Shown here: piece by piece, positions 1 to 50,478 of the stretch
Numbering within the stretch: position 1 is the first letter of the stretch
Layout: each line of letters starts with the position of its first letter
IMG/VR virus record: IMGVR_UViG_3300010362_000022
Span: 1-50,478 of that record
Reading direction: 5' to 3' (one strand)
Source: a virus
Lineage: Duplodnaviria; Caudoviricetes
DNA: 50,478 nt
Translations under genes and position numbers: made by a program
Notes under the pieces: model-generated
What the model was told of the DNA's origin: nothing
Database searches by the model: none
The model's input: only the letters and a program-made list of their open reading frames with translations

Positions 1-235
1 ATGCATAGGGGGGTGTATTTTTTTCGACCCCCCTCCCCCGGTCTTCGGTCTCCCAAATTTTTTTTCTAAATTTTTTTTCATTTTAATTTTTCTTTTAATT
101 TTTTTTCTAAAATTTTTCAATTAATTTTTAAAAACATTTCATGGGCATGGCATAGGTGGTGTTGGTACTCATACATTGAACAATTAATTTGTAACATTGA
201 TCCATGCCTATGCCATGGCGTGCATAGGGCATAGC
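1..235. other. Non-coding left end, probably near a genome terminus
   Basis: AGGGGGGT (7-14)/ACCCCCCT (27-34) inverted repeat, T-tracts at 55-135, 11-bp inverted repeat CATGGCATAGG (146-156)/CCTATGCCATG (207-217). Confidence 0.55.
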
Positions 236-239
236 CTCT

Positions 240-521
240 TTATTGTGGGATGGTCTGAAAAGAATTTCTTGAAACCTTCTTCCACATTCCTGACACATTC
301 TCTCTTGCTATCTCATCAATCGCATCATCAATAGCAACTATCTGATCAGGTTCCGAGAGGTCATGCGAAACTCTTGCAACTCGATCAAGGAAGGACACGG
401 TATTGTAACCCATCATTGTGTCATACGTAAACCATTGATCGAACTCTGTGAATGGATTGAATGGATTGTCAACAGTTGTTAACATGTACTCAGTTGGTTC
501 GATACTATCAGCCATGATCAC
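240..521 (-). CDS. Hypothetical phage protein (93 aa)
   Basis: Abuts the 906-aa gene; LTTVDNPFNPF..FDQW motif typical of the terminal gene in this phage group (from memory). Confidence 0.8.
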   Translation of the reverse strand: MIMADSIEPTEYMLTTVDNPFNPFTEFDQWFTYDTMMGYNTVSFLDRVARVSHDLSEPDQIVAIDDAIDEIARENVSGMWKKVSRNSFQTIPQ

Positions 522-3242
522 CTACTCACTGAGACTAACCTTGAGTGTGGTCAGTGATACGCCTAGGGCATCGGCCACATCCTGTTGCGTATACCCGAGA
601 TCCAACATTGATTGGGCACGGAGTCTCTTAGAGGAGGTCATCTTAGGAGTATGCTTAGGCAAGGCAAGGAACTTAACTGTATCGAGGTCACTATTGTCAA
701 TGATCTCTTTTAGTTTGGTAGTGCTGATAGCGTTTGCCTGAATCGCATTCCATTCGCTTTGGGTAACGCGGATCTTTGTTTTACCAGCCCCTGTTCTACG
801 ACGTGCTTCGTTCAATGCGGAGTTCTTAACCTTTACAATCTCTTCCTTCTCGATGTCTGGATTGGACTGCCGTGTTGCGGAGACCCGGGCGTTTGCGAGG
901 AGCTGGGCCTGTCTCTCAAGGGGGGCGTTCCTTTTCGCCTCGTTTAGTTTTGCATTAAGGCTTTCCACTTCAGAGGCATAGGCTTTTTCAGAGGCGGGGG
1001 ACTTTTTTTCACCCTTAATCCCCAATGCTTCTTTCCTTGCCGTATTGGCCATAGCCTTAAGCTGATTCGAGTGCGTTGCATATAGTACTTCCATTGGGGT
1101 GGGGTCAGCTGAGACCAGGCGGAATGCATCTTCTTCCAATGCCAGCTTCTCGATCTTCTGCTGATAGGGGACAAACTTCCCCGTTTCTACCTTTACCTTC
1201 TTACCTGTAGCCGGATCAGTTACCCTTTTGAAATCCTTGCGCATGCGGCCAGATGGAATGTAAACCTTCCTACCCGTAATCGGATCAACGGGTCCACCCA
1301 ATCGTTGCGGTCTTTCAATTCGCTCCTCGATAAACTTGGTACTCTTCTTCCTACTAACAATCGTCTGCGCACCGGCGGTCTTCTTACCCTGATACTTCTC
1401 TTTCAAAGTAAGAATACCATGATCTTTTTCTGATTGGCGATAATCAAGCCCATGCTTTTCCGCATCGATGACTACCATTGAATGCTTGACGGCACGAGCA
1501 ATCTCATGCGGCTCTGCACCCTTGATCGTCATATCGGTAATAAGATTACTAACCTTGCCCATCTCGATTCCCTTTTGCCGATTGGTCATACGGGGAATCG
1601 GGGAATCCTTGTCGAGCTTATACTGTTGTGGGTTAAAATCCTTCAATTCCTGAAGAGCGGGGGTCTTTTCTACAGTTTTCCTATTATTGGGAATAACAAG
1701 AACCGTATCACCATCAAAATCCGCACCAGACAAATGCTGGGCCACACGATGATTGATACCGATAGCATCCTGAGCATGAGGACCGATAAGTCTACGCGCA
1801 TCCGGATTACGATTGTTTACCTTCAATTCAGGAATCTCAAACGTACCACCATGCGGAAAGCGAATCAACACTACACGCTCACCAGGTCGGAAGCTTGGTG
1901 CATAAACCTCGTCATCCTTCAAGGATGGAATCGGCAGGATGACCTTGGTCGATTGGCGTGGTAGATTGGCCGCCTTGAGATGTACCGATGCTGCATCGGT
2001 CTGATCGGCGAAGCGCTCGAGGAGTTCCTTGCGCACGGTTGAATTCGTGAGGGAAAGAATCTCATCGTATTCCTTCTTGCGCTGTTCGAAAGTCAGATCA
2101 AGCTGCTGCTTGGCCAGCTTAGGATTCTGCTTCGACAGCATCTGCGAAGAAAGAGTTCGATTCCATCTATCCCAGGAACCTTCGACACCCGAGCCTTCTT
2201 TGACACCGACGATGTTAAGTGCCGATGTCACTTTACCGGTGACGGGGTCATTAATCTGACGAACAACAGAACCGAAAGGAAGTTCTGAATTCGGCGTCAA
2301 CTCTTTCATAACATCTTTCTTACGCCCCGTGTTCGATTTGTTGGTGTTGACTACAAGATCCACACCGGCAGGCAAGTCATCATTGTATACGGCCATACCC
2401 TTGACAAAATGTGTGCCATCGACAGCAATACGAACCTGCCCGTAATGATCGGAACCAAGATGCAGGTCCTTCACACCAGGTCGAACATAGATCACGCCGT
2501 CGAGCTCAGCTCCACCAGTCTCGGCATAGTTGACCCGGATTCTCTTCGAGTTGACCGAGATCGGTTTCTGTGCACTGAAATAACTATGTCCATTATCATT
2601 CGAATACTCGGGGATCTGCTGGATCTGAGCTCTGTTCCTCTGTACGTCCTGCAAGGAAATACCAGGCTTGGCTAGTACTTTCATCTCGGTGTACTTGCCG
2701 GTACCGATCTGCTGAATCTTGATATTGTGAACTCCGTATCCCATCTCACGCAAAGAAGCAATCGCCGTGTCCAGACGAGTCCTTGTTACGCCGACCCAGT
2801 TCTCGACTCCCTTGCCGACGTCGATCATGTCCTTCGTGTCGACATGCTCTCTCAACATCTTGGCCGTAGTCTGGATGGCATCAGCCTTTTCCATCTCACC
2901 CGGCTTGAGCAAGGCGCGAACAGAAGATTCATTGAGCCCACCCATACGACGACCAATCTCAGGATTCGACCAGCCCCTTTCCTTTAGCCGCTGAGCAGTG
3001 AGAATCTGCTCCTGCTTCTGCTGAGCCTTGGCAATCGAGCGTGCAGCCGTAAGTTCGTTTCTGGTGATGCCAACACCTTTGGCAATCTCAGCATCCGACA
3101 TTCCCTCTTTACGCAGATTAGAAACGTAATCGAGAAAGCTTTTATTGCGCTTGCTTTGCGTACCACCCGATCCCCACGGATAACGACCAGAGCGGCGAAG
3201 GATTCCGTAATGCGCAAGATGCTGTTCTTCAGTACGAATCAC
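522..3242 (-). CDS. Putative single-chain two-barrel (DPBB) RNA polymerase with HTH domains
   Basis: LIRFPH...LSGADFDGDTV matches the RxP...(N/G)ADFDGD catalytic signature; HTH-like segments at both ends (MSDAEIAKGVG, WSNPEIGRRMG, YTQQDVADALGVS). Confidence 0.75.
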   Translation of the reverse strand: MIRTEEQHLAHYGILRRSGRYPWGSGGTQSKRNKSFLDYVSNLRKEGMSDAEIAKGVGITRNELTAARSIAKAQQKQEQILTAQRLKERGWSNPEIGRRMGGLNESSVRALLKPGEMEKADAIQTTAKMLREHVDTKDMIDVGKGVENWVGVTRTRLDTAIASLREMGYGVHNIKIQQIGTGKYTEMKVLAKPGISLQDVQRNRAQIQQIPEYSNDNGHSYFSAQKPISVNSKRIRVNYAETGGAELDGVIYVRPGVKDLHLGSDHYGQVRIAVDGTHFVKGMAVYNDDLPAGVDLVVNTNKSNTGRKKDVMKELTPNSELPFGSVVRQINDPVTGKVTSALNIVGVKEGSGVEGSWDRWNRTLSSQMLSKQNPKLAKQQLDLTFEQRKKEYDEILSLTNSTVRKELLERFADQTDAASVHLKAANLPRQSTKVILPIPSLKDDEVYAPSFRPGERVVLIRFPHGGTFEIPELKVNNRNPDARRLIGPHAQDAIGINHRVAQHLSGADFDGDTVLVIPNNRKTVEKTPALQELKDFNPQQYKLDKDSPIPRMTNRQKGIEMGKVSNLITDMTIKGAEPHEIARAVKHSMVVIDAEKHGLDYRQSEKDHGILTLKEKYQGKKTAGAQTIVSRKKSTKFIEERIERPQRLGGPVDPITGRKVYIPSGRMRKDFKRVTDPATGKKVKVETGKFVPYQQKIEKLALEEDAFRLVSADPTPMEVLYATHSNQLKAMANTARKEALGIKGEKKSPASEKAYASEVESLNAKLNEAKRNAPLERQAQLLANARVSATRQSNPDIEKEEIVKVKNSALNEARRRTGAGKTKIRVTQSEWNAIQANAISTTKLKEIIDNSDLDTVKFLALPKHTPKMTSSKRLRAQSMLDLGYTQQDVADALGVSLTTLKVSLSE

Positions 3243-3796
3243 GATTCCTCCTCCAGTTTTCGATGGGCAATGACTTTGTCGAATTGCTGAATCTTTTCCA
3301 TGATAAACGCGATATCCTCTGGATCGGCATCGTACACCATCACCTCGTTATCTTGGTAAATGCGCAGCTCAATTTTGATATCAAAAGGATTTTTATCGTA
3401 CTCGAGACAAAATAGCGCAGCATAAACCTCAAGTTGGTGTACGGAACCAGGGAACACTCCTGTTTTCAAATCATGAATTCGCAGAGTATTGTATCGAAAC
3501 GCAATCGTATCCGCGGTACCAAAACAATTCTCCGAATAATAGAGAATTTGTTCACAGTTCATGCGATAGCGAATCGCATCATTGATATACAAGCCGATCG
3601 TTCCAACTAGGTCTGACAGCCGACCTGCGGCGATCTCTCGATGTGCATACTCATGTTGCAACGTACCATAGGCTGCGGCTTGAGCTGCAGTCCAACGTTC
3701 CAATAATCGATCAGGCGTATAATGGATCCAATGATATTGACTAGGACTCAGAAACGCATGTTCTCCTTGGAGGTTTAAATGCTTGTTGAAGCGCAC
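3239..3796 (-). CDS. Cas4-like / PD-(D/E)xK exonuclease
   Basis: LSPS, GT..H, GTAD...IHDLKTG, QLEVYA motifs. Confidence 0.75.
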   Translation of the reverse strand: MRFNKHLNLQGEHAFLSPSQYHWIHYTPDRLLERWTAAQAAAYGTLQHEYAHREIAAGRLSDLVGTIGLYINDAIRYRMNCEQILYYSENCFGTADTIAFRYNTLRIHDLKTGVFPGSVHQLEVYAALFCLEYDKNPFDIKIELRIYQDNEVMVYDADPEDIAFIMEKIQQFDKVIAHRKLEEES

Positions 3797-4058
3797 TCAA
3801 AACCTCCTCTTCGTTTTCGGGATAAATATACGCGGCAAAGGACATGTAATTTAATTGCTCGATGTAATATTTTTGATTAGGTTGTGAATTCGACATCGGC
3901 TCGAGTTTAACCTCTAGCGCAGCCCAATGTTTTCTCCAAAGAAGAATGAGATCTGGAATTCCTTGTCGATATGATGAGTCCTGTTTCAAGATCATACAGC
4001 CTGGAAATATACGTTCAAGTTTCTTGATTAATCTAGCTTGGTACTGATTCTCCGTCAT
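3741..4058 (-). CDS. VRR-NUC domain nuclease
   Basis: E..YQ..L, GIPDL, ALEVK, PNQ..Y motifs. Confidence 0.8.
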   Translation of the reverse strand: MTENQYQARLIKKLERIFPGCMILKQDSSYRQGIPDLILLWRKHWAALEVKLEPMSNSQPNQKYYIEQLNYMSFAAYIYPENEEEVLSALQQAFKPPRRTCVSES

Positions 4059-4246
4059 CCCGACGCTGGCGGAGTAGGCGGAGTCACCCCCGCGGAGCCA
4101 GATTCAGGCTGCTGCTGGATAAAACTCGTTACAACGTCTTTACTTGAATCGCCGTTCAGTCCATCCAAAACCGCCTGAGCAACCTGATCCGGCGTCATAC
4201 TCAAAGTATCGTTAGGACCGAGAGTGATACTGATATTTACTTGCAT
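4055..4246 (-). CDS. Hypothetical protein (63 aa)
   Basis: GGAGGA RBS; ATGA overlap with the downstream gene. Confidence 0.7.
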   Translation of the reverse strand: MQVNISITLGPNDTLSMTPDQVAQAVLDGLNGDSSKDVVTSFIQQQPESGSAGVTPPTPPASG

Positions 4247-4254
4247 TCGTCCTC

Positions 4255-4707
4255 CTAAACTTCGAACGCCTTGGGAGAGACCGCCGAATAGGCACGCTCA
4301 AAATCATCTGGGCTCATAGCAAATACTTCGCCGGTTGTTGAAGTAACAACCACTGATGGTGTCATCACAATCGTTGGACCGTGGGGAGTTTGAATTTCCT
4401 CAGTTCCGTCAACTGGACGTTGCGTATAGCGAATTTCTGGTGGAGTTGGCTCAATTGGAGCAGCTGGATTCGGTTCAGCAAGCGGCGGTGTAGGTTCAAT
4501 CAATTCCGTACCATTTGCGTCAACCCGTGGCGGAGGAATTGCTTCCCAGGCATCATGAGCAGCTTGATATTCGGCTTGTCGTTCAGTATTACGAAGTTCA
4601 ACGTCCTTGACGGCCTGTTCCCATGTGCTTCGCTCATTATTATAATTCGAAAGTTGTGCTTGCCAACTATCAAAATCAGTCCGCGCATAATAAACAAGTT
4701 CGCTCAT
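4255..4707 (-). CDS. Hypothetical protein (coiled coil, Pro-rich linker, small C-terminal domain)
   Basis: AGGAGA RBS; C-terminal GEVFAMSPDDFERAY resembles PGDYG-like phage proteins. Confidence 0.7.
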   Translation of the reverse strand: MSELVYYARTDFDSWQAQLSNYNNERSTWEQAVKDVELRNTERQAEYQAAHDAWEAIPPPRVDANGTELIEPTPPLAEPNPAAPIEPTPPEIRYTQRPVDGTEEIQTPHGPTIVMTPSVVVTSTTGEVFAMSPDDFERAYSAVSPKAFEV

Positions 4708-4715
4708 AATTTCTC

Positions 4716-5420
4716 CTATCCGTCAAGCCGAACAATATAAGGAACAAATACTGTTGGCTGCATCGTCTCATGTGCACCGCCGCCACCTGCATTTTGAATC
4801 GAGATACCAGTAGCAGCTCCAGAAATACCAATACCTGTTGCTCGATAATCGGTTGTCATACTGACCATCCACGGTGAATCACCATATCCATCTGGAGCAC
4901 CAGTACCACCGTGATAGTTAAATCCATAATTTGTCAGCGCGTGAATATGCGTCGGATCCGAAACACCATGACCGTGCGTCGGATCCGAAACACTATGTGC
5001 ATGGGCCGGTGTTTCAGCTAAGGTAACTACATGATATTCTTCACCTGTCTTAGCTGCAACCGTAATTGCGACAGAACGAGTTGTTCGATTTGCTCGTGTA
5101 CCACCAGGCATCTGATCCAATCCGCAAGGAGTTAATCCTCGAAGATCGGGAACTCGAAACATTCCCGCACCCGGATCCGTTTGTCCATGCGCTGTCTTCC
5201 ATTCTGGCGCAATATTATTTGACGCTTCCGGATATGTCGTCGAGGAATAAGCTGTACCATCGGCCCAAACCCATTTACCATATTTGGTCAAATCCGGAAG
5301 AACTTTACCACCCCACAATTTAACCTCACCCGGTATCGATGGTACTTGTGGAGCTGTACCCGCACCAGTGTCCCAAAGTGGTACCCACGGTGTTGTTGCT
5401 GGATCAGGAATACTACTCAT
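4716..5420 (-). CDS. Tail-fibre protein (tail-collar domain and HxH repeats)
   Basis: FRVPDLRG collar motif and HAH/HGH/HIH repeats; close paralog of 37656..38450; start reassigned to MSSIPDP (ATGA overlap). Confidence 0.8.
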   Translation of the reverse strand: MSSIPDPATTPWVPLWDTGAGTAPQVPSIPGEVKLWGGKVLPDLTKYGKWVWADGTAYSSTTYPEASNNIAPEWKTAHGQTDPGAGMFRVPDLRGLTPCGLDQMPGGTRANRTTRSVAITVAAKTGEEYHVVTLAETPAHAHSVSDPTHGHGVSDPTHIHALTNYGFNYHGGTGAPDGYGDSPWMVSMTTDYRATGIGISGAATGISIQNAGGGGAHETMQPTVFVPYIVRLDG

Positions 5421-6283
5421 ATAATCCTCCTCGGCATGATTGACCACGATTCCTGATCATAGTACGCCGGAGGATTAGTCGTGGCAGTACTGAGACCAAT
5501 CAAATCTCCAACCGCAAATGTATATACAAAGGGTGCAATAAATGGAGTTCCCCATAATCCGGTTCCGCCTGAATGAACTGGCATCGGGCCGAAATAACTA
5601 CCTGGACTATTCAAATAAAAATTGAAATGATTATACTGACCTGAACCGCCATTATTCATTGTCCGACCACTAGCAGTACACATATAAATACCGGCTCTTG
5701 GTACACGAATTGTTGTTCCGCCTACAATATCTTGCCAACCGCCGGAAGAAATAGTCACCTGCGTAGTATATGTTCTAAAAATTGGTATACCGCCGATAAC
5801 TTCCCATTTATAAGTATCGGCTATATTCGCGTTATAGCGACAACGCCACGACCACGTCGGTGCATTTGCTACATCTACGAGAACGTGTTCTTGACCATTA
5901 ACAGGATTAACTGGAAATTGTGTTCCATAACTAGGTGGAGTCGCGGCATTTGGAATATCGGCAACTTTCAACGATTGCCAAACTGCTCCACCGCTAACAC
6001 CCTTCATCCATTGTCCTTCAATTACTGGAAGTGGAATACCCGAACCTTGTTCTCCTATATCACCGGGTTTTCCAACGGGCCCATCTCTTTTCGGCCAAGC
6101 TATCGGCGCACTCGTTATACCTTCTTTTGTACAAATATAAAGCACTTTGTCCGAGCCGATAACACAATCACCATCGTTATACACGCGTGACGATTCATAA
6201 ATGCCCCAATATCTTTTATGATCGCTTACATCTGCCCGAACCGGAATCCATTTTGTCGTTGCTGGATCAGGGATAGCGCTCAT
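5417..6283 (-). CDS. Tail-fibre / receptor-binding-like protein
   Basis: MSAIPDPATTKW N-terminus, YNDGD..IGSD..LY.C module, GxY repeats, beta-rich C-terminal head. Confidence 0.7.
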   Translation of the reverse strand: MSAIPDPATTKWIPVRADVSDHKRYWGIYESSRVYNDGDCVIGSDKVLYICTKEGITSAPIAWPKRDGPVGKPGDIGEQGSGIPLPVIEGQWMKGVSGGAVWQSLKVADIPNAATPPSYGTQFPVNPVNGQEHVLVDVANAPTWSWRCRYNANIADTYKWEVIGGIPIFRTYTTQVTISSGGWQDIVGGTTIRVPRAGIYMCTASGRTMNNGGSGQYNHFNFYLNSPGSYFGPMPVHSGGTGLWGTPFIAPFVYTFAVGDLIGLSTATTNPPAYYDQESWSIMPRRII

Positions 6284-7155
6284 GGGATCAACCTAATCGG
6301 CATCGCGGACCAAGCAATTTCACCGACATAACCTGGAGTTCCACTGTTCCAATGAGCAGCAACACCAATTGTCGTTCCCGCAAAGAATGAATTAACAAAT
6401 GGAGCAACAGCCAATACACCCCACCAACCAGAATTAAGACCGACAAGACCTTGAGGACCGAACACGTTACCCTGCGTGTTTGCCCACAACATCATGTAAC
6501 AATGTTGTGCACCACTCCAACCATTGTTACATCGAAACGAAGCCTGAAATACATAATATCCCTGAAGAGGCAATGTGATCGCAGTTCCAACAACGTTGAT
6601 CCAAGCATTCGCTTGATTTACCGTTACTTGTGCACCACTGATTCCAAGTATTGGCGTACCGCCAAGCACTTCCCATTTATATGAATTAGACGTTTGTGCA
6701 TTGTAACGACAATGCCACGTTCGAGTAGGAGCAGTAAGTGAATCAACCAAAATACATTCTTGTCCATCAACGGGACTTGCCGGAAGTGTAGTTACATAAG
6801 CGGGTATAGCAGCAGCTCCTGCTACATCAGCTAATGTAATTGGAGACCAAACAGCAGCACCGCCAACACCTTTGACCCATTGCCCATTTACAACCGGAGT
6901 TGGTATACCCACACCTTGTGCTCCCGTGGGACCTTGTATACCTACCGGAGCATTAGCTCCCGACCATCTCACCGGAGCTTTATTAAGAGTTCCATTTTGC
7001 ACGCACATATACAAAATACCATCGGAACCAATTGCACAATCACCATCATTATACGTTTTGGATGCGCTATATGCACCCCAATAAGTTAGACTATCAACTA
7101 TTTTACCCTGTAATGGGACCCATCTTGTCGTTGCTGGATCGGGGATAGTACTCAT
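6280..7155 (-). CDS. Tail-fibre / receptor-binding-like protein
   Basis: Paralog of 5417..6283; start reassigned to MSTIPDPATTRW (ATGA overlap). Confidence 0.7.
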   Translation of the reverse strand: MSTIPDPATTRWVPLQGKIVDSLTYWGAYSASKTYNDGDCAIGSDGILYMCVQNGTLNKAPVRWSGANAPVGIQGPTGAQGVGIPTPVVNGQWVKGVGGAAVWSPITLADVAGAAAIPAYVTTLPASPVDGQECILVDSLTAPTRTWHCRYNAQTSNSYKWEVLGGTPILGISGAQVTVNQANAWINVVGTAITLPLQGYYVFQASFRCNNGWSGAQHCYMMLWANTQGNVFGPQGLVGLNSGWWGVLAVAPFVNSFFAGTTIGVAAHWNSGTPGYVGEIAWSAMPIRLIP

Positions 7156-7859
7156 GGGTAGAAACACACCCCATCGAGTGAAAACCAGCCACCAGAGGGA
7201 AAATTCAATTGACACTCGCCATTAGCATTGATACGCACCGTTCCAATTCCATCATTTGACAATCCATGACAATGTCGATAAAGATCGGGTCGATAACCGA
7301 CAGGAAGTGTAAAAGCAATTGTACCCGACGTACCACCACTCAACAATCCCGAAAGTACGATCAATCCACTTGCAAGCTTTCGAAAACGGCCACCAGGAAA
7401 ACCACTACCATAATCGCGCCAACTATTTACGTATGTAGTAATGGCTACCCAAGCCGTATCAGCGGTAACAAGACCGTCCGTCTTTGTGGCCGGGAGTTGT
7501 GGAATATCTCCTATCGCCAGCGAAGCCCAAACAGCAACTCCACCCAAACCGTTCAACCATTTACCATTTTGTACCGTTGGAAGTCCGGGACCAGTGGCTC
7601 CGATATCTCCTTTGGGTCCCTGAGGCCCTTGCGGTCCGGGCGGACCTGTCGGACCATAAATTCCAGTCCAAGCAATCGGTGCTGCAGTCACGCCATCAGC
7701 AACACAAAGATAAGCGATTCCATCAGAACCAATTACAACATCGCCATTACTGTATGGCGTTCCACCAACATAAGCACCACGATAATGAAAATCGGATGCG
7801 CCACCATTAAGATCCCAAAGTGGAATCCAATCCGTTGAAGTGGGATTTGGGGTGCTCAT
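7152..7859 (-). CDS. Collagen-repeat tail-fibre-like protein
   Basis: [13 protein letters not shown] start, GPxGP repeats, C-terminal FTLPVGYRP...SLDG siphovirus receptor-binding-type head. Confidence 0.75.
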   Translation of the reverse strand: MSTPNPTSTDWIPLWDLNGGASDFHYRGAYVGGTPYSNGDVVIGSDGIAYLCVADGVTAAPIAWTGIYGPTGPPGPQGPQGPKGDIGATGPGLPTVQNGKWLNGLGGVAVWASLAIGDIPQLPATKTDGLVTADTAWVAITTYVNSWRDYGSGFPGGRFRKLASGLIVLSGLLSGGTSGTIAFTLPVGYRPDLYRHCHGLSNDGIGTVRINANGECQLNFPSGGWFSLDGVCFYP

Positions 7860-9607
7860 GAAACCCTCACCGGTGTAATTACGAGTTGTCCATTGGCAAA
7901 AGTAGTGTTCGGTTGAGGAGCATTTGACATACATTGAACTTTGACTGTCTCACCGGCAATAAGGGTCCTTGGTTCACAAGTAACCAACATTGCACCCCAA
8001 TATGCAGATGAACCAGCACCAGAAGCGCTGTTACCCCCACCAGAAGTTGTAGCAAAAGCGCGTGCATAAGCGGTATAAACAGATGCGGTAGCTGCACATT
8101 GATGGTAAGCGCGCGTATCAACTAGATAAATACCGGCACGGGGAATTATCAATGACGGTGTACCTGGCAAATCAAACCAAACGTTGGCTCCCGGCGTACC
8201 CGTATAGGAACCACCAAATCCTCCATAAGACGCGCCGCCAATAAATTCCCATTTATATGTCGAAGTTGATCCCGCATTGTAACGAAATCGCCATTGATAG
8301 GTCGGATTCGTAAGTGAATCAACGAGAATTGCGTCTTGACCATCCACTGGAGATGCTGGCAAACTTGTACCGTAATTAGGCACACCAGCTTTTGTTGCCA
8401 ATGCAGCAACTAATCCTGTTACATCCGCTTGTGCGATTGCTGCCCATGAACCAACTCCGCTCGCACCTTTGAGAAACTGACCATCTACGGCGCTTTTAAT
8501 ATCACCCGCAACAATCGGTGACCAAACAGGTAAACCGCCTGCCCCTTTGATCCATTGACCATTGGTAACTGGTTGCGGTATCGGACCACCTAAACCCGAA
8601 CCACCAGGCCATACCGTCGGCGCTGCACTAGTTGGGCGCACGCACATATAAGCGACGCCATCTTTGATGACGATATCGCCGTCAGTATACGGAGTATTTG
8701 TAGGAAAATCACCGTTATAAACTAGATCTGCGCCACCAGAAGGATCTTCCCAACTTGGTGGACTGCCATCAACCTTGACGGTTAGTACATCATTCAGATG
8801 ACCTATCGTCGATGGATAACCCGGTAAACCATCAACACCCGTAGGACCCGTAGGACCAGTTGGGCCTTGTGGGCCTGTTTCACCAACAGGTCCTTGCGGA
8901 CCCGTTGGTCCAGGCGGTCCGGCCACACCACGCATTGGTGTTACGATCAATACCTGAGTATTACCCGCGGGAGTAAATGCATCCGGCCCGTCCTCGGCGT
9001 GAGTAATTTCAATTGTCCACCATTCACCATGATCAATAGTATCACCGACAACATAACGAATCCAAGTATCAAATTGATTCTTTTCATATAGATACAAATC
9101 GTCGCCGGGATTAAGAAATACGATTGCCAACGGCGTAGCGCCCTGTTTATCATACTGCGACATGTAAAGTTCAGTCGCCGTACCAACAGGTCCATTCATT
9201 TTGCAGAAACCGGGAGCAGGATCCGTTGCCTCGGTATTGGTCTTCCACTCATACCAATATGAAGCAAGTGAAGCTCCAGGAGCACCCGTCTCACCTTGAG
9301 GTCCTACGGGACCTTCAGCGCCTTGTGGACCTGGAGGTCCAGCTGGGCCTGGATTGCCGATATTACCTGCAGCTAAAACAATCACGTCTAGTGAAGTTTC
9401 AAGCGCAAAAGTTGTATCTGGCGGCTGTTCGATCGTGATCCGAGATTCATTAGCTTCGATTGTTACATCAAGGGGATCAACATCAAACTCAAACGAAACA
9501 AGTGTTTCCACATCTGACTCAAGCTCTACATCAATATCCGCAGGATCCACATCGAAGACAATTGTTTCCTCAGTTACGACTTTGACAATGAGATCATCTA
9601 GTAACAT
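7856..9607 (-). CDS. Long collagen-repeat tail-fibre-like protein
   Basis: Two GPxGP blocks and modules shared with the downstream paralogs; start reassigned to MLLDDL. Confidence 0.75.
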
Positions 9608-9974
9608 CGGACACGCACTCCACAGATCCTTGACACAAGGTACGCGGCTGTTTATTAGCGGGGGCCCATTGAACATCCCAGACGCCTAGAAATGTGCCCT
9701 GCTTACTAGAAGGATGCGCGGATAGTGTTTGTGTCTGTGCGCCAGTTAAGGAAAGCACGACAATTCCTTGATAAGCGTCAACCATATTGGTAGCAAATTC
9801 GACGATAGCCGGATCCGCTGTCAAACGTTCGAGTCGAACCTGCGCCTTGACGGTGCCGGTGACGTCGACAGGAGCACCGGCCTTGTCCGTACAGATTAGA
9901 CGAAATTCTACACCGTCTCCAGCATACAATGCTAGATTCAAAACTTGAGGCTGAAGATTAATTTCGTTAGCCAT
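9594..9974 (-). CDS. Baseplate/fibre-attachment-like protein (BppU N-terminal-like)
   Basis: LYAGD..F.L..D..G.PVD.TG...QVR...G...LSLT..QT...WDVQ...TL..G pattern; GGAGG RBS. Confidence 0.6.
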   Translation of the reverse strand: MANEINLQPQVLNLALYAGDGVEFRLICTDKAGAPVDVTGTVKAQVRLERLTADPAIVEFATNMVDAYQGIVVLSLTGAQTQTLSAHPSSKQGTFLGVWDVQWAPANKQPRTLCQGSVECVSDVTR

Positions 9975-10040
9975 GCCCCTCCTTTCTCACTTTGCGACCC
10001 AATAAATGCTAAAAAATAAAAGAGATGTTCTATCCCTTCT

Positions 10041-10065
10041 GTTATACACCGCGATATCTATGCTA
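10041..10065 (-). promoter_or_regulatory. Variant copy of the phage promoter-like motif (TAGCA-N14-TATAAC)
   Basis: Same 14-nt spacing as ten other copies; directly followed by a 9-bp hairpin and T-tract. Confidence 0.55.
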
Positions 10066-10073
10066 ACTAATAT

Positions 10074-10601
10074 CTAACCTTCATAAATGCCGAAAAACTG
10101 ATATGTGGGCCAAACGTAAGTTCGATTCAAGATAGAAAGCACCAGATCTTCCTCGAGTAAACCGTACTCCTTAGCGCACTCAAATGAATTTTTACTTACT
10201 TCACCAGTTTCCAATTCGACGATTGGCTGAAGGATAGGCCTTTGAAACGGATGCCGGAACTGACGATTGTATTTCACAGCAAACCAACGAGGACGCCAGA
10301 CAAGATTATCAATATGATTGTTAGTACGATCTCCATCAAGGTTGATCGGAGTATCATATGCCCGCTTACCTCTTCTGTTTACACCTGGCACTGGAGGTAA
10401 AAAAGCCTTTGCGACCAGCAATGGTACCGAGCGATGATGTTGCACATTGTCTCGCATCAAACCCACTTGCATGACCCCGAACTGATTTGGAGATTGGGAT
10501 AAGATTTTTCCATCCTCCCACCACTTGTCAGAACGGATTCTTCCCCAACTACTTACCTCGTATCCTGGAAAGAATTCAATCGGTTGCCAGAGTTCTTCCA
10601 T
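10074..10601 (-). CDS. NUMOD4 / HNH-like protein
   Basis: EELWQPI..FPGYEVSSWGRIRS (NUMOD4); INLDGDRTNNHIDNL.W (HNH-like). Confidence 0.8.
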   Translation of the reverse strand: MEELWQPIEFFPGYEVSSWGRIRSDKWWEDGKILSQSPNQFGVMQVGLMRDNVQHHRSVPLLVAKAFLPPVPGVNRRGKRAYDTPINLDGDRTNNHIDNLVWRPRWFAVKYNRQFRHPFQRPILQPIVELETGEVSKNSFECAKEYGLLEEDLVLSILNRTYVWPTYQFFGIYEG

Positions 10602-10689
10602 AGCTCACCTCAATTTTTTTTTAACGACCTTGAGAAAGCGCGCTGCCTTGTGGGAGGGGTCGATTTATGCTCCTTTTCGGAGTTTAGTT

Positions 10690-10808
10690 ATTTGCCAAGA
10701 TTTTGAGGCAAAAAAGTTTCTATATAAACCCATCTTAGTATCTAAACCCTATTTACTTATTAGGTTCTCGCGCGTAGGGAAAGTTTTTAGACTCATATTT
10801 GGGCAAAT
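10690..10808. other. Candidate replication origin (imperfect ~30-bp inverted repeat around an AT-rich core)
   Basis: ATTTGCCAAGATTTTGAGGCAAAAAAGTTTC (10690-10720) versus GAAAGTTTTTAGACTCATATTTGGGCAAAT (10779-10808), just downstream of the helicase. Confidence 0.4.
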
Positions 10809-10810
10809 GG

Positions 10811-11029
10811 TCAAGACCAGAAATTTAGCTCCTTTCGAAGCTGTTTTTCGACTTTTTCGCTAAATACCAGGCCTTTTCTCAAAATTGCCGCCTTTACAAT
10901 CTCATACTTCTCGGCTGGCGTTTCTGCCCGAATCTGGATTTCAGCATAAAAATCGTCTGTTTCGATGCTCACAATCCCACTTTTGTGTCGTCGAACCGTT
11001 ACCTCGTTTTCAGCCATTTTTACCCTCAT
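10811..11029 (-). CDS. Hypothetical protein
   Basis: Overlaps the helicase end on the same strand. Confidence 0.6.
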
Positions 11030-12203
11030 TTTCAGTGACCTTCAACAGTTTCATATCAAATTTGGCCACGTTGAAGTTCTCTTTTGCCTTCAATGAACGC
11101 CAAATCGCAGCGTCGATTACAGACTTCGAACGGAGTGTATAGTAGTATAAATCGGTAAAAGGAGTGTTCAGACGATCGATTCGTCCGTGCGCTTGCTCCC
11201 AATTCTTGTACGAGTAGGTGAGTGAGAAGAAGACAATCGTGTCAGTCTCGATGCAGTTCCAGCTCTCCGAGCCCGCCACATACTGCACCAGGTAGATCCA
11301 GCTGTCCCCAGTCGGAATCTCTTCGTGCTTCCAACCGTTCCATTCCGCGATCGTCACCTGTTTCCTCAGCTGTCGCAGCGCCTCGAGCTCGTAGTTGAAG
11401 TTGTAGAAGAGCACGAGCCTTTTGTGTCGTTCTAATAGTTCCACCACCTTTCTGATTCGGTCGGGGTCAGAATTCACCACACGCCGCATTACTCCGAACA
11501 GCTCCGCTATATCTCTAATCGGCTTGTTCTGATAGATATGCCAGCGGTTCTTGATCACGCTCTGCAGCAAGGCGTCGTTCCAGTCAACATGAATCACCGA
11601 AGAGTGTCGGACGGTCGTCTTTGGGTGTGGCATCGGGACCAGGATCGAGTTACGGAGTTTGATCAGTCGTCCTTGCCCCAAATATCGTTCCACCTTCGGA
11701 AACTTCGTGAACTGTGAGTAGACGACGTGTTCTCTCTTGAAGGCGGTCCGGTTCTTGTAGAAGCCGTTCGCGACGAAGACTGGAATATAGTCGATCCAGG
11801 TATCGCCCGGAGTCGCCGAGAGGAGGATCCAACGATTCGATTTCGCGATCTTCAAAAATGACTTTACCCACTTTCCTGAGCCGACTAGTCGTTGCTCGTC
11901 GAAGATGAAGAATGCCCCATAGACATCTGCGTACTTGTGAATGTTGTTCCAGCTATCGACGGTCAGGACGCCAGAGATAGTGGCATCTGGTTCCGTTCCG
12001 ATTCCGTACACAGCGAACTCGCCTACCCAGTCTTTTGAGTCGCGCTTCTTCGCAGTGGTGATGACGTAGACGTCTCGTGGTCGCTCCTCGCGCATGTAGT
12101 AGGCGGCCGCAACGGCGGACTTGCCCGAGCCGACTCCGCCCCAGAGAATATGGCCGTTACGAAGCTGGGTCAGGGCGAGCTTCTGATGTGGTCTCAGTTC
12201 CAT
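11010..12203 (-). CDS. SF2 (SNF2-like) DNA helicase
   Basis: [30 protein letters not shown] motifs; start set at MELRPHQ. Confidence 0.9.
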
Positions 12204-12582
12204 AGAGCGTCTTTTCAACTTTCTGGTGATGGCCCCAGTTGTAGCGCGTGTTGTTCTTCAATAGCCAATCGCTGATCGACATGATGACCGCTTCGATATT
12301 ATCCGCCCGCTCTTCCAATCGATCGACTCGCGCATTCATCGTCGACATCAAGAACTTGCGTGCTTGCTCCGGATCGGGACCAATTGGCGAAGGCTCGTTG
12401 ATCAGCGTCGTCTGCTCGAGTGACTCGTCCCACATCCGCATCAACAAATGTTGATCGATCTCCGAGGCAGACAAATATCCATCCTCGAACAGCTTTGCGC
12501 CTAGATAGCGAACGGCGCGACGAGTGTGCATGTCCGAGATGTACCACTCGGGATCTTTCTTTTCCTGCTCCTCCTCGCTCAT
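12157..12582 (-). CDS. Hypothetical protein
   Basis: Coupled minus-strand ORF. Confidence 0.7.
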
Positions 12583-12794
12583 TCTTTTGCTCCCGGCTCC
12601 GGATATCTCTCACGCAGCTCAGTATCTACTCTCTGCACGGAATCGACCATTCCGATCAGATGATTGTCGGTGACGATTGCGTCGGTCCAGATTGTGATTA
12701 CCCAGGAATAGACGCCCGCAGCAGTTCGACGCAACTCGATCGAGCCACGACCGGGAACAGGATCTCTATACGGCTTGACAGTTTCGTTCGACAT
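12579..12794 (-). CDS. Hypothetical protein
   Basis: GGAG RBS before MSNETVKP; ATGA overlap downstream. Confidence 0.65.
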   Translation of the reverse strand: MSNETVKPYRDPVPGRGSIELRRTAAGVYSWVITIWTDAIVTDNHLIGMVDSVQRVDTELRERYPEPGAKE

Positions 12795-12795
12795 T

Positions 12796-13002
12796 TCATG
12801 CTCCCTTGTCGAGGGTAAGGACGGTCTTACCGTTGGGATAACTTGTTCCTTCTGCTGCTCGCCAGACACCGCTCACCATCCAGTAATCGCTTGGTAGTCG
12901 CAGCTTGATGCACATTTCACCATTTGGACCCATCCAGGTACCGATTCGTGCCACTTCACCATTGGGAAGAATCAAATCTTGGTTATCGAATTTTCTCGGC
13001 AT
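12796..13002 (-). CDS. Hypothetical protein
   Basis: TAATG coupling with the upstream gene. Confidence 0.65.
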   Translation of the reverse strand: MPRKFDNQDLILPNGEVARIGTWMGPNGEMCIKLRLPSDYWMVSGVWRAAEGTSYPNGKTVLTLDKGA

Positions 13003-13250
13003 TAAACCATGTCCTCCGGACCGGCGAGATTGATTTCAGCAATACGTGTGATGGTGGCTGTATAGGCGACGAAGTACTCATTTGGAAAAGCGACCCAGCG
13101 TCCTTCAGCATTATCGCCATAACGGACGCGACCTCGATCAAGGACAGTTTGTTCGATTGCCTGCCAGGCTGTTTCTGCTTCGACATTGACGAATACTGCT
13201 TGCCAATGATCATCGCTTTCACGCTGGCGCATCACGACCCATTCTGGCAC
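13002..13250 (-). CDS. Hypothetical protein
   Basis: AAAGGA RBS, GTG start. Confidence 0.7.
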   Translation of the reverse strand: MPEWVVMRQRESDDHWQAVFVNVEAETAWQAIEQTVLDRGRVRYGDNAEGRWVAFPNEYFVAYTATITRIAEINLAGPEDMV

Positions 13251-13290
13251 GATTATCCTTTCGAAAAAATATACCGTTAGTACCCGAGGC

Positions 13291-13388
13291 GGGCAGAGAC
13301 ATCTAGCAGCTGGAGCGGGGGAGCACAGCTACTAGAGAGGTCCCTGCCCTATCCCCGGGGCTTCACATGCGGCCATGGCCCCCGGGGA
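13291..13388 (-). ncRNA. Candidate structured RNA (two long GC-rich hairpins)
   Basis: Inverted repeats 13291-13300/13340-13349, 13303-13312/13326-13335 and 13352-13360/13380-13388 in an ORF-free gap. Confidence 0.45.
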
Positions 13389-13393
13389 ATTTT

Positions 13394-13549
13394 TCAGTTC
13401 GGAAATACCAATAGTAGTCGGGCGATTGCGATTGCGACACAGAGTTCCACCCATAATACTAGTAATAAGATTCCAATCCAAAAAATTCCGCACCAAATTC
13501 GTTCTTCGATTGAGCGATAGCGGTTGTAGCGAAAGACATCTTTAATCAT
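13394..13549 (-). CDS. Small membrane protein (51 aa)
   Basis: Hand-translated MIKDVFRYNRYRSIEERIWCGIFWIGILLLVLWVELCVAIAIARLLLVFPN. Confidence 0.55.
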   Translation of the reverse strand: MIKDVFRYNRYRSIEERIWCGIFWIGILLLVLWVELCVAIAIARLLLVFPN

Positions 13550-13610
13550 AAATTGCCCAGAGAATAGATCCGAGCACCATGATCAGAAGAATACCCAAAT
13601 CCGTGCTCAC
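13542..13610 (-). CDS. Tiny membrane peptide (22 aa)
   Basis: Hand-translated MSTDLGILLIMVLGSILWAIYD; GTGA overlap with the upstream gene. Confidence 0.45.
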   Translation of the reverse strand: MSTDLGILLIMVLGSILWAIYD

Positions 13611-13732
13611 TTCTTTTTCTTCTTAGCTCTTTTCGGCAACTTGCCTTTGTTGTCCATATGATGAGCTCGAGCCCAGCTATCCCCCTTGACACCAAAGGCC
13701 CAGCGGCGTTGCTTTTGCAATTTTGCAGGCAT
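13607..13732 (-). CDS. Small basic protein (41 aa)
   Basis: Hand-translated MPAKLQKQRRWAFGVKGDSWARAHHMDNKGKLPKRAKKKKK; GGAG RBS. Confidence 0.7.
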   Translation of the reverse strand: MPAKLQKQRRWAFGVKGDSWARAHHMDNKGKLPKRAKKKKK

Positions 13733-13747
13733 AGCTCCACCTATGCG

Positions 13748-14281
13748 TTAGCAGTTCGGCCAGGCGTCGTATCTGACACGACTGGCTACTGCGGTTTGTT
13801 CACCAGACAAAGTAGTCGACTTCCCCCAATGAGAAGGGATGCCTCCATGAGCTACCCACGTTCCGTAATCGAACTGGTACCAACCCCAATAACCGGCACT
13901 GTTCCAGGCATTGGGGTTATGACCTGATTCACAGGAAACACACGAAGAGCCGCAGAGAGGTGCGTATCCCGATACAGATGGTATACGCTGCTCTTTCAAA
14001 TATGCAACGTACTTACCGTGCCATCTGCTTGCCCGATGTTGCCAGCGATGTGCTACCCAGATTGTATATGAACAGGATCTCACCAACGAAGCATTGAATT
14101 GTGAGCGTGTTGGTGTCACATTCATTTTACGTTGCCATTTGCGCGTCATGCCACGATAGTAGTAAACACCTTCGACGTGACCAGGACAACGTTGGGCCGC
14201 TGACACATTTCGTTTAGCATCAGCCTCCGAACTAATCAACAAAGTTAGCGCCGTTGTGATTAGGGCGGTTGCTTTTAGCAC
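13748..14281 (-). CDS. Secreted Rpf-like (lysozyme-fold) transglycosylase
   Basis: Signal peptide; CESG..NA.N..GY.G.YQF...TW...GG...EQ..VA...WP.C motif of resuscitation-promoting factors. Confidence 0.8.
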   Translation of the reverse strand: MLKATALITTALTLLISSEADAKRNVSAAQRCPGHVEGVYYYRGMTRKWQRKMNVTPTRSQFNASLVRSCSYTIWVAHRWQHRASRWHGKYVAYLKEQRIPSVSGYAPLCGSSCVSCESGHNPNAWNSAGYWGWYQFDYGTWVAHGGIPSHWGKSTTLSGEQTAVASRVRYDAWPNC

Positions 14282-14301
14282 GTATCAACATCTCCTATTA
14301 G

Positions 14302-14460
14302 GGGACAAATATGCCTGTCGCGAGAGATATAACATCTCTCCACAGGCTCTAGGATCAGCACGGCCCTAAGGCTTTCGTCTGTATCCCAGCAGGTGAGGTT
14401 AGAGCTTAAGGCTTTGACTTGCCCGTACTCTTACCGTCGTCACCGGTCTGTCACCTCACC
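14302..14460 (-). ncRNA. Candidate two-domain structured leader of the Rpf-like gene
   Basis: Stems 14392-14399/14453-14460, 14302-14307/14382-14387, 14313-14318/14342-14347, 14322-14328/14334-14340. Confidence 0.4.
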
Positions 14461-14464
14461 AATC

Positions 14465-14719
14465 TTAAACGTTGCGCCCGGCTCTGTATAGAAGTGCGCC
14501 GACGGTGAACATGGCTGCGCCTAATCCCATAAGAGAGCCACCCCACATCCGATATTCCCTAGCAGCTATCTCGGCCGTCTTGATGATTTCGGTCTGATTG
14601 ATCACTGGAGGTTTCCGAGCCGCCTGAGCGAGTAGCTCGTTGTACTTCTCGACCGAGATCTTAACGGACCCATCACTCGTCGTCTTGACTTCGCTGATAT
14701 TAGTAACTTCGTCAGGCAC
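14465..14719 (-). CDS. Membrane protein (C-terminal TM)
   Basis: AAAGGAG RBS; hydrophobic C-terminus. Confidence 0.75.
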   Translation of the reverse strand: MPDEVTNISEVKTTSDGSVKISVEKYNELLAQAARKPPVINQTEIIKTAEIAAREYRMWGGSLMGLGAAMFTVGALLYRAGRNV

Positions 14720-14868
14720 ATACTCTCCTTTACTTATAGTTTAAAGAATCTTTGGGTATCGCGTAGCCGAGTGCGTTCAAGACGGCTCAACGACGGCCTA
14801 CCATACCCTCTCACGTTTGCCTAACAAGAGGCTCGTTTTGCAGAGCGTCTCATTCCGTCCCGTGAGCA

Positions 14869-14989
14869 TTAGTCTCCAGTCTGACTGCAATGCCTAGCGG
14901 CAATCCGAACGAAAGCGCTGGCATCCTTGTCTCTCGCCAGCAAGCCCCGGTTGGCCTAGGCTAGGAACCCCCGGGGTTACCTGGAGACT
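14869..14989 (-). ncRNA. Candidate structured RNA, copy A of the AGUCUCCAG/CUGGAGACU family
   Basis: 9-bp terminal inverted repeat; ends shared with 15214..15326. Confidence 0.5.
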
Positions 14990-15191
14990 GTTCTACATTC
15001 CACGACCGGTTACCTTCCCAGTAAATTGTGCTGCGGACGCGCTGACATGTGAAGCAGACCTGGGTCAAGGCATCCATGAACGTACTGAAAATCACCTGCT
15101 GAACATGCTGACCTTCACACTCACGAATCTGAGCACGAACAGCTTCCAAACTTTGTAGCCGTTCATACACAAATATAACCGGTTCTGGCAT
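14961..15191 (-). CDS. Hypothetical protein (CxxxH...CxxC, possibly Zn-binding)
   Basis: AAAGGA RBS; Cys/His pattern. Confidence 0.65.
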   Translation of the reverse strand: MPEPVIFVYERLQSLEAVRAQIRECEGQHVQQVIFSTFMDALTQVCFTCQRVRSTIYWEGNRSWNVEQSPGNPGGS

Positions 15192-15213
15192 GGTTTCCTT
15201 TGAGTCGAAAGTA

Positions 15214-15326
15214 CTTAGTCTCCAGTCCAGTCGTAATGGTCAATCCAGGTCCAGTGGATTGTATTTTGACTGATAAAAAACGCCGCGGATGTGCGTGATA
15301 TCCTAAGAGTTTACCTGGAGACTAAG
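15214..15326 (-). ncRNA. Candidate structured RNA, copy B of the AGUCUCCAG/CUGGAGACU family
   Basis: 12-bp perfect terminal inverted repeat CTTAGTCTCCAG/CTGGAGACTAAG. Confidence 0.55.
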
Positions 15327-15331
15327 ATTTG

Positions 15332-15433
15332 TGGTGCCGCTCCGGGTCGGATTCCGGTCTTGGACGCTACAATTTTCCCTACGGATACAGAAGGAAAGTT
15401 GTAACTTAGGGCTTAGTTACCGCCTCGACACCA
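15332..15433 (-). ncRNA. Candidate tRNA-like structured RNA (not a canonical tRNA)
   Basis: GGUGUCG/CGGCACC closing stem ending ...GGCACCA, with a CCGG hairpin just before it. Confidence 0.35.
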
Positions 15434-15436
15434 ATT

Positions 15437-15592
15437 TACTCTGGCGCAGGTATCGAATCACGAGGAGTCTCCAGGACGGGAGAGTATGCGCGCGTTGCTG
15501 ATACCTTAACCTTTCGGAAAGACCTAGTGACAAATCGTTCCGAAAACATGCCCGGATCCAACAACGGGGTCCATGGCTTTAACGCCAGAGTA
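15437..15592 (-). ncRNA. Candidate four-way-junction RNA (~156 nt)
   Basis: 10-bp closing stem TACTCTGGCG/CGCCAGAGTA enclosing three internal stems. Confidence 0.55.
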
Positions 15593-15596
15593 GATA

Positions 15597-15785
15597 TTAC
15601 CCCTCTGAGGGAGCGGTATACGGAATGTGGTCATGGCCTGCGGCGATCAGCATCTCGCTGAGTTCGGCCTTGTCCTTGTTTGTCAGCGCCTGGAACTCCT
15701 TGATCTCCACCTTGCGTCCGTAAGGTCCGGACGAGAAGAACTGGATGGCTGCTTTGACAAAGGACTTCTTCTCCTCCTCCGCCAT
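15597..15785 (-). CDS. Hypothetical protein
   Basis: GGGGGTGAG RBS-like sequence; minus-strand ORF. Confidence 0.7.
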   Translation of the reverse strand: MAEEEKKSFVKAAIQFFSSGPYGRKVEIKEFQALTNKDKAELSEMLIAAGHDHIPYTAPSEG

Positions 15786-15812
15786 CTATCTCACCCCCTC
15801 TCTGGGTTCTGA

Positions 15813-16133
15813 TCAGGATTCTGTGTCGACTAGATCGAAATTAGCTTGGAAGGCTTTGGTCGTGTAGACCTTGTAGCCTCGCTCCGTGTAGAGAATCCAA
15901 TCCCCCACGAATGCCTTAGTCTGCCTAGGATTCTTAGGATTGTGAACCCGCACATGAATATACTGCTTGGTAGGCTGAACTTCAGCAGATCTGTCAACTG
16001 GCGACTCATCGATATTACCGATCTCACCAAAGCACCATCTTGCGATATCGGAGAAATTTTGCTCAGTAACCTGGACAGCATCTACGAATAGTGGCTTACG
16101 AACATACTTAGTGGTAATACTAGTATTTTCCAT
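15813..16133 (-). CDS. Conserved phage protein (PGDYG-like, KYVRKP..DAVQ...GDWIL)
   Basis: Motif pattern of a widespread small phage family; AGGAG RBS. Confidence 0.75.
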   Translation of the reverse strand: MENTSITTKYVRKPLFVDAVQVTEQNFSDIARWCFGEIGNIDESPVDRSAEVQPTKQYIHVRVHNPKNPRQTKAFVGDWILYTERGYKVYTTKAFQANFDLVDTES

Positions 16134-16138
16134 AGCTC

Positions 16139-16240
16139 CTATTCATTTCGGTTTCGAATTGCGCCAAGGTAATACCCGAAAACAACGCTAATCAGAACCA
16201 CAAACGCTGTTACAACTACGGTGACGAGGGTTTCGATCAT
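16139..16240 (-). CDS. Small membrane protein (33 aa)
   Basis: Hand-translated MIETLVTVVVTAFVVLISVVFGYYLGAIRNRNE; ATGA overlap. Confidence 0.6.
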   Translation of the reverse strand: MIETLVTVVVTAFVVLISVVFGYYLGAIRNRNE

Positions 16241-16704
16241 GCCATATCTAGATCAGAGTACTTAAGCTCCAATGCGTCTTCCTCGATTGTGACATAGAGA
16301 CTCTGTAGATATGCTTTTGTTCCGCTTTTCTGATTGACCGTCCAAACGTAAGGACGGATGATCAGGTCGACGTTAAGAATATCGGCCCAGTCGAGCATTT
16401 CAACTTGACTCTCATCGAGATTCGTACGACCACGCGAGGTGATCAAGACAATTCTGGGCGGACGGGGGTCGAACTTGACGGCGACGGGCAAATATGCCTG
16501 CGGAGCTTCTTCCTCTTCCTCACCACGAGGACGAAGCCACTTCACATTCCATTCTTCCTCGGCCAGCTTGGCGGCGGTCTTGTCGTCGAGCAAGACGGCA
16601 AAATTGCGATCACCTTCACGATTGTATTGACCTTCTTTGCCCGAGAAGTTACGGAAGATGATTCGAGCGCCTTCCAACATTATGGTGTTGTCATTCCGCG
16701 GCAT
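16237..16704 (-). CDS. Single-stranded DNA-binding protein
   Basis: ARIIFRNFSG...NREGDRNF...KAYLQSLYVTIEED, next to the polymerase; start reassigned to MPRNDN (GAGGAG RBS). Confidence 0.7.
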   Translation of the reverse strand: MPRNDNTIMLEGARIIFRNFSGKEGQYNREGDRNFAVLLDDKTAAKLAEEEWNVKWLRPRGEEEEEAPQAYLPVAVKFDPRPPRIVLITSRGRTNLDESQVEMLDWADILNVDLIIRPYVWTVNQKSGTKAYLQSLYVTIEEDALELKYSDLDMA

Positions 16705-19700
16705 GGGTAAGCTCCTCAAATGATCCGAATTGCTCGATTGTCTTGATAGCTTCATCTTGCAACTTCTCGAAATATGACATATCGATCTCGAGGTCAGGCA
16801 TCGTTTGTGCGATCTCAGCTTCGATCCACTTGAAGCCTTTGGTACCTGCTACCGCGTAATACTTTTCATCTTTGACCCGATAGAGCGTACCGCCCCCGGC
16901 TTTGACAGGTACAAACCGGCCAGTCCGGCCAACGTGACGCATAGCGCGATAAGAGATCTCTTCATCTTTCTCATGCTCCTCTCGATCTAGATACATCGTT
17001 CCCTGGAGGACGTTCTTACTCTCGCAATAATCGTCAAAGACAAGTTCTTCACCAGAGAACAGCTTTTTGAAAATATACGGATGTTGGAATTGAGACCCTA
17101 CAGCCGTCCAGTCTGTACCTTTCCGAGCAATATAGACCGCGTCGTTGACAAGACAGAATATGTCATAGGTGACCTCATGCTCGAAGTCGTAGCCATAGCG
17201 TTTGCCGTGCCCCTTGACAAAAGCGATGGCTTTCTTCGTTGCATTCGGAATCTTTACGGAATCAGTTTTGATATGCACAACGCGGTGTCCAGCTTCTTGC
17301 AGGTCGTTTTTCAAATCGATCATATAGAGAGCTCCACGCTTGGCGACGATGTTATCTTTGTTTCGATTGTCTCGGAAGGGATTTGGAAACTTAGCCGAGG
17401 TCAATCCGTAAACGATGTTGATAACAATCTTCAACGCATAGGCCAGCTTGTCTGCTCCATCTTCATTCTCTAGATATAGAGCTAAACGACCATCGAACAT
17501 TTTTCTTGCCTTATCAAAAGCCCGTTCCTTGATGGCTATCCGGGCCTTTTTCAGCTCTGAATACTTCTTGGTGAACTTGCCGAATACGTTTAGTATTTCG
17601 ATAGATGTTGGATGCATGGAAGCAACATCGAGCAGAGCCACGTTGCTGTAGATACCTGGCTCGGCGTAAACGTAGCCTCCTTCGCCGGGATCTTCACCAC
17701 GATACCAGCTTTTTCCGGCGTCAAATCGGTACCCATTGAATTCCTCACTTAGGTCGGTGTAGACGAAATATTGTTGAGGATTCTTTTCGTTCTCAAATAT
17801 GATCTTCGCGGCATGTCGCTGAGTCGTATCGTTGATGGTCAATCCACTCAACTCGGCAAGAATCTGGCGAGCGACAAAATCCTCCCAGCGATCTTCTAGC
17901 ACAGCTTCCGTCGCTAGAACATCGTTGACACAGTAGTCGACTACTCGCTGCCAATTCTCTTCTGCCACCGGTTCATCCAAGGGAAAGTCCAGCTCCATGT
18001 GATGAATACCAAGATCGATCTCGAACTTCTTCAAGCTTTGCTTGATCGAGCTGAAATCCCAAATATCGGCGTAGGAAAGGTTGTAAGCCTGAGCAAAGAA
18101 GGCATTACGATTGTTTTCGATCACAATTTTACGCGTCAAGTCGTACAGCTGTGAAATGTTGTAGCCTAGAACAGCCGCATAGAGAATATGATTGTCGAAA
18201 CGACGATTGTAGAAGCCCACTAGTTTTAGTTTGGTGAGATTCTCGATCTCTTCTCTACTTGGATTGATCATTCGAACGACATCAGCATCGCCACGAAATT
18301 TCCAACACACAACGAATAGATTCGGATACACTTCGACGTCGAATATAACCATGCGATCGTCATCTACCTTCAAGACAACATCCGCTTCAAGCTCTTCTTC
18401 AGATTTGAACCGCATCTTCTGTACGGTTTTCAGACAAGTCGAGGCTTGATTGGTGCTATTGTTGGCAAAAGCTAAAATCCTTGGTCGCAAGTCTGTGACG
18501 TCGTATTTGAGACCATCCTCGTATGCCTCATCGAGAATGAAGGCGATGAAATCGACGGAAGGTTTGGTCCCTGGATGAATCTCTTTGCGTAGGTTCCGCT
18601 CGATCAGATCCCTAAGGCCCTTTTCACTGGTGATTGTCTTAGCCTTAAGCATCGTCTCCTTCTTCTTTTTGAGCGGAAGTCCACTGCTTATTGACGCAAT
18701 CGGTATCGCATTGCACAAAGTCAAGCGTCGACGTAGCGATGCATCACCGGTATAGACCTTGACTTCGATACCCTCGGAATATAGCGGTGCTAGCTCAGTT
18801 GGATTTCCTTCATAGTTGTAATGAAGGTGTACGCCCTTACCCGACCTGCTCAATTCCGCATAGGTCGGTGGCCATCTACTTGCTGCTTCCAGATTTCGAT
18901 CTAGGCTAGTGTTTTGACCGTTTAGATCTTTCAGGTCGAAGTCGATCACAACATGTTTTTCAGGTACCTTTACGTAGTGTAACTGCGATGTGTCAATATC
19001 TGAAAGGCTGGTCTTTACTTTTGCCCATCGTTGAGCAGGCGCTCCATCTTTAGTTGCCGACTGCGCGGGACAACTAGCAAAATTCTGATCAAAGAGCGAA
19101 GAAGTTTCATCCATGACCAGAGAAAACGCAGGTAGGTCGTCATCAGTTTCCTTTGGAATCTTGAACTTTTCCGCATTGAATCCCACATAAAGACTACGAA
19201 CACGTTCACCGTTTACTTCGCCTCGATCTTTGAAGTCGTCGAAATAATTGCGAAGCTCTTCGCGTATCTTGTACTGAGGTCGTGGTTGAACAATTCCCGT
19301 CTCAGAGCAGAATTCCTTGTACAACCCATACGCTTGCTTTAAGGTTGTATAGTCTTGAGACTTGAAGACGTCATAGTAAGCCTCGATGAAATTGAAGAAA
19401 ACGTCGGTTTGCAGCATCATTTCCAACGGCCGGTATCCGTTGTAGAAATTCTTACCCATCTCCAAATATGCCATCAAGCAGTGAGCTGCAATTGCTCCCA
19501 ACTCAAATGTAATTTGGCTCAGCAGAGTATTGTAATGCCGAATTGGAATCCGTACCCCGGTTGGATGAATATCGATCAACCTGCGTATGATTCCAGACTT
19601 GGCATCGGTGATCTTTACCGGTTGATTCGAACCGATGAACAATAGAGCTTCGGATCTGGCTGTATAACTCGGCTTGTACTTCTCGTTCATCAGCATCTTC

Positions 19701-20452
19701 TCGTGAGAAACGATCGAATTCAGCCGAGTGTTGTCCTCCAGTTTGGACAAATCACCGTCGTGTTGGATTGCAACCAGAGGATTGTGCTTGAAAGCTTCTG
19801 TAGAAAATGTTCCATCCGAACGTCCAAGAGCTTTACCATCAAATGAAGTCCAATAGCCATCGAACAACTTTTCGAGAACATTTAACATGGTGGACTTACC
19901 GGATCCAGCAGGACCATAGAAGACGAAGAATTTCTGGATCTTCTTCGAATCTCCCGCCACGATGGATCCGATAGCCCATTCTATTTTTGCTCGTTCTTCT
20001 ACAGAATACAACGTTCCCACGAGCTCATCCCAAGCCGAGATATCATCCCCTCCCAAAGCGTAAGGCAATCGCTTGCTTGCATAATCGGCTTTTGTTATCT
20101 CCGAGTTTACAAACTGCACTTTGGAGTCGAGGGGATGATGATTATCGCTGATGTGTGCCAGGAACTTCTTGAATTGCGCCCAAGAATTACTTTGAAAGGA
20201 GCGCATATACTTTACTCGATAATCGATTCCGGTTTCTTTTCGCAACCGATCAGCTTCGGCTTCCAGGTCCTCGTCTACGAGCCGCTGGACATCGTATTCA
20301 TCGCGGGACCAGAGACCCTTCTCCTCGTCCCAGATGGCATAGAAGGTTCGCCCTTGGACCATCAGATCCTGAGACCGTCCGATAATGAAATCCGGGTATA
20401 GCTCCATACCCTTATCTTTTGTCTCTCTGGAAAGGATCTGATAGAAGTCCAT
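16691..20452 (-). CDS. Fused SF3 helicase / AEP primase / 3'-5' exonuclease / family-B-like DNA polymerase
   Basis: GPAGSGKS; IDFD and SRSGKGVHLHY; FDVEVY, GFYNRRFD, YCVND; DVASMHP, KIVINIVYG, KTDS. Confidence 0.9.
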   Translation of the reverse strand: MDFYQILSRETKDKGMELYPDFIIGRSQDLMVQGRTFYAIWDEEKGLWSRDEYDVQRLVDEDLEAEADRLRKETGIDYRVKYMRSFQSNSWAQFKKFLAHISDNHHPLDSKVQFVNSEITKADYASKRLPYALGGDDISAWDELVGTLYSVEERAKIEWAIGSIVAGDSKKIQKFFVFYGPAGSGKSTMLNVLEKLFDGYWTSFDGKALGRSDGTFSTEAFKHNPLVAIQHDGDLSKLEDNTRLNSIVSHEKMLMNEKYKPSYTARSEALLFIGSNQPVKITDAKSGIIRRLIDIHPTGVRIPIRHYNTLLSQITFELGAIAAHCLMAYLEMGKNFYNGYRPLEMMLQTDVFFNFIEAYYDVFKSQDYTTLKQAYGLYKEFCSETGIVQPRPQYKIREELRNYFDDFKDRGEVNGERVRSLYVGFNAEKFKIPKETDDDLPAFSLVMDETSSLFDQNFASCPAQSATKDGAPAQRWAKVKTSLSDIDTSQLHYVKVPEKHVVIDFDLKDLNGQNTSLDRNLEAASRWPPTYAELSRSGKGVHLHYNYEGNPTELAPLYSEGIEVKVYTGDASLRRRLTLCNAIPIASISSGLPLKKKKETMLKAKTITSEKGLRDLIERNLRKEIHPGTKPSVDFIAFILDEAYEDGLKYDVTDLRPRILAFANNSTNQASTCLKTVQKMRFKSEEELEADVVLKVDDDRMVIFDVEVYPNLFVVCWKFRGDADVVRMINPSREEIENLTKLKLVGFYNRRFDNHILYAAVLGYNISQLYDLTRKIVIENNRNAFFAQAYNLSYADIWDFSSIKQSLKKFEIDLGIHHMELDFPLDEPVAEENWQRVVDYCVNDVLATEAVLEDRWEDFVARQILAELSGLTINDTTQRHAAKIIFENEKNPQQYFVYTDLSEEFNGYRFDAGKSWYRGEDPGEGGYVYAEPGIYSNVALLDVASMHPTSIEILNVFGKFTKKYSELKKARIAIKERAFDKARKMFDGRLALYLENEDGADKLAYALKIVINIVYGLTSAKFPNPFRDNRNKDNIVAKRGALYMIDLKNDLQEAGHRVVHIKTDSVKIPNATKKAIAFVKGHGKRYGYDFEHEVTYDIFCLVNDAVYIARKGTDWTAVGSQFQHPYIFKKLFSGEELVFDDYCESKNVLQGTMYLDREEHEKDEEISYRAMRHVGRTGRFVPVKAGGGTLYRVKDEKYYAVAGTKGFKWIEAEIAQTMPDLEIDMSYFEKLQDEAIKTIEQFGSFEELTHAAE

Positions 20453-20463
20453 TCAGCTCCTTT

Positions 20464-20973
20464 CTAGAGTCCCTCCCTCTCGATGATCCAAGCGTTCATC
20501 TGAAACCAGATTTCTAGTTTGGTTTGATCCTTCTTCGGGTACTTCAAGGGAAAGAACCCTCCTCGACCTGACGGATCATAGGTTCTCCAAATAAGCGCGT
20601 ACAGAGTGTCATCAATTCGTGCGATTTTTGCCTCTGTAAGTGGATCTGCTGCTTTGTTTAGATTGAGATGCTTGAGCAACCGCCAGGCCCAGAGTTCGGG
20701 ATCCCCTCCGGCAGTAAAAGCAACTCTGCGACTAAGTGCTACTACTACTTCCAGAACTGAAGCTCCTTCCAGAGTCAGTTCTGGCCGACGTCCATCCAAA
20801 AATTCCTCACGTAGATTCACACCATCTGCTACTCGATTGTCATCGTTGGGAACCAGCCAGACGAATTCCGTGTTATGCAATCGAGAAAAGAGTTCATCAT
20901 AGGTTCGGTTATTGTTTGGAATTCGAATCTGAGACGTCAGCCACTCAAAGTAACTCACATCGATTGTTGTCAT
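20464..20973 (-). CDS. Conserved hypothetical phage protein
   Basis: DDNRVADG..LR and G.GGFFPL..P..DQ...EIW.QMNAW patterns. Confidence 0.8.
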   Translation of the reverse strand: MTTIDVSYFEWLTSQIRIPNNNRTYDELFSRLHNTEFVWLVPNDDNRVADGVNLREEFLDGRRPELTLEGASVLEVVVALSRRVAFTAGGDPELWAWRLLKHLNLNKAADPLTEAKIARIDDTLYALIWRTYDPSGRGGFFPLKYPKKDQTKLEIWFQMNAWIIEREGL

Positions 20974-20974
20974 C

Positions 20975-21763
20975 TCACTTCATCGGATTGTTCCGACGCT
21001 TTCGTTTTCGATTGGGATGGGCTGAATGCTCGATTTCTGGTCCGGGCCCATCGAGTCCCAAGACCTCCACCTCGTAGCTCTTGTGTAGGCGGCAGATCTC
21101 CATTTCGAGCTCGAGATCCTCGTTGCGTACGAACACGACGTCGTCATCGTCCGTACCGTGTCCGAACTTGAGGTTGTTGATGCCGATTATCTCTTGTGCA
21201 TGAGGAAGTGGACGATTGTCTTCGTCTGTCACGACATCGTCGACTGCGTAGTAGGTATAGACAACGGTGTTGTAGCCGGGATCTTCGTTGCGTTCGTCCT
21301 GATGGATCACGTACGGCTCGCCTTCGGCTTCTGCACGCGCTTTCACCTCGGCGTCATAGTCCCAGCCGACCATGTTCGACGGTGGACCGGCACGAAGCGG
21401 ACGTGCTGGCGCAACTGGAACCGGAGGCTTCACTGGTCGCTCTGGTTCGACCTCGACTTCACTCTTGACCGAGTAACCCCGTTCCTCGACGACTTCTTCG
21501 ACTGACGGCTTTTGTCGAGCGGCTACAGCTTTCTCCTTCTGCTGATAATGTTCGCGGATCTTCTCGACTTCTTCCTTGCTGGCCGCGAATGCTTCCGCTC
21601 GGATCTTCTCTCGATTGAAGCGATAGCCGAAAATGAAACCAACGATGATTCCAACGCCGATCCCACCGCCGAAATATCCCATCATTCTTGGATCGATTCG
21701 ACGCGTTGCTTCCGCTACCTCTTCGAGATTGGTAGCAATTTCCTCCGTCAATACCGATGCCAT
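20975..21763 (-). CDS. Membrane-anchored hypothetical protein
   Basis: N-terminal TM, coiled coil, acidic domain. Confidence 0.8.
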   Translation of the reverse strand: MASVLTEEIATNLEEVAEATRRIDPRMMGYFGGGIGVGIIVGFIFGYRFNREKIRAEAFAASKEEVEKIREHYQQKEKAVAARQKPSVEEVVEERGYSVKSEVEVEPERPVKPPVPVAPARPLRAGPPSNMVGWDYDAEVKARAEAEGEPYVIHQDERNEDPGYNTVVYTYYAVDDVVTDEDNRPLPHAQEIIGINNLKFGHGTDDDDVVFVRNEDLELEMEICRLHKSYEVEVLGLDGPGPEIEHSAHPNRKRKRRNNPMK

Positions 21764-22668
21764 TTTACATCCTCCGATGATCCTTCGATCTTGTCGTAGA
21801 TTACGCCATCAACGTTGAAATCAAGTAGAATGGCGCCTTCGTACCCGTTGACGAAGTCTCGTGCTTGCTGAGTCTGTCCATCGAAGAAACCAAAACTGAC
21901 GTGATTGTCGGTCTCGCCGTTTTTCGAACGAATCCAACCAACCACAGCCCCGGCCTTCGAACGATCGAGCCCAAGCAGGTCATATACCTCGTTCAAGAAA
22001 ATATGACCACGAGAATGCAGCTTGTCATTGGCCCAATTCTGTTGACACTTGAGGAAATACAGGTTATACTCAGGATCTTTGTTCCAATTGACAGAATATG
22101 AATCAAAGAAACGAGCATAAATCGACGGATCGCCCGGAGCTACTCGAGTGACCGTTTTTTTCTTTTGTGTCTCTGGATCTAAGATTTCCACTTCATGCGA
22201 ACCGTAGCGGAAATTTCGATCCTCTTCTTCGCCGTACTTGTCGATCACACGTCTGCGATACTGGTCGAATCCACGTTCTAGCGCTGTATAAGCCGCTGTT
22301 AGAGCAGCATTTCGTCGAGTCAGGATATTGTGCGACTGAGTCAGAGCAGCAATTGAAAGCCCACCGATGACAATAGCGGGAAGATATGCACGTGCAATCT
22401 TGACGCTGCTCTGGAAGTAGATCAGCGAAATATCCCTTTGGCGATCCTTCTCGCTGTACTCCGGATGCTCAAGATTCTTGGCAATTTCGAGCTTGTCCTT
22501 CGCCTCTTCGGCGATCTCGTCCATCTTCAAAGTCGCCCGACAGGCCAGAACGGTACTTCCAACCATACCGACTACGCCTACGCCAAAGAGAACCTTCGGA
22601 GAACCTTTCTGCGCAAGCAATGCATTATGGGCAATCGTTCTCGTGATCACCTCAGGGACAAACTTCAT
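21748..22668 (-). CDS. DUF6353-like membrane protein
   Basis: SPKVL.GVGVVG....VLACRAT...Y..YR.RV...FLNEVYD.LG pattern. Confidence 0.75.
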   Translation of the reverse strand: MKFVPEVITRTIAHNALLAQKGSPKVLFGVGVVGMVGSTVLACRATLKMDEIAEEAKDKLEIAKNLEHPEYSEKDRQRDISLIYFQSSVKIARAYLPAIVIGGLSIAALTQSHNILTRRNAALTAAYTALERGFDQYRRRVIDKYGEEEDRNFRYGSHEVEILDPETQKKKTVTRVAPGDPSIYARFFDSYSVNWNKDPEYNLYFLKCQQNWANDKLHSRGHIFLNEVYDLLGLDRSKAGAVVGWIRSKNGETDNHVSFGFFDGQTQQARDFVNGYEGAILLDFNVDGVIYDKIEGSSEDVKWHRY

Positions 22669-22910
22669 TGTTGCTCCTTATGTTCCTCTTTTAACGGTAT
22701 ACCACGCATGAAATTATCAAGACCATCGAACATATCCGGATAATTAAGCCGATGAAACTGAATATCCGCGGCATCGTTTCGTAGATCTTCGATTACACGA
22801 GCGCTAGTTGATTTGTCTTTCGATCCTTCTTCACGCATACGATTAAGAAGAAAATCACATAAACGTTCTACACGTTGAGCGAATTCTCGTATCTCAATCG
22901 TCTTTGTCAT
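22665..22910 (-). CDS. Hypothetical protein
   Basis: Coupled minus-strand ORF. Confidence 0.7.
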   Translation of the reverse strand: MTKTIEIREFAQRVERLCDFLLNRMREEGSKDKSTSARVIEDLRNDAADIQFHRLNYPDMFDGLDNFMRGIPLKEEHKEQQ

Positions 22911-22945
22911 AGAGCGTCAATTCTTCAAGTGGATTGGTTTCGTGA

Positions 22946-23587
22946 TCAGTACCCCGTGTCAAGCGGATGCGGCTCTGGGAGATCCAGAAGATAACCACCA
23001 CGAATTCTTGAAACCCCTGCTCCCTGAAGATCCGTCCAACCCCACTTATCGTCTTGGTGAGTAGGAGTAAGTCCCACGAGCTCATAGAGATCTGCAACGG
23101 ATGCTGCTTCATATGTCTCCACCACATCGTAAAGTCGGTCGATTACGTCTTCGGCTTCAGCGCGATCGTCCAAGACGATTTCGTCGAAATTGTGCCTAGC
23201 ACGTGCCATCCGACTCAAAGCTCTCTGCGCGGAAGGCATTCTGCTTGAGCTGGACATGCGATGATAGGGTACATTTCCGTATGGACCCGTTTGTGGAAGC
23301 GTTGATCCTCGATGTCGACGACGAGAATCGCCCTTGAACAGCATTTCGATACCTTGCTGGAGGGTCTCCACAACCGTATCGACTGCGGCAGGCAGCATTA
23401 CATCCATCACGGCATATGAAAGAGCGATTCGTGCATTTCCACTGACAAATGCATCTTTGAACTGTTTACGAAGTGATCGTCTCTTTCGAGTAACATCGCC
23501 TTTGGTGACGCGCTCGATGTTCTTGTCCTCAGGTGTTCTGGTCCGCTTACTTACTTGACTATTAGGCGGAAATTCAGAATTGTCCAT
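22946..23587 (-). CDS. Conserved hypothetical phage protein
   Basis: ASVADLYELVG...D.KWGWTDL...GYLLDLP.P motif. Confidence 0.8.
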   Translation of the reverse strand: MDNSEFPPNSQVSKRTRTPEDKNIERVTKGDVTRKRRSLRKQFKDAFVSGNARIALSYAVMDVMLPAAVDTVVETLQQGIEMLFKGDSRRRHRGSTLPQTGPYGNVPYHRMSSSSRMPSAQRALSRMARARHNFDEIVLDDRAEAEDVIDRLYDVVETYEAASVADLYELVGLTPTHQDDKWGWTDLQGAGVSRIRGGYLLDLPEPHPLDTGY

Positions 23588-23603
23588 ATTATCCTTCGTT
23601 GAG

Positions 23604-23630
23604 AAAAAAGAGAGTCCGTGATGGACTCTC
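23604..23630 (-). terminator. Intrinsic terminator
   Basis: GAGAGTCC/GGACTCTC hairpin followed by a T-tract on the minus strand. Confidence 0.75.
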
Positions 23631-23640
23631 CCTTCCCCTA

Positions 23641-23883
23641 CTATTGATCACTCTTTCGAGCGGTGTTCCATGCGATTGCATCGTCGATGCGCTGGTTGAC
23701 GTGCTTCGCGCAGTGATCCCCGATGACCGATCCGATCACCAGGCTGCCCGTCAGAACCCTCGCTGCATCGAACGAGGTGACGACAACGGTGTTATTTCGA
23801 ATGATATCGTGAACGACTTTCGAAACACCAACACTAGCAACAACGTGAACAGCAAGTCTCGCAATGGACATTGACTCGGTCAC
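23641..23883 (-). CDS. Small membrane-associated protein in a promoter-terminator cassette
   Basis: AGGAGA RBS, GTG start; flanked by the promoter motif and a terminator. Confidence 0.7.
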   Translation of the reverse strand: MTESMSIARLAVHVVASVGVSKVVHDIIRNNTVVVTSFDAARVLTGSLVIGSVIGDHCAKHVNQRIDDAIAWNTARKSDQ

Positions 23884-23907
23884 GAGCTTCTCCTAACAGT
23901 AGGTTTC

Positions 23908-23932
23908 ATTATAGCGTTAGTTTTTTTTGCGA
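23908..23932 (-). promoter_or_regulatory. Phage promoter-like motif
   Basis: TCGCA AAAAAAAC TAACGC TATAAT GAAACCTA. Confidence 0.75.
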
Positions 23933-24001
23933 ATATATCGACGGGTTTTTGTCCCGTATTGTACCCGTCCAAATGACCGCCGATCGTACCGGATGCGACC
24001 C

Positions 24002-24115
24002 TAGGGATAACGAGCGGAATAACCGCCTTCCTCGCGTGGACAAGGCCGATGCTTTGTCGATGAGACTTCCACGAGTTCCATCGTTTTGTCATCTCTTTTA
24101 ATTTCGTTATCCCTA
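24002..24115 (-). ncRNA. Candidate structured RNA (~114 nt)
   Basis: 12-bp perfect inverted repeat TAGGGATAACGA (24002-24013)/TCGTTATCCCTA (24104-24115) enclosing CGATG/CATCG and GCGG/CCGC hairpins. Confidence 0.5.
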
Positions 24116-24658
24116 TTCTTGCTGTTCAGCCAGCTTCACTTCACCCGAAGCCAATTTGGGACCGAGTTCCCGGAGTTCTTCTTGGGACATCTCTTCAAAT
24201 TCTTGCCTGCTGAGAACTCGTACTTCGGGTTGATTCTCGACGAGAACAATCGGCGTCTTAACTGGATCAATTCCCGCCAACTTGGCCATTTCCTCAGTCA
24301 AGCCCGCTGGGATGATGCCGTTGACAAACTCAACCGCTGCGTCGGTATCTGTGACCAACTCGAACAACAGCGTTGAATATGCCTCGCTCGATGCGAATTC
24401 GTCACGCAATTCCTGATTCTTGATGAAACGACGACCATCTTCTGACCGTTTGCCATAGGCGGTCAGGATGATGTTCTCGAACTCTGCGACGATTCCCTTA
24501 CCGTCCTTGGAATCGATGATTTTCTGCAGCTTCTCGGATAGGCCGTCCTTTTCACTCAGCTCGAGCTTGACGATCTCAGCCTTAGAGAGGTGGAAATAGT
24601 AGTCCTCAGTGGCCTCTTCGTCATTGAAATCGGTGTACGTAATCGTCTTCTTGAGCAC
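24113..24658 (-). CDS. Conserved hypothetical phage protein
   Basis: MLKKTITYTDFN...EDYYFHLSKAE...AYG.RSEDGRRF.K. Confidence 0.8.
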   Translation of the reverse strand: MLKKTITYTDFNDEEATEDYYFHLSKAEIVKLELSEKDGLSEKLQKIIDSKDGKGIVAEFENIILTAYGKRSEDGRRFIKNQELRDEFASSEAYSTLLFELVTDTDAAVEFVNGIIPAGLTEEMAKLAGIDPVKTPIVLVENQPEVRVLSRQEFEEMSQEELRELGPKLASGEVKLAEQQE

Positions 24659-24661
24659 GCC

Positions 24662-24805
24662 TCACCTTCCACGAGTGATTTTGTCAGTGACGTACTTGAC
24701 GAACCGTGGGTCACGCTCACGTGAGAGACTGCAAATACGAATAATGGCTGCCGCCTCGCTTGCGCTCATTTTCTTCGCTGTCGAGGTATTCTTCGATTGC
24801 GGCAC
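24662..24805 (-). CDS. Hypothetical protein (47 aa)
   Basis: Hand-translated MPQSKNTSTAKKMSASEAAAIIRICSLSRERDPRFVKYVTDKITRGR; GGAGA RBS. Confidence 0.45.
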   Translation of the reverse strand: MPQSKNTSTAKKMSASEAAAIIRICSLSRERDPRFVKYVTDKITRGR

Positions 24806-24827
24806 TGCATTCTCCCATTCGTTTCCT

Positions 24828-25637
24828 TCAATCGTAGATTTTGTAATACTCCGTCGTCGGCATCTTCTCGAAGTCGATTGAGATGCAAGGGCGATTGTCG
24901 GGAGCGATCGTAGTCGAGATCATCACGTTGACTTCTCCCGTCTCACTGTGCCAGCCAACGCTATCGCTGTACGTGGTCGGAGGCAGGCCGATTCGATCGT
25001 AGAACTCGCTCAAACTAGTATACATGTGACGCAGAAGTTCGAAATTGAGCTCGTTCTCGGCCCGCTTGATCTTCTCGACTGAACTGGTGAAATAGCGACC
25101 AGTCAATCCGTCGTAACAGAGCACGTCTCCCGAAGCCACGATTACGACGTTATTGGGATCTTCTTTGCTCTGGTTCACCCGATCTTGAGCGATATCGTCA
25201 CGAATCTTCTCCTGCTGCTTCTCGGTTAGCCGTTCCATCACCTTGTCTTTGTACTCCTGGAACGCCCGCTCGGAGATACCCGCTGCAGCAGCCATCGCGG
25301 CAATTCGCGCTGCCGAGATTCTGTTCGCTGTGACAATGCAGCCGATCGTCAGTACACCCGCACCCACTGGCGGAATATAGAGCTTCCAAACCAACTTGCC
25401 CTTCTCGAAGCCAGTCAACGGCCGATGCATCAAAGTCTGATCGCCGTTGCCGTCATCATATGCTGCCTCGACTCCAGGATCCTCTGCGATCAACTTGGCG
25501 GCCTTGAACGATGCACGCCCGGTCAAATATGCAGTAGCAATCGTGCCCGTGACACCCACACCCGTCAAAATCGTCGGCGCGTGGTCCTTCAACAGGAACT
25601 TCAGCTTATCGCTGTGGCGAATCAATCCAGTCAACAT
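24828..25637 (-). CDS. DUF6353-like membrane protein (paralog of 21748..22668)
   Basis: APTILTGVGV.G...TAYL..RA; C.D..TGRYF; SLSEFYD.IGL. Confidence 0.75.
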   Translation of the reverse strand: MLTGLIRHSDKLKFLLKDHAPTILTGVGVTGTIATAYLTGRASFKAAKLIAEDPGVEAAYDDGNGDQTLMHRPLTGFEKGKLVWKLYIPPVGAGVLTIGCIVTANRISAARIAAMAAAAGISERAFQEYKDKVMERLTEKQQEKIRDDIAQDRVNQSKEDPNNVVIVASGDVLCYDGLTGRYFTSSVEKIKRAENELNFELLRHMYTSLSEFYDRIGLPPTTYSDSVGWHSETGEVNVMISTTIAPDNRPCISIDFEKMPTTEYYKIYD

Positions 25638-25649
25638 ATGACATCCTTC

Positions 25650-25790
25650 CTAACAGCCGTATTGAGATCGCCTACGCATTTCTCGTACGAAGATCCAGAT
25701 CAACCAAAATCCGAACGTGAGACATACCATGATGCAGTCTCCGACGAAGCTAAAGAAGCCGTAGCGTTTCCTCTCGACGATTACGAACAT
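25650..25790 (-). CDS. Small membrane protein (46 aa), paralog of 27628..27744
   Basis: Hand-translated MFVIVERKRYGFFSFVGDCIMVCLTFGFWLIWIFVREMRRRSQYGC; AGGAGA RBS. Confidence 0.75.
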   Translation of the reverse strand: MFVIVERKRYGFFSFVGDCIMVCLTFGFWLIWIFVREMRRRSQYGC

Positions 25791-25857
25791 CTAGTCTCCT
25801 TATGATATTGACTACACGACTGACACGATAGACGAGCCAAAACGCAACGTCGTACAT
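25750..25857 (-). CDS. Small hypothetical protein (35 aa)
   Basis: GAGGAGGTG RBS; MYDVAFWLVYRVSRVVNIIRRLDVRNRREETLRLL. Confidence 0.5.
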   Translation of the reverse strand: MYDVAFWLVYRVSRVVNIIRRLDVRNRREETLRLL

Positions 25858-25869
25858 CTTCACCTCCTC

Positions 25870-25937
25870 AAAAAAAATAAGAGAGGCTTCCATCGACCGT
25901 AGCCGGTGGAGTGCTCCATTGTAGAGCATACCTCTCT
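25870..25937 (-). ncRNA. Promoter-driven small RNA 1 (three-way junction)
   Basis: Starts right after TATAAT; AGAGAGG/CCUCUCU closing stem, two internal hairpins, U-tract; no convincing ORF. Confidence 0.65.
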
Positions 25938-25962
25938 ATTATAGAAGGAGTTTTTCTTGCGT
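25938..25962 (-). promoter_or_regulatory. Phage promoter-like motif
   Basis: ACGCA AGAAAAAC TCCTTC TATAAT. Confidence 0.75.
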
Positions 25963-25964
25963 GG

Positions 25965-26405
25965 TTATCGTGTAACTGGTACTCGTTCGAGATGGTGACC
26001 TACAACGTGGGGGAGCAATCCATTTACATGATCTGATACCATCTTATCCGTAGCTCCAAGAGCTTTTGCTGCGGCACTCTGAGATCGATAATAAAGATCC
26101 GTACCAATGTCGTGAACGAGATAACTCGGACGACCGATTTCATTTCGAATAATTGTGTTTACATTAGTTTGGCGCGAAGAAAAAAGAGAAAGAGGGCGAT
26201 TGGTAACCAGAGTATCTGCAGTTTCCAGTCCATAGGGTCCGCCATAGGCTAGTCCCTCAATACGACCTCTTCTCATTATAAGACAGGTAATTCCTGCGAT
26301 CGCAAATCCAGTACCAAATGAATATGCGACTTTGTGCCGAGTAACATGTTCACGAAGTTTTCTAAATGGTTCGTCGAAATTGATCTTGTGTTCGAACGTC
26401 GGCAT
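25965..26405 (-). CDS. Membrane protein with C-terminal NUMOD1-like HTH
   Basis: TM segment; YYRSQSAAAKALG....VSDHVNG. Confidence 0.7.
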   Translation of the reverse strand: MPTFEHKINFDEPFRKLREHVTRHKVAYSFGTGFAIAGITCLIMRRGRIEGLAYGGPYGLETADTLVTNRPLSLFSSRQTNVNTIIRNEIGRPSYLVHDIGTDLYYRSQSAAAKALGATDKMVSDHVNGLLPHVVGHHLERVPVTR

Positions 26406-26421
26406 ATAATCCTTTCTATAG

Positions 26422-26515
26422 AAAAAAAATAAAAAAGAGAGGCCTGATGTAATATAGGGTCCGAGGAAATTACGGTGCCTATATCGCTCCGAGGAAATTA
26501 CGGTGCGACCTCTCT
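26422..26515 (-). ncRNA. Promoter-driven small RNA 2 with twin identical hairpin loops
   Basis: AGAGAGG/CCUCUCU closing stem; 19-bp direct repeat 26460-26478/26488-26506; U-tract; no ORF. Confidence 0.7.
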
Positions 26516-26540
26516 ATTATAAGAGTTGTTTTTCCTGCGA
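26516..26540 (-). promoter_or_regulatory. Phage promoter-like motif
   Basis: TCGCA GGAAAAAC AACTCT TATAAT. Confidence 0.75.
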
Positions 26541-26544
26541 GTTG

Positions 26545-26577
26545 AAAAAGTTAAAGCCCTTGTTACAGGGCCTTAAC
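26545..26577 (-). terminator. Conserved cassette terminator
   Basis: GTTAAAGCCCT/AGGGCCTTAAC hairpin plus T-tract. Confidence 0.7.
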
Positions 26578-26578
26578 C

Positions 26579-26845
26579 TTATACAACCTTGTCGGGAAGT
26601 GCAACGAAGAACTTCTGTCTCGGATTGACATCGTTGACAAATCCGATCACGCCTTGTCCGTTCTTTTTCAGAAAATCGACGCTTTCCATCGAGATGTTCA
26701 GCCAGTAGATTTCAGGCTTGTACTTAGTGAGGTACATAGCCGTCATAACCGAACCGGCAACAACACCAGGAATGGTGTACGTCACAATCTTGCGAACGCG
26801 AGGCGTGATACGATCTTTCAACGATTTCATCGAAACATCGTCCAT
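26579..26845 (-). CDS. Small membrane protein (88 aa)
   Basis: GAAAGGAG RBS before MDDVSMK; one TM. Confidence 0.7.
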   Translation of the reverse strand: MDDVSMKSLKDRITPRVRKIVTYTIPGVVAGSVMTAMYLTKYKPEIYWLNISMESVDFLKKNGQGVIGFVNDVNPRQKFFVALPDKVV

Positions 26846-26866
26846 TTTGCTCCTTTCGTAGGTTTC

Positions 26867-26891
26867 ATTATATGACGTGTTTTTCCTGCGA
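26867..26891 (-). promoter_or_regulatory. Phage promoter-like motif
   Basis: TCGCA GGAAAAAC ACGTCA TATAAT GAAACCTA. Confidence 0.75.
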
Positions 26892-26958
26892 AAAAAAAAG
26901 AAAGAAGGCCTGAATGATTTGTCCGACAACCTCGGGAAGTCGGCAGGTTACTCCTTTC
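26892..26958 (-). ncRNA. Promoter-driven small RNA 3
   Basis: GAAAGGAG/CUUCUUUC closing stem directly after TATAAT, CCUG/CAGG and CCGAC/GUCGG stems, U-tract. Confidence 0.6.
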
Positions 26959-26983
26959 ATTATAAAGCATGTTTTCTCTGCGA
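26959..26983 (-). promoter_or_regulatory. Phage promoter-like motif
   Basis: TCGCA GAGAAAAC ATGCTT TATAAT. Confidence 0.75.
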
Positions 26984-26987
26984 GGCG

Positions 26988-27021
26988 AAAAAGCTAAAGC
27001 CCCGGTTAAGGGGCCTCAGCT
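26988..27021 (-). terminator. Conserved cassette terminator
   Basis: AGCTAAAGCCCC/GGGGCCTCAGCT hairpin plus T-tract. Confidence 0.65.
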
Positions 27022-27168
27022 TTACTTGGCAACCTTGTTGCTAACCTTCGCAACGACCTTCGCGCCGATGAACATGGTGGCAGCAACGACTCCGACCCAC
27101 GATCCGAGCTCCTCGGTGAGGAGTGAACCGCGCTTCAAAGTGGTGCTGACGACCTCTGCCTTGGGCAT
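27022..27168 (-). CDS. Small membrane protein (48 aa)
   Basis: Hand-translated MPKAEVVSTTLKRGSLLTEELGSWVGVVAATMFIGAKVVAKVSNKVAK; GAAAGGA RBS. Confidence 0.7.
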   Translation of the reverse strand: MPKAEVVSTTLKRGSLLTEELGSWVGVVAATMFIGAKVVAKVSNKVAK

Positions 27169-27197
27169 GATAGTCCTTTCTTTAGGTTTAAGGTTTC

Positions 27198-27222
27198 ATT
27201 ATAGGAGAGGTTATTTCTGCGT
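27198..27222 (-). promoter_or_regulatory. Phage promoter-like motif
   Basis: ACGCA GAAATAAC CTCTCC TATAAT GAAACCT. Confidence 0.75.
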
Positions 27223-27234
27223 GATTTGCAGCAG

Positions 27235-27263
27235 AAAATGAAAGCCCTTGTTCAGGGCTCTCA
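27235..27263 (-). terminator. Conserved cassette terminator
   Basis: TGAAAGCCCT/AGGGCTCTCA hairpin plus T-tract. Confidence 0.65.
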
Positions 27264-27264
27264 C

Positions 27265-27540
27265 TTATTGACCTAGTACCCAAACAAGATCTGGGTCCTT
27301 ACTAAATCCATTCTCGTACAAATCATCTTCCGGAACGATAGTGGTTCTCGATTGTTTGTAGGATAGGTTCGGCGGATTGATAGTAGCGAGTTCGATCAAG
27401 AGGTATTGCTCATCTTCTTTTGCAACTGCCTCTTGAACTTCTCGGTTTGTTTCCGAATTCGACGTGACCCCACTCATATGCAAGAATGCGACCAACTCGA
27501 GAGTTGACTCGTTAATTTGAATGGCGTATTTAGTGGACAC
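27265..27540 (-). CDS. Hypothetical protein (91 aa)
   Basis: AAAGGAGG RBS, GTG start, inside a cassette. Confidence 0.75.
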   Translation of the reverse strand: MSTKYAIQINESTLELVAFLHMSGVTSNSETNREVQEAVAKEDEQYLLIELATINPPNLSYKQSRTTIVPEDDLYENGFSKDPDLVWVLGQ

Positions 27541-27561
27541 ATTTCCTCCTTTCTAGGTTTC

Positions 27562-27586
27562 ATTATAAGCGGAGTTTTTTCTGCGA
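27562..27586 (-). promoter_or_regulatory. Phage promoter-like motif
   Basis: TCGCA GAAAAAAC TCCGCT TATAAT GAAACCTA. Confidence 0.75.
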
Positions 27587-27620
27587 AAAACTAAAGCCCT
27601 AGTTGCAGGCCTTAGCTTTT
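27586..27620 (-). terminator. Conserved cassette terminator
   Basis: CTAAAGCCCT/AGGCCTTAG imperfect hairpin plus T-tract. Confidence 0.6.
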
Positions 27621-27627
27621 AAGTCTA

Positions 27628-27744
27628 TTAATACGCGTTACGTGCGCGCATTTCTCGATTGAACATCCAGATCAGCCAAATGCCTCCGGTGAAGAGGACC
27701 ATGACGCAATCAAAGATGAGGTTTCTGAGCTTGTAGCGACGCAT
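27628..27744 (-). CDS. Small membrane protein (38 aa)
   Basis: Hand-translated MRRYKLRNLIFDCVMVLFTGGIWLIWMFNREMRARNAY; AAGGAG RBS. Confidence 0.75.
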   Translation of the reverse strand: MRRYKLRNLIFDCVMVLFTGGIWLIWMFNREMRARNAY

Positions 27745-27765
27745 AACATCTCCTTAATAGGTTTC

Positions 27766-27790
27766 ATTATACGCGATGTAATATCTGCGA
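27766..27790 (-). promoter_or_regulatory. Phage promoter-like motif
   Basis: TCGCA GATATTAC ATCGCG TATAAT GAAACCTA. Confidence 0.75.
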
Positions 27791-27800
27791 GTTTGCAGGC

Positions 27801-27830
27801 AAATTTACCCCCGGGGATTTTTTCAGATCG
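27801..27830. repeat. Dispersed quasi-palindrome AAATT..CCCCCGGGG..TTTTT
   Basis: Related copies at 13379-13400 and 50451-50475. Confidence 0.55.
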
Positions 27831-27858
27831 AAAAAAATAAATGCTTTGTTGAACATGC

Positions 27859-27892
27859 GAAAAACTAAAACCCGAGTTGGGTCTTAGTTTTC
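27859..27892 (-). terminator. Conserved cassette terminator
   Basis: AAAACTAAAACCC/GGGTCTTAGTTTT hairpin. Confidence 0.65.
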
Positions 27893-27905
27893 GAACCTGT
27901 CATGG

Positions 27906-28067
27906 TTAGACAGCGAGCTTGAGGTTCTTGCGCCGTTTCCAGTTCAGATACAATCCACGCACCTTGCTGAGCAGCTTGTCCGAACCCCAGATGATGGAGT
28001 ACCAGATAGCTGTCCACAGGATGGTGGAAACGATCTTGAACAGGATACGCGTGAACATAGCCAGCAT
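27906..28067 (-). CDS. Small membrane protein (53 aa)
   Basis: Hand-translated MLAMFTRILFKIVSTILWTAIWYSIIWGSDKLLSKVRGLYLNWKRRKNLKLAV; GAAAGGA RBS. Confidence 0.7.
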   Translation of the reverse strand: MLAMFTRILFKIVSTILWTAIWYSIIWGSDKLLSKVRGLYLNWKRRKNLKLAV

Positions 28068-28088
28068 TTTAATCCTTTCGTAGGTTTC

Positions 28089-28113
28089 ATTATAGGATAT
28101 GTAGTTTTTGCGT
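28089..28113 (-). promoter_or_regulatory. Phage promoter-like motif
   Basis: ACGCA AAAACTAC ATATCC TATAAT GAAACCTA. Confidence 0.75.
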
Positions 28114-28125
28114 GTTTTGCAGGCA

Positions 28126-28162
28126 AAAAATATAAAGGCCCCTGTTACAGGGCCCTTATATT
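28126..28162 (-). terminator. Conserved cassette terminator
   Basis: AATATAAAGGCCC/GGGCCCTTATATT hairpin plus T-tract. Confidence 0.7.
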
Positions 28163-28182
28163 CTCAAACTCCCAAATTTCCG

Positions 28183-28458
28183 TTATCTCGGCTTGAGCAG
28201 CAAACCGATCGCTTTTGAAGCGATGACATTCACGTTCTCGTGCTTGATAATCATCAGGATTCCAAACAGATTTGCTCCGACGATTAGCAACGTATCTCTG
28301 CTCACGGGCCTTGGCTTTTCATGCATCCTCAGCTCGTGCAACTTCATCGCTGCATTCAACGTCCTTACATACTCTTCGGAACCGATCGGATGATTGTTCA
28401 ACTCACGAAGCGTGCGATCCAGCATCTTCTCCAGCAAAGTTTCGCTCATTCCAAACAT
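28183..28458 (-). CDS. Membrane protein
   Basis: SEEY...L..L.....VS.DTLLIVGANL.GIL.I..HE..NVI.SKA pattern. Confidence 0.75.
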   Translation of the reverse strand: MFGMSETLLEKMLDRTLRELNNHPIGSEEYVRTLNAAMKLHELRMHEKPRPVSRDTLLIVGANLFGILMIIKHENVNVIASKAIGLLLKPR

Positions 28459-28479
28459 ACGGCTCCTTAGGTAGCTTTC

Positions 28480-28504
28480 ATTATAAGCCGTGTTTTACTC
28501 GCGA
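28480..28504 (-). promoter_or_regulatory. Phage promoter-like motif (first of the array)
   Basis: TCGCG AGTAAAAC ACGGCT TATAAT GAAAG. Confidence 0.7.
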
Positions 28505-28731
28505 GTGTCCTCTACCTTGAAGATCACCAGCTTCTTGAACTCGAGCTTCTCCGGATAATCATCGAGCACAAGTGAATATACCGTCTTTTCCGTCAAACTG
28601 TTCCGACTCACCACAATCGTACCAGCGCTGGATTCTCTCAAGCGCGCAAATAGCCATGACCTAACAACAAAACCAAACAAAAATCCCGCCCAAAAAAGGA
28701 GGATGCCTAAAATTATGAATCCCATCTCCAT
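28495..28731 (-). CDS. Membrane protein
   Basis: N-terminal TM; follows the minor tail gene. Confidence 0.7.
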   Translation of the reverse strand: MEMGFIILGILLFWAGFLFGFVVRSWLFARLRESSAGTIVVSRNSLTEKTVYSLVLDDYPEKLEFKKLVIFKVEDTRE

Positions 28732-28734
28732 CTC

Positions 28735-29856
28735 CTAGCCAAGCATGGCTACGGTCGGATACGCCCTTTCCCCAGCATCATCCTGAGCACGAATATACTC
28801 CGTTATCCGCGCCGACTGCACGATGTCGCTGTTTCCCTGTACTTCAATTACGTCACCAAGATTGTAGTGAATCCCATACTGGAACTGATTGTTCGGAACG
28901 ATCTCTCCATCCACCGCCTTGATGAAATGATTGGTGGTCAAAGCATCGTAAGCACGGCTATTGAGAATATTGACTAGATTCGCTTGGCTGCCTCCAACCT
29001 GATCGGTGGTGATGTCCTCCGCGAATACCAACTGAGCGCGCAAATCAAATCCGGTATACTGCGGCCCGGTAAGCGCACTTACACCCGGCGTTGTCGCAAG
29101 TCCGTCCGGATTCTGTGGAGCAAACGCGTATACCAGCGTTTTGAGTGCGGCGATCGAGCGAAGCTCTTTGATGTTGGTAAAGGAGTCCATCGCGGGAGAG
29201 AAGCGAACAACCGGATTCTCAGTCTGACCACTGGTACGATTGAGGCCCTTGTAGCTACGAAAACCGAGTGAATATGATGCCTCCGTAGCCGACTCGAGCG
29301 TAATCTGCATTCCGACCTCATAAGTGGTCGCAATCTCGTACAAAGCGGCAAAGACGGGTCCATAAGGAACACCAACGGAGACATTGCTACCCGACTTGTC
29401 GTAATCCTTCAATCCAAGACCGGGAATAATCAAAGATTGCGGATTGGTAACTCCAATTGGAATCGAACCACTCAAATATGGACTGCCTTGACAACACATG
29501 TTGTAGACGACGATCCAGAGGATGTTCCCAGGCGTTGCGCCAGAAATATACCAATATCTATCCTCGTGCGCAGCTGAGATACGGATGAAGCGATTGTTCA
29601 GCCACTTGAGAAGTGAGATCCCGGTGACTTTGAGCTTGTTCTCCTCGATGTTCGCTGTCTCGAGGATCATTACTTCATCGGATTCGTCGAGGCCGAGAAA
29701 TGTACCTTCCTCCAGTTTTTGAATCATCGTTTGTGTAGCCGGAACAACGAGCTCGACGTCGCTGTCACCGTAATAACGCTCGGTCCAGATGATCGAATGA
29801 AAAGCATCAATCACGTCTTGTTTGAGAAAGCTACGATTCAGGGTAAACGGTTCCAT
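28735..29856 (-). CDS. Minor tail protein (siphovirus Gp37-like hub)
   Basis: SIIWTERY...D.EL; YNLGDVIEV; ITEYIR.QD..GE..YPT; follows Dit. Confidence 0.8.
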   Translation of the reverse strand: MEPFTLNRSFLKQDVIDAFHSIIWTERYYGDSDVELVVPATQTMIQKLEEGTFLGLDESDEVMILETANIEENKLKVTGISLLKWLNNRFIRISAAHEDRYWYISGATPGNILWIVVYNMCCQGSPYLSGSIPIGVTNPQSLIIPGLGLKDYDKSGSNVSVGVPYGPVFAALYEIATTYEVGMQITLESATEASYSLGFRSYKGLNRTSGQTENPVVRFSPAMDSFTNIKELRSIAALKTLVYAFAPQNPDGLATTPGVSALTGPQYTGFDLRAQLVFAEDITTDQVGGSQANLVNILNSRAYDALTTNHFIKAVDGEIVPNNQFQYGIHYNLGDVIEVQGNSDIVQSARITEYIRAQDDAGERAYPTVAMLG

Positions 29857-30698
29857 TACAGTCCCCCGAAACGCTCATAATACGTGAGCTCCCAATCCTG
29901 AATCCCCCCATACGGTGTCGTGGTGATGAAAATATCGTTCTCACCGGGTTGTAGCATTGGCCAACTGGAACCCTCCAGTACCTTGGGCAAGAGATTGGTG
30001 ATCGTGCCGCCGCCGATAGCGATGTTCTGTACGTACTTACGCATCGCAACCGAGTTCAACTCGTAGTACTTGGTCGCGTCTACTCCTGCAGTCACGACCA
30101 AATCGGTCACCGGCGGTTCTCCGACCTGAACCTCGATTGCTGTTGGCACGGTACCAGAGACGAATGTGACCTTGACATTGAATCCAGTCTCGATTGTCCC
30201 CTCGTACTCGATCACCGTCGGTCCTTCAGCATTTGTCTGCCCGGTAAGGACGGTTGGATCAAGGGCGACGAAATATGGATCGGGACAAATGACCGAAACG
30301 AGAAATTCTTGGTCTTTGCTGAATTGATTTACCGTGATATCTTCGACTATACCCGAAATTCCCACCGGAGCTAAATCATCACTTTCAAATTCCAATCGAG
30401 TTGACTTTTTGGGCATAAAGTATGCATACAACAATTTACGCAATGCTTCGTACGACCAATTATCCCAATCTGGATTAGGATGTACTGTTAAAACGATATT
30501 TCGAGCCGCTACGCTACCTCCTACATAAGCAGCTCCATCAACAGACCCGTACAGTGATGTATTGATAGCAGCCTTGACTGGATCTAGTCCGTCGATGTTA
30601 CGAATCTGGATCAAGTCTGTTTCGGGTCTGCCAGTTTCATCTAAAAGTAGAGTAGGAGCTGAACGCCATGAGCTATACGCTCTTACTGTAGTCAGCAC
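29856..30698 (-). CDS. Distal tail protein (Dit)
   Basis: IDGLDPVKA...RNIVL...ICPDPYF...LQPGEN; directly after tape measure. Confidence 0.8.
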   Translation of the reverse strand: MLTTVRAYSSWRSAPTLLLDETGRPETDLIQIRNIDGLDPVKAAINTSLYGSVDGAAYVGGSVAARNIVLTVHPNPDWDNWSYEALRKLLYAYFMPKKSTRLEFESDDLAPVGISGIVEDITVNQFSKDQEFLVSVICPDPYFVALDPTVLTGQTNAEGPTVIEYEGTIETGFNVKVTFVSGTVPTAIEVQVGEPPVTDLVVTAGVDATKYYELNSVAMRKYVQNIAIGGGTITNLLPKVLEGSSWPMLQPGENDIFITTTPYGGIQDWELTYYERFGGL

Positions 30699-30713
30699 AG
30701 CTTCAGACCTCCT

Positions 30714-30735
30714 TGGGCCCCCCGAAGAGGGCCCA
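30714..30735 (-). other. Stable cUUCGg hairpin between tape measure and Dit
   Basis: TGGGCCCTC-TTCG-GGGGGCCCA on the minus strand; no U-tract. Confidence 0.5.
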
Positions 30736-30742
30736 TAGCTGA

Positions 30743-33700
30743 TTAAGTAATGGCGAGTACAGACTTGAGTTGTGACAACTGGTTCTTTGTTTGCCTGTAG
30801 ATCTCGATTTCAGTCAGTGCCTGCGGCGAGTAATTGTTCTGCTCAAATATAACTGGCGCTTGACCCGCAATCACAGTTGCTTGTTCGGTTTGTGCCGCTT
30901 GTTGCGAGGATATGATCGAAGCTTGTCCATACGAAGCCGCGGCAGTAATCGGCGTCACCGCAGTCAACGTCGACAACTCACGAGCCTGATCTCGAACCTG
31001 CGTCAGATCCAGAATTGGGGTGATGACCGGTTCGGTGTTCAGCTCGGAAGCTACGGCTTCGGACATACCACGCATCGACCGCTCCATCTGTGTTAGAGCA
31101 TCTTTGGCTGCCGTATCGACAGCGTCGGTGACACCCTTGGAGGAATCTTCGATGCCCTTGGCCATACCCTCCATCGACGAAACGCCGATTTCTGCGAAGG
31201 CCTCGGACGGCGACTTGATTTTCAGCTCCTTCTTCAATGTCGTCAAGATCTCGCGTGCGATCTCTTCCATCTCTTGGCGAATATCGGAGCGCTTCGACTT
31301 CAAGCCCTTGACCAGACCCGCAGCTGCGTCGACACCCGCTTGATAGAGATTGTTTCCGGCATTCTTGGCCAACGTCGCCGACACCTTCATCAAGTTCTTG
31401 TCCAGAACGTTCAAAGCGTCGACGGCCGTCTTACCACCCGCAAGCAACTGATCCGCAAAGGCTTGGTCCATCGTACCCTCGTCAAGCAACTTCTGGTACG
31501 TGGCGTCGTCCAAACCAAGTTGACGCAATTGCTGCAATGTGGAGTGATAAGCGGCCACCGCATCGGCCTCGTGCTTGAGAGCTCCCATGTAGGTAGCCAG
31601 CTGATCGACCGCGTGACCTTCGGCGTCCTCGGTGACAATCTCCGGTAGTGCTCCATACTTGGCAGCAAAGTTCCGAACTGCATCGTCACGAGTCTTCATC
31701 GCATTGGCAAGCGCATCTTGTGCGGTATTCAGCTTCTCACTGATCTTGTCGTAGTCTGCGGTTAGACCAATGAGCTCCTTCTTCTCGTCCGCAAGCGTCT
31801 TTGTCAGAGCGATGTGACCAGCAGTCGAGCGTGCCAAGATTGCTTCGTTCTCGTCGATAATCTTCTGCGCTTCTCTGATCGCATTAGCATCTGGCTTCTT
31901 TGCTTTGCGCAGTTCGGCCAGCTTATCCTCTTCTTTGGCGATCGTCTCCCGAGCCGCGACCATTGCGTCGGTCAATTTGCCGTTCAGGTCAGTAAATGCG
32001 TTTTTGATATCTTCCCCGGAGCCTTTTAGCCCTTGCGCGAAACCTTGTCCGACCGCTTGACCAATTTCGTGCATGACTTTGGACGGAGAAGTGATCTGGA
32101 AGACGTTCTTGAAGGCATTGATCGTGCCGTTGCTCATTGCTTCTGCCGATGAATAGACATCATCCGCATTGGCGTCCATACCTTCGACCAATCCGGCAAC
32201 CATCATCTCGCCGATGTTGTAAGTCACTGTCGACGGCGACTTGACGCCCGGAATCTTGTGCAGCAGACCGACGGCTTTGTTCATGACGCTTTCAATTTTG
32301 CCGTACAGTTCCCCGGCTTTACTGACTAGACCACCGGTCATACCATCGATGATCGCGATACCGACTCGCATACCCGCAGCTCTCATCTGACCAGCGTTGG
32401 CATCGATTGCGTTCGCGATACCGTTCAGGAAATTGATCACAGCTTTCATACCGGCATCAACGAGTTTGACCGAATTTGACGAGAGAGCATTGATGAACTT
32501 GATAATCGCATTAACACCGGCTGCGATGATCCTCGGACCAGCATCGCCGATGCCATTGATAAAGGCAACGACAATATCTACTCCCATTTTGATTACCTTG
32601 CCGATACCACCGGCAATGGCTTCCAGCAGTTTGGTAAGGATGCTCAAACCAGCTGTAGCAACCTTGCCGAGATTGCTGGCAATGGTACCGAGGAACTTGG
32701 CAATGATGTCGAGAACTGCAGTAACAACATCGGCATAGTGCTGGGCAATACCCTTGACCAAGGAGATCAGAATTTGCGAACCGGCTTGGATGATCTTGCC
32801 CAGGTTGTTTGCGATACCGCTCAAGAACTTGGCGATGATGTCCGCCACCAGGGTGACCAGCTGGGGAATGTTGTTCTTGATCCCCTGCAGCAGGGCGACG
32901 AGTAGGTCGAACCCGGCTTGGATGATCCGCCCTTGATTGCGATTGAGAACGCCTATCACTAGAGTGATCAGCGCGTCGAATGCCTCGCCTATCTTCGGCG
33001 ATGCCGCGACGATGGCGTCCAATAGGCTGTTCAGGATCTTGACGATTGCGTCGACGAACATAGGTGCCGTATCGGCCAGGGCCTTGACGATCTCCAGCAC
33101 TCCCAGGATCATCAGCTTGGCGTTCTTGATGATCCCTTCCTGCAACTCGACGAAGGCGGCGAGGATGACGCCGACACCTGTCGGTGCAGCAACAACCAGA
33201 GCGCTAAGCCCGGTGCTGATCAGGAAGATTCCGGCACCGGCGAGAGCTAGACCACCGCCAATGAGTACCAAGGCAGCGCCAAGCCCGATCAGTGCTGGAA
33301 TAGTGGGGCCAAGTACAGCTCCGGCGATACCGAGAATGGCTAGCGCCGCTCCCAGTCCTACTAGACCCTTGATGATCGATTCCCACGACTGCCTTCCCAT
33401 CGCTACCAGAGCAGGTGCAAGCAGAGCCAAACCTGCAGCGGCAATTCCCAGTGCAGCAGCTCCGCCTAGAGCTCCTTGCATGACGTACAAAGCGCCCGCC
33501 AGCAAGATCAACGCTCCGGCAAGCGTGCCTAGACCCTTCGCAATTTCGCGAACAGACAAACCGCCCATACGCTCGATGGCAGCTGCGATTCGTCCCAATG
33601 AAAGCGAGACAATCAACAAGCCTGCAGCAGTAACAACCATGTTTGCAGGCATCAAACGCATGGCAAGGCCGATAATGATCAAACCGGCAGCAACAGCCGC

Positions 33701-36394
33701 CATGCCTTTACCGATCGTCTTCAAATCCATCCCGCCGAATTTCTCTACTGCATTAGCTAGGATTCTCAGACCAACCGCTACTGCGATCAAACCTGCACCA
33801 GCCAAAGCCATACCTGGTGGCATCAGCTTCATGCCGAGGATCATGATTCCCAAGCCAACGGCAACTGCACCCAATCCCTTACCGAGCTCGGTCAAACTCA
33901 GACCAGCCATTTGTCGCACGGCAAGCGCAAGCAGATTCAAAGCAATCGCGATAGCTGTGATACCGATACCGGCCTTGATCATTCCAGCTGAATTGGCAGA
34001 TAGCGGTCCAACGGCAAGGACAATCGTGCCCAGTAGAGCCGCGACTCCAACAAGACCCTTGAGCAAATCTTCCCAACTGAGACGACTAAGAATAACGACT
34101 GCAACCGAGAGCGCAGTGATTGCTCCAGCGAGAATAATCAACGATGCGGAGATAACGGGCATCTTGATAAAGCCCATGCTCTTACTGACATTGCCGAGAA
34201 TCGCCATCGCTCCCAATAACTGACCGAAGGCGACTGTCATCGCTGTTAGCGAAGATTGCAACCGCTTTGGATCGACGAATGAGAGTGCCAAAACGGAGGC
34301 AGCAAGAATGCCAACCGCAATCGCAATCTCTTTCAACGTCTTTGCCTTGATGTTCTGCTGCAAGGCAACCATCGAACCTTGAAGCGCTTTGAACGTACCC
34401 GAGATGTTCTCGAGAATACCGCCGCCGAATCCTTTGGTGATCTGATCGATAGCCGAGCCCTTACCCAAGAATTGCTTGAACATCAAGACAAGTCCACCCA
34501 GGAAACCCGTTCGGATCACCGAGAGAATCGCCTCGAAGTTCATGTTCGCAGCAGCTTCGCCAATTGCCGTACCGAGACCGCTGATCAAATCAAGAATTGC
34601 ATCGAACGCTGGTCCCAGAGCTCGTGCTACATCTTGGAACTTGATCAACAGTGCGTTCCAACTCTTGGCGAGGTTATTCACGAAGGCCTGCAGTGGACTC
34701 ATCGATTCGCCCAGACCTGCCATTGATTTGGCTAGATCTCCAGGCAGTGCTCCGCTGAACAAACTTACCAATGAACCGGACAGCGTTTTGACCATCTCGG
34801 CAGGCACAGCCAGAATATCGGCCAATCGATCAAAGAATTGCTGAATATAATTGCCCTTTTTCAGCATCTTGTCGATTGCGACCAGAAAATCGCCGATATT
34901 ACCGGTGAAATTCAGGAAACCGCCCGTATTATCGGTGACAATTCCGAGCAAGCGGGTAAAGACGCTGAATATCCCACTCAAAACTTGCTTGCCGATGTCC
35001 ATGAGCGCAAAGAGCCCGGAAAAAGTGCGCTTCAAATTTTCAACGGTAGTAGGAGTAGGCTTCAATGCATCCGCGAATTCTTTGAATCGGACTGTCAAGT
35101 CATAGAGGTTCTTACCCGTCACGGCTGGGAACATGTCCCGGAACGCTTCCTTGATCGGCGCTACGACCATGCCTAAATTATGAAAAGCTGTTCTGATCGC
35201 ATCGATCAAGACAGTACGCCCACCCAAAGCCTTCCAATCGCCCAAGACTTTGTTACGAGCATCTGCCGAGGCCTTGATGAAGCCGTTGATCGCATTGGAG
35301 ACGTTGGTGAAAAGTACTTTTGCTTCGCCGAAGTCACCAAATATGATCTGCCAAGTCTGCGCCCAGCCTGAACCGGCCGTTTCCTTGGCTGTGTCTAAGA
35401 CTCCCTGAAGGGTTTTGACCTCAGTCGCGGCTTTCATCGCCGTATTGGCGGTCTGCTGAATCGCCTTGATCTGAGCGTCGTTGAATCCTTGTGCTTTGAG
35501 CTCGGCTTTAGTCAAATCGCCTGTAAATTGGGCGAGTGTGGCTGTTAGAACATCAGAAGTAAGCCATGATTTCTCACCCGGCTTGGCTGAGACTGAATTT
35601 CGGAACGATTCACCATGAATAGTGACGTTCTTCATACTGCCGGTAAGCTTCAGTGCCCCTTCGTCCAGTTTGCCCATTGCAACTGCAGTTTGTGCTAGGG
35701 CGCGCTGGAAAACAGTACCGCCCATACCTGCATTGACAACCGAGTTCCAGTCTTGCAAGCTGACACGACCGGCCGAGATCGCCTGTGAAAGCTGGTACAT
35801 CGCTGTCGAGGCTTGCTCGGCGTTCGAACCTGAAAGTGCGGCCAAGTTGGCAATACCTTTAATGGCATCTGTAGCTGTATCCAGATCGACACCTGCTGCC
35901 GTAAAGGTACCGATGTTCTTTGCCATCTGGCTGAAATTGTAAATCGTCTTGTCCGAGTAGTCGTTCAGCTCTTTGAGGGCTTTATTGACATCAGCCAGCT
36001 TGGTCCCAGCGGCTGCCGTGTTGGCCAAGATTGTCTGGACGGCATTCAGATTGGTCGTATACTCGGTGAAACCCGCTTTGACTGGATCGAGCGTGAATGC
36101 TTTGGCAAAGCGAAGCCCAGTATCGACCGCCATGTTGGCAAGATGGGTCAGAACACCGATCCCAACTAGCCTCAACGTTCCGAGAGCATTCTTGACCGAC
36201 TCAATGCCTCTTTGAATGAAGCCAAGGTCGACTCTCTTGGCCGAAGCATTGAGATCATCCAAACCCTTGCCTGCGCTTGGGAAGTGAAGAGCCGCTTTTA
36301 GCTTCTCCAGAGCACTAATCGCGCTATTGACGCCTTGTTCGAACTTACTCGACTCGAAACTCATTGCAACGACTTTGTCGTCGATAGTCGCCAT
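30743..36394 (-). CDS. Tape measure protein
   Basis: 1883 aa, Ala/Gly/Leu-rich helical repeats, LN.Y.DKTIYNF..M..NIG.FTAAG tape-measure domain. Confidence 0.95.
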   Translation of the reverse strand: MATIDDKVVAMSFESSKFEQGVNSAISALEKLKAALHFPSAGKGLDDLNASAKRVDLGFIQRGIESVKNALGTLRLVGIGVLTHLANMAVDTGLRFAKAFTLDPVKAGFTEYTTNLNAVQTILANTAAAGTKLADVNKALKELNDYSDKTIYNFSQMAKNIGTFTAAGVDLDTATDAIKGIANLAALSGSNAEQASTAMYQLSQAISAGRVSLQDWNSVVNAGMGGTVFQRALAQTAVAMGKLDEGALKLTGSMKNVTIHGESFRNSVSAKPGEKSWLTSDVLTATLAQFTGDLTKAELKAQGFNDAQIKAIQQTANTAMKAATEVKTLQGVLDTAKETAGSGWAQTWQIIFGDFGEAKVLFTNVSNAINGFIKASADARNKVLGDWKALGGRTVLIDAIRTAFHNLGMVVAPIKEAFRDMFPAVTGKNLYDLTVRFKEFADALKPTPTTVENLKRTFSGLFALMDIGKQVLSGIFSVFTRLLGIVTDNTGGFLNFTGNIGDFLVAIDKMLKKGNYIQQFFDRLADILAVPAEMVKTLSGSLVSLFSGALPGDLAKSMAGLGESMSPLQAFVNNLAKSWNALLIKFQDVARALGPAFDAILDLISGLGTAIGEAAANMNFEAILSVIRTGFLGGLVLMFKQFLGKGSAIDQITKGFGGGILENISGTFKALQGSMVALQQNIKAKTLKEIAIAVGILAASVLALSFVDPKRLQSSLTAMTVAFGQLLGAMAILGNVSKSMGFIKMPVISASLIILAGAITALSVAVVILSRLSWEDLLKGLVGVAALLGTIVLAVGPLSANSAGMIKAGIGITAIAIALNLLALAVRQMAGLSLTELGKGLGAVAVGLGIMILGMKLMPPGMALAGAGLIAVAVGLRILANAVEKFGGMDLKTIGKGMAAVAAGLIIIGLAMRLMPANMVVTAAGLLIVSLSLGRIAAAIERMGGLSVREIAKGLGTLAGALILLAGALYVMQGALGGAAALGIAAAGLALLAPALVAMGRQSWESIIKGLVGLGAALAILGIAGAVLGPTIPALIGLGAALVLIGGGLALAGAGIFLISTGLSALVVAAPTGVGVILAAFVELQEGIIKNAKLMILGVLEIVKALADTAPMFVDAIVKILNSLLDAIVAASPKIGEAFDALITLVIGVLNRNQGRIIQAGFDLLVALLQGIKNNIPQLVTLVADIIAKFLSGIANNLGKIIQAGSQILISLVKGIAQHYADVVTAVLDIIAKFLGTIASNLGKVATAGLSILTKLLEAIAGGIGKVIKMGVDIVVAFINGIGDAGPRIIAAGVNAIIKFINALSSNSVKLVDAGMKAVINFLNGIANAIDANAGQMRAAGMRVGIAIIDGMTGGLVSKAGELYGKIESVMNKAVGLLHKIPGVKSPSTVTYNIGEMMVAGLVEGMDANADDVYSSAEAMSNGTINAFKNVFQITSPSKVMHEIGQAVGQGFAQGLKGSGEDIKNAFTDLNGKLTDAMVAARETIAKEEDKLAELRKAKKPDANAIREAQKIIDENEAILARSTAGHIALTKTLADEKKELIGLTADYDKISEKLNTAQDALANAMKTRDDAVRNFAAKYGALPEIVTEDAEGHAVDQLATYMGALKHEADAVAAYHSTLQQLRQLGLDDATYQKLLDEGTMDQAFADQLLAGGKTAVDALNVLDKNLMKVSATLAKNAGNNLYQAGVDAAAGLVKGLKSKRSDIRQEMEEIAREILTTLKKELKIKSPSEAFAEIGVSSMEGMAKGIEDSSKGVTDAVDTAAKDALTQMERSMRGMSEAVASELNTEPVITPILDLTQVRDQARELSTLTAVTPITAAASYGQASIISSQQAAQTEQATVIAGQAPVIFEQNNYSPQALTEIEIYRQTKNQLSQLKSVLAIT

Positions 36395-36771
36395 TAGACT
36401 CTATTCACCTCCCTCATCGCCTCAGCTAGGATCTGATCGAATATAGGTCGAATTGCAGGCATAATATAATCTCGGCCTTGCACATAGCCTCCTGTGCCAG
36501 TACCGTGACCATATTGAATCATCACTGCGACGTGAAAACCGTCTTCAATATCTGAATTGTGCCAGCGAATCGAGTAATATCCTGGTCGTTGCACGATTGA
36601 GTACGACCATGACGCTGCCGCTAAGCCGGAATCCGCAGGTGTGGCGTTGGAAAGCGCATTCACCCCCAATGATCCGTACTTACTCAGCGTTGCAAACCGA
36701 TCTGCATCCTTCATGCGACTCAAATATCGCTCGGTATTGCTGAACGAGCCTTTTTGCGTGATAGTAATCAT
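36394..36771 (-). CDS. Neck / tail-completion protein (HK97 gp10-like)
   Basis: ATP.DSG....W, IQYGHGT..GGYVQGRDYI.PA motifs. Confidence 0.65.
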   Translation of the reverse strand: MITITQKGSFSNTERYLSRMKDADRFATLSKYGSLGVNALSNATPADSGLAAASWSYSIVQRPGYYSIRWHNSDIEDGFHVAVMIQYGHGTGTGGYVQGRDYIMPAIRPIFDQILAEAMREVNRV

Positions 36772-36775
36772 CTGA

Positions 36776-37654
36776 TTACTCTGCAGTGAGACGAATGATT
36801 ACGACCCCAGGATCACCAACTGCTCGTGCACCTTTGGACTGCCCATATACTGTCGGGAGACTATTCAATGGAGCGGCTTTAGCCCCACTTGCACCTCCAG
36901 GTATGACGTTTTGCGATCCGCTAGATCCGTCATTATGCGGAGTATCTCCGGGGCCATAGACGGCCGTGTTACCAGGATTATACGAACCACGTCCTCCGGA
37001 TGTAGCAGCGTTGCAGGTAGTTCCTCCGGAGCCATATTTACCCACTCCACCGGCTCCACCTCCTCCGCCCTTACCTACGTTGGAGAAGAACGTACCATCC
37101 TGACCAGCTGTACCAGGAGTTCCTGGACCAGTTGCAGTTGGAGTCCCTGCGACACCTCCGGTTCCACCACCGCCAGCAATCGTGCGATTCCCAATTCCAC
37201 CATCACCACCATCGGCCAAAGTGGCAACAGTCAAGGAATTTTGGGTAACTCGCTTACCACCCTTACCCCCAGAAGCTTTACACGTGGGATCGTTAAACGA
37301 TGAATAACCTCCATCACCGCCATTAGTAGTAGAAGCGGGATTGCTAGCATGTTCAGTTCCCAAAGCACCACCAACACCAACAACAACTGGAACAAGACTC
37401 GGTAGCGCGGATAAGAGGCCTTGAACTCGATGAAACCCACCACCTCCACCTGCTCCACCATAACTCCTCACTAGAGTACCCGTATTTGCAGTATCAATCC
37501 CACCACCCATACCGCCACCCGCACCGATACAAATTACGTCGAAATGGGTATAGCCGAGATTAATATACTGCGCTACATCAAAATTTCCATTGGCGGTAAT
37601 CTTGATAACTACTGGATCAGGATGAACTAGACTTCCAGCGAGTTCCATTCTCAT
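36776..37654 (-). CDS. Glycine-rich minor tail protein
   Basis: CIGAGGG, GGGGG, VVVGVGG, G.VIIR glycine-rich domain. Confidence 0.75.
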   Translation of the reverse strand: MRMELAGSLVHPDPVVIKITANGNFDVAQYINLGYTHFDVICIGAGGGMGGGIDTANTGTLVRSYGGAGGGGGFHRVQGLLSALPSLVPVVVGVGGALGTEHASNPASTTNGGDGGYSSFNDPTCKASGGKGGKRVTQNSLTVATLADGGDGGIGNRTIAGGGGTGGVAGTPTATGPGTPGTAGQDGTFFSNVGKGGGGGAGGVGKYGSGGTTCNAATSGGRGSYNPGNTAVYGPGDTPHNDGSSGSQNVIPGGASGAKAAPLNSLPTVYGQSKGARAVGDPGVVIIRLTAE

Positions 37655-37655
37655 T

Positions 37656-38450
37656 TTAATCGTCCAACTTTACGATATACGGCACCATCACGGTCGGCTG
37701 AACGTTCTCGTGTCCACCTCCGCCACCATTGTTCTGAATCGTGACACCTGTAGCGGCTGCATAAATCCCGATTCCAGTACCGGCTGCTCCCGAGGAAATA
37801 TCCCAAGTCTGACCACCGAGTGAATACGGAGTACTACCCGGAGTAAGGCTGTGAACATCGCGAGACAACGGATGTGAGTGTCCAGGATCATAAATATTAT
37901 GTGCGTGAGTCGGATCGCTGACACCGTGCGCGTGCGCAGGCATCTCGGCAACGGTAACGATATGTGTTTCCTCGCCGGTTCGAGCTGCAATCGTAATTGC
38001 TACTGCTCGTGTCATTCTGTTCGCGCGTGAACCTCCTGGCATTGCATCCATACCAGCCGCAACAAGGCCGCGAAGATCAGGTACCCGGAAATTACTCGCA
38101 CCAGGATCGCTAGCGCCAGCAAAAGTACGCCACTGGGTTGCGATATTGGCGGCTGCTTTGGGATAGGTCGCAACGACATAGACTGCTCCATCTGCCCACA
38201 CCCATTTACCGTATTGAGCTTGAGCTGGAAGCGCGCTCCCCGGCCAAAGTCGAACTTCTCCGGGAATCAAACCTCCAGCAGGACCAGGTGGACCCGCCGG
38301 GCCCGTTGGACCAAGAACGGGACCTGCATCAATCGTATTTCCATCGTGTTTGGTAAGAATTAGATTGCCACCAACAATTTCACCATCAACAACCGACGCG
38401 CCTTCAATTGCCAACATCCTATCGGCGGTAAGACCAGTAACTGTAGCCAT
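37656..38450 (-). CDS. Tail fibre with collar domain
   Basis: MATVTGLTADRM N-terminus, short collagen stretch, FRVPDLRG, HxH repeats. Confidence 0.8.
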   Translation of the reverse strand: MATVTGLTADRMLAIEGASVVDGEIVGGNLILTKHDGNTIDAGPVLGPTGPAGPPGPAGGLIPGEVRLWPGSALPAQAQYGKWVWADGAVYVVATYPKAAANIATQWRTFAGASDPGASNFRVPDLRGLVAAGMDAMPGGSRANRMTRAVAITIAARTGEETHIVTVAEMPAHAHGVSDPTHAHNIYDPGHSHPLSRDVHSLTPGSTPYSLGGQTWDISSGAAGTGIGIYAAATGVTIQNNGGGGGHENVQPTVMVPYIVKLDD

Positions 38451-38459
38451 TTCACCTCC

Positions 38460-39272
38460 TTAATCTTGTTCGCCGATGTTTGTGGATGAAATTTGATAAG
38501 TATCCGGATCCAAATATGTAACATCTGCGCCGTCAATTTGGAAAGTCGTCGCATCGATCATGTTAATATAAGTATCCGATTCATCAATTGCTGCCCAAGT
38601 GCCATCTCCATAATCGACGATCAGAAGGGCGCCACGATAACCGAAATATTCACCGATTTCCGTAATTGAAGGAAGGCTGGGATTGCTGGTAGCCGTTCCA
38701 TAGAGCTTATCTTCGACAATTTTCAAGATTTCTTCCGGCGTAGTTGTTGAATCGATCGAAATGTGAACCGTGGGTCTCAACTTGTCGATCTTTGGTGGCG
38801 TTCCAGTCAAATTCCAAGTAAATTCAACCGGTGAAACTCCCGAATCGGTCAAAGATGCATACGATTGTCCTTCGGGATTGGCAATAATATTGTATAGAAT
38901 GTGAATTTTGTATCCATAACTCATACCTTCGATGTCGTTGCCGATTTGAGTTCGATAAGACAAGTTGAAACTTTTTGCAGGTTGATCGTGATAGGTCAAT
39001 CCTGAGGCAACAACGGCAATTCCAGCAACCGCTTCGAACTCATCGGGATAGGTAAACGCTTTCAGCTTCGCTGCGAAATCATTCGGAGACAAATTCTCCA
39101 AGTATTTCACACCATCAAGATAAAATGATTTCAATTCCGAATTCGAAGCCTCTTCGACTCCAGTCAGCCCATTCCAAACCGCTACTGTGCCATCATGCAG
39201 ATAGAGAACTCCATGATCAACACCAGCACGATAAATTCGTTCACCAACTTGATCCCAAACTAGAGTTGCCAC
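38460..39272 (-). CDS. Major tail protein paralog 2
   Basis: L.WDQVGER.Y..GVDHGVLY...WNGLT; similar to 39868..40524. Confidence 0.8.
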   Translation of the reverse strand: MATLVWDQVGERIYRAGVDHGVLYLHDGTVAVWNGLTGVEEASNSELKSFYLDGVKYLENLSPNDFAAKLKAFTYPDEFEAVAGIAVVASGLTYHDQPAKSFNLSYRTQIGNDIEGMSYGYKIHILYNIIANPEGQSYASLTDSGVSPVEFTWNLTGTPPKIDKLRPTVHISIDSTTTPEEILKIVEDKLYGTATSNPSLPSITEIGEYFGYRGALLIVDYGDGTWAAIDESDTYINMIDATTFQIDGADVTYLDPDTYQISSTNIGEQD

Positions 39273-39284
39273 GTCACCTCCTCT

Positions 39285-39827
39285 CTAACCCTTGGTACCC
39301 AGTTGCGCTCTACGTTGCGCATTGAGTTCACGATTGCGAGCGGCAAGTTCAGCACGACTCATCTTCTGCGGCTTTGCCTGCTTGATGTTGCAGACTCGAA
39401 TCAGAGTGAACAATCGATTCAAATGCCAATTCTCACACTCGAATGGGATTTGAAACGTGATCATCCAATAGTAGACGAGCTCCGCTGTAATTACATCTCG
39501 ACTTCGTGGTGCACCCGGAGGTTCATTGAACCAAGTAGCTGTCATCTTGGCGTCAATATAGCTATTAATCGCCGTGACATTGTCTTCAGAAAGTTTGAGA
39601 AAAACTTGTTCGGGAACATTGGGAGTCAAAGTCATTGCCTTGATATAACCGATAATCTCTTCACTGGTTTTCTCGTCCTTACCCAGAAAAGGCTTCTCGT
39701 AAATTGACTCCCATTTTGACAGTGAGACCAGAGAATGCTCGAGTTCCAAAGTTACGTCGTCTTTAGTGACGAACTCTTGAGACTGTTCGTCGAACATCTC
39801 GACTCCTGGAACAACGATAGTGAGCAT
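39285..39827 (-). CDS. Putative tail assembly chaperone
   Basis: [13 protein letters not shown]...ELVYYWM...WHLNRL; position between the tail tube genes. Confidence 0.6.
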
Positions 39828-39867
39828 TCTCCAGCCTCCTGTCTAAAAAGCTCATTATCCCTCGAGA

Positions 39868-40524
39868 TTAGGGCCCGGCAAATAGAGCAATGACGGCGTC
39901 CGGAGTCGGAAGCGCTGCCTCAGTAGCACCATTGCCGTAGAGAAGAGCCTCGAGTGAGGCAAGATCGGCACTATCCACCACAGTCGAGTCCACCACGATC
40001 AGGGAGGTAGGCTTATACCCGGTGACCGGCACCGGCGAGGTGGTCACTTCCCAACTGAACGCAATCGCCTCCGGCGAATCGTTGATCGTGGCATAGGCTT
40101 TCTCCGACGGAGCGGCCTGAGCGCCATAAATCAGATGCAGCTTGTAGCCGAACTCCGTCCCGTCGACGTCGTTACCGACTCGAGTCCGGTAGCTCAGCCC
40201 AAACATCTTCCGGCCCTGCTGCCCAACGGCTACACCCGGCTCGGGAACAGCAGTACCGTCGCACTGTGCAAACTCTTCCGGATAGGTAAATGCCTCGACG
40301 GTCGCGCCAAACTCCTCAGCCGAAATCAGATTCAGGTACTTGATATTATCGGCATACTGCGCAGTAGGTTCGGCACCCGACGGTGATTCGGTAACAGTCG
40401 TGAGACCATTCCAGGCGTAGCCTTTATTGTAGACACCGGCTGCGTCTGGAATGTAGAGAACTCCATGATCTACACCGGTCTCGTACAATCTCTCGCCAAC
40501 CTGGTCCCAAGTCAAAGGGGCCAT
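39868..40524 (-). CDS. Major tail protein
   Basis: WDQVGERLYETGVDHGVLY, YADNIKYL, EAFTYP motifs. Confidence 0.85.
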   Translation of the reverse strand: MAPLTWDQVGERLYETGVDHGVLYIPDAAGVYNKGYAWNGLTTVTESPSGAEPTAQYADNIKYLNLISAEEFGATVEAFTYPEEFAQCDGTAVPEPGVAVGQQGRKMFGLSYRTRVGNDVDGTEFGYKLHLIYGAQAAPSEKAYATINDSPEAIAFSWEVTTSPVPVTGYKPTSLIVVDSTVVDSADLASLEALLYGNGATEAALPTPDAVIALFAGP

Positions 40525-40538
40525 TTGCTTCCTTTCCC

Positions 40539-40838
40539 TTAGAAGTATACGTTAAAAACATCATGATTTAGATTATCAGCTGTATAAAAGCGATTAAACA
40601 AACTCAGCGGCATTGACGCCACCTTAGCCGGGATTTCACTGTCCGGATTCGGGTCAATGACCATAACCATGTATCTCAACGTATGATTGTAAGGCTTGTC
40701 GTCCGCAAATTTCGTCTCAGCCCAGTCACGATGATAGATGATACAAGGATACTTCAATTGAATATTGGTCGGCGGCTGAAAATAGACATTCTCTGCAAAC
40801 GTTTCAAGGAGTTGGTGTAACTCCAGGCGTTGGCCCAT
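40539..40838 (-). CDS. Tail terminator
   Basis: NVYFQPP...YPCIIY; position. Confidence 0.7.
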   Translation of the reverse strand: MGQRLELHQLLETFAENVYFQPPTNIQLKYPCIIYHRDWAETKFADDKPYNHTLRYMVMVIDPNPDSEIPAKVASMPLSLFNRFYTADNLNHDVFNVYF

Positions 40839-41145
40839 TGTACACCTCCCCTAATCTAAGAATCAGACGAGGGCTTTGCACTTCGACGCTCGAAATCGTC
40901 CACAAAGCCCCCGCCCATTCCACGTACTTGATCTTGAAGAAGTGCTCATTGGCATACGCATCAGCCACAATGCTGATTGAATTCTGCACATTGAGATCGA
41001 AGTTGAGATTCTCACCTTCACGCAGATTTCTCGCATTGCGAATAACGTCCCCGGTATAAGAATGCTCAACGATCGTATCTACCCATACGCCTGGAGCTTG
41101 TTCTTCAGTTTCACCATAACCAATACGACCGTGGAACCTCGTCAT
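40804..41145 (-). CDS. Head closure / stopper protein
   Basis: PGVW...ISIVAD.YA...W.I.SVE...PRLIL; follows the capsid gene. Confidence 0.7.
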   Translation of the reverse strand: MTRFHGRIGYGETEEQAPGVWVDTIVEHSYTGDVIRNARNLREGENLNFDLNVQNSISIVADAYANEHFFKIKYVEWAGALWTISSVEVQSPRLILRLGEVYNGPTPGVTPTP

Positions 41146-41164
41146 GAGGTACCTACCTTTTACT

Positions 41165-42964
41165 TTACGGACCGGCGGCAGCCCTAGTGAAGACCACCGC
41201 GGAGCGGATCTTGGTCAGAGCACCGGAGACGCGAGTCTCGTACAGGTACTTGTACTGGTTGTAGTCGATGTCGAAGTCGTCGAAGAAGTTGATCTCTCCG
41301 CCCTTGTCAGCACCAATCGTGTAGTCCTTCAGATTGACGACGATACCAAGCAGATCGGTCTCCGCTTCCATCACTTCGACCACGACGATCTCGGAAACGC
41401 CCAGCTCCTGCGCGAGTTCCGCGACACCACGATACATGCGCCGTCCCGTCGTGTCACGAGCAAGCAACATCGTCGTCAAAAACGGCCGGGTCGTGTACAG
41501 AGACGGTGCTCCCGAACCCTTGTAGACACCCATGTTTGTAACGAAGGCATCAACAACGTCATTCGGATCAGCATCGGCATCCACTTCGACCTTGGCGGCA
41601 TAAAGGTCATGATCGAGCAAAATCGAACGAATACCGGAACCCTCGGCAGCTGCTGCCGGATCCTTGATCTTGTCCGCGCTAGCGACATTGCGACCATCGC
41701 CGATCAGAACTGCACGGGCGAGCTCCTCGTCGAGCATCAGACGCATCTCGGCCTTGAGCCAGGCCACAACGTCGAAGTCGGTGATATCGACGATGTCGTC
41801 ACGATCGAGCTGCTGCTTCTTGTAGACCGTGGTCGGGGTCGTGACCCGCTTGGTCAATCCGAAGAACTCCTCCTTCTTCAGATTTCCCTTCACATAACCC
41901 AGAGCACGTGCCTCTTCGACCGTGATGTCAGCGACGAGTGACTTGATGCGAGAGAACGGTGAGTGCCTGGTGCCGTTAATGACACCCGAGACCCATTCGA
42001 CACGCCGCTGATCGAACTCGGGCGTGTTCGTGATCGAGCGAGCATCCGGGAAGAGCAGCTCGATGTTGTCGATACCATGCCGAAGAGCATACGCCTCGAC
42101 GGCATCCTTCAGCGATCCAGACTTTTGAGCATCGGTAACGATCTCCCGCATCGCATCATGCGTGAGAGTTGGCTTCTCCTCCACTTTCGTGCCTTCGTCA
42201 CGCTGCTCGAAGACGTTGCGGGTCATTCGCCGTCCTTCCTCTTCATTAGTTTCATCATGGTGGACGAGTTCCGACTCAGAGTTCTCTTCAACCTTCGTAT
42301 CTTCAACTTCGGTTTCGTCTTCCTTGTCGGAATGGGCCGCTGCCCCCTTAAGAGTCTCGCCTGCGGTCTCAAGGGCGGCACCAATCATGTAATGAACGAC
42401 TTCCTTTTGCTCCTCAGTCATCGAGTCATAGACTTCCTGAACAGTCGGAGCATTCTCATCTTCACTATCTGAACTCGACGACTCTGCATCGGCATGAACA
42501 AGTTCCAGACCGGTGTAGATAACGGCTTCGTCTTCCAACGTAACCATATCGCCGTCAGCATGAGCGAGTGTAATATTGTCGATCAGTGCACCAGGATTGG
42601 CTCCCGATAGAACAAGGCTCAGCTCACGAATAAAACCGTGCAGAACCTGCTTCGCTTTCTCGGTGAGTCCATTGGCATAGATCGACAATGACTTGATGTC
42701 TCCATGCTGTACCAGCACCTTGGCGTTCTTTGCCTGCTCGGTCTCGTTGAAGAAACCGTAGGCATAAACACCGTCTTCACGATGTTCAAGAGTGGCATAG
42801 CCAAGCACGTTGCTGGGCTCATTATGGCCGTGCTGCCAAACCAACGGAACAGTTTCCTTATCTTGATGCTTGAAAGCATCTGGCATGATCGTCCGGCCAT
42901 CCGAGCATCTAAGACCAGCCTTCGTGGCATAGCCGCTAAAGTCAGGCTTAGCCTCTGCTCCCAT
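41165..42964 (-). CDS. Prohead protease-major capsid fusion (HK97 fold)
   Basis: N-terminal DFSGYAT...LVWQH.H...LSI...ELSLV..GANP protease, acidic linker, C-terminal capsid (EELARAVLIGDG, FDDFDID.N...YL.ETR). Confidence 0.9.
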   Translation of the reverse strand: MGAEAKPDFSGYATKAGLRCSDGRTIMPDAFKHQDKETVPLVWQHGHNEPSNVLGYATLEHREDGVYAYGFFNETEQAKNAKVLVQHGDIKSLSIYANGLTEKAKQVLHGFIRELSLVLSGANPGALIDNITLAHADGDMVTLEDEAVIYTGLELVHADAESSSSDSEDENAPTVQEVYDSMTEEQKEVVHYMIGAALETAGETLKGAAAHSDKEDETEVEDTKVEENSESELVHHDETNEEEGRRMTRNVFEQRDEGTKVEEKPTLTHDAMREIVTDAQKSGSLKDAVEAYALRHGIDNIELLFPDARSITNTPEFDQRRVEWVSGVINGTRHSPFSRIKSLVADITVEEARALGYVKGNLKKEEFFGLTKRVTTPTTVYKKQQLDRDDIVDITDFDVVAWLKAEMRLMLDEELARAVLIGDGRNVASADKIKDPAAAAEGSGIRSILLDHDLYAAKVEVDADADPNDVVDAFVTNMGVYKGSGAPSLYTTRPFLTTMLLARDTTGRRMYRGVAELAQELGVSEIVVVEVMEAETDLLGIVVNLKDYTIGADKGGEINFFDDFDIDYNQYKYLYETRVSGALTKIRSAVVFTRAAAGP

Positions 42965-44237
42965 TTTGAACGTCCTTCCTTAATCTTGAGTCGAAAGTAG
43001 ATGCTAAATCAAGCATAGACGGACTGTCTTCTGCTACAACTCCAGTAGGTGTCGGACTGCCTTGCGGCATGTTGCTGTTCAGCAATTGGTCGGCCTTAGG
43101 ATCTGGATGGGGAGCCAGGCCAACAACTTGCCGCATCTCATTCGACGTCATGATCTCATTACGAGTAAACTTATCGGCAATCTCAGCAATGTTCTCAACC
43201 GGAACCAAACGAAATGGATCTCGGAAGAACTCAATCGTCTGCTTTTGTGTCCGAGCAGTCTTGGTCAAGAAGGTGCGTCGCATCGCTTCGACAATGGCTG
43301 TAAGAACCGGCTCGATAGTACGATTCCAATAATTCAACATCGCCTTTTCATCGGCCGTACCATTCATGACCTCTTCGGTTAGACCAAGCTGACCATAAAG
43401 CATAGTCGTTAGATACTCGATCTGACCCATAAGACTATTCTCAGCCGGACGATTCAGCTGGGTGATCTTTTCAGTTCCGTCCGTATAGGCAATACCATAG
43501 GTACTGTTACTAAGTTGGAACTCAATGTCCTTACGTCGCTGCTCGGCTTGCTCTCTACGAGCTTCAGACTTGATCACATATGGAAGCTGAATGATTAGAT
43601 CAAGTTGTTTAGAAGCAGCTTGGTTATCGACTGTATCCAAAAGATTAAGTTTATGAAGCAAACGCTGAAGAGTCGAGTTCGGCTCGTTCATAACCGAATA
43701 CAAAGGATTTTCGACAATCGCCACCGCAGATTTCTGCAATGTAATTTCTTCTCGTTCACCTTTTGCTTCATTGTACAAATTGATTCGTACATGATTCGGA
43801 AACCAAGTTGTAATCTCGCCGACACGAAGCGTCAGGATGTCGAATCCCCCACTTTGCTGTGGACTAATCGAAGTATCAACAGGAACAAGCGCTGCAACGC
43901 CTCTATCAAAAAGTGTCATTGCTACATCTTGCCTAAACGCGCGCGCAGCTTGATCAATATTGGCTTCAACAGTCAAACAATTATTGAGACCGCTATCAAT
44001 GTCTTCAAGATACCGATGTTCCTTGTCCGTCCGTACATGACGCATATCTACTGACGCAACGTCAATGCTAAGACGTGTGTAAATTGAAGAGATGAGTGAG
44101 CGTTCATTGGGAATTCTAAGTCTCACACGATCCGGTCTGCCCGATCCATAACCCACGGCTGGCTGAGCTTTGACTCTATACTCCTGATTCGAGAAAACAT
44201 TCCAAGCGTGTCTTAACGTATTACCAAATCGCGGCAC
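42948..44237 (-). CDS. Portal protein
   Basis: HK97-type portal features (LTVEAN..Q, MTSNEMR..VGL.P); follows terminase. Confidence 0.9.
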   Translation of the reverse strand: MPRFGNTLRHAWNVFSNQEYRVKAQPAVGYGSGRPDRVRLRIPNERSLISSIYTRLSIDVASVDMRHVRTDKEHRYLEDIDSGLNNCLTVEANIDQAARAFRQDVAMTLFDRGVAALVPVDTSISPQQSGGFDILTLRVGEITTWFPNHVRINLYNEAKGEREEITLQKSAVAIVENPLYSVMNEPNSTLQRLLHKLNLLDTVDNQAASKQLDLIIQLPYVIKSEARREQAEQRRKDIEFQLSNSTYGIAYTDGTEKITQLNRPAENSLMGQIEYLTTMLYGQLGLTEEVMNGTADEKAMLNYWNRTIEPVLTAIVEAMRRTFLTKTARTQKQTIEFFRDPFRLVPVENIAEIADKFTRNEIMTSNEMRQVVGLAPHPDPKADQLLNSNMPQGSPTPTGVVAEDSPSMLDLASTFDSRLRKDVQNGSRG

Positions 44238-44272
44238 CTCTCACCTCCTTTCCCAAAACTCACTCGTTTCAA

Positions 44273-44359
44273 TTAACCCCATCCAAACAAAAGCGCAAGA
44301 AGCAGAATCACCGCAATAGCAATTAGTGCGACTTCATTCCAAGTTTTAGGCATTATCAT
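44273..44359 (-). CDS. Tiny membrane protein (28 aa)
   Basis: Hand-translated MIMPKTWNEVALIAIAVILLLALLFGWG; ATGA overlap with terminase. Confidence 0.5.
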   Translation of the reverse strand: MIMPKTWNEVALIAIAVILLLALLFGWG

Positions 44360-46101
44360 TCGAACGCCTCCTTGTTTAACTTGTAGGCGATCCAAGCATC
44401 CATTAACGCAGCGACATTATCGATCTTCTCGTCCTGACGCTTCTTGAGCAACTTGCGATTTCCATTCGTATCCTCGAGTGTAATCGCATTACCCATCGCA
44501 AACGACATCAACGCTTGATCGAAGATCAACAGTCGCTCTTCACTCATAATTTTGATCTCGCCCAAAGGAACCGATTCCGTCTTGGCTCCTTGAATGATCT
44601 TCTCGATTCCAAACGGTCCGTTCTCACCTTCCCAACGAGCAACAAATTCCTTGGCATTGTATGGATCGTAGCCAAGCGCCCGAACGTCGTATTCGGAAGC
44701 CTGAATAAAACGATCGAGGTCGTCATATACTTCCATCATGTCGAGAATGTTTCCCGGCATGACATGCAAGCTTCCTTCATTGACGAATTCCTCGTATTTT
44801 TGACGCATCGCCGCCGGAAGTTTGAACAACGTGAGCTCGGTAATATAACTACGTGTCTTTATTCCATATTTTTCACGACCAAGGGGAAATAAGAATGTGA
44901 ATGCACAAAAGTCGTCACCTTGAGACAAGTCGGCTCCAAGCGCACATGCCATTTGCCAGAATTCTCGAGAGCGATGTGGAAGGGTTTCTTCATACGTAAA
45001 GAAATAAGTGTAACCCTCCATTGGAATTCCGAATCGCTTAGCGAGGATATCATTTCGACTAGCAGGTGCTTTTTCGGCTCGTTCCACATCCAATTGATAT
45101 GTCTCATAGGAAACCGTCGCCCCAAGATTTGGATTCGCCTTTACCCACATTGCTGGATCAGCAACTTCCTCGATCTCATCGAGCTTGTAATGCCAGATCG
45201 AAACATGTGGTGCCAAGTATTCACCTTTAAGAATATCCGCTAATTCCATCTTGATCGTATCGCCCGAACCCGCTCGAACAGTTCCTTCAGAGCTAATAGC
45301 TACAATCAGATAATCTTCCAGTTTCGAGGCTCCCTGTTCGACAGCGCCTACAACATCTTCGCGCAGATCTCCTGATAACCACTCGTCAATCGTAGAAATC
45401 TTTGGGCGAAGACCTTGCAGCTTGTTGATCGCCATCGGACGAACTTCAAGCAATGAGCCCGTGAGGAAGTTCTCGATCCCTTTCTTGGTCGCTGCCAACT
45501 TGACTCGATTAGCTCTCGAGCCGGTTGTATTCTGCAGCGATCCTTCGGTTAAGAACTTGAACAGAGGCCCGCGCGCGCGCGTGATCGCAGTCCGAAATGG
45601 GGACATCACCTCGTCAGCCTGCTTCATTGTTGGCGCTGTAGTGACTTGATGAGTCGTCGCAGTGTCAACATTAAGAAAATACGAATGAATAGTTGAAGCA
45701 TACATGGACTTTGCTGCACCTCGAGCGACGATCAAGTACTGTTTGAGCGTTAAACGTTTTTTGATCAGACGTTTCTCATAATGACCGCCATGATTCTCTT
45801 TTGTGGGAACGTATACACTCCGTTCGACGAAGTAATACCATCCAAAGATTTGTTCGGCCCACAATTTAAAAGAATCCAGCAAATGTAAATCAGATCCATC
45901 CGTTAACGTCAACTCCCCTTCACAATATCGAATAAATCCTTCGATAGCTTGATCATCGTAATAGATGTTGGGGTTAGCAATGAGCGAATCGATTCGATTC
46001 ATCTCCATCGAGATTTCTCGATTAACCGGAATCTCACCGCGGAGAACTGCCTCGCGAAACAGACCGTAATAGATCGGTGTCGCAGTATTAGACAGACCCA
46101 T
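44356..46101 (-). CDS. terL: Terminase large subunit
   Basis: VARGAAKS Walker A, TIDE Walker B, GADLS..DD nuclease, YDPYNA, KIDNVAA. Confidence 0.95.
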   Translation of the reverse strand: MGLSNTATPIYYGLFREAVLRGEIPVNREISMEMNRIDSLIANPNIYYDDQAIEGFIRYCEGELTLTDGSDLHLLDSFKLWAEQIFGWYYFVERSVYVPTKENHGGHYEKRLIKKRLTLKQYLIVARGAAKSMYASTIHSYFLNVDTATTHQVTTAPTMKQADEVMSPFRTAITRARGPLFKFLTEGSLQNTTGSRANRVKLAATKKGIENFLTGSLLEVRPMAINKLQGLRPKISTIDEWLSGDLREDVVGAVEQGASKLEDYLIVAISSEGTVRAGSGDTIKMELADILKGEYLAPHVSIWHYKLDEIEEVADPAMWVKANPNLGATVSYETYQLDVERAEKAPASRNDILAKRFGIPMEGYTYFFTYEETLPHRSREFWQMACALGADLSQGDDFCAFTFLFPLGREKYGIKTRSYITELTLFKLPAAMRQKYEEFVNEGSLHVMPGNILDMMEVYDDLDRFIQASEYDVRALGYDPYNAKEFVARWEGENGPFGIEKIIQGAKTESVPLGEIKIMSEERLLIFDQALMSFAMGNAITLEDTNGNRKLLKKRQDEKIDNVAALMDAWIAYKLNKEAFE

Positions 46102-46118
46102 ACTAACCTCCCTTCAAT

Positions 46119-46208
46119 TTATTCACCGCCTTCGTCCCGCCTCATAGCGATCACCAAGACAACAAGAAGGATGATGACAACTATAGCTACAGCAATTGTG
46201 TCTTTCAT
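46119..46208 (-). CDS. Tiny membrane protein (29 aa)
   Basis: Hand-translated MKDTIAVAIVVIILLVVLVIAMRRDEGGE; ATGA overlap. Confidence 0.55.
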   Translation of the reverse strand: MKDTIAVAIVVIILLVVLVIAMRRDEGGE

Positions 46209-46969
46209 GCAGCAAGTGCCCCCAGTTGAATCAAACGCTTCTTAACTTGTTGTCCGGCAACATCGTTAGCAGCGTTTTGAGCTGTACTTTTACCCGTTTG
46301 ACCAAGCAAAGTAGCAACAAATTTCTTACCCGCATTCATATCGTTGTAATTAAGTCGCTTGGCATTCTGTTCGAGCTGTAAACGCCTTGAATAGTCTTGT
46401 AATTCCTTGTCCGAGAGCGCTTTCAGCCCACTTTTCTTTCCCACTCGTTGCAGCGTACGGGCACGAACAGCGTCAGGATGAGCAGGATGCCCTTCGCCAC
46501 CAGAAGTCCTGATCTTTTTTCGTTTATCACTGATGATGACTTCCCGTGGACCAACAGTGGCCTTGCGACGGACACCCCACTTCATTCCTTTGACGCCGTG
46601 ATGTGCGAGAATATTCTCGACCATATTGTCAGACTGTTTCAGTGAGTCCGGCGGTTCTTCTCCTAGTTGACTATAGTATCTCCTAAGAGCATTAGCTGCT
46701 TTCGTCTTCTGTTCTGGAGGAGCTTTGAGTGGCGATCGTGCTCCAGCTAATGCGGCTGCCGCAGCATGAACTCCATTTCGACTCAACGCTCCATTCGGAG
46801 TCTTGACCGGAAGCTTACATTCACTTTTAGAGGTAGGAGCACCGCTATGCAAGTGGATCAAACAGGCAGAATGCCATTGTTCAATCGTATAATCAGCTTC
46901 CGTGTAAGAACTCCACGGTTTTTCTGAAATATGAAGAAGAATTTTTTCTACGATTGAGGCGGTGTCCAT
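46205..46969 (-). CDS. Virion-associated protein with LAHHGVKGMKWGVRR motif
   Basis: Motif typical of this phage group; N-terminal CKLP...G.L...GVHAAA..L.GAR domain. Confidence 0.75.
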   Translation of the reverse strand: MDTASIVEKILLHISEKPWSSYTEADYTIEQWHSACLIHLHSGAPTSKSECKLPVKTPNGALSRNGVHAAAAALAGARSPLKAPPEQKTKAANALRRYYSQLGEEPPDSLKQSDNMVENILAHHGVKGMKWGVRRKATVGPREVIISDKRKKIRTSGGEGHPAHPDAVRARTLQRVGKKSGLKALSDKELQDYSRRLQLEQNAKRLNYNDMNAGKKFVATLLGQTGKSTAQNAANDVAGQQVKKRLIQLGALAA

Positions 46970-46977
46970 CTCGCCTC

Positions 46978-47202
46978 CTATTCCGTTTTCTCAGCCTCAG
47001 CGGCTTCCTTCTTTGCCGACTTCTTCTTCGTTTCTTTCTTCTCTTCATGAATCTCATGGCCTAGTCGCTCTGAACGAGCCTTTCTTGCTTCCTCACGCTC
47101 TGCGGTTTTGCGTTCATGTGCGGCCACGGGATCTTCACGTTCGGTCTTCTCCGGCTCAGCTGTCGAATCAGCCGCGGCCTGATCGAGTCCCTCAACTCCC
47201 AT
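46978..47202 (-). CDS. Charged hypothetical protein
   Basis: GGTGGTG RBS-like sequence; E/K/A-rich. Confidence 0.65.
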   Translation of the reverse strand: MGVEGLDQAAADSTAEPEKTEREDPVAAHERKTAEREEARKARSERLGHEIHEEKKETKKKSAKKEAAEAEKTE

Positions 47203-47220
47203 CGTTCACCACCTTCCTAT

Positions 47221-47700
47221 TTAACCTCTCAAACCTCGACGAACCGGTTGAGTACCATTATCCACCCAACGTCTCCACGCGGCCATGTCGGAAAAGTAGG
47301 CGGCATCTTCGATCGCATCGGGATCTGTTGGATACGGATCAGGATCAGTCCAGCCCGTCTCTTCCCGATGCACATTCAAACGCCACTCGAGTTCTTTGAT
47401 TTGATCATTAACGGCTGTGATTAGATACGATGTTGACGGAGGGTCAAACAGCTGTCGTACACGAAGAAAAACATATGTCCTTACTGAATTGTACTGAAGA
47501 TCATCGACAATATAATCAGTCCAAAGCTTGGTGTCATCTTCGATCATGAATCCCTCAGCTGGTCCAACCCCCAACTGGGTGAGAGTGGAAAAAGCGGTAT
47601 TAATATGTGTAATGATATCGAGATCGAATACGGCGTAATCTTCAGCAACTCCGAGAATTTTCTTTGTACTAGTGAGAATACTTTGTTCCATCTTCTTCAC
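47221..47700 (-). CDS. Head-to-tail adaptor
   Basis: SILTSTKKILG...FD.DI..HIN...L.QLGVGP...V..LFDPP...E.EWRL. Confidence 0.75.
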   Translation of the reverse strand: MKKMEQSILTSTKKILGVAEDYAVFDLDIITHINTAFSTLTQLGVGPAEGFMIEDDTKLWTDYIVDDLQYNSVRTYVFLRVRQLFDPPSTSYLITAVNDQIKELEWRLNVHREETGWTDPDPYPTDPDAIEDAAYFSDMAAWRRWVDNGTQPVRRGLRG

Positions 47701-47714
47701 CCACTTTTCTTTAA

Positions 47715-47867
47715 TTAATCTTCGTCGGCCTGCTCAGTCTCAGGCTCAGTATCAGGCACATGCGGAATCTCGCCACCGTCGTAGCGCTCACCCTCCTGCT
47801 CTTCCTCAGACGGAGCTGTATCGGGAGCCTCAGGAGCGGTGGCGGGTTCGGGCTGTGTCTCTGTCAT
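47715..47867 (-). CDS. Acidic Pro-rich protein (50 aa)
   Basis: Hand-translated MTETQPEPATAPEAPDTAPSEEEQEGERYDGGEIPHVPDTEPETEQADED; GAAAGGA RBS. Confidence 0.6.
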   Translation of the reverse strand: MTETQPEPATAPEAPDTAPSEEEQEGERYDGGEIPHVPDTEPETEQADED

Positions 47868-47878
47868 GTCTATTCCTT

Positions 47879-48787
47879 TCATTCCGCTGCTCGAACAAAT
47901 ACCGTACCTTGACTATTACGATTTCTTGTTCGTTGCATAACTTGACCGCCATTGGAATTATTGGACGTTGAGGTATTACCTTCGATTGCCTCGAATACGC
48001 CCGAACTATTTGGCGTTGTAAGTACAATTCCGATATGATCATACTCACCATCACGAGACCAGTCATAACAAACTAGGTCTCCCGGCTTTGGTGAGCTAAC
48101 AATCGATAGACCATACTTACCCAAACGAGCGTCGTTAACAATATAAGGAACATACGAATAACGACTGCTTCTCATAAAACTTTTTGCCGGACTACCACTA
48201 AGTTGATCGCACCAAGTGCAGAAAATCGCGCACCAAGGAACTCCATTCATCCCATACCAAGAGCCATACTCCTGCATATTGGAATTCATAGGTGATTCTT
48301 TCTTACCTACTTGTGACTGCGCTTTCTTCAAGCGCGCTTGTGCAGAAGTAGCCGGTTTATCGCTTGGCTCTTGTCCCTTGAAGCGATCAAAAGCCGCATT
48401 GAGCAACTCAACCGAACGAGCATCCATCGCATACTGCCCCGCATTGGGGAGTCCTTCGGGAATGATGATCGAACGGAGCATATTAAACGTTTCTTTTCCA
48501 ATGAATCCAGTTGCTTGAATTTTCTGCTGCCTCTGGACACCAGCAACTCCAGTATCGAGGACATTAGGCCCTTTACCCTGTGAAAATCCGTTGCTAAAGG
48601 CCTGATCGAACGTTTGCCACTTCCAACGTCCGGCACGACTGATCGTACGTTTATAGGCCTCGACATCCGGCCCATCCATCGACGGCTTGTACTTTGGGGC
48701 GGAATTTGGTGGATATAGTGGTCTCGGGAAGCCTTTTACAGCCACCATCGGTCCGCCAGGATAGCCCATTTCGTACCATTCGGGCAT
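47879..48787 (-). CDS. Endolysin (PG-binding-like N-terminus and CHAP domain)
   Basis: PWCAIF, PGDLV.YDW, HIGIV, IEGNTS. Confidence 0.85.
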   Translation of the reverse strand: MPEWYEMGYPGGPMVAVKGFPRPLYPPNSAPKYKPSMDGPDVEAYKRTISRAGRWKWQTFDQAFSNGFSQGKGPNVLDTGVAGVQRQQKIQATGFIGKETFNMLRSIIIPEGLPNAGQYAMDARSVELLNAAFDRFKGQEPSDKPATSAQARLKKAQSQVGKKESPMNSNMQEYGSWYGMNGVPWCAIFCTWCDQLSGSPAKSFMRSSRYSYVPYIVNDARLGKYGLSIVSSPKPGDLVCYDWSRDGEYDHIGIVLTTPNSSGVFEAIEGNTSTSNNSNGGQVMQRTRNRNSQGTVFVRAAE

Positions 48788-49032
48788 TATTCCTCCTTAT
48801 TCGGCTCATTCTGGGTAGCTCTACTTCTCCCCAAGAGATAGCCGGAGCCTAAACCGATAAACGCCCCGAACATGCTCGACCAAGTATTGATTAATTTCAC
48901 GGCCAAAGCATCATCGCCCCAAATAATAACCGCGGTCATTCCAAGCGCATATAACACGAAGATTATGAAAACGCCTTTGATAAACGTCAGGAATATCTGA
49001 TCTACGCTGTTCATCGCTTCGGTTCGAGACAA
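48787..49032 (-). CDS. Two-TM membrane protein (holin candidate)
   Basis: Two hydrophobic helices; immediately upstream of the endolysin. Confidence 0.6.
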
Positions 49033-49403
49033 GTCCAGATCGTAACTTGTCCGCCAGGAGTATTAATCTTCAAGAATCCTGGAGAATAACCCGTCGGAGC
49101 TCCTCCACATACTCCACCACCAGTTCCAGCCGGTCCCGGAGGCCCTTGTGGACCTGTTTCGCCGATTGGACCTGTTTCACCTATTGGTCCTTGTGCACCT
49201 TTGTCTCCAGTATCACCTTTCGGTCCAGCTGGACCTTGTGGACCGGTTTCACCCGGCGGTCCTTGCACTCCTGTACCGACATCAACGGTAACCGTTCTTG
49301 GTTCTTCAGCATTTCCCTGCGCAAAAGTGGTTGCAGCCAAATAACCTGAAGTTCCGGCAAGCGCAATACTCGATAAGCCTAATATCCAAACTTTCCATCT
49401 CAT
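49011..49403 (-). CDS. Exported collagen-repeat protein
   Basis: N-terminal signal/TM, long GxY run, C-terminal Cys pair. Confidence 0.7.
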
Positions 49404-49615
49404 AGGTCGTCCTTTCCGACCTCTGATTCCTCCAATCCTACTCCTTCGTCTAATCCATCACGAAACGCTTGGAAGCGTTCGTCACAGATCCTTTTTCCCC
49501 GCTTCTGCTCATAGTGGATCGCGCCAAGCGCTGTCAGAAGACTGCCCGCATCGGAAAGAAAAACGCCAATCGTTCCTAGAAGATCACCTTCGATGTTCGC
49601 TATACCAACGATCAT
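49400..49615 (-). CDS. Small membrane-associated protein
   Basis: AAGGA RBS; one hydrophobic segment. Confidence 0.6.
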
Positions 49616-49624
49616 GTCGATTCC

Positions 49625-50038
49625 TTACCAGAGTGTCGTATCACCTCGCTCCCTCACCACGGGACCCCTCGGAAGTAAACTTGCATCGCCGAAATGAATG
49701 GCATTATGAGTTTGTAAGGACGTAGTCACGAGAAAATTAGGATCGATAACCCAATCTTCATTGTGCTTCAAATCATCTGGCGTTACCGGATTCATATGAT
49801 GAACCAGCAAGCCGGAATAGATTTCAAAACCGGAAACACCAAGATCACAACCATTGTCACGTGTTATGACATGATTTCGCACTCGTTTCCACTCTCGAGA
49901 CTTGTAAAAACGTTGATTGACCCATCGATCGAAGCCAAAGGTCTCTCTTCCGAGAACTCCTTTTAATTCGAGGTAATAATAACGATCTTCGAACGTTTCC
50001 AATTGACGAAGCTCGATATAGGTCCTAATCTTCGACAT
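49625..50038 (-). CDS. HNH endonuclease (packaging-associated)
   Basis: FYKSREWKRVR..VI.RD.GCDL...VHHMNP...NFLV....THNAIH; start reassigned to MSKIRTY. Confidence 0.85.
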   Translation of the reverse strand: MSKIRTYIELRQLETFEDRYYYLELKGVLGRETFGFDRWVNQRFYKSREWKRVRNHVITRDNGCDLGVSGFEIYSGLLVHHMNPVTPDDLKHNEDWVIDPNFLVTTSLQTHNAIHFGDASLLPRGPVVRERGDTTLW

Positions 50039-50372
50039 TGGATTCGGGAGTCGGCAAATCTCCCGCGTAAGAGCGCATAGCCGTAAGCGCCTCCATGTAC
50101 AGCTCTTCCACGCGCTTCTGAGATTCGAGAGCCTCAATTTTTACTCGTGTAAGTTCGTTCTCGTGCTCGAGCCGCTGCTGTTCGAGCTGTTCACGACTCG
50201 AACCCAGCTTCAAGAAATGTGTTATGACCTGCGATGAAGCAACTCCGCTTCGGATCTGCTGTTCGGCAAGGTCAATTGCGGCTGAAACCATCTCACGCTC
50301 GCGAGCTTCAGGAGTTGTCGCGGGTTTGCGCCGCCTTGGAACTATTTCCAAGTGTCTTTTCCTTGCTGGCAC
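50025..50372 (-). CDS. Putative terminase small subunit
   Basis: First gene of the genome; PATTPEARE..M...A.DLAE.Q...G.ASSQVITHFLKLGS; GGAGG RBS, GTG start. Confidence 0.55.
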   Translation of the reverse strand: MPARKRHLEIVPRRRKPATTPEAREREMVSAAIDLAEQQIRSGVASSQVITHFLKLGSSREQLEQQRLEHENELTRVKIEALESQKRVEELYMEALTAMRSYAGDLPTPESNVED

Positions 50373-50478
50373 GCGACCTCCTTCCACTTTGTGCTGAGTT
50401 CGAGCTCTTTTCCAATGACTTTAAACCCCCGATAAACAAAGACATTCAGGGAAAAATTCCCCCGGGGTTATTTTTGGG

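Follow-up and report, generated by a model that had tools for sequence, protein, structure and literature searches.

Described phage polymerases and the published repeat

YonO of Bacillus SPbeta is a single-chain, two-barrel DNA-dependent RNA polymerase of ~100 kDa, as the candidate considered here is predicted to be. It makes one late operon, and the portion of the report available to us leaves its promoter sequence undefined (PMC5467207), whereas in the window, by which we mean the whole 50,478-nt stretch of phage DNA that was analyzed, many copies of a promoter-like motif head non-structural genes. The virion polymerase gp96 of Thermus phage P23-45 was found by ChIP-seq and 5′-end mapping to use its own AT-rich pre-early promoters. 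It resembles the window's predicted enzyme in being a single-chain two-barrel polymerase with a private class of AT-rich promoters, but, according to the accessible part of that paper, it forms a fusion with the tape measure protein and has a second polymerase alongside it (PMC10770324). The window phage has instead one 906-aa protein with fused helix-turn-helix (HTH) modules and a three-part promoter of fixed spacing. The gp66 protein of the crAss-like phage phi14:2, a virion-packaged single-chain polymerase for early genes, is a further likeness to the proposed enzyme. However, it has 2,180 aa and, in the sections of the report at hand, its early transcripts share no common motif, while a conserved motif of that phage is read by the host polymerase and not by the virion enzyme (bioRxiv 2020.03.07.982082).

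The window is from a Lactococcus 1706-like / actinophage AM-AU-AW-BI-CC-DJ-EL siphovirus, and ORF75 of Lactococcus phage 1706 and the "HTH domain-containing protein" of the actinophage supercluster share its protein family and genome layout. That this family is an RNA polymerase with an HTH at both ends has already been predicted, as far as the accessible texts go (Ruprich-Robert and Thuriaux 2010, PMC2919709; Koert et al., bioRxiv 10.1101/842583), the latter with an HHpred RdRP match (P = 95.68%). The word "promoters" has 0 occurrences in the main text of Koert et al., and no promoter is given for the 1706 ORF75 family in the available text of Ruprich-Robert and Thuriaux. Our literature searches found no published activity test of the family's polymerase, no start-site, rifampicin or enzyme data for this phage group and, in agreement with the sequence-only reading made earlier, no paper joining the motif to the polymerase.

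The same reading had mentioned intergenic repeats in related phages, and such repeats have indeed been published for Vardy (PMC9671010) and Conley (PMC10868162), two Gordonia phages of cluster DJ. Their 43-50-bp motif is very probably the same element: it has five copies and, as in the window, contains TATAAT and occupies cassettes in the middle of the genome, among small membrane genes and terminators. Tanis, of the same group, has 13 copies. The published reading is a sigma-70 -10 box in one cluster, without the polymerase link, the start-site inference or the RNA units. What is new here is the apparent start boundary at +1, the drift of the hexamer at fixed spacing, the finding that nearly all records retrieved by the motif alone encode the polymerase, and the concentration of the motif in polymerase-bearing prophages of host genomes.

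Promoter-like repeats in the window

A pattern scan of the whole window gave 11 minus-strand and 0 plus-strand matches to WCGC(A/G)-N6-AC-N6-TATAAT, and 200 dinucleotide shuffles gave none. The ten copies listed earlier were confirmed in coordinates, strand, 14-nt spacer and internal AC, and an eleventh strict copy, absent from that list, lies at 26275-26299. Of 15 TATAAT hexamers on the minus strand of the window, 11 belong to the motif. The variant noted at 10041-10065 is present but weaker than had been implied, with TC replacing AC and without the CGC. The copies found by the motif scan, with genes from open reading frames and terminators from folding, are:

10041..10065, minus strand: promoter copy, variant TAGCA-N6-TC-N6-TATAAC
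23908..23932, minus strand: promoter copy before the 76-aa gene 23641-23871
25938..25962, minus strand: promoter copy
26275..26299, minus strand: eleventh strict promoter copy, inside ORF 25965-26405
26516..26540, minus strand: promoter copy
26867..26891, minus strand: promoter copy before the 88-aa gene 26579-26845; terminator hairpin ~26544-26578
26959..26983, minus strand: promoter copy
27198..27222, minus strand: promoter copy before the 48-aa gene 27022-27168; terminator ~26987-27022
27562..27586, minus strand: promoter copy before the 91-aa gene 27265-27540; terminator ~27233-27264
27766..27790, minus strand: promoter copy before the 38-aa hydrophobic gene 27628-27744; terminator ~27588-27618
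28089..28113, minus strand: promoter copy before the 53-aa hydrophobic gene 27906-28067; terminator ~27859-27892
28480..28504, minus strand: promoter copy before the 91-aa gene 28183-28458 (PHROG 5818); terminator ~28123-28165
23600..23638, minus strand: strong terminator-like hairpin past the 76-aa gene (fold, -22.4 kcal/mol)

With a putative +1 set at the first base past the hexamer, the consensus across genomes is YCGCR (-25 to -21), AC (-14, -13), an AT-rich hexamer (-6 to -1) and purines at +1 and +2, and the analysis supports the reading of the repeats as promoters. The copy at 28480-28504 is the first past the tail genes. The replication genes downstream of the 23600-23638 hairpin have no promoter copy, there being no site between 23908 and 10065, and no copy stands out in the structural half, either in the window or in 18 other near-complete genomes. 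To call this a self-contained transcription system, as had been done, was thus an overstatement; the late structural genes need some other transcription source. Phages bearing the motif are widespread in soil and gut.

The polymerase candidate and its operon

522..3242, minus strand: 906-aa single-chain two-barrel RNA polymerase candidate of the 1706 ORF75 family, with GADFDGD (PHROG 4291, E = 0)
3239..3796, minus strand: exonuclease gene preceding the polymerase gene in a conserved operon
3741..4058, minus strand: VRR-Nuc-like endonuclease gene preceding the polymerase gene in the same operon (PHROG 3953/93 matches lie in 3239..4058)

The 906-aa protein belongs to the 1706 ORF75 / PHROG 4291 polymerase family: the PHROG match spans residues 3-905, and 249 of 250 matching phage records are covered at at least 80%. 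It carries HTH modules at both ends and a YonO-like two-barrel signature, with the DxDGD metal loop, an upstream R-x-P and second-barrel D and K residues. D248, Q269, R271, K281, K371, R461, P463, D508, D510 and D512 are invariant in 41 of 41 relatives, and we take these residues to correspond to eight universal two-barrel positions, a match made by motif and not by structure. Pfam gave an HTH match together with Sigma70_r4_2 and RdRP matches that were both below the curated cut-offs (RdRP, E = 0.0008). A sequence-profile search of solved structures returned no polymerase for this protein, and its Atlas neighbours all fell within its own family. No other RNA polymerase candidate was seen in the scan of 66 ORFs.

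We consider it probable that virions carry the enzyme. Its N-terminal LAHYG tag resembles the DUF7211 peptide of a head-module protein, and 1706 ORF75 is annotated as a "structural protein". The nuclease-polymerase gene order is the same in relatives, and the 10041 variant is the probable counterpart of the copy that lies ~0.9 kb before the polymerase gene in those phages; in the near relatives L424 and L425, variants of the TAGCG/TAGCA-TC type occur 4.7 and 5.6 kb ahead of this gene. In the window, tail-fibre-like genes of ~5.9 kb displace the 10041 copy from the polymerase gene.

Comparison with sigma-70 promoters

In 22 genomes, 138 sense matches had a 14-nt spacer, and every other length between 10 and 19 had 2-7. 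The most frequent hexamer is TATAAT (280 of 459 sites), which is mostly perfect in actinophages. In Firmicutes phages the hexamer drifts to CTTTAT or TTTTAT while the spacing is unchanged: it is CTTTAT in 11 of 15 FP_oengus sites, and in Firmicutes prophages TATAAT occurs in 1 of 42 sites, 23 of which lack A at position 2. The pattern T-A-n-n-n-T, held by 11 of 11 window copies and most actinophages, is not kept in FP_oengus, where CTTTAT prevails, or in those 23 of 42 prophage sites. Position 2 is nevertheless A in 453 of 538 sites overall (84%), close to the 87% quoted for Escherichia coli in the accessible text of PMC2613000; an argument from the -11 A applies to particular lineages only, because of this overall value.

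These observations bear on the possibility that host sigma-A uses TATAAT as its -10 box, with a start at about +7, and that the CGC/AC box binds a phage activator, which might be the HTH modules of the same protein. The predominance of TATAAT would agree with it, as would the conservation of the first, second and last hexamer bases as in sigma-70 promoters, the interpretation published for Vardy and Conley, the phi14:2 precedent as it appears in the available text, and the GAAACCT|A of the window's coding units, which would give a pyrimidine-purine start at +8. However, relative to the bacterial promoters described in the accessible part of PMC2613000, the phage motif shares TATAAT in most actinophage members but has no -35 or TG element and no spacer variation: TTGACA with at least 4 of 6 matches at a 16-18 spacer was present in only 21 of 431 sites and a TG extension in 4 of 431, and a sigma-70 scan called none of the window's copies. 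The same geometry is also retained where the hexamer has become CTTTAT or TTTTAT. Start codons show no peak at +7 (1 of 455 sites, with 4 at +8), and a +7 start would cut the closing stems, Shine-Dalgarno sites and tRNA-like acceptor strands described below. We therefore regard a host sigma-A promoter as unlikely.

The probable 5′ boundary of the RNAs

The first transcribed base appears to be the one that follows the hexamer. The sequence-only reading had placed the start at or within TATAAT; it is indeed too near the hexamer for sigma-70, but the pairing boundary puts it right after the hexamer and not within it. Among 76 short ORF-less units from 34 genomes, positions +1 to +7 pair with their own 3′ end at -5.5 kcal/mol compared with -4.3 for swapped ends, a value matched in 0 of 500 swaps, while the hexamer pairs no better than expected (z 0.7). 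An ungapped register was present in 42 units; +1 was paired in 35 of them and -1 in 9. Purines occupy +1 in 427 and +2 in 428 of 431 sites, the site profile having ignored downstream bases. The sole Shine-Dalgarno core begins within +1 to +5 at 21 of 543 sites (9 genomes) and, among prophage sites, at 5 of 42. Independently of the motif, 12 tRNA-like elements were identified; 9 of these follow it immediately, and 6 of those 9 have nucleotide 1 at +2 to +6. As initiation by E. coli sigma-70 falls 7>8>9 nt past the -10 box (PMC2613000, available text), the phage start would be 6 nt earlier, with stems, Shine-Dalgarno sites and tRNA-like 5′ strands beginning at +1 to +6. Transcripts that read through from upstream could likewise form the stems and ribosome-binding sites.

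A fixed 5′ boundary would fit a cut as well as a start, so that a nuclease cutting after UAUAAU in long transcripts was considered; the copy at 26275 does sit within coding sequence. However, 147 of 431 sites, against 22 of 1293 random positions, have the end of a hairpin with a U-run immediately before them, which indicates that the motif is often not in the RNA, and the conserved bases reach 25 nt upstream with helical spacing and are followed by a purine-purine start. Processing at this boundary is thus extremely improbable.

Predicted RNA units and leaders behind the promoters

26893..26958, minus strand: stand-alone small RNA, ~60 nt, closed from +1, its U-run abutting the next promoter (fold)
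26428..26515, minus strand: three-way-junction RNA, ~80 nt, with the loop CGTAATTTCCTCG present twice (alignment, fold)
26175..26274, minus strand: hairpin RNA unit, ~95 nt, closed from +1 and overprinted on coding sequence (fold)
25965..26405, minus strand: 146-aa gene containing a whole promoter copy and RNA unit (ORF, PHROG 27818)
25870..25937, minus strand: two-hairpin RNA, ~60 nt, closed from +1, with a U-run end (fold)
10010..10040, minus strand: short leader hairpin and U-run from +1, then a promoterless gene (fold; leader family in relatives)

In the four ORF-less units noted earlier (behind the copies at 26959, 26516, 25938 and 10041), the predicted closing stem begins, as had been claimed, on the first base past the hexamer, and a U-run forms the end; this prediction extends to the unlisted 26275 copy. 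When these five units were folded from +7 the stem was lost, the energies changing from -21.5 to -12.5, -29.2 to -17.6, -28.4 to -18.0, -6.8 to -0.9 and -29.9 to -19.8 kcal/mol.

Among the RNA units of the window, the claim of small RNAs clearly holds for just one, the stand-alone 26959; three of the four ORF-less units directly precede genes without their own promoter copy, and 50 of the 76 short units are followed by such genes. Most may be attenuator leaders and not only small RNAs. The 25870..25937 RNA is the leader of the promoterless DUF6353 operon (25857 to 24113), the next motif being 1.9 kb off, and has positional counterparts in G001, G002, G004 and G023. The 10041 copy carries a AGAAGGGATAGAA-type leader, as do relatives. 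The 26428..26515 scaffold, aligned over 4 sequences, is kept in relatives with other twin loops, and 6 of its 20 predicted pairs show two-sided change. The 26175..26274 unit has counterparts in G001 and G046; its motif encodes IAGIT(C/G)LI(M/I) in the window and in both of these, within a conserved gene whose protein has a hydrophobic segment and a C-terminal PHROG 27818 domain. No curated Rfam 15 family was matched by the window RNA units, one sub-threshold sraL match (E = 0.013) falling over a mini-gene. The window contains no tRNA, and seven 20-kb tiles of relatives gave one only.

The leaders would also suit a dual use, in which the phage enzyme starts at +1 to give short terminated RNAs and host sigma-A starts at +7, shortening the hairpin and reading through into the operon. 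The destruction of the closing stem on folding from +7, the frequency of promoterless genes behind short units and the perfect TATAAT of most actinophages are in keeping with this. However, the copy that heads the polymerase operon of Firmicutes prophages mostly has TTTTAT (37 of 94 sites), a poor -10 box, and we consider such dual use quite unlikely.

Linkage of motif and polymerase across genomes

A scan of relatives for co-occurrence, which the sequence-only reading had proposed, bore out the linkage: retrieval by the motif alone gave 45 long records, of which 43 encode the polymerase, although these genomes are related and the counts are not independent events. One of the two exceptions ends just past the helicase gene, and the other has one isolated match with no group genes in the 20 kb examined. 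In the reverse direction, 131 polymerase loci picked without the motif had a sense site at most 10 kb upstream in 102 cases and an antisense site in 5. In five bacterial genomes, 57 of 63 motif matches lie in polymerase-bearing prophages and 6 elsewhere, the reversed control giving 8. No relative without the polymerase gene was found for comparison, and co-occurrence cannot single out the polymerase because every core gene of the group accompanies the motif.

That sharing leaves room for a +1 promoter read by another phage factor, or by the polymerase with a separate specificity factor, the DFDGD protein by itself serving in, for example, late transcription or primer synthesis. Several conserved genes of the group have no known function, YonO transcribes late genes and its need for extra factors is left open in the accessible text (PMC5467207), and in 15 named genomes a TCGCA-like loop ~30 nt from the right end suggests that another protein may bind there. 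However, a start 1 nt past an AT-rich hexamer needs a non-host catalytic core, for which the 906-aa protein is the sole candidate; HTH modules are built into this protein, and its operon is preceded by a copy of the motif. Phage P092, a single case, has lost the CGC box as well as the ESSVR that is conserved in the second HTH. A separate reader is thus very unlikely.

The earlier proposal that the motif is read by the 906-aa protein has held up as the most likely one: from the two-way co-occurrence, the exclusion from host chromosomes, the lineages with hexamers that are not -10 boxes and the copy before its own operon, we infer with a probability of about 0.75 that the polymerase itself reads these promoters, including one before its own operon. 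In such recognition the fused HTH modules would bind the CGC box and, about one helical turn away, the AC; melting would occur at the hexamer, and the RNA would begin on the +1 purine. Early in infection, the enzyme would transcribe one-gene cassettes (promoter, small and often membrane protein, terminator) and short self-closing RNAs, while the +1 hairpin and U-run of the leaders would stop most transcripts ahead of delayed operons, namely the DUF6353 block, the replication block and the nuclease-polymerase operon itself. Temperate members, as a counterpoint, must begin expression from the prophage without a packaged enzyme.

The fullest version of this proposal is tentative and may well fail in some part: a 100-kDa two-barrel polymerase with a sigma-4-like HTH would alone read a 25-bp duplex promoter and start 1 base past a host-mimic TATAAT, would be delivered by virions across two host phyla, and would drive a toolkit of RNAs self-closing 5′ to 3′, with +1-dependent leader terminators timing later operons, including its own gene. 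Such a toolkit, if true, would comprise tRNA look-alikes without CCA, twin-loop decoy scaffolds and an uncatalogued kissing-loop RNA.

A fixed-geometry motif linked to the candidate polymerase gene

The strict form of the motif, in which a CGC box and an AC precede an AT-rich hexamer placed 14 nt downstream, has 11 minus-strand and no plus-strand matches in the window, and none in 200 shuffles. This bears out the repeated motif described by the sequence-only reading, whose list lacked one strict match (26275-26299) and whose variant at 10041 is present but carries neither CGC nor AC. Six of the seven mini-gene copies start clean cassettes closed by a predicted terminator hairpin, and a terminator following the 23908 cassette was likewise detected by fold prediction. 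At five copies the first bases of the downstream stretch pair with a pyrimidine run preceding the U-run. The promoter and RNA predicted at 26275 (window 26175-26299, including the U-run) are overprinted on a conserved 146-aa gene (ORF 25965-26405), where the promoter codes for part of a hydrophobic segment; the same arrangement is found in two relatives, G001 and G046.

The geometry is constant between lineages while the words vary. In 22 genomes (the window, 17 named phages and 4 further records), CGC(A/G)-TATA(A/G) pairs occur 138 times in the sense direction with the 14-nt spacer, against 2-7 times for each other length, and the motif profile gives 213 sense sites and no antisense site. On an enlarged set the profile found 431 distinct sites in 47 genome pieces, and 538 in 48 pieces when refined per genome, with related genomes inflating all of the site and unit counts reported here. 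Phage FP_oengus uses ACGCG...CTTTAT, 1706 has CCACA-type boxes with TATAGT, and P092 has TTTTA...TATAAT. Judged from sequence, the motif copies are almost certainly promoters.

The earlier reading named as a check whether the motif keeps company with the gene for the 906-aa DFDGD protein (522-3242, minus strand), a candidate RNA polymerase, and the two do occur together. A motif-first 14-base scan of viral contigs returned at least 165 stretches; among the matches listed, 58 records were at least 40 kb long, of which the 50 longest were taken and 45 examined for the polymerase gene. The gene is encoded by 43 of these 45 and, among the matches listed, by 30 of the 31 that are at least 90% complete, a linkage to be read with the fact that all core genes of the group are distributed like the polymerase gene. 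We found no real case of the motif in a relative lacking the gene: one apparent exception is a group member whose truncated record stops about 0.8 kb past the helicase gene, at the point where the polymerase gene is expected, and the other is an isolated match with no group genes within the 20 kb examined. Starting instead from the polymerase gene, a sense site lies within 10 kb upstream in 102 of 131 loci (within 2.5 kb in 79) and an antisense site in 5. With a relaxed threshold, 94 of 161 loci show a recurrent copy about 0.9 kb upstream, heading the nuclease-exonuclease-polymerase operon; this search was run without a null control and takes in a few doubtful sites. In five Firmicutes genomes (~17.6 Mb), 57 of 63 matches fell inside six polymerase-bearing prophages and 6 elsewhere; the reversed pattern gave 8 matches, compared with these 6 non-prophage matches of the true motif.

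Summer et al. 2011 (ReqiPepy6/ReqiPoco6) or Garneau et al. 2008 (1706) may describe the motif. In the portions of the literature covered, no paper was found that links the polymerase with the motif or places the start. The enzyme family and the motif are already in print separately; the link between them and the start base are what the present sequence comparisons would add.

Predicted start of transcription

Four lines of evidence point to a start on the first base after the hexamer (+1). With a profile blind to downstream bases, a purine is found at +1 in 427 of 431 sites and at +2 in 428. The second line comes from 76 short ORF-less units of 34 genomes, defined by their U-run alone, in which the mean probability of pairing with the 3' end is 0.64-0.71 at +1 to +6, 0.30-0.37 at -1 to -3 and at most 0.15 farther upstream. 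Bases +1 to +7 favour the 3' end of their own unit over swapped ends (0/500 swaps), and of the 42 units whose register is ungapped, 35 have +1 paired and 9 have -1 paired. Thirdly, at 21 of 543 sites (9 genomes) the sole Shine-Dalgarno core begins at +1 to +5, with an ATG at +13 to +21; 5 of 42 prophage sites share this early placement. Lastly, tRNA-like elements were sought by their own arms: of the 12 found, nine sit immediately behind the motif, six of them with an acceptor strand beginning at +2 to +6, and the three without the motif resemble ordinary tRNAs.

The same features could be supplied by read-through RNA from upstream, but 147 of the 431 sites have a terminator ending just before them, compared with 22 of 1293 random positions. 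The proposal of a start at or within TATAAT stands as to a very early start and fails as to one within the hexamer, since the boundary falls at the first base after it: the hexamer pairs with its own 3' end no better than with swapped ends, and the A:U pairs at -2 and -3 are accounted for by the U-run. A start at +1, or within one base of it, is very probable on this evidence. Two further candidates were rejected: read as a leaderless start codon, TATA-ATG shares an open frame with the gene that follows at just 47 of 227 sites, and the CGC-box spacing and the C at -13 misfit the consensus of a sigma-54-type -24/-12 promoter.

In the published reading, host sigma-70 takes the hexamer as its -10 box; the motif was so interpreted in Gordonia phages Vardy (PMC9671010, in the excerpts consulted) and Conley (PMC10868162), and a search by term of the main text of survey papers on these clusters (PMC7302621, PMC13313380, PMC5513430) found no description of it. 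This reading is favoured by the hexamer itself, which is TATAAT in the window and in most actinophages, and by the overall conservation of its second base (84%), similar to the 87% of E. coli given in excerpts of PMC2613000. However, -35 and TG elements are absent at the motif sites, and whole lineages drop the -10 rule: FP_oengus has CTTTAT in 11 of 15 sites, position 2 is not A in 8 of 14 sites of one relative (G021), and among prophage sites position 2 is not A in 23 of 42 and TATAAT occurs once. According to the same excerpts (PMC2613000), sigma-70 requires the A at -11 and starts 7>8>9 nt beyond the -10 box, and such a start would cut the stems, the Shine-Dalgarno cores and the tRNA-like acceptor strands.

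The DFDGD protein as candidate reader

The PHROG 4291 match spans residues 3-905 of the 906-aa protein, and Pfam places helix-turn-helix (HTH) modules near 30-61, 82-101 and 870-905, with a weak RdRP match across DFDGD. All 41 relatives compared, down to 36% identity, keep ten candidate catalytic residues unchanged. That the 1706-type family is an RNA polymerase has been predicted in print, from sequence, since 2010: the 1706 protein is listed with the YonO-like two-barrel polymerases (PMC2919709, in part), and the DxDGD motif and the HTH at both ends were noted by Koert et al. (bioRxiv 10.1101/842583, in the sections covered). In GenBank, 1706 ORF75 is annotated as 'structural protein'. A profile search of solved structures gave non-significant matches only, mostly to the N-terminal HTH (best: SigL sigma region 4, E=0.17), and no report of an activity or target of a 1706-type polymerase was found in the literature. 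Co-variation between the second HTH and the upstream box offers one informative change only (P092), too few for statistics. We put the probability that the DFDGD protein reads these promoters at about three in four.

For YonO, the best-studied relative, the promoter sequence was left undetermined in the consulted parts of PMC5467207. The present system would work in the manner of the P23-45 virion polymerase with its private promoters (PMC10770324, in part), as a variant on that scheme. A precisely defined candidate promoter and predicted start base can now be offered for a 1706-type polymerase, directly testable in cultured phage-host pairs. If true, they would correct the published sigma-70 reading, show how a one-chain relative of cellular polymerases locates promoters without sigma, and account for the control of early genes in a large group of phages from soil Actinobacteria and gut Firmicutes; they could also provide those hosts with a compact orthogonal expression system and reveal several unannotated RNA families.

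Two further observations concern the protein. LAHYG at its N-terminus (window 3218) resembles LAHHG of a DUF7211-matching head-module protein (window 46609), and this common tag is a possible packaging signal. A short early-region ORF (197-aa open frame), at G057:C1:296155-296436 and G061:C28:118257-118535, resembles polymerase residues 527-619 (E~4e-12) and is possibly a decoy or regulator.

RNA units and proposed leaders

The unit at 26959 is the only clearly stand-alone RNA in the window. Across the relatives, 15 of the 76 units adjoin the next promoter, 50 precede a gene without a promoter copy and 11 do neither; window units preceding promoterless genes are 26516, 25938 (DUF6353 operon) and 10041. 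Units of this kind could be either small RNAs whose ends are leaky or attenuator leaders, and we favour leaders, which would delay the downstream operons. Before the polymerase operon, 37 of 94 leaders have a hairpin by a crude rule, with complementary ends visible by eye in many uncounted rows and several weak leaders in actinophages.

The 26516 RNA has a conserved twin-loop scaffold (4 sequences), with two-sided change in 6 of 20 pairs; of five matches in a metagenome scan for further homologues one was real, and two gapped viral scans gave none. In other units, two to four tandem short hairpin/loop copies likewise lie inside a +1-closed stem. The relatives, as distinct from the window, also carry tRNA-like RNAs and a structured RNA of ~85-140 nt behind the motif.

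RNAs in relatives' genomes and loci
Tandem-hairpin units: L082 (Paella 46585), L084-L085 (Paella 85750), G029, G042, G002
~85-140-nt RNA: L067:9823-9947, L055:11622-11707, L061:8481-8564, L082:8011-8150, L071:3123-3250
~85-140-nt RNA, further loci: L119, L120, L148, L153, L212, L241
tRNA-like RNAs behind the motif: L331, L501, L499, L503, L505, L194, L087, L002, L071:2700-2775, L311:2705-2777

The ~85-140-nt RNA comes from Gordonia, Arthrobacter, Rhodococcus and other phages. Its stems covary (17 of 26 pairs, 7 sequences, 0/500 shuffles), and its two loops complement each other (Watson-Crick in 49 of 55 cells, 11 sequences, shuffle P 0.0004), as in ACGAA/UUCGU, ACUAA/UUAGU and ACGCA/UGCGU. The tRNA-like RNAs, directly behind the motif, combine a D-arm and T-loop with odd anticodon arms and U-run ends; ARAGORN made 2 tRNA calls among 15 loci scanned. 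Rfam gave no match for the window units, nor for the ~85-140-nt RNA in five tiles containing it. As a guess, the RNA units could be decoys for host defence or RNA-binding proteins.

Late genes and genome organization

The transcription system had been proposed as self-contained, and here the proposal failed: neither the window nor any of 18 other near-complete genomes has a prominent motif copy in its structural half, where the highest-scoring sites (0.6-13.6; antisense maxima, 4.4-12.6) are intragenic. There is likewise no copy in the window between 23908 and 10065, an interval that follows a strong terminator. Late genes would therefore need read-through, another promoter class or the host polymerase; because all genes face one way, they could possibly be reached by read-through from the polymerase operon over the joined genome ends.

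The virus record (50,478 bases) is 86% complete, and its recognisable genes all lie on the minus strand, in the order lysis, terminase, portal, fused protease-capsid, tail, small-gene block, primase-polymerase, helicase, tail-fibre-like genes, VRR-Nuc-like endonuclease, exonuclease and the 906-aa gene. The product of the last matched 250 phage records, 249 across at least 80% of its length, with Arthrobacter, Gordonia, Streptomyces, Lactococcus, Curtobacterium, Microbacterium, Rhodococcus and Faecalibacterium as hosts or sources. At least 7,999 proteins are related to the polymerase, and the phage group spans soil Actinobacteria and gut Firmicutes; the supergroup containing this phage was described by Koert et al. 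(bioRxiv 10.1101/842583, in the sections covered).

In the window, ~5.9 kb of tail-fibre-like and unidentified genes (4055-9974) separate the variant promoter from the nuclease-polymerase operon, where most relatives have ~100 nt. Two small hydrophobic ORFs (27628-27744 and 25650-25790) are evident paralogues with a common DC.MV..T.G.WLIW.F.REMR pattern. Amid the mini-genes, at ~27800-27823, the left genome-end element (A-run, CCCC, GGGGG) recurs; another 15 records have internal copies like it, one of them probably at the junction of its genome. At the right ends of 15 named genomes (L001, L002, L056, L059 and others), a G-run/C-run hairpin lies ~30 nt before the cohesive end, its loop often TCGCA or a near variant, which recalls the upstream half of the promoter. 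Many group members sit in bacterial assemblies (loci L344-L423), several as Firmicutes prophages, and one genome, G058, holds two prophages, both carrying a polymerase gene and a motif cluster of their own.
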